Shown here: one piece after another, positions 1-64,000 of the stretch
Numbering within the stretch: the stretch's first letter is position 1
Layout of the letters: every line of letters starts with the position of its first letter
Assembly: GCA_964016885.1 (NCBI GenBank)
Contig: OZ024745.1
Span: 123,256,001 to 123,320,000 of the forward strand
DNA: 64,000 bases
Reading direction: 5' to 3'
Source of the DNA: Eledone cirrhosa
Taxonomy: Eukaryota
The notes under the pieces: model-generated
Database searches by the model: none
The model's input: only the letters and a program-made list of their open reading frames with translations
Told to the model about the DNA's origin: nothing
Program-made: the position numbers and the translations under genes

Positions 1-1053
1 GAACATAGATTTTACATGTGGCCGGTGTTCTGGTGCAATAAGTAGCAGCAAGTGCCCACAAAATACTAGCTCTTTCAATTGCGCAGAGGGTTCTATAGAA
101 ATAGTGGACAGCTTCCGTTACCTGGGCGATAAAATCAGCAGTGGGGGAGGGTGCTCTGAAAGTACTGTAGCTAGAGTTAGAACTGGTTGGAAAAAGTTCA
201 GAGAGCTTATACCACTATTAGCTGCTAAAGGGTTCTCCCTAAAAATGAAAGGCAGGTTGTACGATGCCTGCATACGAACAGCAATGTTGCATGGTAGTGA
301 GACCTGGGCATTGTGTGCAGAGGATATACGCAGACTAGAGAGGAACGAAGCTTGCATGCTCCGCTGGATGTGTAACAGTAATATACGTGAACGGCAAAGC
401 ATAAACGAACTAAGGAAAAAATTAGAGATAAGAGGGATCAGATGTTGTTTACTCGAGAGAAGGCTGCGTTGGTATGGACACGTGATGCGCATGAAAGTCG
501 ATAGCTGTATAACAAAGTGCAGGGCAATAAAGATAGACGGTAGCCACGGAATAGGCAGACCTAGAAAAACCTGGGATGAGCTGATAAACTCCAACCTCAC
601 ACACTTACACCTCTCCAAGACAATGTCACTGGACCGAGACCTTTGGCGGTACTCAGTAACAGAGAAGACCCACCTTGCCAGTAGGCATCTCTAACAAAAT
701 ACACCCCGTCCCACCACCACCCCCACCCCATCCTCACCACCCCGTTCTATGTAAAGTTATGTTGGTGCCGCGCCATCCATGCCGAAACAAATGAGATCGT
801 GTAGGTGTCACGACAAAAAAACACACAGTCCACGCTGTAATGTGGCCGTGTAGGCAACACGGTAAAAACCTCCCAGACCCACACTGTAAATGTGGTTGGT
901 GTTAGGAAGGGCATCCAACTGTAGAAAACCTGCCAGACAGTCCTATGCGAGCAAGACAATCACTCTTGCCTCAAGTGGGACTACCCACGTCCAAACCCAT
1001 GCAAGCGTGGAACACGGACGTTAAACGTTGATGATGATGATGATGATGATGAT
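1..1053 (+). mobile_element. RTE-clade LINE 3' part (RT C-terminus, 3' UTR and (GAT)n tail)
   Basis: ORF 104..694 has FRYLGD, KGRLYDACIRTAMLHGSETW, RRLRWYGHVMR and GRPRKTW motifs; the 3' UTR ends in gatgatgat. Confidence 0.9.
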
Positions 1054-1173
1054 ATATATATACATACATATATATATATAAATGTATGTATATATGTATA
1101 TATGCATATATATGTATATGTATATGCATATATATTTATAAATATGTGTATATATATATATATATATATATGC

Positions 1174-1205
<32 letters not shown>

Positions 1206-1245
1206 GTGTATATATATATATACACACATATATATATATGTATAT
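1054..1245. repeat. degenerate (TA)n/(TATG)n microsatellite
   Basis: seen directly; source of the spurious YI-rich ORFs. Confidence 0.95.
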
Positions 1246-1306
1246 TTCATCATTTTACGTCCGCTTTTCCCTGCTTTTATATTTTTATATTTATATTTTT
1301 ATATAT

Positions 1307-2160
1307 ATCATCATCATCATCATCATCATCATTTTACATTCGCTTTTCCCTGCTTGCAAGGGTTGGACGGGTTGGACGGGTTTCAGCACAGCATCTCTCC
1401 ACTTGTCACGGTCCTTCGTCATCTCCTCGGTGAGTTTCAGCAATCTCAGGTCTGCTCTTACCACCTCCGCCCATGTTTTTCATGGTCTACCTCTACTGCG
1501 TCTTCCTTCTACTGGGATTTCTTGGCACTTCTTTACTCAGCGGTCATCCTCCATGCACATCACATGTCCATACCATCTCAGCCTTCTCTCCTGCATCACC
1601 ACAACTTATCCCTCTTATACCCAGTTTCTTTCTCAACTCGTCTATACTTGGTCGTTCACACACATTGACATTGCACATCCAATGGAGCATACTTGCTTCA
1701 TTTCTCTCCAGCCATCGCATATCCTCTGCAGTTGCTGCCCATGTCTCACTACCATGCAGCATCGTGCATTTCAGACAGGCATCATATAACCGTCCTTTTG
1801 TATGCAGGGAGAAACCCTTCTTTGTCTACAAAGGAAGCAGCTCCCTAAACTTCTTCCAACCCGTCCTTATTCTAGATACTATTGCCTCAGAACACCCCCC
1901 TCCCATGCTAATCTGATCACCTAGGTACCGGAAGTTATCAACCACTTCTATAGAACCCACCTGCATTTGAAAAATGTGTCTATCACTGTGATTACTACTG
2001 CCAACTTTCCCTGTACATCTACTGCATACGTAGTTTTCCCTACCCGTTAGTTTGCCTGCTATCCCACTACATCTCTTGTGTACCCAAGATCTCCATTGCG
2101 TACATTTTATGGAATTTATGCCAGTTCCTTTCCTACATATCAAACATGGCCATTTCCCTG
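1307..2160 (-). mobile_element. RTE-clade LINE, 5'-truncated, with stops and frameshifts
   Basis: ORFs 1826..2143 (Cys-rich, NFRYLGD) and 1544..1762 (MLHGSETW); (CAT)n tail at 1307-1331. Confidence 0.9.
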
Positions 2161-2799
2161 CAGAATCAATACAGTGATGGTATTTTGGTATTTTAGTTCA
2201 AATCCTGCTGGGGATTCTGAAACAGGATCTAATGAAATACTGGAAGCAATTCAATTGGTTATTTCCTCTCAGACAATATGTGATCTTGTGCCTTTATTAA
2301 CATACATTAAATGAGCTGCCTACTCATTACCAATGTAATAAGAAACATATGAAAGTAAGAGGGCCTTTAATGGGGAGGATGCAGATCCAGTACCCAAAAC
2401 ACATGTTCAGTTTCAACCTATTCTCTGAGCACCTGTCCATAGTTAAACGCTGGCAGGGAAATTTCAAACATATTCGTTAATTATTATAAGATAACATTTT
2501 AAAGTTAGACAAAAAAAATAATATTTAAATGTAACAAAAAAAGGGAAAAAAACAAAAACAAAAAAAAAATGACACAAAAAAAGGAAAATGAGAGAGAGAG
2601 GTAGGGTCAGATACTACACACCTATTATTATTTGAGCTCTGCCTACCTGGACCAAAATTTAGGTTTGGCTAGGTTTACTCTCAGACCTTTTGATTCCAAG
2701 TTCTGTTTCAAATGCCAGAACTTATTTCCTAGGTCTTTTATGGATTCAGCTATATGGACCAGATCATCCACATAGAGAAGTTTCTATGTACAACCAGTC

Positions 2800-3019
2800 T
2801 TAACCCTTTAGCATTCACATTACGCTATATATACTATTATATTTTCATGGTAAATGCTTTAATACACATAATTGTCTCACATAATATCGAATCTATGAGA
2901 GTATTTATTTTGAGAACAATACCTTAACATCAGTTTGAGTGACCAGTTACAGCCAGTTTCAACAGAAAAAGGTAGAGAATTCTGGCCGGTTTTGGCCAGT
3001 TTGAACATTAAAGGGTTAA
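2800..3019. mobile_element. piggyBac-like MITE family A (~220 bp)
   Basis: TTAA-CCCTTTAGCATT...AAAGGG-TTAA; other copies near 3940, 5548, 17849, 24360, 25817, 26695, 43933, 44420, 45269, 57870, 60490, 60840, 61394. Confidence 0.85.
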
Positions 3020-3740
3020 ACCACTCAGTTATGGCCTGGAGAACTATGATGAATAACAGCAGGCTGAGAACTGAACCCTGATGAAATCCTATCTGTACCT
3101 TGAATTCCTCACTAAACTCACTTCCTACTCTCACTTTACTGACAGCTCCTCTGTACATGGCTTGCACTGCTCTCACAAGCATTTCTTCTACACCTAATTT
3201 CCTTAAGGACCACCTGATAATAAATCGAAGTATTCTGTCAAAGGATTTTTCTAGATCCACTAAAGCTAAATATAGCAGCTTATTCTTGACTAGGAATTTC
3301 ACTTGTAGTTGCCTCACTAAAAAGAGATCATCTGTAATACCTTTTCCAAGCATGAAACCAAACTACATCTCATTTAATTTCACTCTTTCCCTAATTTACT
3401 GTGCTCTAACTTGATCCATTAGTTTTATTCCTCTGTTGTTGCTCCTTGCATCACGAACTTACCCTTGTAGCAATTTATGATTGTACTGCTGTACCAGTCA
3501 TTGCGAATGACTCCATCATGTATTACCTGATTGACTATGTGGGTTAGTAGTTTCATTCCACTCTCCCTATGCTTTTAGCATCTCAGCAAATATCTCTGAC
3601 AGTCCAACAGCTTCACCATTCTTTGTCTTGATTGCTTCTTTGACCTTATAACAGTCAACTTTAATAGCTGGTCCTTTTCATGTGTAAGTTGGGGTTAGTC
3701 TCTCCTCCTCTCTTTCTCTGCATTTATCACTCTCTTATAG
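3020..3740 (-). mobile_element. RTE-clade reverse transcriptase fragment, adjoined by the MITE
   Basis: LVDLEKSFDR, GFHQGSVLS and LFIIVL in ORF 2877..3353. Confidence 0.85.
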
Positions 3741-3797
3741 TATACCAAGAGGCCAGGAGAAAGGTTACGTAACAAGTATATTTTGCAAGGAGGGAAG

Positions 3798-3833
<36 letters not shown>

Positions 3834-4357
3834 CACACACATGCACACACACACACACATGCATACACACATTAATATGTTTCTGTTTGCCTCTTTTGAG
3901 TGTACTTTAAATAAGAATGAATTTTTTAAATCTTAGAATTTCCCTTTAGCATTTACATTACTCTATATTTACTATTATATTTTCATGGTAAAGGTTTTAT
4001 CACACATAATTATCTCACATAATCTCGAATCTATGAGATTTTGATATTATTTATTTTGATTGAGAACAATACCTTAACATAAGTAAAAGTGGCCAGATAC
4101 ACCCAGTTTGAACAGAAAGATGTGAGAGAATTCTGGCCAGTTATGGCCGGTTTAAATGCTATTACTTATTATTATGAGAATAAACTCTCATGCATTGTAA
4201 AAGGATTAGAAGCAGCCAAAATAAATGAGGGTATAATGTTCTGACATTCTAACTAAAGTTCTGTGGAATCTTTTAATATTTGCATAGCAATTGCTCTGAC
4301 TATAAGGCTCTTTGATAACTCAAAATAAGTTTAGAAAGCAAAGACATATAGCTTTAC

Positions 4358-4388
<31 letters not shown>

Positions 4389-4669
4389 ACACCACACCAC
4401 CACCACCACCACCACACACACAGCACAGATAGAAGTGAAACCCTCACCACAGAACTCAGCACAACTGAGAAAAACCAGTGGAATAATACCAGCTGGAGAA
4501 GATGTTGGTATTGTTTAACAAATATAAACAACTGAATAATGTTAAGTTAATTCAAATTTAATTTTTTTTTTCTTTCTTGTTATTTACTTAATCAAAAATA
4601 AACCACATACCATATTAATTTATTATTTAAGTATGATAAATCTATTTTTATATTTATTTGTCTCTCACG

Positions 4670-5400
4670 ATCTTTGCTGGAAAGAACGGAAATGAAAATG
4701 GTTCATTGGATAAATGAAGTGTTGCTGAGAGAGAGAGGAAGACAAACAATGAATTATAGAAGATGATGGGAATAAACACAATGATGATAGTCTTAGTAAT
4801 TTTCTTAGTCCTGCCAGAGAAAGAAATGTACATCATATCATGTTTTCATACATACTGTATTAGGTGAGAGCCATGAGAAAAGAGATGAAAGAAATATGAG
4901 AAAGCTGGCCAACTAGATGCAGTAGGGAGCGTAGATAGTTATATTGAATGTATAGATGTAAACATACACACACACATGCCTGAAGTCTGAATACAGAGGA
5001 GCTGAACTCCCACTGTCATCACCTCCACCTCTCTCACCTCCCCATCACACACATATACCAGGTTCAAATACAGAGGAGCCAAACTCCCACTGTCATCACC
5101 TCCACCTCTCTCACCCTCCCCATCTCTTGTGAAGAAAAATGGAATGAGATAGTTGGGTCATGTGTTGAGGAAGGATGAAAGTGACTGGGTGAGAGGAGAG
5201 ATGGAAATGCATACTGAAAGTAGAGGAAAGGGAAGACCAATAAATATGTGGCTAAGGTTGATGGGGTGGAAAAGAGAAAACAAGAGGTTGATGAGGGATG
5301 GATGAAGACAATAGGGAAAAAGAAAGTTGCATGTCATGGGGCCTGCAAGGTTAACCCCTGCTTTACCAGGGAAAATAGCCTTAAAATGTTTGTTGCTGTT
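4670..5400 (+). mobile_element. old RTE 3' fragment split by an insertion
   Basis: LERTEMKMVHW at ~4678 and LGHVLRKDESDWV...GRP at ~5150. Confidence 0.55.
4990..5125. repeat. two-copy ~58-bp direct repeat
   Basis: aatacagaggagc..aactcccactgtcatcacctccacctctctcacc occurs twice. Confidence 0.85.
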
Positions 5401-6493
5401 GTTTCATAATCTTTGCTTCTTCCATCAACCTTTGATAAATTTAATTTAGTTAATTGTGATGTGAAATTAATAAACTCTGATTATTTCATACTAATGAAGG
5501 TAAACAAAGCAGAAATGACACATTAATCCCCATCATCATCCTCATCATTTAACACTTTACCATTTACATTATTCTATATTCAATATTGTATTTTCATGGT
5601 AAAAGCTTTACCTTACATAATTATTTCACATAGTATTGAATCAAAGAGATTTTGATATTATTTATTTTGTGAACAGTACCTTAACATAAGTATGTGTGGC
5701 CAGTTACGGCTGGTTTGAACAGAAAGAGGTGAACAAATTCTGGCCAGATGCGGCTGGTTTAAATGCTAAAGGGTTAATGTCTATCTTCATTTCTAGAAAG
5801 AGTTGGACAGTGCTTCACGGACCAAGTCAGTGCTCAAGTGAATCTTCTGACCTCTTAAATGTGCTGGAGGGCCTACATTATGCCTACATATGTACCCAAG
5901 ACATACTGAGTGCATTTTATGATGGCATCAGTAGGGAGGTTGTCATGTCTTTGACACTGCTGAATAATCCTCCCAATAATCTTCCATTGCTGTATCCAAA
6001 TATCAGAAAAATAAATATTATAAGAATGTTACAGCTGAAATATAATAGAATTTGAATAAATATCAAGTGAAAAATTAATGAGTCTCTCCATAATTAATTA
6101 GTTGTTATCGAGAGAACAGACTCCCCAGCAACTTCTTTTATTTTCGAAAGAAATTAGAAACAGGCAATAGAAGTGAGGTTGATATTTTTCTTTTAAGCTA
6201 GATAACTTTGAAGTGTAATAATATCAATGTTAAATGTCTGTTTATATTATATTCTTCTACATGTTATGTGACCTATGTGATGTATTTAAATTGTATCTTT
6301 TTGATTTATCATTGATATCTTGTTAGATTTTTTAATTCCCCATATAATATTTTAATTTAATTGATGTTTAAAATCTCTTTCATAAGATGTTTTTCAGCTT
6401 TCATCTTGCCCTCTCTGTCTTACCCTATACTATATTTCTATATATACTCAACAAGTACTTTAAAGCCCTTTTCCATATTAAAACAGGAGTTAC

Positions 6494-6630
6494 CCTTGCA
6501 AGCTCCATGATGGATCTTATACTTATTATGAAGTCTTTTATGGGGCATTGTTTTACAGCAAGATGTCCATTTAGGATTAAACATTTTAGTTGCTTCTCCT
6601 GTAACTATTCTAAACTGGATGTACAGAGCG
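6494..6630 (-). other. possible internal exon of an unidentified gene
   Basis: acceptor tttgtgtttccag, donor G|gtaact, one open frame (ALYIQFRIVTGEATKMFNPKW...HHGACK); no recognisable domain. Confidence 0.2.
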
Positions 6631-6756
6631 CTGGAAACACAAATATATATGCCATACAAAAAATTGTTAATTTTGAGCTTTTCTGTTTGAATTTGCTAGC
6701 AGGCTGGCCCTCAATCAAATTGTTAAATTTTAAATTTCCAACTTTAGTGTATCTTA

Positions 6757-7435
6757 ATAATTGTTTCTACTTTTGGCACAAGGCCAGCAATTACCCTAGT
6801 GTATTACTGGTACTTTATTTTATCCACCCCGTAAAGATGAAAGGGGCAAAGTTAACCTCGACAGGATTGAACTCAGAACATAAAGGGCTATAACTTTATG
6901 CCACTAAGCATGGTGTCCTACAATCTACTGATTCTGCCAGCCCACCTCCTTCAAGGCCAGCAATTACCCAGTACATTACTGATTCTTTATTTTATCGACC
7001 CCATAAGGATGAAAGGCAAAGTTAACTTGGGCGGGATTTGAATTCAGTCCGTAAAGGGACATGCTGCAAAACATGTCATCTGACCCTTTACTGATACTGC
7101 CAATCCACCTAATAATAATACCGGGAAAACACTACAACACACAGTTGCTATGAATACACACGCACACAAACTATTGGACAATCATGTGCACACGGCCCCT
7201 GTAAGGATGAAAGGTAAGTTAACCTGGGTGGGATTTGAACTCAGGATGTAAAGGGCCATAACTCTATGCTGCAAAGCATAGCGTCTGATGCTCTACCGAT
7301 GCTGCCAAATAATTTGAAGTGGTTGAAAGGTTAAAACATTGGATAGAATGCCTCGCAATATTTCTTCTGGTTCTCTCCACTTCAAGTTCAAATCCTGCCA
7401 AGGTTAACTTTGCTTTTCACCCTTTTGAGGTCTAA
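6757..7435 (-). mobile_element. cluster of tRNA-derived SINE family 1 copies (three minus, one degenerate plus)
   Basis: B-box gagttcaaatccc and conserved gcctttcatccttacggggtcgataaa core on the minus strand. Confidence 0.85.
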
Positions 7436-7561
7436 AAAGACAACACTTCAATATTACTGTGAATTCTTTCCCTATATCTCTTTCTCACTTCCTTTCTTTC
7501 TAGAAGAACTCATTTATATTCTGACCTGCAGAGGCATGGACCCTGACATGACATGTGTCTA

Positions 7562-8470
7562 GATAGTGGTCACTTTTAGTCTCCTACTAAATATGTATCT
7601 ACATAGTGGTCAATTTTGGTTGCCTACTAAATATCCAGTCCTTTAGTGGTCAATTTTGGTTGCCTACTAAATATTTATCCAGTCCTTTAGTGGTCAATTT
7701 TGGTTGCCTACTAAATATTTATCCATTCCTTTAGTGGTCAATTTTGGTTGCCTACTAAATATTTATCCAGCCCTTTAGTGGTCAATTTTGGTTGCCTACT
7801 AAATATCCAGTCCTTTAGTGGTCAATTTTGGTTGCCTACTAAATATTTATCCATTCCTTTAGTGGTCAATTTTGGTTGCCTACTAAATATTTATCCATTC
7901 CTTTAGTGGTCAATTTTGGTTGCCTACTAAATATTTATCCAGCCCTTTAGTGGTCAATTTTGGTTGCCTACTAAATATCCAGTCCTTTAGTGGTCAATTT
8001 TTGTTGCCTACTAAATATTTATCCATTCCTTTAGTGGTCAATTTTGGTTGCCTACTAAATATTTATCCAGTCCTTTAGTGGTCAATTTTGGTTTCCTATT
8101 TATCTAGATATTGGTCAATTTTGGTTTCCTACTAAATATTTATCTAGATATTGGTCAATTTTGGTTTCCTACTAAATATTTATCTAGATATTGGTCAATT
8201 TTGGTTTCCTACTAAATATTTATCTAGATAATGGTCAATTTTGGTTTCCTACTAAATATTTATCTAGATAGTGGTCAATTTTGGTTTCCTACTAAATATT
8301 TATCTAGATAATGGTCAATTTTGGTTTCCTACTAAATATTTATCTAGATAATGGTCAATTTTGGTTTCCTACTAAATATTTATCTAGATAATGGTCAATT
8401 TTGATTTCCTACTAAATATTTATCTAGATAGTGGTCAATTTTGGTTGTTTACTAAATATTTATCCAGCCT
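7562..8470. repeat. minisatellite, 40/44-bp units, about 22 copies
   Basis: agtggtcaattttggttgcctactaaatatttatcc... repeated; the right half uses a 40-bp tagata variant. Confidence 0.95.
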
Positions 8471-8755
8471 TCTAGTGATTTAATATTTTTGTATTCTAAA
8501 AAAAAGTTGTCTATTTTGTTGATATAGCCATGATGTTTTGTACCAATTTATTCCTATCTTTGGGGAGATAGAGCTATGTATTTAAAATAACCATACTGTT
8601 GTAAGGTATTATTTCTGTAATTAATGTATGTGTGTATATCTTTCTAATAAAATGCAAGTGTCAAATGACAAACATTTTGTGTTAGATTTGTTTGAGAAAT
8701 GGTTATTTGATACACCCTCCCCCACCTCTCTCTCTCACACACACATACAGTTGTT

Positions 8756-8942
8756 ATAATTGTTTCTACTTTTGGCACAAGGCCAGCAAATACCCAGTGT
8801 ATTACTGGTACTTTATTTTATCGACCCTGTAAGAATGAAAGGCAAAGTTAACTTCGGCGGGATTTGAACTCAGATCGTAAAGGGACGTAACTATGCTGGA
8901 AAGCATGTCTGACCCTCTACCAATACTGCCAATTCACCGCCA
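8756..8942 (-). mobile_element. SINE family 1, full length
   Basis: same consensus; other copies at ~12760, 13078, 13710, 26167, 26357, 36318, 49535, 50810, 55300, 55497, 56265, 63655 (minus) and 19316, 43985 (plus). Confidence 0.88.
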
Positions 8943-9124
8943 TTTTGTCATAATAGTCAGTGATTAGAACAGCAGCTATCTATCTGTCTATTTTTGGGCA
9001 ATAAAAACATCTATCCATCTATCTATCTATCTATCTATCTATGTATCTACAGATGTAGATATCTACATAACTCCATTTATCTACATACATATATGTCTTT
9101 CTAGTTTTCTACCTACATATCTGC

Positions 9125-9218
<94 letters not shown>
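9125..9218. repeat. (CT)n(TA)n microsatellite
   Basis: seen directly. Confidence 0.95.
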
Positions 9219-9221
<3 letters not shown>

Positions 9222-9774
9222 ACCCTCTCCTGCTATTTCAAGTGTTAAACTAATACATTCCTTCCATTATACTGTACCGTTTGTGTTGATCTTTCTGTTT
9301 AACTTTCAAATACACACTCACACACATACACACACATATATATATATATGTATGTATGTATGCCTAAGCAATAAACATATCTATATAGAACTCTCTCTAC
9401 ATATGTATATGGTAATAAGGTGGTAAAAAATAAAAAATACTGACCTTTCCTGTTTATAATTATATATAGTTTATATATAAGTATAAATAATATTATTATT
9501 ATTATGTATACACATAAACATTTTATACACTCAGTCAAATATACACTCACAAATTTATATTTGTAAACATAACCTTCTATGATTATTTCGTTTTAGTTGT
9601 GGTTGTTGTAATTCATATTTCTGTTTATTTTTTTTGGTATTTTTTTCATCACATAGTCATCCACAGCTTCTACTTTTCTCTCATACGAACATTCCATGGT
9701 TAACGAACAAAGGAAGTGGTAGAAAACAGCTATCTTATGTTATGAATGAAATGTTTACCAAAAAATCTTTACAG

Positions 9775-9866
9775 ATCTGATGGCAAGATTTCTTTAACAA
9801 AGAGGACATTGGTATATAAGAAGGAGATAATTCAAAGAAATATTACAAACACAAACTATGAAAAGG
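9775..9866 (+). other. possible internal exon of an unidentified gene
   Basis: ctttacag acceptor, G|gtgagt donor, one open frame SDGKISLTKRTLVYKKEIIQRNITNTNYEK. Confidence 0.2.
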
Positions 9867-10324
9867 GTGAGTGAGTCTAGAATGTTCTGTCAGACATGGT
9901 TTTCGAATTGGAATTAGACACCTTCATCTGTATGATAACTTAAACAACTTCAGGGCACATTCAAGAGAACAATTGTTAAGGAAGTTCATTAAAAAGAAGT
10001 TTTATTAGACTGTGAGAAAGAAAGAAGGAAAGAAAGAAAGAATGAGAGAAGAAAGAAAGAGGGGAGTGTCAATATAATGAACCAAGCCTTTAAAAAAAAT
10101 CAGTTACAGATGTGTGTAATTCTGCATTTATACAAATACTGTTTATTTCCTTTTCCATATATATGCATATATATATCCCACACTTTCTCTCTCTCCCTCT
10201 CTCACCAGCATCAACAGTTTTGCAAGAGATGTCAACATGAATGGACCTGTTATTTTTATCTAAAGACATTTTTTTTCCAATTCCATCCCGCCCGTCCCCT
10301 CAATCTATTTTATTTCTCATTCTT

Positions 10325-10360
10325 TCTTCTGATGAAGGACTAGCGTCCGAAACGTTGAGA
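10325..10360 (+). ncRNA. minimal type-I hammerhead ribozyme (Penelope-LTR type)
   Basis: tctt-CTGATGA-a-GGAC-tagc-GTCC-GAA-ACGT-T-gaga. Confidence 0.8.
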
Positions 10361-10521
10361 CCCTCTTCCTGCTATATCAAGCGTTAACCTAATATATACC
10401 TTCCATATACTGTACCGATTGTGTTGTTATTTCTGTTTACCTTTTACATACATATATATATATATATATATAGTAATAATAATAAATATATATATATATA
10501 TTAATTAAAATAACAGATTAA

Positions 10522-10572
10522 AGTTTAAGCAAAGAATCGCTGCTTTCACCCTTAACGGGATTTTCTGAAACT
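10522..10572 (-). ncRNA. variant or decayed hammerhead (CAGAAAA core); same family as 53298
   Basis: agttt-CAGAAAA-tcccgttaagggt-GAA-AGCAG..TTGCT-T-aaact. Confidence 0.55.
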
Positions 10573-10784
10573 ATAAAAGTCAATCTGTGAACGCAGAAGT
10601 AAATATTTCAAAAAACGTTGCAACCGAAGGAAGACAGGAAGAAGAAACTTTGGTTCGTGGAAACGTTCCTTGGCAAAGAACGGAAAAAAAACGATATAAT
10701 ACGTCATTATTTGGTGCGGTGAAAACAATTACACGCAAACCACGTTTATGGTATAAAAGAAGTTGCAGACTAATATATATATAT

Positions 10785-10962
10785 CAGCATCATCATCATT
10801 TTACGTCCGCTTTTCCCTGCTCGCAAGGGTTGGACGGGTCCTATTCAGCACAGCATCTCTCCACCCGTCACGGACCTTCGTCATCTTCTCCGTGAGTTTC
10901 AACGACTGAGGTCTGCTCTCACTACCTCCGCCCATGTTTTTTGTGGTCTACCTCTACTGTGA
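10785..10962 (-). mobile_element. RTE 3' end fragment
   Basis: matches the 1307-1500 copy, (CAT)n tail. Confidence 0.85.
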
Positions 10963-11006
10963 ATATATATATCCGTAACTTTCTCTCTCTCTCTCTCTCC
11001 CTCTCT

Positions 11007-11046
<40 letters not shown>

Positions 11047-11236
11047 TTAGGTTTGTTGGTTCACCACTGGATAGAACTGGACATTCTGTATGGTCAACCT
11101 CAATGTAATAATAGGGAGAGCACTCGACGTAATGCAACTCACCCGTCTTCGTTTGTGTTGTTGGTGGTGCGAGTACGGAGTTAATTATTATAAAATAACA
11201 GGAGGCTGGACTGGTGTAATTCCTTAAAGGTTTATT

Positions 11237-11294
11237 ATACTATGAACATTTCAATGACTGGGTCCAGTATGAATCCAGTGACATCATCAGGTAT
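11237..11294 (-). ncRNA. type-I hammerhead ribozyme in a (TA)n-flanked element
   Basis: atac-CTGATGA-tgtcACTGG..CCAGTcatt-GAA-ATGTTCAT-A-gtat, then aataaa. Confidence 0.7.
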
Positions 11295-11759
11295 TCGAAA
11301 TTTAACAAAGGAATATAATCCATGGGGCTGAAAAGGCAGAGAGACAAGAAGGCTGCCACACATTTAGAAGTTTCTAGTTCAGTCACCTGCCTTCAAGTTA
11401 TTTTATAATATATATATATATATATATATATCATCATCATCATCATCATCATTTTATAATATATATATATTATATATATATTATATATATATCATCATCA
11501 TCATCATCATCAACGTTTAACGTCCGTGTTCCACGCTTGCATGGGTTTGGACGGGGGTTTTCCCACTTGAGGCAAGAGTGATTATCTTGCTCGCATAGGA
11601 CTATATATATAATCACTGTTACAGTGTATATATATATTATATATTGGTATAAGATATTGTATGCAGAAAAACAGGCTAGGAAGAGTGAAGATAAATTTGG
11701 AGAGAGATTTATTTGATTTATATTTTATACTATATATTAATGTGTGAGAATGACAAAGC

Positions 11760-12062
11760 AAATGAGAAACTGTGTAAGAGGAATCAGAAGTACTGTGCCG
11801 GAAAGGAGACTGCATTTGTATGGACATATGATGTGTATGGATAATGATTGTTGGTTGAAGAAGTACCAAATAATCCTAGCAGACGGAAGCCATAGTAGGG
11901 GAAGATCAAGGAAGACATAGATGGAAGTGGTGAGAGCTGATTTCAGATTGGTAAAGCTCACTGAGTAAAGAACGCGACAAGTGGAGAAACGCTGTACTGA
12001 GAAGGAGCCAACCAACCCAAGCAAGCATGGAACAATGGGTGTAAAATGATGATGATGAGGAT
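11760..12062 (+). mobile_element. RTE 3' end fragment
   Basis: degenerate RRLHLYGHMM..GR motif and (GAT)n tail. Confidence 0.8.
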
Positions 12063-12257
12063 GATATATATATATAGAAAATGTTCAAGATCCCGATGGC
12101 AGAGCTTGAACATCTTCCTATTACCCACTCTACTACCCTAAGTATTGAGTACTCTGGTACATTATAGTCCACCTGGTTCCTTACCACACTTCCTTCGTTA
12201 TATATATATATATATAAGAATAATTAAGAAAGATGCTGATATTACATAAATCGTTTA

Positions 12258-12348
12258 TTCATAATAATTATTTCAACGGTTCCCCCATGCAATCCAAGAT
12301 GTAATTCATGCCTTTGTTGTTGTTATGAGAATGGTATCTTCAGATGAA
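12258..12348 (-). ncRNA. type-I hammerhead with long stem II region
   Basis: ttcat-CTGAAGA-(~62 nt)-GAA-ATAATTAT-T-atgaa, overlapping aataaa. Confidence 0.65.
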
Positions 12349-13899
12349 ATTCTATTTTGTGATATGCCACAGGTAGAAAGACAGAAAGACACGTCCTTCT
12401 GTTCATGTGCCTGGCAGACATATAAGTTCCTAAAGGGTCTTTCCCAGCCATTGTGTTTTCATTTTCTGGAGTGAAGTGCTATCTATGTGTCAATTAGCGA
12501 ATCTGGACACATGTACCCCCCACTGAATTAGGGTCGTATATTATCAAAGGATAACCCTTCAAGAGTGTTGTGTTGACCTACACCAGACAATCGTCAATGT
12601 GTAGCTAGATTTCAATAGTGGAAGCAATAAACGGAACTCTGAGGGAGGGCGATATAGACAGTTTGATGACAGCTATATTCAAGACAACCACAACAACAAC
12701 AACCACACCGACCACATCGCCTACACTGGCCATTGTACTAGCAGGGATAATAATTGTTTCTACTTTTGGCACAAGGCCAGCAATTACCCAGTATATTACT
12801 GGTACTTTAGTTTATCGACCCCGTAAGGATGAAAGGCAAAGTTAACCTCGGCGGGATTTGAACTCAGACCGTAAAGGGAGGTAACTATGCTGGAAAGCAT
12901 GGCGTCCGTCCCTCTACCGATACAGCCAATTCACCGCCCCCTGCTAATGGCACCCGATATCCGATCAACAGCAACAGCAACAACAACAACACTAGTAATG
13001 AATCCGTCATGACGACGACATCAACAAAAAAATGCTCCGGTGGTGTCGGTCGCTGTAAATAAATTCATATAATAATAATAATTGTTTCTACTTTTGGCAC
13101 AAGGCCAGCAATTACCCAGTGCATTACTGGTACTTTATTTTATCGACCCCGTAAGGATGAAAGGCAAAGTTAACCTCAGCGGGATTTGAACTCAGAATGG
13201 CAAGGGCCATAACTCTATGTGTCAAAGCATGGCGTCCGATTCTCTACTGATACTGCCAATTCACTGCCCCTGATATAGTAATAATAATAATAATAATAAT
13301 CATTTCTACCCTTTGGCACAAGGTCAACAATAATCCCAGTGCATAATAATAATTAGTTATAATAGTAGTCAGTAGTAACTACATTGGTATTAATAATAAC
13401 AACAGCAACAACTATGCCCGGACAAAAAGGGACTACTAGACTATGGATGCGAGTTGTAGGTAGCGAACAAAGGAACAAAAAACATACATATCAGAGATTT
13501 GCTTCTAGAAAGATGATACGTACATGTCAGCAACAAATTTGACACCACGTGTTGCAACAAACTTTACCTAAGTCTACAATTAACTGGGAAAATAAAGAGT
13601 ATAAACAGTTAAAATATATCCTTAGCAAAACTTTCCAGAGATTAATCTGTGTATGAAACTTTATTTTAAAACAAAGGCATACAATGACTATATTAAACAA
13701 GAAACCAAATAATTGTTTCTACTTTTGGCACAAGTACATTACTGGTACTTTATTTTATCGAGCCCGTAAGGATGAAAGGCAAAGTTAACTTCGGCGGGAT
13801 TTGAACTCAGACGGTAAAGGGACGTAACTATGCTGGAAAGCATGGCGTCCGACTCTCTACCGATACTGCCAATCCACCAAATAATGAAATTCTGTGTGC

Positions 13900-15440
13900 T
13901 ATTGACAAAATTAGAGGTGAATGTTTATAACAAACTAAAGCCCCTTCATTTTGGCAAGTTAACGGCTATATGCCCTGGCAATGACTGTAGTGTATTATCT
14001 TGGTGATAAAAGAGATGTTAACAGAAAGAAAACAACACAAAAAATCTCATCGTATATTTCAAAAATAGAAAAAAATGATTGCTGACCAATGAAAAACTAT
14101 TGGCCACGTAACAATGCTTATCTTATCACATGGAAACAAAAACCAAAAGACTACACTCCTCACCAACAGAGTGAAAAATAAAATAGAAATGATGTTTGGA
14201 GACAGTATAAGCAGAACTCTTCAATGCAAGTAAATTGCCCTCAAGCAGGAACTGGGAGCTGTCAGCAGGAAACTCTGGTATCGAAAGAGGATGAAAAGAA
14301 AATGATTAATAAAAGATTCAGCTGAAATGGAGACATAGATTCCTCCTGAAGAAAAATATGGGATGAGGAAAAGAAATTCAACCAAGATACAGTGTAGTTG
14401 AAATAGATCCAAACAAATTACTGCCTGTGCATTACACTAAAAACATATAGTATCAATGAGGAAACCCTTGAGACTGTGATAGGAAAACTTCAAGATAAGA
14501 AAGCGCCAGAAAGAGACTTCATTGTCAGCAAATGCACAAAAAATTTACTTTCTATCAGATGTATCTTATCAACCTCTACCAGAAAACTCTCATGGGAGAT
14601 ATATATATATCAAGTTGTTTGATATTAGCAGAAACAATATTGTACATAGGAGAAACTTAGTTACAGTCTGGCTGGACTACAAGAAAGAATTTGATTATGT
14701 TCCCTACTTTTGGATGCTAGAGCTTGTTTGAATTACTAAACTCTCAGATATGATTATCAGAGCCATAAAGAACCTATCTTCTTCCTGAAGTTAAATTCAA
14801 AACCTATCACTGTCCTGAAGTTGAAAAACAGAAAAGGGGGACTATATTGTCACTGATAAAATAAAATATTGCAGGGGCATATTTCAATGAGACAGTCTCT
14901 ATGTGGTGCTATTTTTACTGTCAATAAATCTCTTGTCCTTTATGCCGAGGAAATATGAAGGATATGTAATTGGTTAACAGGAGGCCAGAAACACTAACCT
15001 AACACATTGCTTCTTTGTGGATGAGCTGAAACTTTATGCCAAGTTTATAAATGGTAAGAAAAAACCTTGATCTGGTTACAACATTCTCGAAAGATACTGG
15101 AATGGAGTTTGGCCAGGATAAATGTTCCTATATGATAGTAAAGTGAGGAAAAGCTAGAAGCCAGTTTAGCAACATTTATATCAATGGTGTAACTGTTTAA
15201 CTGGTTCCTAATGAGGACTGCTACAGATACTTAGGGATATATGTGAATACATCCTATGAAGGAATTTCTAACAAGGAACAAATAACCAAGGAATATAACA
15301 TCTGAATAAGGAAAATATGCTCTTCTGAATTTTCTGTGCAAAACAAATCAGTGGCTCACAATGTTTTTGTTGTGACTGTGCTCACAAAATTTGGACTACT
15401 TGACTGGACACAAGATGAGATCCAAGTCATTGATGTTAAA

Positions 15441-15442
<2 letters not shown>
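13900..15442 (+). mobile_element. decayed R4/Dong-like LINE, RT region
   Basis: WLDYKKEFDYVP, RGIFQ*DSL, FFVDELKLYA, GMEFGQDKC, YRYLG, FGLLDWTQDEIQVIDVKT; many stops. Confidence 0.8.
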
Positions 15443-15471
<29 letters not shown>

Positions 15472-15950
15472 CTTCTTCTTCTTCTTCTTCTTCTTCTTCT
15501 TCTTCTTCTTCTTCTTCTTCTCCTCCTTCTTCTTCATCGCCCACTTATTCCTGAGGGATTCATGCGACAGAGTTCTCAAACACTCCCTCCAGTGGGTCCT
15601 GTCAGAAGCAACCATCTCCAAGTGATCCGACTGGATCCCCAAGAGTGACCAGCTAAGCTCAAGGATGTTATCCAATCATCTTACTCTGGGTCTACCCCTG
15701 GGTCTCCTACCAGTTGGTTTTGCCAACTGTAAAATCTGTCCAGCGATTTTTCTGAAACATTCTAACCACATTCCCATAGTATCAGAGTTTGGAGCTCTCA
15801 ATTTGGAGAAGTAATGGCTCTACCTGGAGTGACTCTCTGATCTCCGAACTATGCACTTTATAGTGTAACATTACTCCAAGACCCTTCAGAGGAATCCCAT
15901 TTCAGCCACTTGCATTTGCGATTGTATTCTTTCAGTCATTACCCAAGATA
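15443..15950 (-). mobile_element. RTE-like 3' end with long (GAA)n tail
   Basis: GRPRVRW..LEMVASDRTHWR on the minus strand; (TTC)n 15443-15535. Confidence 0.8.
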
Positions 15951-16029
15951 AGTGTGTATATTGATATTATACGCAAGTATATATACATATATATATACAT
16001 GTAGATATGATACATAAAATAAAATCGTA

Positions 16030-16390
16030 ATTGACAATATACACAGAAATTGAACAAAGTCTGCATTACACTGTCTTATGTAATCAGTAACGTAATCCAT
16101 GATACATTAAAAAAAGACGATATTATATATAAACTGCATTAGGAGAAACTTAATGACGGAAATATATGAATGTTTATTTAAGTGATTGCTAACTGGAAGT
16201 GTTGACATTTGAAAATTTAAAAAAAGTGAATCTTTGAATAATTAATAAAATATATTTAATCAAAAGCCACAAAATTTAGTAGATACATTATGTAATATTC
16301 ATTCATTATTTATTCAAAGTAATCCAACTTATTTTACAAACGGGATAAAAAATTATATTCTGGATGCACTCCTTTCTTTATTATAGTTAT
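16030..16390. repeat. dispersed duplicated segment (second copy 50560-51125)
   Basis: collinear similarity, near-identical core attatgtaatattcattc...ggatgcactcct. Confidence 0.85.
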
Positions 16391-16622
16391 ACGATTTCAG
16401 ATAAATATATTATGTCAAGTTGAAAGATTGAAAGAAAAAAACAAGAAATGAAACAAAATGAAGAAGCAATTATCCAATACAAGTGGGTCATTTAGTTAAA
16501 AACAAATCAGGAACTGGAAAATTTATCATCTTAATTAACTTTGTTACATTATGTTAGAAAAAGAATTACAATTGATTCTTTAGTTCTTCTTCTTCTTCTT
16601 CTTCTTCTTATTATTATTATTA

Positions 16623-17155
16623 TCAGTTTTTATCTGTCTGGTGGCCATGGCGAAAGAGATAGTATGGTGGACGCGTCTGAAAGGGCTGAAGACGAGCACT
16701 TACCTCTTCGGTGATGCCTTGATTAACTTTTTCCAATTTCATTTGAAAAGGAAAATCAGAGTAGAGAGGGAAGTGCTCTCTTCCCAGCAATTTGTTGAAA
16801 GATGGGTGAGAGAGGCAAGAATGGCCCGAGTGAATGGGCCTACTCTGAGTTTGTGTCTGTAAATTGAAGGTGGAAAACTGGGAGAGGGCACTTGCCTTGG
16901 TGGTCAGGGTCACTGTGGCCTTTTAATGAGCTTTCTCCACAAATGTCCCTCGGAAGTCTCCCCCCTATTGGGGAATTTTTCATTGTTATTTTTTGTTACA
17001 TCCTCTGTTTTTGTTTTTTTACATGCAGAAATGCCCATTTGTACTGTCCTGTATTGTCCTGTACTGTCCTTAATGTCTACTTTATGTAAACCCTTGTGGT
17101 TAATAAAGAAATCATTATTATTATTATTATTATTATTGTTATTGTTATTATTATT
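16623..17155 (+). mobile_element. Tx1/L1-like LINE 3' end with (ATT)n tail
   Basis: MAKEIVWWTRLKG..FHLKRKIRVER matches the C-terminus of ORF 62967..63599. Confidence 0.85.
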
Positions 17156-17159
17156 AGAA

Positions 17160-17273
17160 GTAGTAGTGGTGCTGGTGGTGGTGGTGGTGGCGGTGACTGT
17201 GTTGTTGATGGTGGTGGTGACTGTGTTGTTGATGGTGGTGGTGGTGGTGGTGGTGGTGGTGGTGGTGGTGGTA
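17160..17273. repeat. (GGT)n microsatellite
   Basis: seen directly. Confidence 0.9.
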
Positions 17274-18731
17274 AGTACTGGGTTTGATTCAATCGATGTT
17301 CCCCCCTCCCAGCCTATTGTTGACCTTCTCACTAAATCAGTAGCCATTAGTATTATCATTGTTGTTGTAATTTGTGAGTTACACCATCTGCTAAATAATT
17401 TGTCAAATATCAATTTTAGGTCATAGGTTTAAGTGACATAAACAATTAGCTTGTACAACATCATGACCTAACTTTGGAAATGATCAGGATCAATACAGAA
17501 CAGTATTAGCAGCAAATAATTATTATCTTAACTTCTATCCAAATAAAATTAGAGTTATATAAAAAATTTCCCATTTTTTATATAACTTTTCATTCTTGTT
17601 TTATTGATCCCAAGAATTTATTTAACTTTTGCAGGATTTGAAACTCGACAGTTAAGCCTTTCATTACCATTTTTCTAATGAAAGACACTGCCGAAGGTCT
17701 TCACATCATTTTGAAATTAATCAAATATTTGGAGAAATTTAATAATATAACTAATTTTCTTAATATTAAGCTGTTGTTTGGAACAAAACTAAACAAAGGC
17801 TTTTCCATAAAATTATGATAAAAGATTTTTATACCAGTATAAACCATCTTAACTCTTTAGCATTTTAACTGGCTGTATTCGGCCAGAATTATCTCACCTC
17901 TTTAATTTCAAACTGGCTGTAACTGGCCACTCATACTGATGTTAAGGTATTGTTCTCAAAATAAATAACATCAAAATCTCATAGATTCAATATTATGTGA
18001 GATAAAGCTTTTATACCAGTATAAAATCTTCAAAATAAGCAACTATGAACCATAGAACCAAGGGTAGTTTAAGCTAGTTTCATATCAGAAGAATTAAATA
18101 ACCACACAATTATGATCACTTAGTGTCTGTTTTAATTACTCTATAAACAGTACAGCTCCATCTCCAAGTCAGCTCTTATCTAGTTGGTACCTTCCTACAT
18201 AGCCTGACACATACACACGCACACACACATACATGCATGTCATCATCATCATTATCATTTTAACATCCACTTTTCATGTTATCAAGGGTTGCATGGTTCT
18301 ATATAGACCAACTCCATACTGAAGCAGAACCACGGATCTCCCGAGCAAGCCAGGGATCTGCGTTTTACTTATGTATGGTCTCACATTCTATCAAGGGAGA
18401 GGTTGTCATGCGTTTGACACAACTGAGGGTCCACCCAACCCTTTGTTTGGTAAGAATTCTACGGCTGGATGCCCTTATATATATATATATATGTATATGT
18501 GTGTTTACTGACTGACTGAATTATCAATAGTTTAATGTTAGCTCTATTAAATTTTGTTGATGACCATAAATTGATTTGTGAGATATATCAATAATTTTGA
18601 TGTCTTTATTGGATGATTTGATGATCATTAAGTTGTTGATCATATTGAACTAATGTTGATTTCCCAGATGAATTTCTTCAAGTTTTGCTATCTTACTACC
18701 GAAATTCCACAGAGATATACTCTGCAACTGA

Positions 18732-19190
18732 TTAACCTGTTGACTGCTGCATATATTTTCCACAGCTACAGTTGCTGTGCTGGGTTTTTTTTTCCAGTAA
18801 AATGACTATTTTTTTAAACAAACATTTATTAACACATATCTGAATAATTGACAAACATCACATCAATAAAGTAGTAACTCCATCTAGCTTTGAAGTTATA
18901 AACTGTTGGAAATGAGTTCATAACTTTGAAGTTTTTTTTAAGTTTTTTTTTGCCTATTAATCCGTGTTTATTTATAATAGTTTATAACTTTGCCTATTAA
19001 TCCGTATGGTGAGCAAATGGGGTCCCACGTGCTGGCCTCCCCACAGCCCCGGCGGACAGGATAGAGAAGGCATTTCCCCGGAGGATGGTAAGTATATCTC
19101 AGGTAGACGTGCTTTGAAGTTGTGAACTGTTGGAAAAGAGTTCAAACGTGTTAGGATGAATTATCTCATCTACGGCACTGAAGAGGTTAA
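18732..19190. mobile_element. TTAA-flanked MITE family B containing a GC-rich insert
   Basis: TTAA-CCTGTT...AAGAGG-TTAA; copies at 26659-27149 (family A nested inside) and 51278-51663. Confidence 0.7.
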
Positions 19191-19315
19191 CCTAAGTTAG
19201 CATTGAGTTAGTGGCATGATGTTGCAGTTCCATATATTGTGTGAAGTTCCTTGTGGCTTTGTGATTTCATCAATCTATTAATATTATATTATATTATATT
19301 ATATATATTATATTA

Positions 19316-19505
19316 GGGCGGTGAATTGGCAGTATCGGTAGAGGGTTGGACACCGTGCTTTCTAGCATAGTTACGTCCCTTTACGGTCTGAGTTCAAATC
19401 CCGCTGAGGTTAACTTTGCCTTTCATCCTTACGGGGTCGATAAAATAAAGTACCAGTAATGCACTGGGATAATTGCTGGCCTTGTGCCAAAAAGTAGAAA
19501 CAATT
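19316..19505 (+). mobile_element. SINE family 1
   Basis: gggcggtgaattggcag head, B-box, conserved core, agaaacaattat tail. Confidence 0.9.
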
Positions 19506-19526
19506 ATATTATATATATTATATATA

Positions 19527-19683
19527 TCATTTATATTAAGGCTAAAAGTGAGTCTTGTCATCCTGAAGTTTCACCTGTTTATCACAGGGTCATCAGACAA
19601 TAACAGTTTTTGTCTAATGACCCTATGATAAACAGGTGACACTCCAGAGTAACATGACTCACTTTTAGAATTAGTATAAATGA
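19527..19683. repeat. imperfect palindrome with a hammerhead core in each arm
   Basis: minus arm CTGATGA-cCCTGTgataaACAGGt-GAAAC; plus arm CTAATGA..GACACTCCAGAGTA. Confidence 0.8.
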
Positions 19684-20039
19684 ATATTAAAACTACTTCG
19701 GTATAGATTACTCCTTTCTCTCAGCTGTCAATGACATATGGATATATATATATATAAGAGGCATGCATCAGTTACAATGTTAGATCAATGAATAAAAAAT
19801 AAAATCAGCAAAAAGCAAGTAAGATAGAAGTTACCTTCTTACTTCAAAAATCTCAACAGCGGTTTAGCCTTATAAGATTAATTTAGGATAATCAATGTTG
19901 AAGGGAAAAAACCCTGAACACCCCCACATAACTAAAAGTGGACTAGGCGAAATGTCTATAGATAATAACTGAAGTGAACTTCTGCACACGCTTGACCCCT
20001 CCACCTTCACCCCTCCGCCTCTGCCTCTTTCACTCCCTC

Positions 20040-20727
20040 ATATCCCTGCACTGTAGTCACCATACCCCAGGACCTACCACTCTCCAAAGCTGAGTGCCCC
20101 CTCCTCGCCTGTGGTTTGCGTTTTATACCAACCACATCTACCTGCGACGAGTTCCGCACACGTGCCGAGATTGAAGGGTTCTTCCGTCGATTAAAGCTGA
20201 AAGCTTTTTTTCATGACACGCCATCATCGACACAGACGGATGACTTCACTCGTCTCAGTCGCTGGCAATTACATTGGACGCCGAGCTCTGGCCAGTTCAG
20301 CACCCTCGACTCCTTTGTCGAAACCTGCCGACGTACTGTCAATCGGTTCCATTTCCACCAGCATTCTTGTCGCTCTAACATCACGCGAACTGAGCTCTCC
20401 GCTCTTCACAAACTTCGACGTCGCGATGACATTATCATCAAACCAGCTGACAAAGGTGGCGCTGTGGTGGTTTGGAGCACTGACCTCTATAGGGCTGAGG
20501 CTCTCCGCCAGCTTCACAATACCCTTTTTTACCGCCCTTTATCCTCCGACCCCACTCCTGGCTACCAATAACTTGTGTCCTCCACCATCCATGAGCTCAT
20601 GTACTCCTCCCTCCTACCCCCCACAGCCATCAACCTTATTGTACGCACCCCTCGCACACCCACCATCTACTTCCTGCCCAAAATACACAAACAAAATAAT
20701 CATGGCCGTCCTATTGTTTCTGCATTT
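20040..20727 (+). mobile_element. Penelope-like element, N-terminal/RT region fragment
   Basis: FFRRLKLKAFF, IIIKPADKGGAVVVW, PLSSDPT, YFLPKIHK..GRPIVSA; in-frame stop at 20571. Confidence 0.9.
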
Positions 20728-22399
20728 GTAGGTTTAAGTTTGTATGTAAGGGAAGGCAGGTCTTCTGTATAACACATATATATATATTTGATGATTTGTT
20801 CTATTCTCCCTTGTGGTCGAGTAAAACTAGGCTGGAAGGTGAGCTATTTCCAGCAATCCTTCATACTTGCTGATTTTTTCTTACTTTGAATTTATAATGC
20901 TCATTGAGCAAAAATTGTAACTGATGGATATTTTTATATGTCTATTCACGGTTATATATCTTTGATAATTTGTTATAAACATATATATATAGATATATAT
21001 ATACATACAAATATATGAAGTATATATGTATATATATATATATATACACATAAAATATATGAAGTATATATATATGTATATACAAATATATGAAGTATAT
21101 ATATTCTTGTCGATCTTGTGAGCTGCTTAGCAATAAATAATTGTTGCTGAAAAAAATAAATATGGTACAATAAGGAGTTTTTTCTTGAATTTTGTGATAA
21201 AGTCTGGGTTTTTTTTGATCAGTAGATTATCTAATATGGCCACATTTTCTTTGAAGCTTTTGACAGATAAGTAGCTAGGTTTTTAATTTCTTTATTAACT
21301 TCTTTTAGCTCCTCTATGAAAGTCGAATATGTATAAGGCAAATCGATATTGCATTTTGGCAGAGTTTTGTAATAAGCTCCAACCCATTTCTTTTTTTTTT
21401 TACTTGAAATATATTTTTGGGGTGGGTGGGGGATCTTTATGTTTTAAATGACATTATAATTCTGCAGAAAAATAAAAATTCCAAATTTCAAATTTTTCTT
21501 TTGTTTATTGCAAGCCTCACTTTCTCTGTTTCAAAATATGCAGCAGGCTGGATCCTTTTCATTTTAGATACTTTAAGGTTTTTTTTTTAATTACACATTT
21601 TAAGTATGGAAAATTCAGATATTTTTTTTTTAAATTAATAAATTCAATTTTTTAACGTCCACATTCTTTGTCCATACTGGAGTATGTAACATGACATAAC
21701 ATACTCACTATGGATTTGTTTATTCATTCTTTTTGCTTTATTGCGAGGGGGGGGGGGATTATACATTTTAGATGCAAGTTTGCCAAAAAAAAAAAAAAAC
21801 ATTTTTAAATCTTAGATTCAGTTTTTCCCTACAAAGGGTCCTATTCCAAAACTACACTTAAAAGATTTCTTTTGATTTTTACTCCTGAGAAAAAGCACTC
21901 CATGTCATGAAGTTTGATCTCTTAATCTCTGCCTCCTAATTCTTCCAAATTATTAATTACCAATTGTTGATATCCCACCTTCTGGTGACATTTTTAAATT
22001 GTAAAAGCAAGAAATATTTTTTAAAACATTCAGAAATATTCCATATATGGACCGAAGCTCATGAAGCCAGATACCCAAGGTCAATCTAAAAAAAGACTGA
22101 CTTGTGCATTTAAATATGTTAATTTAGAGAACAATGACTGAATCCACAGTATATTGTGACTGTAACAAAACACTAATGCAGCATACCAGTGTATTTAACA
22201 CTTTCATCACCATATTTTTAAGTTACACTATATTTTAATTAATTGATGAAAACGGAGGAATTTACTAAAAGTATTAGTTATTCCTAAACTAAGATGTTGT
22301 TTGTTCATAATCATCATAAACATCATTGACATGTTAAACTGGGCTGGAAGTGGTATCAAAATTGGCGAGTGTTGGATTGGTTGGGTCACATTTGTAGTT

Positions 22400-22735
22400 G
22401 ACATGGTGGTACTTAACTCATTGGAAAGTGATCTCCAGCATGTACTGAATAGGGTTTGCTAATGTGTGCTGCATAGTAGGAATAAAAATCAATGCTGCAA
22501 AGACTGGAATACTTGTCCTCTCGAAAAAGTTTGTACAATGATACAAATGATGGAATTTTGAGTAAAGAGCGAAAACCTAAGATCACAAATACAAGTAGCT
22601 GAAAGGGGATCTCTCTGAAGAATCTTTGGAGTAATGTTACAAGATGGCTGGATAATATCTATGAGCTTAGCTGGTCATGCTTGGGGATCCAGCTAGATCA
22701 ATTGAAGATAGTTGGTGGAAGGCATGCTGGAGGAG
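22400..22735 (+). mobile_element. old RTE-like fragment
   Basis: degenerate KINAAKTGILV and KIQVAERGSL*RIFGV segments. Confidence 0.45.
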
Positions 22736-22759
22736 GAGAATTAGAAGAAGAAGGAGTAT

Positions 22760-23240
22760 TCATCATCATCATCATCATCATAATCATCATCATTTCATGT
22801 CTGCTTTTCCCTGCTTGCAAGGGTGGGACGGGTCCTATTCAGCACAGCAACTCTCCATTCGTCACAGTCCTTTGTCATCTCCTCCGTGAGCTTCAGTGAT
22901 CTGAGATCCGAAATCAGCTCTCACCACCTACTCCCATGTTTTTCGTGGTCTTCCTCTACTGTGTCTTCCTTCCACTGGGATTTCTTGGCACTTCTTTACC
23001 CAACGGTCATCCTCCATGCACATCACATGTCCATACCATCTCAGCCTTCTCTCCTACACACCACAACTTATCCCTCTTATACCCAGTTTCTTTCTCAACT
23101 CGTCTATGCTTGGTTGTTCACGCACATTGACATTGCACATCCAACGGATGTAATACAAACTACTATGCCGTCGCATATCCTTCACAGTTGCTGCCTATGT
23201 CTCACTACCATGCAGCATCGTCCATCTCACACAGACATCA
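22760..23240 (-). mobile_element. RTE 3' fragment
   Basis: homologous to 1307-1790. Confidence 0.85.
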
Positions 23241-23971
23241 TATATATTCTTTTTAATAATATATATTTACTGTTCCAAGTATCAATTATTGACTCATACT
23301 GATGATATTATTACCGAGTGAGATATAACTTCTCATTCAGATTAACTAATCTCAAATTCGTCCATGTTTTTCATGATCAATCCACGAAAGCAAACTCTAT
23401 GGGATCATTTGACCTACTAAAATTATCAGCCAAATCTCCCTCAAATCTCCAAAAAATGATAGACTTAGATAATGTATTCTTATATATGTCATGTCTAAAT
23501 AGAATATAGGAGAGTTACAGTTAGAATATCTTTGATCAAAGGTGATGCTGTCCTGAAGCTAAACAACAATAACAACCACATTTTATGATACTGTAATTGT
23601 AAATAAATGGGTATGTTATATTAATGGAAAGTATATTTAAATCTGGAACACCATTTTCAAACGAAACTTTGTAAATCAAAAATTCATTTTAAAGTAAATG
23701 TAACAATATGAAGCTCTGGGGAATCAAGATTTATAGACACAGTTATGATTTAGCTGTTTACATCACACTTAGTAGCTTCAAGCTGGTAACTGTTATGAGT
23801 TTCTTTACTCACCTGATGGGTATTATTAAAATATAGATATCTTGTAATATAATATTGATTTCACAAAGCACAGAGGACAATTTAGTAGTTTGTATTACAT
23901 TCTGATATCAGTTTCAAACACAGGCATGTGTGTATGTGTGTGTCATCATCATCATCATCATCGTTTAACGT

Positions 23972-24012
<41 letters not shown>

Positions 24013-24068
24013 GTTGAAAAGATATTTATGTACACAATACACAAGCCACGCACAAAAGCACAGAAATA

Positions 24069-24113
<45 letters not shown>

Positions 24114-26658
24114 ATACATATATCATCATCATCATCATCGTTTAACGTCTATCTTCCACGCTAGCATGGGTTTAGACGGGAATTGTACCACTTGAGGCAA
24201 GATTGGTTGTCTTGCTCGTATAGGACTGTCTAGCAGGGTTTCTATGGCTGGATGCCCTTCCTAATACTGTTATATGGTCATTTAATTATGGCCGAAATTC
24301 TAGGATTATATTATTATAAAATAACCTTCTCAAAACTACACAAACATATTTGTCCAAAATTCTGTCACCTCTTTTTGTTTAGGTATTGTAAGATATTGTT
24401 CTCAAAATAAATAATATCAAAATTTCATAGATTCGATATTATGTGAGATAATTATGTAAGATAAAGCCTTTACCACAAAAATACAATAGTACATATAGAA
24501 TAATGTAAATGTTAAAGGGTTAATAATTTAAAAGTTTCTTATATTTTTAAATGCCTCTAAGTTTTCAAAAGTAACTGAAAATCATGAAAAGCATTTTCTT
24601 TTTTTTTTCTTTAGAAATAAGGTAAGAGGAAGAAACTGTAGTGTGCAAGAGAGAAGTCTGTGTTGGTATGGCCATGTGATGTGCATGGAAGATGACCACT
24701 GGGTGAAGAGGTGCCATGTAATCCCATTAGAAGGAAGACACAGTTGGTAATGAAAGTGTTTACTTAGATACTTAGAGAATAATGTATGTGTTATACAAGC
24801 ATATGTCACTACAACCTAATGATGTGCAGATATTTCTTCACTTCATATTGTTCAGAATAAGGAGAGAGAGATTATTTATGAACATTCATATTTAATATGT
24901 ACAAGATTAAATGATATGCATTTGTAAACAAGAAGTTGAGCTCAAAAGAAAATATTGAAATTTTATTTGTTTAGTAAGCAATTCAATACAGCTATGTTAT
25001 GAATAATTATTGTGTTGATCTTGGATGAATGTAATTTAAGTTCCACTATAATTTAGTTTGAAATCAAAATGAAGTGAGCTGTAAAAAAATTAGCTCAGCC
25101 CACTACCAAACCTACCAACATACTATTGTAGACTCTCTATATTTCCTATCAACCTTCTCTTCACTGGTTTTCTTACAATCATCATCATCATCTTTTTATG
25201 TCTGCTTTTCCCTGCTTGCAAGGGTGGGATGGGAACTGATTCTGGGTTGATTTCTACAGTTGGATGCCCTTCCTAACACCAACCTCATTTACAGTGGGTG
25301 CTGGGTGCTTTTTTTGCCGTGGCGCCTCCATGACCACTTTGCAGTTACAATAGACATGATTATTATCCTCAGTGTTATTACATTGCTTAGAATTTCTCAT
25401 TCTTAACTCTTTCTTTAAGACTTTTCATGTTAAACTGTTTGTGAATGCATGCTTCTTCATTGTGTTTACACAATTGCTTCATTATTTGGATTTAATTACA
25501 AGTTATCTATCTTTACTGTATCTCCAGATTATTTCATTTCTTGTGACAATATCATCTATGCACTTATCATTATTGTTTTAAGGCAGTGGAATTTGGTGAA
25601 GATATTAGCAAACGAATTTAGAAGCTATATCATATCTATCTTAGCACCTTAAGTTTCTCAACCCAAATCTTGTGCCTGAGTTCAAATTTGCTTTACATCT
25701 TGGCAGGATCAATAAAATAAAAACCAGTAAGATCATCAGCTGATAAAATCCTTTACTCTCTTAATATAAAATTGCCTAAAAATGCCATTGGATCTGTAAT
25801 ACAAAGCTGTTTATTTTAACCCTTTAGCATTTAAACCGGCCATATCCAGTCAGAATTATCACACCTCTTTCTGTTCAAACCAGCTGTAACCAGCTGCTTA
25901 TGCTGAATTTAAAGTATTGTTCTCAATAAATAATATCAAAATCTCATAGATTCAATATTATGTGAGAAATATTATGTGAGATAAAGCCTTTACCACAAAA
26001 ATGCAATAATATACATAAAAAAAACACACAGTCCATGCTGTAATGTGGCCGTGTAGGTAACACGGTAAAAACCTCCCAGTCAACACTGTAAACGTGGTTC
26101 GTGTTAGGAAGGGCATCCAGCCGTAGAAAACCTGCCAGACAGTCCTATACGCTTCTATTAAATTATAATAATTGTTACTACTTTTGGCACAAGGCCAGCA
26201 ATTATACCAGTGCATTTTATTGACCCCGTAAGGATGAAAGGTAAAGTTAACCTCGGTGAGATTTGAACTCAGAACGTAAAGGGACATAACTCTATGCTGC
26301 AAAGCATGGTATCAGACCCTCTACCATTACTGTCAATCCACCACCCTATTAAATTATAATAATTGTTTCTACTTTTGGCACAAGGCCAGCAATTATCCCA
26401 GTGTATTACTGGTACTTTATTTTATCGACCCCGTAAGGATGAAAGGCAAAGTAATGTTTGTTAAAATGATTCTACTGTTTCCATTAGTATTATCACCAGG
26501 AAATCTTTTTTCTAATCTGTATTATTTTAATGACTTGGTAAGAAGAGAAAGAGAAGTGCTAGACCTTTTGGGGGTCTTCCAAAATTGGTGTGTGACAAGG
26601 AGGAAGTTATTTTCAGATTGGAGGCTTGGCTCAAAAGCTTGAAACAGAGTAGATTCCA

Positions 26659-27149
26659 TTAGCCTCTTCAGTGCCATAGATGAGATAACTCATCTTAACC
26701 CTTTAGCATTTAAACTGGCCATATCCGACCAGAATCTCTCACCTGTTTCTGTTTAAACTGGCCATAACTGGTCACTCATACTGATGTTAAGGTATTATTC
26801 TCAAAACATATAACATCAAAATCTAGTAAATTCGATATTATGTGAGACATTATGTAAGATAAAGCCTTTACCACAAAAAGACAATAGTGTATATAGAGTA
26901 ATGTAAATGCTAAAGGGTTAACGTGTCTGCATTCCTGCCAGACAAGATAACTCATCCTAACATATTTGAACTCTTTTCCAACAGTTCATAACTTCAAAGC
27001 TAGATGGGATTACTAGTTTATTGATGTGACATTCAGATATGCATTGTTAATAAATGTTTGTTAAAAGAAATAGTCATTTTATCGAAAAAAAAATAACCCA
27101 GCACAGAAACTGTAGCTGTGTAAAATATACGTGGCAGTCAACAGGTTAA
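26659..27149. mobile_element. MITE family B with family A nested at 26695-26921
   Basis: family A inserted at a TTAA inside the family B subterminal repeat. Confidence 0.75.
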
Positions 27150-27784
27150 AGACAACTAAGGTTCCTCTTTAACACCACCAGTTGGTAGTACAAAATTAAG
27201 TAGCAGATTCAGTTTACCCAAGAAGAGAAACTGTCCTTCTGACAGATTCCCTTTTAATTCTTTTAGACAAATCAACAAGATCCTAGACCTCATTCACTTA
27301 CTGAGTGAAGTAGAACTCATCAGATCAAACCAAGGAAAGACAACTGTCTATCTGAATTGACAGTATTCCAGACCTTATTCACTTACCAAGTGAGGTGGAA
27401 CTCGTCAGGTCGGACCAAGGAAACAATGCTTCCATTGGTCTTTCCAATTTCTGATATTATCTACTGTTCACAACTCCTGACTGGAGCAGCAACATGAAAT
27501 AAAGCATCTTGCTCAAGATACAATGCAGTGCCCAGTTATTTACCAAATTTTACCCACAAATTATTAGTCAATGAATAGCTATGATAGAAGACACTTACCC
27601 AAGATACTGTGCAATAGGATCTAAAACACAACCACACAGCCATACCAGTGGCATATTGTATTTATGTAGCAAAATAGATCAGCACAGAGCTAGAACACAA
27701 TATTTGTAATAGCAAGATACTTAATAGTAGTTGAACAACAATATAACTGACCATATGACTCATGCAACAGTAAATCTATGTTAC

Positions 27785-28382
27785 TAGGATTTTTTCAACA
27801 AGCTGACACATTGTGCATATATGTGTGTAGGTTCATATGTGTGTGTATGTGCATATGTGTGTGTAGGTTCATATGTGTGTAGGTGCATATGTGTGTGTAG
27901 GTGCATATGTGTGTGTAGGTTTATATGTGTGTGTAGGTGCATATGTGTGTGTAGGTGCATATATGTGTGTAGGTGCATGTGTGTGTGTAGGTGCATATGT
28001 GTGTGTAGATGCATATGTGTGTGTAGGTGCATATGTGTGTGTAGGTGCATATGTGTGTGTATGTGCATATGTGTGTGTATGTGCATATGCATACATTTAT
28101 ATGTATGAGTATATAAATATATGCAAACACAGACACACAAAAATATACCCACAGACATACATTCACACAAACATTCACATAAACACATATACACATACAC
28201 AACATAACAAATGGAACGCCAGCTGCTATTTTGCTATAGTTTTTTCACCATCCCCTTCCTTCATTTTATACACACATACATTCACACAGGCAGCTGTGAT
28301 AAAGAGAAAGGAGTAGTATGAGGTAGTCAAACTACTCCTCTCTCTTTATGTGTTATGACAGAATTGCAGAAATTTATATTTA
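27785..28382. repeat. duplicated segment (second copy 32957-33325) with an 18-bp tandem expansion
   Basis: collinear similarity; gtgtgtgtaggtgcatat repeated at ~27815-28090 in this copy only. Confidence 0.85.
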
Positions 28383-28584
28383 GATACAGCTTAGAACAAC
28401 AAGCATGAATGTAGGAAAGTATTTAAAAGTCTTGTGTCCTAAAGCCAAACTAATACACACAGTGGTTGACCATGTGCTCCAAAGCTACTCTAATCTACAG
28501 AAGCCAGGTTACATTCCAACCAGCTAGATAGCCCTACCTCCACCATAATTTACCACTGGTTATATTATATTACATTGTATGTCT

Positions 28585-29080
28585 CAGCTGCATCGAGTGG
28601 CCAAAATGGCAAAGGTATTGACAAGGGGAATAGTCAATGACACCTGCCATAACATCACTTCAGAGGGATCTTTCCTCGGCTGGGCTGTTGATTTTATGAT
28701 TTTATGGTGGAAAACAGCACTTTGGGGACCAAGGACACTTGAGGCCTCAATGATGACCAGCACAAAAAGGAAGTGGTCAGTGAAGTCCAGGTATTTGGCT
28801 ATTTACCTCTCTTCTGCATTGCAGCCAGTGGTGCCTGGGTTTGTGGCTGAAGTAACAAAGCTGGAGATGGAGAATGAGTTGCAGCATGAATCATCCCAGT
28901 TTAGAGATTTATCTCCCTTGAAGGGAAAGAGAGTTATCCCATCTGAGCACTTACCATCACCACAGGAGAAGACAACTGGCACAAGTTCTGACAAGAAGCC
29001 ATCCGTGTCAAATCTCCTTCTGATTAGGACATTCAGATTAGTGTGTCAAGGAAACTGTCTTGTGCTATGATGGCAGGATA
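28585..29080 (-). mobile_element. CRE-like non-LTR retrotransposon, C-terminal restriction-like endonuclease fragment
   Basis: DGKCSDGITLFPFKGDKSLNWD..AEER*IAKY..FVLVIIEASSVLGP resembles the RPDG/WD/KY/E-G-G motifs. Confidence 0.75.
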
Positions 29081-29444
29081 GCAGATTCTGGCACAAACAC
29101 TTCTACAGAAATGTTTTCAAAACTGTGTACCACAAAGCCACAGTAACATACAGAGATGGGATACAAACAATCTGCTCCAAAGCTACTTGAATATATGTAA
29201 GTAATTTATCCAACCTATTTTAAAGTATATTGCTAACAGTAATCAATTTGAGCAGATCATACTTGTGACTAAGCTGTAACACCTTAATTCCTGACATGAA
29301 CAGAGACATAATTTCTCATCTTCCACAGTGTATACACACAGGCATATACACATATATAGATGCACATGCACACACGCACACGCACACACACACACACAAA
29401 CACACACAATGCATGACAATGACGTTAAATTAGTGTGTATATAT

Positions 29445-29985
29445 ATGAAGGACGACAGCTGTATAAAAAAGTGCAGAGCAATGAAAATTGATGGAAGCTA
29501 TGGAGTGGGCAGACCAAGAAAAACCTGGGACGAGGTAATAAAATCTGACCTTGCCCACCTACACCTCTCTAAGACAATGGACACTGGATCGAGATCTTTG
29601 GCTCCATGCAGTTGTACAGAAGACCCGACTACCATTGCATACAAAACTACAGTCAGTAGGCACCTCTTAACTCAATGTACACCCCACCACACACACCCTA
29701 CCCCATCCTCCCTTTCCCATTCCTTCCACTGTCTTGATGACACAACAGTCCACATTGTAAGGTGGCCATGTAGAAAACACGGTGAAAAGGCTCCGAGTCC
29801 ATACTGTAAATGTCGTTGGTGTTAGGAAGGTCATCCAGCTGTAAAAAAGAAAAAACCTTGCCAGGGACACTTCCGTGTGAGTGAGACATGGTCTCCCGAT
29901 CATTCCTGCATCAAATGGAACAAAACCGTCTAACCCATGCTAGCGTGGAAGATGGACGATAAACGATGTTGATGATGATGATTAT
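29445..29985 (+). mobile_element. RTE 3' end with UTR and (GAT)n
   Basis: MKDDSCIKKC..GRPRKTWDE; homologous to 490-1050. Confidence 0.85.
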
Positions 29986-30042
29986 ATATATATATAAAGA
30001 CAGAAGGAGAGAGATAGACAGATACATAGATAGATGTGTGTG

Positions 30043-30077
<35 letters not shown>

Positions 30078-30163
30078 GTAGGAGGTGAGTTTTATTGTAG
30101 TACAATAAAGCAATGCAGATATCGGATAAGAAGCACTCTACAGTTTGTGGGACTGGAGTATGC

Positions 30164-30506
30164 ATAATATAAGATCAAAAGATGGTTAAAGGAGTTCCAT
30201 ATATTTTATTATGCGCATTTCAAAAACAAACATCATCAAGCAATAATATTTGTGTTTTCATCAGATAAAACAGGAGAACATGATATGAAGGCTAAAAAAC
30301 ACTTGTTGATAGTGCAGTTTTAAATCAACATATCAGATATGTTGATTTAAAACTGCACTATCAACAAGTGTTTTTTAGCCTTCATATCATGTTCTCCTGT
30401 TTTATCTGATGAAAACACAAATATTATTGCTTGATGATGTTTGTTTTTGAAATGCGCATAATAAAATATATGGAACTCCTTTAACCATCTTTTGATCTTA
30501 TATTAT
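30164..30506. repeat. perfect 343-bp palindrome (171-bp arms, 1-nt spacer at 30335)
   Basis: arm-by-arm reverse-complement identity checked by eye. Confidence 0.95.
30398..30468 (+). ncRNA. type-I hammerhead ribozyme (mirror copy at 30202-30272, minus)
   Basis: tgttttat-CTGATGA-long GU-rich stem II-GAA-ATGCGCAT-A-ataaaata. Confidence 0.82.
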
Positions 30507-30539
30507 ATATATATATATATATACATAAATATATAAAAT

Positions 30540-31345
30540 AATTAAGTCAAATATGTAAAATTTGGCTTCGTTTATTATAAATTATAAATTTACTGCTATA
30601 TATATTTCGGTGACAGCCATTATTGGCTGTGACCTCTTCAGGCAGTCCGAATTGGTGTGGAAAAGACAGGTACACATGTTGTTGAAGTGTGTTTCACTCT
30701 GTCAATTCATCGATATGTCCAGCTCCTGGGTGTGTTGTTAGTCCTCCGAGGAACTGTAATCATATGCGTGAGAACAAACGAATTTCAGTGTCTTGGGAGA
30801 CATTCATATCCCATTGGTCAGTTGTGAGACCACTCCTCAGTCAAAAGTCTATAGAAATTCTTCTGAAGCCGGTCAGCCTGTTATAGTTGTTTTTGTCCGA
30901 ATGTTTAAGTACAGCTGACCTCCTTCCCTGTGTTGGTAGTGATAGTGGTGTTAAGAGGTCAGCTAGCAGGTCAACTTTAGTATGCTGCTGCTATTGTCTG
31001 AAGAATTTAAGTGTGTAGGCTGGCACCCACCATTTCCCGTGTTGGGGGATGCCAAACAAATAAAGAATGTGTGTGTGTTACAACCAATATCAAAAAATTT
31101 GAACCTGTGTGTCAGAATTGAGAAGTGTAAAGAATAACAATTCTTATTTTAGCATAGAGTACATACGTGTGATTGTCTGTCAGCTCGCACCGTTGCGCAT
31201 GCACACGTATAAAGACAGGCTCCAAGATTGAACGGGATTTACTAACCAGATTCTTGCAAACTTGTGGAGTTACCCCTAACCATACGTTGGAAACCGTCCA
31301 AGAAACCATGAACTGGATTACAATAAGCAATTTTCTGCTTTCCTA
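30540..31345 (-). mobile_element. probable decayed Penelope-like 3' region
   Basis: terminal HHR, (TA)n flanks, weak QQQH..RSAVLKH similarity to the endonuclease region. Confidence 0.45.
30592..30646 (-). ncRNA. type-I hammerhead ribozyme
   Basis: actgc-CTGAAGA-ggtcacagcca..tggctgtcacc-GAA-ATATATAT-A-gcagt. Confidence 0.85.
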
Positions 31346-31521
31346 ACTATATATATATATATATATACATATATATGTGTATATATATATACATATACAT
31401 ATATATATGTATTATCTATACATATACATATATATATATATGTATTATCTATGTGTATATATACATACATATATATATATGTGTGTGTTGTGTGTGTGTG
31501 TGTATGTATGTGTGTATGTAT

Positions 31522-32130
31522 GTCAGGTCACCACTTGGTACTACTGGTAACATGTATTCCAGTACAACCTGTCCCATGGTCGGGTCGTTGGCGACTAAAC
31601 TGGCAACCCCACCAAGGTTTCTTGGTGAGGAGGGTGACTTTGGACATCCTGCAGGACTAAAAACAAAACCTGTCAAAGGGCAAAGGAGCTCTTAAGAGTC
31701 AATGGCCATCCAAAATCACCGGGTAAGATGACCCCTTAGCCTTTGTCAAGGCAGAATTCTAGGAGAAGGAAAACTCTGATATAACACCTGCAACCCTGAT
31801 GGTATCCAATGATGTTGACTTGTTCTTCTTTTTGGTAAATATCATCTTGGTTAAGAGAGTGGGACTGGCTTTGTGCTGTGCCTTTGCTCACTATAAAAGC
31901 TTCACGGCACAGGCATTGCTTTATATCTGGAGATCTCTCTGCACTTGTCATCACATGGTACCATGGGCCCAGCACTATGTGTCAATAACTGTCACAAGTG
32001 TAGTGTTTGTACCAGAGTTTTCAAGTCGCTGGCTGGACTAAAAAGTCACACTCGTCAGCGCATCGGTAGGCGTTCTCTTACATGGATATAAAGTAGTGGC
32101 CGTACTCGAAAACGAGTTGGCAGCCACCAT
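31522..32130 (+). mobile_element. internally deleted RTE/BovB-like element (5' UTR joined to 3' end)
   Basis: RTE-type UTR motif ctaggagaaggaaaactctg; terminal C2H2-like HKCSVCTRVFKSLAGLKSH. Confidence 0.6.
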
Positions 32131-33519
32131 GTGTACACATACAAATGTATTCATATATATGATGGGGGTTTTCGGTTTTGAATTGTATGTATTTGTTAAC
32201 AAGAATTTGAGAGCAAAAATAACAAAGAATTCACTGACCAGAATTTGCCTAGCTTATGTTATTGGGGGTAAACATGCTAAATAATATACCATACCACAGG
32301 GACTTGCCATCCATTTTTCCCCCCTCTATCTGCTTCTCTCTCAAATAAGTTTGCTGAACTATGGACGCTAGTAATTCATTAAGTAATGTTTTTATGCTGA
32401 TATTTTGAAATAGACTGTTTTTTTTTTCTTTTATGGGGATTTTTTATATATATATATTATTAATTTGTTTATTTGTATAACCTTTCGAAATGTTGCTTTA
32501 GTATATTATACTTTTATGCTGGGCTAAATAAACATCATTTTGATGAATGACCAATTTATGAATATATTTTTGGAGCTCTTCTATTATAATGATGATATAT
32601 ATTTGGATAATCTTGTAGACTTGCTTCCTTTTAGTTTTGAAGCAATAACCATGTGTATGAATCAGATTTTAATAGTAGTCTTTAAATAGTTTTTCTATGT
32701 ACTTTTGTCAACTGTTATTTGGTTTTGTGCAGAATTACTTCACATATTTGATATAAAATAAATTGTATTTCTTTATATGATTATTATTCAACGTTACCTT
32801 TAGAGATGAAGATTTTGTTAATATTTACACTATGTATCAACTGAATTGATCTTGACTTGTCACGAGGTATCATAGTTTGGGATGTGTACATCAGTTTTAC
32901 TGATGAGTATTCAGTTGTTCACCCAAGTGAATTCCGACTTGGGAACTTTAAGAGTATTAGGATTTTTTTCAACACGCTGATGTGTATGTGTGTATGTGTG
33001 CATATGCATACATTTATATGTATGAGTATATAAATATAAACATGCAAACACAAACACACTTTCAAAAATTCACACTCAGACATACATTCACACATATACA
33101 TTCACAGACACAAACATATATTCATAGACACATACATTCAGACAAACACATACACACAAAGACATACACAGCATAACAAATGGAATGCCAACCACTATAT
33201 TGCTATGGTTTTTACACACAGATACATTCACACAGGCAGCTGACGTAAAGAGAGAGGAGTAGTATGAGATAGTCAAACTACTCCTCTCTCTTTATGTGTT
33301 GTGACAGAATCACAGAAATTTATATATAGAAGCAACTGAATAGTCCAAAGGCATGTATAGATTTAATGCAATTATCGGACTAAATTTGTGAGAGTCAATG
33401 TAACAAAGATGGACCTTTGAAAGAGAATCTGAAACCAGAAAAAATCATGAGAGAGAGAAATGGAGAAGGAGAGAGAGTGAGAGAAATAGAGAGAACAATC
33501 AACCTCTGTCATGGAATGA

Positions 33520-33745
33520 TGTGTGTGTGTTTGTCATATGCATGGATGATGATCGTTGGTGAAGAAGTGCTAAATGATCCCAGTGGAGGAAAGCTGCAGT
33601 CGAGGAAGACCAAGGAGGACTTGGATAGAAGTGGAAAGAGCTGATCTCAGATGACAAAGGAACACAGCAAGTGGAGAGATGCTGTACTGAGAAGAACCTG
33701 TCCAACCCATGCAAGCATAAAACAATGGTTGTAAAATGATGATGA
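33520..33745 (+). mobile_element. RTE 3' fragment
   Basis: MDDDRW*RS..RGRPRRTW and tail. Confidence 0.75.
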
Positions 33746-34024
33746 TATATATATATCATCATCATTTCATATAGAATTTTACATTCTCTGGCATGTTTAT
33801 ATGCCATATATATACACACATTGATGCAGTCTTGGTTACTCACTCTGTATGTATACAGATATAACTTTATTGTATACTTTGGTATGTTTATCATCATATT
33901 CATGTTGACTTTTCCATGTTGCTATGGGTTGGCTATGCTTTAAAGTCAGATACTATTCGTGGCACCAACCCATTCAGTCACTTCTTACAACATGCAGGAT
34001 TATGGTATACATGTCCTAAACGAA

Positions 34025-34055
<31 letters not shown>

Positions 34056-34056
34056 A

Positions 34057-34063
<7 letters not shown>

Positions 34064-34135
<72 letters not shown>
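34064..34135. repeat. (TG)n microsatellite
   Basis: seen directly. Confidence 0.95.
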
Positions 34136-34137
<2 letters not shown>

Positions 34138-34170
34138 CATACATATATGTAAATATATATATATATAAAT

Positions 34171-35132
34171 GGAGGCACATGGCTTAGTGGTTAGAGCATT
34201 GGGCTTGCAATCGAAAGGTTGTGAGTTCAATTCTCAAACCGGGTGATGTGTTGTTTCCTTGAGCAAGACACTTGATTTCACATTGCTCCAGTTTACTCAG
34301 CTGTAAAGATGAGATGATAGAACGGGGTCCCTATCATTCCACTGCAAAAAAAGCACCCAGCACACACTGTAACGTGGACGTGTAGGCGCCACAGAAAAAA
34401 AAGCACCCAGCACACACTGTAACGTGGACGTGTAGGCGCCACAGAAAAAAAAGCACCCAGCACACACTGTAACGTGGACGTGTAGGCGCCACAGAAAAAA
34501 AAGCACCCAGCACACACTGTAACGTGGACGTGTAGGCGCCACAGAAAAAAAAGCACCCAGCACACACTGTAACGTGGACGTGTAGGCGCCACAGAAAAAA
34601 AAGCACCCAGCACACACTGTAACGTGGACGTGTAGGCGCCACAGAAAAAAAAGCACCCAGCACACACTGTAACGTGGACGTGTAGGCGCCACAGAAAAAA
34701 AAGCACCCAGCACACACTGTAACGTGGACGTGTAGGCGCCACAGAAAAAAAAGCACCCAGCACACACTGTAACGTGGACGTGTAGGCGCCACAGAAAAAA
34801 AAGCACCCAGCACACACTGTAACGTGGACGTGTAGGCGCCACAGAAAAAAAAGCACCCAGCACACACTGTAACGTGGACGTGTAGGCGCCACAGAAAAAA
34901 AAGCACCCAGCACACACTGTAACGTGGACGTGTAGGCGCCACAGAAAAAAAAGCACCCAGCACACACTGTAACGTGGACGTGTAGGCGCCACAGAAAAAA
35001 AAGCACCCAGCACTCACTGTAAATGAGGTTGGTGTTAGGAAGGGCATCCAGCTGTAGAAATCAAGCCAGAATCAGTTCCTCTCCCACCCTTGCAAGCAGG
35101 GAAAAGCAGACGTAAAATGATGATGATGATGA
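34171..35132 (+). mobile_element. tRNA-derived SINE family 2 with RTE-type tail, expanded internally
   Basis: A-box tggcttagtggtta, B-box gagttcaattc, ccttgagcaagacact core, (GAT)n tail; relatives at 35960-36299(-), 44851-45180(+), 52385-52716(-). Confidence 0.85.
34346..35012. repeat. perfect 50-bp tandem repeat, 13 full copies
   Basis: acagaaaaaaaagcacccagcacacactgtaacgtggacgtgtaggcgcc. Confidence 0.97.
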
Positions 35133-35216
35133 TATATATAATTGGTGTTGGATGCTTAAAGCGTCCATATGCGGTAGGTCGTATGAGCACTCGATGCTCT
35201 CATAGAGCAGAGTATG

Positions 35217-35524
35217 ATATCACAGAAAAAAAGTGTTGCGACAAATGGAATTTATTGAACATATTACAATCGTTTCTCTGACGACCAGCTCGAGGCACGA
35301 TCGATGTGATGATCGAACCAGACTCTGAAAATTGCAAGGTCCTCAGATACATCTTGATTCTATGAAGCAGAGAATCAAGACGTATCTGAGGACCTTGCGA
35401 TTTTAAGAGTGAGGTTCAATCATCACATCGATCATGCCTGGAGCTGGTCGCCAGATAAACGATTGTAAAATGTTCAATAAATTCCATTCATCTCAACACT
35501 GATTCTCTTTTTTTCTGTGATATA
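35217..35524. repeat. imperfect ~300-bp palindrome with hammerhead cores (35258-35353 minus; 35379-35474 plus)
   Basis: gatgtat-CTGAGGA-(~63 nt)-GAA-ACGATTGT-A-atatgtt; plus arm has GAAA changed to TAAA. Confidence 0.8.
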
Positions 35525-35650
35525 TATGTGTGTGTATGTGTGTATGAACATATATATATGTAAATATAGTATATATATATATATATAAGAAAATGAGGGG
35601 TTTTTTCCAAAATGAAAAAAAAATGAGATGTCCTACACGAGTGAAAGTAA

Positions 35651-35906
35651 AAGGAAAAAAGATGAAATCGAAAATGCAACGGGAGTCTTTTTAAGAATAT
35701 TTATTTGTTTCCTTTACCGGTTTCACAGTTCTTTTCAAAAGTAGAATTGAGATGGAGGGTTTGTGGTTTTTCTCACAAGAAAAGCTACAAACCCTCCATC
35801 TCAATTCTACTTTTGAAAAGCATAAGAACTGTGAAATCGGTAAAGGAAACAAATAAATATTCTTAAAAAGACTCCCGTTGCATTTTCGATTTCATCTTTT
35901 TTCCTT
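35651..35906. repeat. near-perfect ~255-bp palindrome with U3-A8 variant hammerhead cores
   Basis: ctt-TTGAAAA-gcataagaactgt-GAA-ATCGGT-A-aag at 35810-35845; the left arm has ACCGGT but lacks 6 nt of stem II. Confidence 0.8.
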
Positions 35907-36526
35907 ATATATGTATATATACATATATGTCAATATATATATTTTTACATATATATATATCATCATCATCATCACCATTTTACGTCCGTTCTTCCACGCT
36001 AGCATGGGTTAGACGGGTTGTCCTGTTGTGGACAGTGTCTGGTCAGCTGACCTTCCTAACACCAACCTCATTTACAGTGAGTGCTGGGTGCTTTTTTGCC
36101 ATGGCACCTCCACGACCACTTTTGCAGTGGAATGATAGGGACCCCAGTCCTATCATCTCATTTCTACAGCTGAGTAAACTGGAGCAATGTGAAATAAAGT
36201 GTCTTGCTCAAGGAAACAACACATCACCCGGTCCGAGAATCGAACTCACAACCTTTCAATTGCAAGCCCAATGCTCCAACCACTAAGCCATGCATCTTCA
36301 TTATATATATAATATAATAATTGTTTCTACTTTTGGCTTAAGGACAGCAATTACCCCAGTGCATTACTGGTGGTTTATTTTATTGACCTGGTAAGCATGA
36401 AAGACAAAGTTAACCTCGGCGGATTTGAACTCAGAATGCAAAGGGCCATAACTCTATGGTGCAAAACATGGTGTCTGACCCTCTACCAATACTGCCAATA
36501 TATATATATATTTATATATATATATA

Positions 36527-36897
36527 TACGTACATACATATATGTATACAGACGTACAGTAGTATGTGTATATATACATACATGCACACATATATATATG
36601 TACGTATGGATTCACCGAACATTTATTATAATGCTCGGTTTGTTTGTAAACAAACATCCCGAATTAAGCCGTACAGTGTTTAGCAACCACCGTTGCCCTT
36701 TTGTTCAACACTGACAATGGAACGATGTACTAGTTTCAAGCTTATTAGCTATCGTCAGCTTATTAGCTATCGTATAAACAAACCGAGCATTATAATAAAT
36801 GTTCGGTGAATCCATACGTACATATATATATGTGTGCATGTATGTATATATATATACATACTACCGTACGTCTGTATACATATATGTATTTACGCAT
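36527..36897. repeat. ~120-bp inverted repeats around a spacer containing a hammerhead core (36724-36760, minus)
   Basis: CTGACGA-tAGCTaataAGCTt-GAA-ACTAGT-A; arms ..ggattcaccgaacatttattataatgctcggtttgttt and its reverse complement. Confidence 0.8.
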
Positions 36898-37570
36898 ACA
36901 TACTTATATTTAAGTAACAGCCGTACTAAGAGTGAGAAATGAAATTTCGTTTCATTTTTCCCATTTATAAATATATATATAACCATAAATATATATACAT
37001 TTCTGTGTCTGTGTGTTTTTCTCTATGTGTGTATAAGAAATTGATTTAAGATAGATATGGTGCCAGAGTGGATAGCTACCAGCTGCTCTATGTTTAACTG
37101 ATATCAATAAAGTTTTTTGTTTAATTATAGATCTGTTATTTATCCCCAACAAAAACTCAGATTAGTTAGGGAGGAAGAATGATATATTGCAATATTTCTT
37201 CTTTTCCCTAGCACATATGAATGAATGAAAATTACTTCAATGTGGGATTGAATTTGAACTTTGCAATCTATGTATAAAGGATGTATAAAGGGAGACTATA
37301 AAGGGAGACTTCCATTCAATCCAACATTTAAAAAAAAAACATTTTGTCACGGAGAGAAGAGCAGTGCTAATGATCCATTTTGAAACTTCTGTGACTGATG
37401 TTAGTGAAAGGAGGAAAGCACTCTTAACTCTTTTGATTCCAACTGCCTCAAAACATCTCTCACTCTATGACACAAAACTGTTTATTTTAAATTGTTTATA
37501 TTTATATAAAAACTTTGCATCTAAATTCTATATAAGAACTTTTGTTAAAAATTATATTTCAAACACCATC

Positions 37571-38035
37571 TTAACCTCTTCAGTGCCACAGACGAGGTAA
37601 CTCATCCTAACATGTCTGCATTCCAGTACCATGGACGAGGTAACTCATCCTAACATGTCTGCATTCCAGTACCATGGACGAGGTAACTCATCCTAACATG
37701 TCTGCATTCCAGTACCATGGACAAGGTAACTCATCCTAACATGTCTGCATTCCAGTACCATGGACAAGGTAACTCATCCTAACATGTCTGCATTCCAGTA
37801 CCATGGACAAGGTAACTCATCCTAACATGTCTGCATTCCAGTACCATGGACAAGGTAACTCATCCTAACATGTCTGCATTCCAGTACCATGGACAAGGTA
37901 ACTCATCCTAACATGTCTGCATTCCAGTACCATGGACAAGGTAACTCATCCTAACATGTCTGCATTCCAGTGCCACAGACGAGGTAACTCATCCTAACAT
38001 GTCTGCATTCCAGTACCATGGACGAGATAACTCAA
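37571..38035. repeat. 43-bp tandem repeat, about 10 copies, derived from the MITE family B end
   Basis: aggtaactcatcctaacatgtctgcattccagtaccatggaca after TTAA-CCTCTTCAGTGCCA. Confidence 0.92.
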
Positions 38036-38242
38036 CTGTCACCACAGAATATGAACCTGAAGATTGCGAAAGCATGAAAGTACTTGTTCAATTAACACTT
38101 AACATTTAATATTCTACCATACTATTTCATTCTAACACCATTATAAATTTTAAAGGATTGTAAATAAAACTAGTAAATCAGACAAAGCTGTTATTCCTTT
38201 TATTAATATAATCTTCTATACACAATCATACACACCCGTGTA

Positions 38243-38299
<57 letters not shown>

Positions 38300-38994
38300 T
38301 GAACTTCCATTCAATTTCCATCAATGAAAGTCTACTCCCATAGTATAGGTCAACGCAAGGCTACAGTAGAAGACACCTGACCAAGGTGCCATGCAGTGGG
38401 ACTCAACCCAAAACTAGGTGGGTGTAAAGAGAACTCTTTAACCACATAGCCATGCCTGCACTTATTTAGCTTAACATTTTATACATAACTTCAGGATGTA
38501 TTTATCATTCTATTTAAGGTTAAATATTAGTGTTTGTTAGATTTCTTTGAATCTTCTTCCTAAGTTTGAAATCAGCAACAATTAAGCCGTTATCCAAAAA
38601 TTTCTCTGTCACGAACATAGCAATACAATGAAAGAATGTCAAAAGCCTCTTAACAGTTTGTTGCCATTTTTGATGATATGAAAACGAGTAAAAACAAATA
38701 TTTTGAAAAATATTATTGTTTTAAGAACAATAGAGCAGAAGGCATTATTTGTGAGCATCAGTGTACAGTGATTTCCACATATTAATAAATAAAAGCAAAC
38801 TAACCACAATATAACAATATAACAATTACTTCGGAGGTAGAGACTACTACTCTAAAAGCAGAACTCCCATAGCTATGCCATTTCCATCAGTTCATATATT
38901 TTGAAGACAGCAGTTCTCTTGAAATCACTATCAGTTTATCCTCATACACCCAGATAGTAGTTATTAACAGTTAACATAGAGACATGCACACATA

Positions 38995-41900
38995 TACCTT
39001 CATACATCTACATACACATACTTACACCACATACATCTACATACATATACTTACACCACATACATCTACATACATATACTTACACCACATACATCTACAT
39101 AGATATACTTATACCACATACATCTACATACATATACTTACACCACATACATCTACATACACATACTTACACCACATACATCTACATACATATACTTACA
39201 CCACATACATCTACATACATATACTTACACCACATACATCTACATAGATATACTTATACCACATACATCTACATACACATACTTATACCACATACATCTA
39301 CATACACATACTTACACCATATACATCTACATACATATACTTATACCACATACATCTACATACATATACTTACACCATATACATCTACATACACATACTT
39401 ATACCACATACATCTACATACACATACTTACACCACATACATCTACATACATATACTTACACCACATACATCTACATACACATACTTACACCACATACAT
39501 CTACATACACATACTTACACCACATACATCTACATACACATACTTACACCACATACATCTACATACACATACTTATACCACATACATCTACATACACATA
39601 CTTACACCATATACATCTACATACATATACTTATACCACATACATCTACATACATATACTTACACCATATACATCTACATACACATACTTATACCACATA
39701 CATCTACATACATATACTTATACCACATACATCTACATACATATACTTACACCACATACATCTACATACACATACTTACACCACATACATCTACATACAT
39801 ATACTTACACCACATACATCTACATACACATACTTATACCACATACATCTACATACACATACTTATACCACATACATCTACATACACATACTTACACCAC
39901 ATACATCTACATACATATACTTACACCACATACATCTACATACATATACTTATACCACATACATCTACATACATATACTTACACCATATACATCTACATA
40001 CACATACTTATACCACATACATCTACATACATATACTTATACCACATACATCTACATACACATACTTACACCACATACATCTACATACACATACTTATAC
40101 CACATACATCTACATACATATACTTACACCACATACATCTACATACACATACTTACACCACATACATATACATACACATACTTACACCACATACATATAC
40201 ATACACATACTTACACCACATACATCTACATACATATACTTATACCACATACATATACATACACATACTTACACCACATACATCTACATACATATACTTA
40301 CACCACATACATCTACATACACATACTTACACCACATACATCTACATACATATACTTACACCATATACATCGACATACACATACTTACACCACATACATC
40401 TACATACATATACTTACACCATATACATCGACATACACATACTTACACCATATACATCTACATACATATACTTACACCATATACATCGACATACACATAC
40501 TTACACCACATACATATACATACACATACTTATACCACATACATCTACATACACATACTTACACCACATACATATACATACACATACTTACACCACATAC
40601 ATCTACATACACATACTTACACCACATACATCTACATACACATACTTACACCACATACATCTACATAGATATACTTACACCACATACATCTACATACACA
40701 TACTTACACCATATTCATATACATACACATACTTACACCACATACATCTACATACATATACTTACACCACATACATCTACATACACATACTTACACCACA
40801 TACATCTACATACACATACTTACACCACATACATCTACATACACATACTTACACCACATACATCTACATACATATACTTACACCACATACATCTACATAC
40901 ATATACTTACACCACATACATCTACATACATATACTTATACCACATACATCTACATACACATACTTACACCACATACATCTACATACACATACTTATACC
41001 ACATACATCTACATACACATACTTACACCACATACATCTACATACACATACTTATACCACATACATCTACATACACATACTTACACCACATACATCTACA
41101 TACACATACTTATACCACATACATCTACATACACATACTTACACCACATACATCTACATACACATACTTATACCACATGCATCTACATACACATACTTAC
41201 ACCACATACATCTACATACACATACTTACACCACATACACATACTTACACCACATACATATACTTACATATACTTACACCACATACATCTACATACACAT
41301 ACTTATACCACATACATCTACATACATATACTTACACCACATACATCTACATACACATACTTACACCACATACATCTACATACACATACTTACACCACAT
41401 ACACATACTTACACCACATACATCTACATACACATACTTACACCATATACATCTACATACACATACTTACACCATATACATCTACATACACATACTTACA
41501 CCACATACATCTACATACACATACTTACACCATATACATCTACATACACATACTTACACCACATACATCTACATACACATACTTACACCACATACATCTA
41601 CATACACATACTTATACCACATACATCTACATACACATACTTACACCACATACATCTACATACATATACTTACACCACATACATCTACATACATATACTT
41701 ATACCACATACATATACTTACATATACTTACACCACATACATCTACATACATATACTTATACCACATACATCTACATAGATATACTTACACCACATACAT
41801 CTACATAGATATACTTACACCACATACATCTACATACATATACTTACACCACATACATCTACATAGATATACTTACACCACATACATCTACATACACATA

Positions 41901-42065
41901 CTTACACCACATACATCTACATACATATACTTATACCACATACATATACTTACACCACATACATACTCAAAGATAGATTCATACATCTACACATACATCA
42001 CTGTATCCACATACATACTTAAAGATAGACACTTACATGTACATACACATACTTACACCACATAC
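38995..42065. repeat. 29-bp minisatellite, about 100 copies
   Basis: catacatctacatacacatacttacacca with C/T variants; plus strand almost G-free. Confidence 0.97.
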
Positions 42066-42589
42066 ATACACAAACATACAGACACATACATGTACATACA
42101 CACCAATGTATTAATTTGTACATACTTTTATAAATATGTACGCATGTTTAACTATAATTAAACAATAGCATAGCTCGGCCACCTACCCACATACATATAG
42201 ACACATACACACCACTATATTAATTTGTTTATACAACTATAAATATGTATATAGTTATGTGTATATATCTGACTAATTGTTTGCATGTTTATGGATAAGA
42301 ATATAATAAATAGGCAAATTATTTGTTTGCCTAAAAATAGATGAATTATTTCTATATTTATGAATTTATTTTATTTTATTTTATTTTACAGAGTAGGTAA
42401 AAATTAGAATAGCAATAATAATTTCAAGATCTTGTTATATTCTGAAAATAAGGAACACAATTAATTAAGAATTTCTTATAAAAGATGACTATCTATAAAA
42501 TAGAAATACAGACTATTCAATATTAGCAATTGTGTATCTAGAAGCCTACTGACATAGTTTCAGCATAATGGAAATTGGTGTGAGAATTA

Positions 42590-43163
42590 TTTTCCTTTCT
42601 AAAAGTAAGGCTATAGGATTTGGGGTCCAAGTACTTTCCACTATAGTTTGGTGAGAAGCTTGGCCTTAACTGCAGAAGATCTGTGAAGTTTAGAACATGC
42701 TATCAAATATCCCCTCATCCCTTCACACCCATACTATCAAATATCATCCCCTAAAGGTTGATCGAAACCTTGGAGTGGGGAGACCCAAGAAGACCTGGAA
42801 TGAGGTGATAAAAACTGACCTCTCAAAGGCGATGACACGGGACCAAGACCTCTGGCGATATGCAGTAGTACAGAAGACTCAACTTCCCACGGGTACAAGC
42901 CAACGCTAAAGCATATAGACAATATGCCCCACACCTCTCCCGCTGTAAAGTGGTCGTGTAGGTGCCACGACAAAAAGCACCCAGTACTCACTGTAAATGA
43001 GGTTGGTGTTAGGAAGGGTATCCAGCTGTAGAAATCAAGCCAGAATCAGTTCCTGTATGAGCACCTGACCTGGCATTGCCCACGACAGGACAACTTGTCT
43101 AACCCATGCTAGCATGGAAGAATGGACGTAAAACGGTGATGTTGATGATGATGATGATGATGA
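42590..43163 (+). mobile_element. RTE fragments plus SINE-2/RTE tail
   Basis: GRPKKTWNEVIKTD, RDQDLWR, (GAT)n. Confidence 0.75.
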
Positions 43164-43932
43164 CCCTCACATACCCATACTATCAAATATGACCTCATCC
43201 TCTTCACACACACATATTATAAAATATCACATCATCCCCTCATACCCATCACCTTGTCAAATCCCATCATTTAGAGTGAACCCAAAGATTCTCACCTCTC
43301 CTACCTCCACCCATGACTACATACTTATCATCCGTCTTACCTCCTCCACATCCTATTCCTTCTTCCCCACATATGGCAGAGAGGATTCTTCAGTTGAGTC
43401 AATGACTAAGAAACTCTCTAGTGCTGGTGCAAAACAAATGCATCCAGTACACCCTGTAAGATGGTTTATGATAGCAAAAATACCCAAATATAGAAACCAT
43501 GCCAAAAAAAGGCCGAAAGGATCTTCAGTGTACCAAGAGCAAGACAACCTCCCTAGTGTAGGTGAAGGGATAAACACACCATGTGCACTCTGTATAGTGG
43601 TTGGTGATAAAAAGGAAAACAGTCCATAGAAAATTTGCCAAATAAAGGATCTGGAGGATTCTTCACTACTGTCAAAAATATGACAACCTCTCTATTGCTG
43701 ATGCCAAGATAAAATGCACCCAGTGCACTCTGTATAGTGCAGTAACATATGTGAGATGCCTCACCAATATGATAGGTCAGTAGAACTGATTAAGTACTGA
43801 GTTGGCCTCTAACAACTCATCCAATGATGATGGTGATGCTATATGTGTGTGTGAATGAGAGAAAGAGTGGAGGGAGTCTGTGTTTACATTTACAGCTTGT
43901 TTATTTGTTTGTATCCTGTAACTGAGTGATTC

Positions 43933-44360
43933 AACCCTTTACCATTTACATTACTCTATATATACTATTATATTTTCATGGTAAAGGACGGTGGATTGGC
44001 AGAATCGGTAGAGGGTTGGACATGCTTTCCAGCATAGTTACGTCCCTTTACGATCTGAGTTCAAATCCCGCCATGGTTAACTTTGCCTTTCATCCTTACG
44101 AGGTTGATAAAATAAAGTACCAGTAATGTACTGGGTAATTGCTGGCCTTGTGCTGAAAGTAGAAACAATTATATTTTCATGGTAAAGGCTTTATCTCACA
44201 TAATTATCTCATATAATATCGAATCTATGAGATTTTGATATTATTTATTTTGAGAGCAATACCTTAACAACAGTATGAATAGCCGGTTACAGCCAGTTTG
44301 AACAGAAAGAGATGAGGGAATTCTGGCCGGATATGGCCGCTTTAAATGCTAAAGGGTTAA
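43933..44360. mobile_element. MITE A containing a SINE-1 insertion with a ~21-bp target-site duplication
   Basis: attatattttcatggtaaagg at 43967-43987 and 44168-44188. Confidence 0.85.
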
Positions 44361-44850
44361 CAAATAACAATTTATAAATAATTTCCAGACTTGAAAAAAA
44401 GAAGTACTTAGTTGATATTTTAACCCTTTAGCATTCACATTACTCTATATATACTATTATATTTTCATGATAAAGGCTTTACCTCACATAATTATCTCAC
44501 ATAATATCGAATCTATGAGATTTTGAAAGTATTTATTTTGAGAACAATACCTTAACATCAGTTTGAGCAACCAGTTACAGCCAGTTTCAACAGAAAAAGG
44601 TAAAGAATTCTGGCCGGTTTTGGTCGGTTTGAACATTAAAGAGTTAAAGTAAATTCCTTGAAAGTAGAGTCCCCAGCATGGCCACAGTCTAATAACTGAA
44701 TCTAGTGAAAGAATATTAGCATTTTAAAAGATATAAGTAAATGGATCTCAGCCAGTTTCAACAACATTATGGTGTTGCTTATTAAATTGGTGTGAAAGTG
44801 GCTGAGTATTCCACAAACATGTATACCTTCAATGTAATTTGCAGGCATTG

Positions 44851-45180
44851 TGAAGGCGCATGGCTTAGTGGTTAGAGCTTTGGGCTTGCAATTGGAAGGT
44901 TGTGAGTTCAATTCTTGGACCGGGTGATGCATGTGTCCTTGAGCAAGACACTTTATTTCACGTAGCTCCAGTTTACTCTGTAGAAATGAGTTGTGACGTC
45001 ACTGGTGCCAAGCTGTATCGGCTTTTACCTTTCCCTTGTACAACATCAGTGGCATGGAGAGGGGAGGCTGGTATGCATGGGTGACTGCTGGTCTTCCACA
45101 AAACAAAATTGCCCAGGCTTGTGCCTCGGAGGGAAACTTTCTAGGTGCAAAACCATGGTCATTTGTGACCGAGTGGGCTC
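44851..45180 (+). mobile_element. SINE family 2 variant
   Basis: same tRNA head and core with a different 3' part; matches 52385-52716 on the minus strand. Confidence 0.85.
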
Positions 45181-46855
45181 TTTAATCTGCAGGCAGATTC
45201 AGCATGACACAAGTATGGATTTTTAAAATTACAAGTACAAACCATATGGCTGGCTTGCACAGTTTTTGTTAACCCTTTACAATTTAAACCAGCCCTATCT
45301 GGCCAGAATTCTCTCACATCTTTCTGTTCAAACCGACTGTAACGGGCTGCTCATACTGATGTTAAGGTATTGTTCTCAAAATGAATAATATCAAAATCTT
45401 ATAGGTTAGATATTATGTGAGACAGTTATGTGAAATAAAGTGCTAATGATGAAAATACAATAGTAAATATAGAGTAATGTAAATGTTAAAGGGTTAAACC
45501 AGTTTCACTCACAAAAATTTGCTCAACTCTGAGATTTGGTAAGAGACAGTAACCCAAGATACCACATGATGCTATCAGACCTGAGATCTCATGATTGCAA
45601 AGCAAGAGTTTTAACTATTCATCAATGTTTTAAAAATACAACTTTACACAGCCTGTCGCTAGTTTTCAGATGGAAACAAAGATATTTTCTTCTTTCTCAG
45701 TCACCTTAACCCCGCAGCAATTTTCTTGTAAAATTTCGTTAGAATGAAATTTTACTAGAAGTTCATAGGTTGTTTCTTGTGAAAATAGTATTTAATAAAC
45801 GAACAATTGCTTCGCATTTCTCATTCTTAATTCTTGCATAGACATTTCATGTTAAACTGTGAAGGTTTGAAGCAAATTTATTTTGTAATATCTCTGAATG
45901 AAAGCTGAACAATTCTTTTAAGTCCAGCATGTAATATTTGACTTTTCAGAGTCACGTAACCTTATATTTATTATGGATAATTTTGCTTCCCCTTTGTTAC
46001 ATATGTTGACATAGAACACCTAGATCTCCAGGCTTCTAAACATTGTGGTGTTGCATTTCTTATGAGCAACTTTACATTAAAGAACATTCTTTATATTTAT
46101 TTGTACCACATTCCAAGAAAAATTGTTTGGTAACAACTCCCACTCCTACATATTCACACAAACACAACTCTAGGGCCTTTCATTAACTGAATTATGGAAC
46201 AAATTTTGCCAAAAGAAGAAGATACTCTGTTAATGTACCATTTGTATGTGCAGCTATGAAATTATCTGTTGAATTGAAAGATTGCAAAAACACATTGAAT
46301 TTCAAGTTGATAAATTTTTCAGCTTTTTCATCTGGGCAAAAAGCTGGGCACAGAATTTGGATAGGCACTTGAGGAAACTAAGTAGATACTGTGCTCAGCA
46401 GTATTTGATAGAGAACGTGCATGACTCTTTGGTTGGTTACCCCTACCACTTACTCTGATATGGTTGCCTGGGGATACAGCACTTTTTGCTCCCTTTTCTA
46501 CATGTTACTGGACATGTGTGTGAGGTAGTAAGAGATTTGAGGTAATCCTGGATAGAGTGAAGATGTACAGTGATCGTGAAAATAGCTACTAAATAGTAAT
46601 AGTGGAGGTGAGGCATGGATGGGTCATCACATACTTTATGGTAGTAAGTGAGCCTTCTCCAGCACCACATGAAGCCAATCCTTGCAGGGTTTTTGTCACC
46701 TCCAACAGTCAGTTTTCATTACTTCATTCCATAACTTCCTAGGTCTACCTCTTCCATAAGTCTCATTCACTGAGATTTCTTGGCACTTCTTTATACAGCT
46801 ATCTTCCATACATATCACATGTATATATTAACACAGCCTTCTCTCTTATAAACCA

Positions 46856-47026
46856 CCATATTTCCAGGTGCCGAAGATGCTTCATCCTCGAGGACACACC
46901 CTAATTTTGACAATCAAAAATTTGAAAAAAAAATAATAAACAACCTTCGGCCTCCAGTATACATGGTAGATTTTTTAGACTTATTTTCGGAAAAAAGTAG
47001 AGTCTTTGATGCCAGGAAATATAGTA
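46856..47026. mobile_element. Tc1/mariner-like MITE (second copy ~60895-61059, inside MITE A)
   Basis: TIR-like ends ccatatttccaggtg / ccaggaaata(c/t)ggta. Confidence 0.6.
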
Positions 47027-48554
47027 TATCCATGAGGCTCGCACCTGCTGCTAGCCAGCTCAGCGCCTATGGTCGAAAGTAGGGAGGTAACCCTAGGGCC
47101 AAGGATACCAGAAGTCTTCACTGCTAGGGACACAACCGCAAACTTGTCGGAGAGCAATCAATACTTGGAGAGTTTGCCCTCCTCAGCCCAAAATCACATG
47201 TATATAGCAACACAGACTTCTCTCTTATAAACTACATCCATATATATCTACCATATATATCACATGTACATACCAACACAGTCTTATATACTTCATTATA
47301 TATTATATTCCTGTTATAGTAAGCTTTTTTTCGCAGCTAGCTTATGCTACATCAGTCATGCACACTAACATTTCATACACATACACACACACACGCGCAC
47401 TCACACAAAAGATGGGACGGGCTTCCACTTTGTGTTTGTCTACCAAATATTCCACTCACAAGGCATTGGCCAACTAAATGCTACATTAGAATATACTTGT
47501 CTGAAGTACTGCAAAATCCTTAACCTTATAGTTATATGATTTTATTAATTTACTTAAATAACAAGAATTAAGATAAGAAAAAGAGAATAATTACTAAAAA
47601 ACCCCAATTAGTTTTGTGTTATATTTGCTGAGTTTTAAAGACCACCGAAAATAATGGGATGTTTTACTGTCATTCAAAAACTTAAATTAGTCTCAAGGTG
47701 AGAACTTTTTATTTGTATTCTCTCATGTCAACATCTTTTACATTCCTATACTTATTAGCTGTTAGTTGACAAGACCCCACAGTTATAATATATAAGTAGT
47801 TTAGTTTTACCTCCCAGTGATCTAAGCTGATGTAGATCAATAGCTCAGGAGAAAAGCAAGATAAGTCATTGCCTTGAAAAGGAAATGTCAAAATAGAGAC
47901 TAGTAGATAGAAAATTCACTTAAGTCTACACATCACCCAAAATTAATTGGCTTGGAAGCTCTTGTAGTACAGAACTTACAAGGAAATGCTAATGAAGAAG
48001 GTCGCCAAAGTCTTCTGTGACATTTAATAAAGTAACTGTCAACTCTTGAGAGGAATTAATTCTGTCAATGCTGATTAGTAGTTTTCTTTCACCAAATATT
48101 GGTATTAACTCAGTGTGTAATGGCACTCTTTTAAATTAGGTGTTCACTCTGGAATCAACAAAAGAAGATTTATGTTAACACTACCATAATTGTCTTTAAT
48201 TTCATTAGGAAATTGAAGTATATTTATACATTTTTCACCTATCAAATTATTAGTAATAATTTAAATAGTTGCTACTACCAATTTTGTTTTCTTTATTCCT
48301 TATTATTTTCACCAATTGCATATAAAAATGAAAATCATTTGCTGCAAACTATAACTAGAGTCAGTTGGGTTTGACTAGTCTTGAGATTTGAAGGCAAAAT
48401 TTATACTAAATTCTTGAGCATCCAATTCAAGATTTAAGCAGAAGCCAAACAAGCTACAGGTTAGGACCTCACAGACTTCAGAGGCTGCAGAATAATAAAA
48501 AAAACATAGATGCTTTCAGTTTTTGTGAAACCTTCTGGTTTATTCAGTAGATGT

Positions 48555-49252
48555 TGAGGGTAATTTGACAGTAGAAGTCGCAGTGATAGGCACATTTTTC
48601 AAATGCAGGTAGGATATATAGAGGTGGTTGATAGCTTCCGATAGCTAGGTGATCAGATTAGCAAGGGAAGAGGCTGCTCCGAGGCCATAGTATCTAGAAT
48701 AAGGTCAGGTTGGAAGAAGTTTAGGGAGCTGCTTCCTCTGTTGACAAAGAAGGGCTTCTCCCTACGAACAAAAGGCTGGTTATATGATGCCTGTGTAAGA
48801 TGCGCGATGCTGCATGGTAGTGAGACATGGGCAGCAACTGTGGAGGATATGCGACGGACGGCTGAAGAGAAATGAAGCAAACATGCTCCGATGGATGTGC
48901 AATGTCAATGTGCATCAATGACCAAACATAGATGAGTTGAGAGAAAAACTGTGTATAACAGGGATAAGCTGTAGTGTGCAGGAGAGAAGACTGCATCGGT
49001 ATAGACATGTGATGCGCATGAAGGTTGACCGCTGGGTAAAGAAGTGTCAAGAAATTCCAGTGGAAGGAAGACGTAGTAGAGGAAGACCACAAAAATCATG
49101 GGCAGAGGTGGTGAGAGCTGACCTCAGATCGCTGAAGCTCACAGAGGAAATGACAAAGGACCATGACGAATGGAGAGATGCTGAGCTGAATAGGACCCAT
49201 CCCACCCTTGCAAGCAGGGAAATGTAGACGTAAAAGGATGATGATGATGATG
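48555..49252 (+). mobile_element. RTE 3' part
   Basis: GWKKFRELLPLL, MLHGSETW, GRPQKSW, (GAT)n. Confidence 0.9.
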
Positions 49253-49974
49253 TGGTGTAATTTTTAGCAAAGGGTCTCAGTCTAAATTCAATACTTAATA
49301 CACTGAACATTTAAACCGGCCAAAATTGTTGGCCTTGTGCCTAAAGTAGAAACAATTATTATTGTTCTTATTCATGATGATTTACAGAGTAATTCAGTTG
49401 ACTAAAAATATCATTTCAGTCATCCATTTGGTTGTTTATTTACAGAGTAATATTTATTTCCCTTTTCGTATAGATACTGTTTATATTGCAAATACTGTAT
49501 AAGTTTTGTATTTTGAACTGATAATAAATAATAATAATAATTGTTTCTACTTTTGGCACAAGGCCAGCAATTACCCCAGTGTATTACTGGTACTTTATTT
49601 TTTTGACCCCCGTAAGGATGAAAAGCAAAGTTAACCTTGGCAAGTTTTGAACTCAAACCCTAAAGGGCTGTAACTCTATGCTACAAAGCATGTTGTTCAA
49701 TGCTCTACCAATACTGACAATCCACCGCCCTTAAACAATAATAATAATGATGAATTTCAACGTTTTATTTTTCTAATATTCGGAATGAAATTGACTGGCA
49801 ATCAAATTACCGGGGTTCAAATTACCAGAGTCAAAATACCGGGAGTGAAATTACTGGGAATTTGCTTTCCATGATGCAAGTTTCAACAAGACTTGACAAA
49901 AGTCAGATTGATGAAGAAGGATTGAGTGAAAATGAATACAAGGTAAGTTATCTTACTAATGCAGTGAAGATAAA

Positions 49975-50340
49975 TCATCATCATCATCGTTTTTAAGTCC
50001 ATTTTTTCTTGCTTGCATGGGATGGACAAGCTCTTTTTAAACCTGGTATCTCTCCATTCGCTGTGTTCCTTTGTTATCTCCTTTGTGAGTCTCAGTGATT
50101 TGAGAGCAGTTCTCACCACTTCTGCCCAGGTCTTTCTTGGGCAACCTCTACTGCCATTTCCATCTACTCTTATTTTCTAGCACTTCTTCACTTCACCCAG
50201 TGATAATCATTCATGTATATCACATGTCAGTACCAACACTGTCTTCTCTCTTGCACACCACTTCAGATTCCTCTTAATATCCAGTTTCTCCCTCAGTTCA
50301 TCCAAGCTTTGCCTTTCTCTTACATTTATATTGCACATCC
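49975..50340 (-). mobile_element. RTE 3' fragment
   Basis: homologous to other RTE tails. Confidence 0.75.
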
Positions 50341-53164
50341 AGTCTACACTAAATAGAAATATAAAGCATAAAATCTAAATATATAGCTTAAAAAGACAAT
50401 AGAATAACTTTTAAGTGAAAAACTTCCCATCCATAATTAGATGAACTAGCAGAAAAACCACCCTTTCGGTGTTTTTTTTGCTAGCATGTGTAGTGTGCAT
50501 ATTGATATTATATGCGAATATATATGCATTTACATATGCTACATCAAATAAAATCTTAATTGAGAATATGCACAGAAACTGAAGAAAGACTGTGTTACAC
50601 TCTCTTCTGTAATCATTAAAATAATCCATGATACATTTAAAAAAGACAATATATACAAACTGCATAAGGAGAAAATTAGTGATGGAAATATAAATTTTAT
50701 ATAATGATGCAAATCTTATATAACGATGCAAACCTTATATAACGATGCAAATCTTATATAACGATGAACGTTTATATAAGCGATGTAATGATGTAATGAG
50801 TGTTATAGTATAATTGTTTCTACTTTTGGCACAAGGCCAGCAATTACCCAGTGTATTACTAGTACTTTATTTTATCGACCCCGTAAGGATGAAAGGCAAA
50901 GTTAACCTCGGCGGGATGGACTCTAACCAGAAGTGTTGACATTTGAAAATTTTAAAGAAGTGAATCTTGAAATAAGCAATAAAATTATCTATATTTAATC
51001 AAGAGTTATGAAATTTAGTGGATAAATTATGTAATATTCATTCATTATTTATTCAAAGTAATCCAACTTATTTTACAAACGGGATAACAAATTATATTCA
51101 GGATGCACTCCTCCTTTTATTATATTAAGATAGGTCTGATAACTACTAGTAGGTTGTATCGATGAAGAGATTATTATATAAAATATTCAAGAAATATTGA
51201 AATTTCCGACGATGTACAGAAGATTGAAAGTATGAGAATGAAAATTTGTTGACTTGAGTTTAAGATCTTAATGTTCATTAACCTGTTGACTGCCACATAT
51301 ATTTTACAGTTGCTATGCGAGGGTGTTTTCAGTAAAATGATTATTTTGATTGACAAACGTCACATCAATAAACTAGTAACCCCATATAGTTTTGAACTGA
51401 TATAGTTATGAACTGATAGAAATGAGTTCATAACTTTGAAAATATAAACTTTCGGAAACGAGTTTATAACTTTGAAATTATAAACTTTCGGAAACGAGTT
51501 CATAACTTTGAAGTTATGAACTGTTGGAAACAAGTTCATAACTTTAAAGTTATGAACTGTTGGAAAAGAGTCCAAACATGTTAGGACTAGTTATCTCGTC
51601 CATGGCACTGGAATGCATACATGTTAAGACGAGTTATCTCATCTACGGCACTAAAGGGGTTAATGTTACTTAAGAACACATTTATAATGTGCAATCAAAT
51701 TCCAATAATATAGGAGGTTGAAAATGTAAGTAAAAGTGTGTCAGCCTTAAATTTGGGATATTTGGTTGTAGTGTTTACATTGCTTCAGAAATCACTAAAG
51801 AAGTCTTTATATTTGAACAATACCTTTCCCTCAAGATCTACAATTATTTCAATCATATCTACTTATAAGTTATTCTCATTATCTGCATTATATGATTTTA
51901 CATAGAATATAGAACCATTCCAGTACAAATATGTATATTCTGCAGATCTTCAAAATGATATTTAAAGGTTTCAAAGTTGGTAGTATGGATGAGTAGGCTG
52001 TTATTTGTAATATTCAAGAATTGTAGAAACTTTCTGTGATACACAGAAGAATTCTTGAAACCAATCTATTCTTCAAATAAACATATGTGCTTGAATATTC
52101 TTATATCTTTCTTTGAGAATCATTTGTGCACTTCATAAAATTCAGAATAATTCATCTAAATAAAACAGGTTATTCTTCTCATTGCCAAAGTTCACTGCTT
52201 CATGATGGATCCACATCATTAGGGAATGCCACATATGAATCAAAATATTTGACTAACTATTGTCAAATATGCGTTAAAGACAGAAAAACTTTATAAATAA
52301 TACACACAAGTTCACAAATACACAACATATACATATTTAACACTTACATCTTAATAACAACACACTTTCACTATAGGGTAAAGATCCCCTTTGGTCACAA
52401 ATGACCATGGCATTTGCATCTCGAAAGTTCCTCTTCGAGGCACAACTCTGGGCTAGGTTGTTTGAGGAAGACCAGCAGTCACCCATGCATACCAGCCTCC
52501 CCTATCCACACCAGCGATGATGTCCAAGCGAAAGGCAATGGCTGATACAGCTTGACACTAGTGACGTCACAACTCATTTCTACAGCTGAGTAAACTGGAG
52601 CAACGTGAAATAAAGTGTCTTGCTCAAGGACACAACGCATCATCCGGTCCAAGAATCAAACTCACAACCTTTTGTTTGCAAGCCCAATGCTCTAACTACT
52701 AAGCCATGTGCCTTCATTATAATGATCTATATAATTATACAAAAAAATAAACACATTCTCATACACACAACACATACACTTTAACAATTATAATTACATT
52801 CAAAAATATAAACTTACAAACATATGAATTACTCCCCCTGAATAACAAAAGCACCAAGTTTATTGTTATATTATTGTTACCTCCTTTGCACTTGACAAGA
52901 TTTCATGTATAAAATAACATCAGCCATCTTAGTCTCACCTGAAAGATAAGCAACACTAGAGGATGCTTTGAAACCTTAGGTGGCAAGCAACTGTGTTGAG
53001 GAATTATTTATTATATATTTTGGCTCTAAACTTAACATAGAGTGCACTTTTATTGTTTGATCCTCAGAAACTCTCATACTATATATATATATATATATAT
53101 ATATCAGATAGGGTGTGGTAAAATACCCACCAGAGTACTTGATACTTGGGTAGTAAAGTGGGTA

Positions 53165-53245
53165 ATATGAAAAGATTCGGGACCCCGAAGGTTGAGCTCC
53201 AGCTGTTTTGACAGCTCAGCAGTCGGGGTCCTGAATCTTTTCATA
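53165..53245. repeat. ~80-nt hairpin in a (TA)n-flanked element (relative at 12075-12200, opposite orientation)
   Basis: atatgaaaagattcgggaccccga / tcggggtcctgaatcttttcatat. Confidence 0.75.
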
Positions 53246-53297
53246 TATATATATATATATAGTAATAATACTTCTGCATTCACAGATTGGCTTTTTT

Positions 53298-53348
53298 AGT
53301 TTCAGAAGATCCCGTTAAGGGTGAAAGCAGTGATTCTTTGCTTAAACT
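53298..53348 (+). ncRNA. hammerhead-like motif with U4A core variant
   Basis: agttt-CAGAAGA-tCCCgttaaGGGt-GAA-AGCAG..TTGCT-T-aaact, then aataaa. Confidence 0.6.
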
Positions 53349-53364
53349 TTAATCTGTTATGTTA

Positions 53365-53406
<42 letters not shown>

Positions 53407-53479
53407 TCTCAGGTCTCGAATAACCCCCCCCCCCCCCTCTCACCCCCGTTAATAGTTTCTCAGTGAATGAAAATGAAAA

Positions 53480-55905
53480 TGAAGAAAAGGAAGAAACAAG
53501 ACAGGCTGATCAACAAAAGAGTGGAAGATCTGTTTATGGATATAAAACCAATGATGATTCAATATGAGGCCACTGTATCTTCAGAATATAGAGAGAAGTC
53601 ATTTAGCTACTGAAAGAGCCAAAGTAAACCATGCAATGATGTACATTGAAACCAATGGTATCATCAACTTGAGAAAGTTAATTAGCACTTTCGGGTTTCT
53701 GGTGGGTGAGGGATTAGGTATTAAATAAACTGAAAGGAAGAAATGTAAGGAACCCTGGAAGATAATAATGGAAGGTGATATAACTCAACTCAGAAAAGAT
53801 TTAGGTAAAATGGAAGCATGGCAGAGAGGAAAATGTAAGAAGGCCAAAGCAGGAAAGAAACAATGCATGGGCATCTTTTTTCTTCGCCCACTTACTCCTG
53901 AGAGGGTCATGGGGGCAGAGTCCTCAAACACTCCTTCCAGCTGGTCCTGTCAGAAGCAACCATCTCCAACTGATCCTGCTGGATCCCCAAACATGACCAG
54001 CCAAGCTCATCGATGTTATGCAACCATCTTACTTGGGGTCTAGCCCTGGGTCTCCTGTCCAGTAATTCTTTCCTGAGATATTCTAACCACATGACCATAG
54101 TATCGGAGCTGTGATCTCTATGCATGGGCATACGATACAAAATAAAATTGAAAGGTTTGGATGTAGTGATGGAAGAATAGAATCAGTGAATTGAGTTAAG
54201 GTAAAATCTAATTGGGTTAGGTGCTAGACAAAATACTGTTAGAGGAAAGTAGTGCACAAGTTGCTCCTAATGCAGAATAATCCACACAATTTTGGTCAAA
54301 TCTATGGGAAACTGCAATAGAGCATGGCGAAGATGTGAGATAGATATATGAAGTTGAGCATAAGTTATCTAATGAACAAAAACAGAGATGGAAAAGAATT
54401 TCAAAGGAAGACATTCAAGAGTATGGTAGGAAAATGTCAAACTGGAATTCTTCTGGACTGGATGGGATCCAAGGATTCTGGTTGAAGAATTTTTAAAGTA
54501 TCCATTCAAGGCTAGGAATGCACCTAAATGATTGTGTAGTACAAGAAGTTTCAAGCTGGGTGATTGATTATCAAGTTGGATGATTGATTATCAAGTTGGA
54601 TGATTGATAATGAAAGATAAAAGGAAAGGTCTGTTAGATGGAAATTACAGGCAGATTGTTTGCTTGAATTTGCTTTGGAAGATGTTAACTGGCATTTTTG
54701 TAGCAAAAGTGTATGATCACTTGCTTCAGAATGGGATGCTACCTGTCGAGCAGAAGGGGTGTAGGAAAAATTCCTTGGGAACAAAAGACCATCTTGCTGT
54801 TGACAAGGCAATCATGAATAACTACAAAAGATATCTAAAGAATTTATGCAAAAAAATGTCAAAAACCTTTGACATGGTCCCACATCCATGGTACTGAAAT
54901 GTTTCAGAATGTCTGGGATAGCAAACTGTGTTGTTAATGTAATAGAATCTAGATATGGTCAATATAGGAAGAGGAATATTTCAAGGGAATTCCTTCTCAC
55001 CATTAGTCTTTGTGATTGCCATGATTCCATTATTAATTGTCTTACGGAATACAGATATTGGCAATCAGATAGAAAACTAAGGACCTAAGATCAATCATCT
55101 ACTTTTCATGGATTATCTGAAGTTCTTTGGGAAGAATGAATTTCAGGTTGACTTACTGGTCAAAACTATCGGGATGGAGTTTGGTATTGCAAAGTGTTCC
55201 ACCCTATGTAGAAGGGTAAGCATGTACATATTGGTGGGGGTTGAGTTACCTGATAGAGTCAATTAAATGATCCACTGTGCAAATAAATAGCAACAGCAAT
55301 AATAATTGTTTCTCCTTTTGGAACAAGGCCCGCAATTACCCCAGTGCATTACTGGTACTTTATTTTATCGACCCTGTAAGGAGGAAAAGCAAAGTTAACC
55401 TCGGCGGGATTTGAACTCAGAACTCTTTGCTGCAAACCATTGAGTCTAACTCTACTGATACTGCCAATCCACCGTCCAATACTGCCAACAACAGCAATAA
55501 TAATTGTTTCTACTTTTGGCACAAGGCCAGCAATTACCCAGTACATTACTGGTACTTTATTTTATCGACCCCGTAAGGATGAAAGGCAAACTTAACCTCG
55601 GCGGGATTTGAACTCAGAATGGCAAGGGCCGTAACTCTATACGTCAAAGTATGGCGTCCGACCCTCTACCGACGCTGCCAATCCACCGCCCTAAACAGCA
55701 ATAATAATGTTGGTAATATACATTAATTACAGTGGAAATGTTACAGACACTTTGTTTGCTTGGAACAGCTAGGATAATATAAAAGATACTGGATATAAAT
55801 TGAAAAGAAGGAAAGAACATTATGATACCTCAGACCAATGGATGTGGTCTACTAACTAAACCAGGAATTAAGATCAATCCTGAGGGAGGACAGAATAATA
55901 ATAAT
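53480..55905 (+). mobile_element. decayed R4/Dong-like LINE ending in (TAA)n, with nested RTE (53875-54125, minus) and SINEs
   Basis: NYRQIVCLNLLWKMLTGI, EQKGCRK..GTKDHL, RGIFQG, INHLLFMD, CLLGTARII. Confidence 0.85.
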
Positions 55906-56258
55906 GCTTTCTATATTAACCACAAGGTTTGACAGGACGGTACAAATGGGCATTTCTGCGTGTAAAGAAAAAAAAACAATAACAAAGGAAGTAACAAAAA
56001 ATGAAAGAAAAGAAAATTCCCCAATAGGGGTGGGAGAGACTTCTGAGGGTCATTTGTGGAGAAAGCCCACAAAAAAACTTGGTGACCCTGACCACCAAAA
56101 CAAGTGCCCTCTCCCAGTTTTCTACCTCCAATCTACAGGTGCATACTCAGAGCAGGTTCACCCACTCGGGCTATACTTGCCTCTCTCACCCATCTTTCAA
56201 GGGAGCACTTCCCTCTCCACCCTGATTTTCCTTTTTAAATGAAATTTGAAAAATATGA
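55905..56258 (-). mobile_element. Tx1/L1-like 3' end
   Basis: homologous to 16730-17112. Confidence 0.8.
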
Positions 56259-57091
56259 TAATAATTTGGCACAAGGCCATCAATTATCCCAGTGCATTAC
56301 TGGTACTTTATTTTATCGACCATGTAAGGATGAAAGGCAAAGTTAACCTCGGCGGGATTTGAACTCAGACCATAAAGGGCCGTAACTCTTTGCTGCAAAG
56401 CATGGCGTCCGACCCTCTACCGATACTGCCAATCCAAATAATAATTATAATATACACACATACAAACACACATAAATGGGTTGGGGTAGTCTTTATGTTT
56501 TGTAATTATATTTTGAATAAATTTGTGCTGACATGTTACTAAACTAGCTATCTGGTTTTATGTACCTGGCATAAATATGTTAGATTATTACATCTATAAA
56601 CTTATTAGAGTTATAGATTGGGTACTTGAAATAAGACACTGTATGAGTTTATGTTGAATATACAAATATTTTTCAGTATAGAATATATTATTTGTAGTTT
56701 TTTATTTAATTTCTAAAACTGAGTTATTTTTTTGTTGTTGATGGTTTTATCCCCAAGATGTACAGATGTAAATGTAGTACCCTCTAGATATATTTTATTT
56801 GAAAATATGAAAGTGAGAACTCATGAAATATATTATCATATTTTTCATTCTGGTCAGTACGACTAAATTATATTAAATCTCAGTGAGATATTATATAGGG
56901 TGGCCAGGATGTGTTTTTGATGATGTTTATGGTGAGAGCAGCTTGGATATGATAATGATATTATTAATAATAACTTGAAAAGAAATATTGAAACTATCCA
57001 TATATAAAGATCTAGAAGTGGAGATAACGTCACGATGCAGATTGGAAACAGAAAAATACATTTATGGCAATGGGTACCATGGGAAATAAAG

Positions 57092-57749
57092 TCTAATTTA
57101 TATATATAAAACTCAGGATGTCTGTCTGTCTCTGTGTGTGTGTGTCTGTGAGTTTGAATCCCTAAAACTCGAGAAGTACTCAACCGATCTTTTTCAAACT
57201 TTACATGTGTATTACTTATGTTTTAGGGAGTGTTATGCACATAAGAAAATTCAACTTTTTGATCTCCTAGGGCCTGCATTAGGTGAAAAACTGCGCTTTT
57301 AAAGCTTTTTAGGGGTTTTTTGAGGCGTTATGTCAGACCGATTGCCTTGAAATTGTAACTATGTATTAGTCAGTCTTTTCTTCATACCGTAAGCAAAGAA
57401 AATCCAACTTTTTTATGGCCTAGGGCCCGCATTAGGTGAAAAACTTCATTTTTTAAGCTTTTTAGGGCTTTTTGGAGGCGTTACGTCCAGTCGATTTTCC
57501 TAAAATTTCAAAGCATATTATGTACATAAAAAAAAATTCATTTTCTTGATCCCCTAGGGCCCGCATTAGATGAAAACCTACATTTTTCCTGCTTCATCGA
57601 GGAAAATCTTAAAGATTATCCAGCCATCAGAGTATTTGGTTTATTTTCTTTACATATTGTCCACACATGCAGTTTTTCCACGATTAGGTCTGTTGGCGGC
57701 TTGCGTTCCAAAATACCTTATCCCATGCAATGCTGGGTGCCATTGCTAG
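57092..57749 (+). mobile_element. non-autonomous Helitron
   Basis: 5' t(c/t)tatatatataaaa plus (TCTG)n; three internal ~140-bp repeats; 3' ccca..tggg hairpin then CTAG|T. Confidence 0.75.
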
Positions 57750-58066
57750 TAAGAAATATAGACAAATACATATCCAGAGCTCCAGGACATATGCATATAT
57801 CAGTCCTCTAGCATTTTTGTGAAATCCACAAAAATATAGAACACAAACATTGTCAAGAAGAAATTCTTTAACCACCCTTTAGCATTTATTTTACTCTGTG
57901 TATTATATTTTCATGGTAAAGGCTTTACTTCACATAATTATCTTACATAATATCGAATCTATGAAATTTTGATAACAATACCTTAATATCTGTATGAGCA
58001 GCCAGTTAGAGCCAGTTTGAACAGAAAGAGGTGAGAGAATTCTGGCTGGATACAGCCGGTTTAATA

Positions 58067-58634
58067 ATCATCATCATCATCATCATTTTACGTCCGCTTT
58101 TCCCTGTTTGCAAGGGTAGGACGGGTCTTATTCAGCACAGCATCTCTCCACTCGTCACGGTCCCTCGTCATCTCCACCGTGAGCTTCAATGATCTGAGGT
58201 CTGTTCTCACCATCTCCGCCCATGTTTTTCGTGGTCTACCTCTACCACGTCTTCCTTCAACTGGCAATTCCTGGCACTTCTTCACCCATCGGTCATCCTC
58301 CATGTGCATCACATGTCCATACCACCTTAGTCTCCTCTCCCGTACACTACATTCTATCCCTCTCAGACACAGTTTCTCTCTCAACACATTTATGCTGGGT
58401 CGTTCACGCACATTTACACTGCACATCCAACGGAGCATGCTTGCCTCATTTCTCTCCAGCCATCGCATATCCTCTGCAGTTGCTGCCCATGTCTCACTAC
58501 CATGCAGCATCGCGCTCCTCACACAGGCATCATACAACCGGCCTTTCGTACGCAGGGAGAAACCCTTCTTCGTCAACAGAGGAAGCAGCTCCCTAAACTT
58601 CTTCCAACCCGTCCTTATTCTAGATACTATGATA
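58067..58634 (-). mobile_element. RTE 3' part with open C-terminal frame
   Basis: ORF 58088..58714: GWKKFRELL..RRLRWYGHV..GRPRKTW; (CAT)n tail. Confidence 0.92.
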
Positions 58635-58635
58635 C

Positions 58636-60172
58636 TATGAAATTTTTGTGTACAGTGCTCAGGTGCATTACAACTCATCAAAGGTGCATGTAAAGTATAT
58701 AGAATAATATACAAATGTCAGGGAAGTGAATAGTGTATGAGTCATGATATACATGTGTGCGTGTGTATGGAGGGAGAGTATTAGGTGTAGTGTTGGCGAA
58801 TCTCAGGAAGCATGGAGGTTTTAAAGGATGCAGTGTCTCGACAGCTAACTGATGCAGGTAGTTTGTTCCATGCTTCAGCAACTCTGAGCATGAAAAAAAT
58901 GTTTCTGAAAGTCATGGGAGCTGTGCTGTTTTCTGACTTTGTAGGCATGCCCACATGTGTTAGACACATTGAAATCAAAAAGGTACTCAGGGTTGTTGTT
59001 GGCAAGATGGTTAATAATTTTGTGGGTGTTTACCAAGTTGCCAGACGTCAGAGCTTCAATGTATCCATGCCCAGGGAAGCAAGGCGTTCAGAGTATGGTA
59101 GATGCCTGATGGAGGGTATTCGCTTGGTTGCACGTCTCTGAACAGTTTCCAGGTGGTCAATGTTCTGAGCAAGATAGAGGTTCCAGACTGGTGATGCAAA
59201 TTCTAAGTGTGGCCGCATCATAGCTATATACAGCTTTAAACAGATAGCTGGAGAGTGGCTGACAAAGGTCTTGCTGAGTGATGCTAAGACACCCTCAGCC
59301 TTCTTCACAATTTTAGAGACGTGCTTTGTCCAACACAAATCACTGCTGACAGTAATGCCCAGCTCACGTTCACAAGAAGACTTCTTGACATTAGTGTTGT
59401 GGAGGGAGTATGTGGACGCTGGGTTTTTACTCCCAAAATGCATGGTGGTACACTTGTCCACAGCCAGCTTGAGTTGCCAGTCTGTGATCCATTGTTGCAT
59501 TGTGTCCAGGTCAGATTGCAGACAAGATCTATAGTGTTCGGAAGCTGTCCTTTTTATCTCAAGGTACAGCTTGATGTCATCTGTATATTTCAGTACTGTG
59601 GCATTCTTTAAGTTGGCATCTATGTATTAATATATGCCACAAACAAAAGGGGACCAAAACAGATCCCTTTGGTACACCAGATGATATCTCATATGGTGAG
59701 GAATGCTCTCCTAGAACCGTGACTACCTCTCTTTGACTGAGAATGAAGGACTTCAACCAGTTAAAAAGTTCATCCTTCACACCCATTGCAGAGAGGTTTG
59801 CCATAAGCCTTTTGTGTGGCACAGAATTGAAAGCTTTCGCAAAGTCAAGGTAAACAACATCCACCCATGAGCCGCCATCAGTGATCCAGGTGATGTCTTC
59901 AAGAAACTCGATAAGTTGATCACAGCAGCTGGAGTTAGGGATAAATCCAAATTGCGAGGGTCAGATAAGACTGTGAGAGTTTCAGAAGTTCCAAAGTGTT
60001 TCTCTGGCACATGATTCCATCAGTTTGGCAATGCAGCTAGTAAGACTGACTGGACGATAGTTGACAGGTGATGTGTGGTCACCCTTTTTGAACAGAAGAA
60101 TGACACTGGCAGTTTTCCACTATTCTGGAGTAGCACCATTGTTCAGACAAAATTGGAAGAAGTGTGATAGCT
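58636..60172 (-). mobile_element. CR1-group LINE RT region and 3' UTR, frameshifted
   Basis: NYRPVSLTS, DVVYLDFAKAF, SGVPKGSVL, RPHLEFASPVW, LETVQRRATK, RVAEAWNKLP. Confidence 0.9.
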
Positions 60173-60204
60173 GGTGTAAATGCTATAGGGTTAAAGTGCA
60201 ATCA

Positions 60205-60398
60205 AAGGAGGGGGAGGGGCGAGGGGATATGAGGACAGGGGGAAAGATGGTGGTGAGGAGGAGGAGGGGGAGGGGGGGGAGATGATGAGGATGAGGGAGG
60301 AGGTGTGAGGGGTGAGGAGGAGGAGATGATAATGATGGTGATAACGGTGAGGGTGGTGATGGTGGTGGTGATGGTGGTGCTGGTGGTGGTGATGGTGA
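60205..60398. repeat. G-rich (GGA)/(GGT) low-complexity tract
   Basis: seen directly. Confidence 0.85.
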
Positions 60399-62005
60399 TA
60401 CAAGCTAGCTTTATCCTTTTTACTGAAATTACTCATAAGAAAATGATGACTTTCTCTTTTTGTTTTCAGCATTATTTCTGTCAGTAGTATTAACCCTTTG
60501 GCATCTAAACCAGCCATAACCAGCCAGAATTCTCTCACCTCTTTTTGTTCAAACTAGTCATAAATGACCACTCATACTGATGTTATGGTATTGTTCTCAA
60601 AATAAATAATATCAAAATCTCATAGATACAATAGTGAATATAGAGTAATGGAAATGCTAAAGGGTTAAAATTATGAAGATTATTATAAAAATCATTGCTT
60701 AATACTTATAATATTTCTGAAATGTTACTCAAATACTAGGTCAATGTAATAACACAAATTACAAAGCAAAAAAGATATTTAATATACACAAATATCATAC
60801 CCATATGAGATATAGCTACACATTGAAATAAAACTTTAGCTCTTTAGCATTTACATTACTCTATATAAACTATTGTATTTTCATAGTAAAGGCTTCTTGG
60901 TGCTGAAGACGCTTCGTCCTCGAGGACAGACCCAGATTTTAACAACCAAAAATTAAAAAAAAAAAATAATAAACAACCTTTGGCCTCCAGGACATATGGT
61001 AAAGTTTTGAGACTTATTGAAGGAAAAAAGTAGCGTCTTCAACACCAGGAAATACGGTAATTATCTTACATAATATTGAATCTATGAGATTTTGATATTA
61101 TTTATTTTGAGAACAATACCTCAACGTCAGTATGAGTGGCCAGTTATGACCAGTTTGAACAGAAAGAGATGAGAAGCCAGATAGAACTGGTTTAAATGCT
61201 AAAGGATTAAAAGATAAATTACTTAGATTGAACTAGAAATGAAAGTGTAAATGTAAAACAAAAACTTATCTATAACATTTGTAATATACAAAACCTACAC
61301 ATAATTAGAACTGGACTTACTTATAAGCTAAATAAGCTATAGCCTAGGGCTACACATCCTTGGGGACTTCATTTTTTTAAGTATATTTTTATTTTAACCC
61401 TTTAGCATTTACATTACTCTATATATCCTATTGTATTTTTGTGGTAAAGGCTTTATCTCACATAATATTGTATCTATGAGATTTTGATGTTATTTATTTT
61501 AAGAACAATACCTTAACATCAGTATGAGTGGCCAGTTATGGCCAGTTTGAACAGAAAGAGCTGAGAGAATTCTGGCTGGATACAGCCGGTTTAAATGCTA
61601 AAGGGTTTATATTTCTCAAATATTACTCAAATACTAGGTCAATGTAAGAATACAAATTACAAAGCAAAAAGAAAGAATATTTAATTCACCTCAATATCAT
61701 ACCTATATGAGATATAGCTACACATTGAAATAAAACTTTAAAGTGAAAATAATTGAAACTAAACTAAAATATTTTCTTTGCCAATTTCCTTGCAATTACA
61801 GCTGTTCGCATTATTTAATTATTGATAAAGAAAAAAAAAACATATATTTTAATTAGAAGAATTTATAGCACAAATATTATGACAGTCCATTAAATTTGTT
61901 TATTTATTTTTTTAATTTCTATATTTTTAGAATTTTTAAACTGTAATGAACAAGTTTTGATTTATCTTATATGAAATGTAGCAAGGAATTCGTTGAATAA
62001 TAATG

Positions 62006-62035
<30 letters not shown>

Positions 62036-62037
<2 letters not shown>

Positions 62038-62645
62038 TTCTTTATTGGCCACAAGGGTTGACATCAAGAAAAACATTACAGACGGCACAGGACGGTACGA
62101 TGTGGGTTTTGTGCGTGTAAATATTTTTATTATTTGCCGTCGCCAGTGTTTTTGTTTGTTTCTTTTTTCCTCTGTGCTGCTGTTATAGTTGTTGTTCTTT
62201 GGGTTCTTTGTGGTTGTTGGTGTTGTTATTGGGGTGGTAGTGGTGTTTGATTTCTGTAACGCAGGAAATTTTTCGTTATAATTTTCACAGCTGCTGCTGA
62301 TATCATTATCACTGTCGCTGCTGCTGCTGCTGTTTCTCTTGTTTTTTACTTTGCCTTGTGATTGGGTGGAATTGGCTGTTCCACCCTCTGAACAACTCGC
62401 TGTTCCTCCCTGTGGACAATTTTCTTTGTACGCCATGTTTTTTTTTCTTTTTTTAATTTTAGGGTTATGATTGTAAATAAAAACAAATTTAGCCCTCAAG
62501 GGCGCGAGATACAGTTAAAAAAACCCACCTCCTTTGACAGGGGGGTTCTTTAACTACACACCGATGTAAAAGTTTATTATTAGAACTTTCGGTAACTCAT
62601 AAAAAATTCAACCAATTTACTCCGCCGTAGTTACCGCCATTTTGT
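62036..62645 (-). mobile_element. short, internally deleted Tx1/L1-like element (putative 5' UTR/ORF1 start fused to the 3' tail)
   Basis: 62036-62135 nearly equals the tail at 62678-62775; low-complexity ORF MAYKENCPQGG..; (AAT)n flanks. Confidence 0.6.
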
Positions 62646-62677
62646 AATGATAACCAATAATAATAATAATAATAATG

Positions 62678-63600
62678 ATTTCTTTATTGGCCACAACGGC
62701 TGACATCAAGAAAAACATTACAGACGGTACAGGACGGTACGATGTGGGTTTTGTGCATGTAAATATTTTTATTATTTATATAAGAAAAGAAAAAAAAGAC
62801 ATAGAAACAAATATATATATATAAACAATAAAAATGAAAATTGAAACAATGAAAAATTCCCCAATAGGGGGGAAACCTCCGAGGGTTACTCGTAGCGAAA
62901 ACCACACAAAAGACCACGGCCACCCTGACCACCAGGGCAAGCGCCCTCTCTCAATTTTTCCATTTCTCAAACTACAGGCATATTCAGAGCGGTCCCATTC
63001 ACTCGGACCATTCTCGCTACATTCACCCACCTTTCAACAAACTTGCTAGAAGGCAGCACTTGCCTCTCTACCCTGATTTTCCTCTTCAAGTGAAACTTGA
63101 AAAAGTTAATTAGGGATTCGCCGAAGAGGAAAGTGTCTGTCTTTAACCCTTTCAACCTTGTCCACCACACAATCTCTTTCGCCATGGCCACCAGGTAGAT
63201 GAAAACTGCCTGCCCTTCCTCCTCGAAGGAAGACGGCGAGACCATCTGCACAATGGACTCAGTCGATAACCGGATCAGTCCTACACGCAACAGCAACTGT
63301 TCGACATAGCTCCACAAGTCAGCAATGCTCGGACACTGAACGAGTGCGTGCATGACGGTTTCGTTGCTCTGCGTGCATCTTGGACAGGCTCGGCTGACGC
63401 CACTTCCGTGCCTGTAGAGCTTATCTCGAACCGGCAGCGCTCCCCAGTAGCACTGCCAGGCCAGGGATTTTTGGAAGTTATCCATAGGCCCTGGGCTGAA
63501 AGTTCTCCGGAAAAGAGCAAACAGCTGATCTTCTTCGACACCCAGGATCTCTCCGAGAACGTCGTCGCTCTTCCCCTCCACTAGTCCTCTATAGAACACC
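62678..63600 (-). mobile_element. Tx1/L1-like LINE, 5'-truncated (zf-RVT C-terminus and 3' UTR)
   Basis: W..GALPVRDKL..CPRC..ETVMHALVQC..W zinc knuckle; (AAT)n flanks. Confidence 0.88.
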
Positions 63601-64000
63601 GAATAATAATCATAATAATAATGATTTCTTTCTTTATTTCTTTATTTATTTTAATAATAATTGTTTCTACATTTGGCACAAGGCCAACAATTACCCAGTA
63701 CATTACTGGTACTTTATTTTATCGACCCCGTATGAATGAAAGGCAAAGTTAACCTTAGCAGGATTTGAACTCAGATCGTAAAGGGACGTAACTACGCTGG
63801 AAAGCATGTCTGACGCTCTACCAATACTGCCAAATAATAATAATATTAATAATGGTTTCTTTATTGGCCACAAGGGTTAACGTGAAGAAAAATAATGATA
63901 ATAATAATAATGAGTGCAAGAAAAGGAGAAGGAGAAAATTAACCGATAGCAGGAGTTAAAGTGGGAGTTAAAAAGGATTTGGAACTGCCATGAAATCAAA

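Follow-up and report, generated by a model that had tools for sequence, protein, structure and literature searches.

Hammerhead motifs in a 64-kb window of the Eledone cirrhosa genome mostly belong to dispersed ribozyme families, four of them linked to Penelope-like elements

Fifteen of the 16 motif sites named in a first-pass annotation of a 64-kb stretch of Eledone cirrhosa DNA (the window) are members of 10 dispersed hammerhead ribozyme (HHR) repeat families. The motifs are mostly real and the system is largely known; its scale, its families and a U4A core variant are new. There is good reason to regard the loci as 3′ ends of several Penelope-like element (PLE) families, truncated and in many cases folded back, with one fragment of a tandem retrozyme-like family, lying in (TA)n and carrying hammerheads that likely cleave only as same-family dimers. 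The basic system was described before: palindromic dimer HHRs of PLEs (PMC4209133) and, in Craig et al. 2021 (PMC8557442), a (TA)n-targeting Hydra family of Octopus.

Hammerhead motifs of the window

The coordinates given by the annotation agree with the sequence. About 12 hammerhead loci had been counted, with type-I architecture at each site. The core boxes and stems I–III are all retained at only 7 of the 16 named sites: 10325(+), 11237(-), 12258(-), 30202(-), 30398(+), 30592(-) and 35258(-). The core boxes (CUGANGA, GAAA-UH) and stems I and II are complete at these and at 38057, an intact HHR (38052-38090, +, stem III AGTACT) overlooked in that count. Eight named sites belong to such families but are defective or have a variant core; in most of the remaining families, the complete motif is found in the family majority despite the defective window copy. 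The last site, 19855(-), had been read as a decayed HHR; core boxes and stems are absent, and the position carries no repeat other than an unrelated family of 85 nt. Features outside the PLE-linked and tandem families are:

10325..10360 (+): complete minimal type-I HHR with a 4-bp stem I and ACGT as stem III; member of a dispersed family.
11237..11294 (-): HHR, its core complete; stem III ATGTTCAT, decayed from ATGATCAT.
12258..12348 (-): HHR with complete core boxes; stem III ATAATTAT, weak 62-nt stem II.
19527..19683 (both strands): HHR fold-back pair of a single family with ACTCCAGAGT as stem III; mutations in both arms.
19996..20730 (+): N-terminal fragment of a PLE ORF with a DKG motif; adjoins 19855, where there is no HHR.
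30592..30646 (-): complete HHR; stem III ATATATAT, stem I ACTGC/GCAGT.
35224..35508 (both strands): HHR fold-back pair; minus-arm HHR 35258-35353 complete (ACGATTGT), plus arm 35379(+) with G12U.

The stem III of 11237(-) has a U-U mismatch; the family form ATGATCAT is found in 2 of 3 copies. At 19555(-) a G occupies the cleavage site, and 19611(+) carries G5A and A14C. In 35258(-), ACGATTGT had been taken for a one-mismatch palindrome; all of its positions are paired, through G-U. The 30592 family has at least 1,327 copies.

Links to Penelope-like elements

Four of the window's families represent 3′ ends of autonomous PLEs, two with Hydra-clade motifs and two Neptune/Nematis-like. An ORF with RT and GIY-YIG domains lies upstream of the HHR end, at a distance consistent within each family, for 10522/53298, 30202/30398, 35700/35810 and 38057. 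PLE ORFs, among them an unbroken one of 800 aa, lie between paired HHRs that face outward at a spacing of 1-5 kb. A scan of the 900 nt behind GIY-YIG matches linked one family only; the other links come from inverted pairs and longer distances. The proposed connection of the families to Penelope ORFs holds for these four, but no consistent ORF link was found across about 1.6 Mb of loci for six others (10325, 11237, 12258, 19555, 30592 and 35258). No autonomous partner of the 10325 family was found, and no PLE ORF lies upstream of the HHR in the 5 copies of the 30592 family examined. The linked features are:

10445..10776 (-): 5′-truncated Hydra-type PLE 3′ end; HHR-like motif 10522-10572, U4A core (with G8A), hairpin stem III.
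53269..53370 (+): short Hydra-type PLE 3′ end belonging to the 10522 family; motif 53298-53348 with U4A core and hairpin stem III.
30076..30511 (both strands): fold-back Hydra-type PLE 3′ end in (TA)n; two complete HHRs, 30202-30272(-) and 30398-30468(+), stem III ATGCGCAT.
35600..35909 (both strands): fold-back Neptune/Nematis-like PLE 3′ end; HHR with U3-A8 core, stem III ACCGGT, 6-nt deletion in stem II of the minus arm.
38029..38240 (+): Neptune/Nematis-like PLE 3′ end, from an autonomous element; complete HHR 38052-38090, AGTACT.

The 176-nt arms of 30076..30511 are 99% complementary, and one arm carries a tail of about 85 nt. This tail was considered as the 5′ UTR of a next tandem unit and rejected, since it matches 3′ ends only. 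An inverted 5′-truncated copy with a one-sided tail is present in insertions, and is a published PLE layout (PMC8557442). Five loci are fold-backs forming 77-99% paired hairpins, which would bury the core and hide the ribozyme.

The ORFs L182, L181, L191, L195 and L196 have DKT, a CxCX5C linker, no CCHH, a C-terminal endonuclease and (TA)n targets. In PMC8557442, the Hydra clade, including Hydra-1_Obim of Octopus bimaculoides, shares DKT, RxRW, CxCX5C, the lack of CCHH, a C-terminal GIY-YIG, (TA)n and a 3′ HHR; its motif is RWK and its length generally <3 kb. Here, in contrast, RWT or RWC replaces RWK, one element (L182) is about 3.7 kb long, copies number in the tens of thousands and at least three further families have different HHRs; five motifs were not found in the available text of that supplement. 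In a tree built without named Hydra references, the Hydra-type ORFs group (100/100) with DKT homologues, apart from DKG elements. This genome suggests that Hydra-clade elements, undetected by the Pfam scan, make up a large unannotated share of such genomes. The AGTACT and ACCGGT families resemble Neptune/Nematis-type PLEs in DKG, a CX2-5CxxC linker, a C-terminal GIY-YIG and a 3′ HHR; Neptune and Nematis are not separated for them, the tree being without named references.

Variant and tandem families

The annotation had given each family a palindrome of its own. 10522(-) and 53298(+) belong to one family, in which a hairpin of 17 nt takes the place of a palindromic stem III. This family has a CAGAAGA (U4A) core and 17,487 matches. 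A4 is present in 100 of 100 among the matches listed; neither U4 nor a palindromic helix III is found. Subscription papers and bioRxiv supplements aside, the literature search returned no U4A hammerhead and no U4A-core family with a hairpin helix III; on octopus hammerhead ribozymes it returned only Craig et al. 2021, and on cephalopod ribozymes or retrozymes nothing relevant.

36498..36975 (-; end coordinates approximate): rearranged fragment of a retrozyme-like tandem family; stem III ACTAGT, stem I lost.

The loss of stem I at 36724(-) is due to an 18-nt duplication. The ACTAGT family (25,770 matches) forms head-to-tail non-coding arrays of 3-7 units with a period of about 420-500 nt and an HHR in each unit; no ORF was found in the units. 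In its head-to-tail units of 420-500 nt with an HHR each, the lack of an ORF and the coexistence with PLEs, the family resembles non-LTR animal retrozymes (PMC7229834; bioRxiv 10.64898/2026.07.22.740005). Unlike these, the ACTAGT arrays also switch strand, terminate in fold-backs as PLE insertions do, and contain a TA-rich tract internally.

Stem III palindromes and dimer cleavage

Stem III is at most 10 nt long in 21 of 24 families; the other 3 have a long hairpin stem III. In the 21 short-stem families, 57 of 59 non-core stem III pairs are complementary, as are the innermost pairs in 17 of 19 (chance 0.38), although the search descriptor had no stem III pairing term; the families are partly non-independent, so that binomial values overstate this evidence. 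The innermost pairs cannot form in a monomer hairpin and support dimers. One clan of 71,743 motifs has stems III ATATATAT, ATATGTAT, ATACGTAT and ATGCGCAT, and 88 of 89 fetched copies (a non-random sample) are self-complementary at stem III. Self-complementarity and such a compensatory series are what dimer cleavage predicts. Through its palindrome, one RNA copy likely pairs with a second and the two self-cleave, which is a known design. The annotation's large radiation of TA-associated ribozyme elements is upheld, as type-I minimal HHRs of PLEs with a self-complementary stem III.

The minimal HHRs of PLE pseudo-LTRs (PMC4209133) share with those described here the type-I fold, an extra nucleotide after A9, a palindromic helix III, the U3-A8 variant and a proposed dimer cleavage; in both cases a genome has numerous consensus families, whose copies are for the most part solo and truncated or form opposite-strand pairs. 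HHRs with a small palindromic helix III (Luense et al. 2017) are covered by the review PMC6765202. The scale differs: PMC4209133 gives about 2,000 + 1,300 motifs for Schistosoma and 9,000 for Xenopus, against about 0.3-0.4 million here.

Where transcripts of an active element are tandem or paired, two of their motifs would pair via the palindromic stem III and exchange the strands of stem I. Cleavage would trim the RNA serving as template for reverse transcription at a nicked (TA)n target, and early termination and template switching would give short and inverted copies. Most genomic copies are probably inert. Of 76 intact-looking copies in a random sample, only 8 have a same-strand neighbour, which counts against the dimer reading.

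Specificity between families

The palindrome had been proposed as a family-specific pairing code. Each palindromic family of the window does have its own, but genome-wide ATATATAT, ACAATTGT and ACCGGT are each common to two families, stems III cross-pair in 14 of 276 family pairs and stem III is a long hairpin in 3 of 24 families. The 30592 family and the 71,743-motif clan have ATATATAT in common and different stems I. The palindrome alone is no family code; stem I also pairs between molecules in a dimer, and specificity would come from stems I and III together. Both stems would drift by compensatory steps through G-U, so that families become incompatible as a by-product.

It is unlikely that stem III, with stem I, was selected to diversify, restricting each family to cleavage of its own RNA alone or sparing it from cleavage by siblings and parasites. 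There are 18 distinct stems III among 21 families; stem I is compatible in 26 of 276 family pairs, and the two stems together isolate 274, the 2 compatible pairs both being among sister subfamilies. Sisters sharing stem I differ by two stem III mismatches (ATATATAT versus ATGCGCAT). About 1.3 compatible pairs of 276 are nevertheless expected if stems I and III are independent, hence there is no deficit; the observed isolation is about the chance level and demonstrates no selected code. Three palindromes are reused, the ATATGTAT sisters are still compatible with both neighbours, and the Hydra families in File S2 of PMC8557442 likewise mix shared and distinct stems. No work on heterodimers in connection with helix III was found in the literature outside subscription papers and bioRxiv supplements.

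It is equally improbable that the more than 20 families form a panel of mutually exclusive dimers addressed by stems I and III, with sister families walking through G-U to incompatible palindromes under selection against cross-cleavage, in a genome whose hammerhead density (a motif every 7-10 kb or so, Hydra-clade elements contributing a large part) ranks among the highest known, and with a 17,000-copy family that has left the dimer system and is now a monomeric active U4A ribozyme.

Catalysis or passenger motifs

The HHRs may be passengers or non-catalytic, with a palindrome that serves to dimerise the RNA or to let the RT switch templates, and not for cleavage; this is given little probability. 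Published activity is low: even dimers of minimal PLE HHRs showed weak cleavage (PMC4209133), and of 9 dimers from Xenopus 8 were uncleaved (bioRxiv 10.64898/2026.07.22.740005). Naiad elements spread without canonical HHRs (PMC8557442). A family with a central A-A mismatch in stem III (AGAACT, 21 copies) is abundant and the 17,487-copy U4A family has spread without a palindrome, so that dimer cleavage may be dispensable. Against this, core boxes are retained across unrelated families, and C3-G8 has covaried to U3-A8, a change known to preserve activity (PMC3088659), in the ACCGGT family of 12,133 exact matches.

Many young families of high copy number and an intact-looking ORF are present in this genome, and the natural compensatory palindrome series and core variants (U3-A8, U4A) would allow direct tests of the dimer model and of homodimer versus heterodimer specificity.

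Effects on the host

From the sequence features, cutting of host pre-mRNAs by most copies, as the annotation had suggested, is disfavoured. That intronic copies cut pre-mRNAs or yield regulatory RNA is very unlikely. The density is very high (76 intact-looking family copies in a 790-kb random sample), AATAAA is enriched next to the sites and retrozymes are reported to be depleted from genes in Xenopus (bioRxiv 10.64898/2026.07.22.740005). However, a lone copy has no dimer partner; 8 of the 15 real sites are defective or variant, many copies are decayed and the five fold-backs hide the core. No host exon was detected among 74 non-repeat ORFs, the sole match being RT (short exons would escape). 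The fold-back copies suggest a dense potential source of double-stranded RNA.

Background matches and sequence setting

A strict descriptor gave 5 matches in the window versus 1 in 12 block-wise dinucleotide shuffles (mean 0.08). Core matches number 593,889 genome-wide versus 190,159 in a reversed control, and descriptor matches 153 versus 47 in the 790-kb sample. Loose core patterns thus carry a large background, of which 19855 is a case, but chance matching in AT-rich repeats is already refuted for 15 of the 16 sites and negligible as an explanation, family-specific patterns giving 71,743, 25,770, 17,487 and 12,133 matches versus 0 in controls and the stems covarying, with a compensatory palindrome series. 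A false-match 27-nt satellite (cluster F0, 47 matches, 2 loci) and single-locus clusters are left out of the family counts.

At the Rfam gathering threshold, no HHR was found in the window, the sole match being tRNA-like; ARAGORN gave no match there. Folding of the motifs as monomers is uninformative: of 9, only 30592 stands out (z of -3.6), and the other 8 are not clearly better than shuffles (z above -1.3).

All sites had been placed in or beside (TA)n, most with AATAAA just downstream. Both are enriched without being general (15 named sites and 38057; offsets approximate): (TA)4+ lies within 150 nt at 14 of 16 sites versus 24% of random positions, and AATAAA follows within 40 nt at half of the sites (8 of 16) versus 4.4%. 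At 2 further sites, AATAAA spans the cut site.

Hammerhead motifs of the window

The motifs are real and form a system of a known kind; relative to the literature searched, the families are new and the scale is unusual. The window comes from contig C5 in an animal assembly of 2,996 Mb, has a GC content of 30–45% and contains abundant (TA)n and satellites. Matches to repeats in the fetched genome loci cover 53% of it. Other features are listed below.

1–3400, 58000–60000 and 62900–63650: non-LTR retrotransposon ORF fragments (RT match at 59580–59960)
7564–8477: minisatellite, 40–43-nt unit
19890–19975: dispersed 85-nt repeat directly before a Penelope-like element (PLE) ORF fragment (339 candidates, about 92% identical)
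34180–34237 (+): tRNA-like sequence (Rfam, 31.5 bits; no ARAGORN score)
34339–35022: minisatellite, 50-nt unit
about 36230–36290 (−): tRNA-like sequence (Rfam score, 31.5 bits for the tRNA-like pair; no ARAGORN score)
37591–38034: minisatellite, 43-nt unit
39001–42102: minisatellite, 29-nt unit, extreme GC skew
53140–53260: short fold-back elements

The two tRNA-like sequences probably represent the leading part of a SINE that derives from a tRNA.

The first-pass annotation had proposed about 12 hammerhead ribozyme (HHR) loci. Every named locus was inspected: the core and all three stems are kept at 7/16 sites, and 8/16 are damaged or variant members of genuine HHR families. Site 19855 (sites are named by window position) is not a hammerhead and was rejected. 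The 12 loci reduce to 10 families because 10522 and 53298 belong to one, and an intact motif at 38052–38090 (+; 38057) had been overlooked. A strict descriptor gives five matches in the window, against an average of 0.08 per shuffle over 12 shuffles. For 15 named sites plus 38057, (TA)4 or longer lies within 150 nt of 14/16 (24% of random positions) and AATAAA within 40 nt of 8/16 (4.4%).

Abundance in the genome

Genome-wide pattern counts give matches in excess of a reversed-sequence control, which is imperfect: 593,889 versus 190,159 for the bare core and 241,169 versus 46,842 for the core with an 8-nt stem III. A second count, in 79 evenly spaced 10-kb regions, gives 153 core matches (control, 47) and 76 family copies of intact appearance (49 solo, 19 inverted, 8 tandem). 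Both counts point to a genome total of roughly 0.3–0.4 million HHR motifs. About 120,000 are given for axolotl (among PMC7229834, PMC6765202, PMC13282606 and PMC8967140). Exact patterns, each with 0 control matches, number 71,743 for the big clan including 30202/30398, 25,770 for 36724, 17,487 for 10522/53298, 12,133 for 35700/35810 and, within the 30592 family, 1,327 for a single subfamily. With 13 copies, family F1 (e.g. L072, L073) is among the commonest in this 790-kb random sample, yet an A-A mismatch lies at the centre of its stem III, AGAACT.

Association with Penelope-like elements

Twenty outward-facing motif pairs were retrieved. In most of the pairs spaced by more than 2 kb, PLE ORFs or parts of them lie between the two motifs. 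These ORFs carry DKT, RxRW, a CxCX5C linker and, at the C terminus, a GIY-YIG-like region without CCHH, which match the Hydra clade as characterized in PMC8557442 (section 11). The Hydra-type ORFs were not detected by a Pfam scan; they cluster with unnamed homologues that carry DKT and are separate from the DKG elements. Unbroken ORFs of 800 aa (Hydra-type, L182:1592–3994, enclosed by such a motif pair) and about 1,000 aa (Neptune/Nematis-like, L053:1775–5062) suggest recent PLE activity.

The proposed link to autonomous Penelope ORFs was established for some families only. The motif lies about 0.95–1.0 kb (30202/30398) or 0.87 kb (10522/53298) behind Hydra-type ORFs, and about 1.0 kb (35700/35810) or 0.36 kb (38057) behind Neptune/Nematis-like ORFs (DKG, CX4CxxC), but no link was found in the fetched loci for six window families. 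Five upstream regions retrieved for 30592 contain no ORF.

Nineteen further copies of the 30202/30398 element have a PLE layout already described in PMC8557442, where Hydra-1_Obim is listed with (TA)n insertion and HHR. Their 5′ end is fixed or variable, an inverted piece is joined at microhomologies, one arm carries an 85-nt tail and the flanks are mostly (TA)n. Many short copies (L001–L020 and others) have almost the same 5′ end, are 99% identical and suggest a young 250-nt non-autonomous derivative, in a sample that the query may bias. The Octopus vulgaris repeat paper (among PMC7229834, PMC6765202, PMC13282606 and PMC8967140) reports a Penelope-like expansion; its main text mentions neither ribozyme nor Hydra clade.

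Stem III palindromes and pairing specificity

The descriptor that defined the families imposed no pairing on stem III; several of the 24 are defined by 1–4 copies only. Stem III is at most 10 nt long in 21/24. In these 21, 57/59 non-core stem III pairs are complementary, as are 17/19 innermost pairs (chance, 0.38), a significance inflated by kinship among families. A hairpin within one monomer cannot form the innermost pairs. The big clan shows a compensatory series (ATATATAT, ATATGTAT, ATACGTAT, ATGCGCAT). This pattern favours selection on the ability of two copies to pair with each other.

The palindromes had been proposed as family-specific codes. This is not supported: ATATATAT, ACAATTGT and ACCGGT are each common to two families, two families have a central mismatch and three a long hairpin stem III. 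Double-hammerhead geometry is established; from it, each core in a dimer would take the cleavage site and the stem I 3′ strand from its partner, and stem I would therefore also be intermolecular. The palindrome-code idea is weakened, and an address composed of stem I together with stem III, which can be tested, expresses it better. Stem III matches in 14 of the 276 family pairs and stem I in 26; two pairs, both among sister subfamilies, match in both stems (about 1.3 predicted under independence). Judged from these sequences, families are effectively isolated from one another, yet no more than drift would give. Hydra families with shared as well as distinct stems III appear in the material from PMC8557442.

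Core variants

The 35700/35810 family shows U3-A8 covariation in the core, known from nature according to PMC3088659 (section 8) and PMC4209133. One fold-back at 53140–53260 resembles part of F20 (U3-A8 core, 19-nt stem III with an inner palindrome). In the 10522/53298 family, core position 4 is A in 100/100 among the matches listed, and stem III is a hairpin of the monomer type. In the portions of the literature searched, U4C was found and U4A was not. Either this ribozyme is an active variant that is new, or the element succeeds although its ribozyme is dead. An F10 subfamily (e.g. L051:3458) has a U4C core, CCGAAGA; its stems III (ACAATTGT, ACAGCTGT, ACGATTGT) form a second compensatory series.

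Host RNA and tandem arrays

Cutting of host RNA, also proposed, is possible but unsupported. Of 84 non-repeat window ORFs of at least 55 aa, 74 were scanned (counting one additional ORF), and no host exon was found among them. Long hairpins (77–99% paired) would form at five loci, and motifs on opposite strands cannot dimerise in cis.

The 36724 (ACTAGT) family forms head-to-tail arrays of 420–500-nt units with one motif per unit, as do non-LTR retrozymes; some arrays change strand. A second retrozyme-like array (G000:C1:1241766–1244278) contains nine HHR cores with a 311-nt period.
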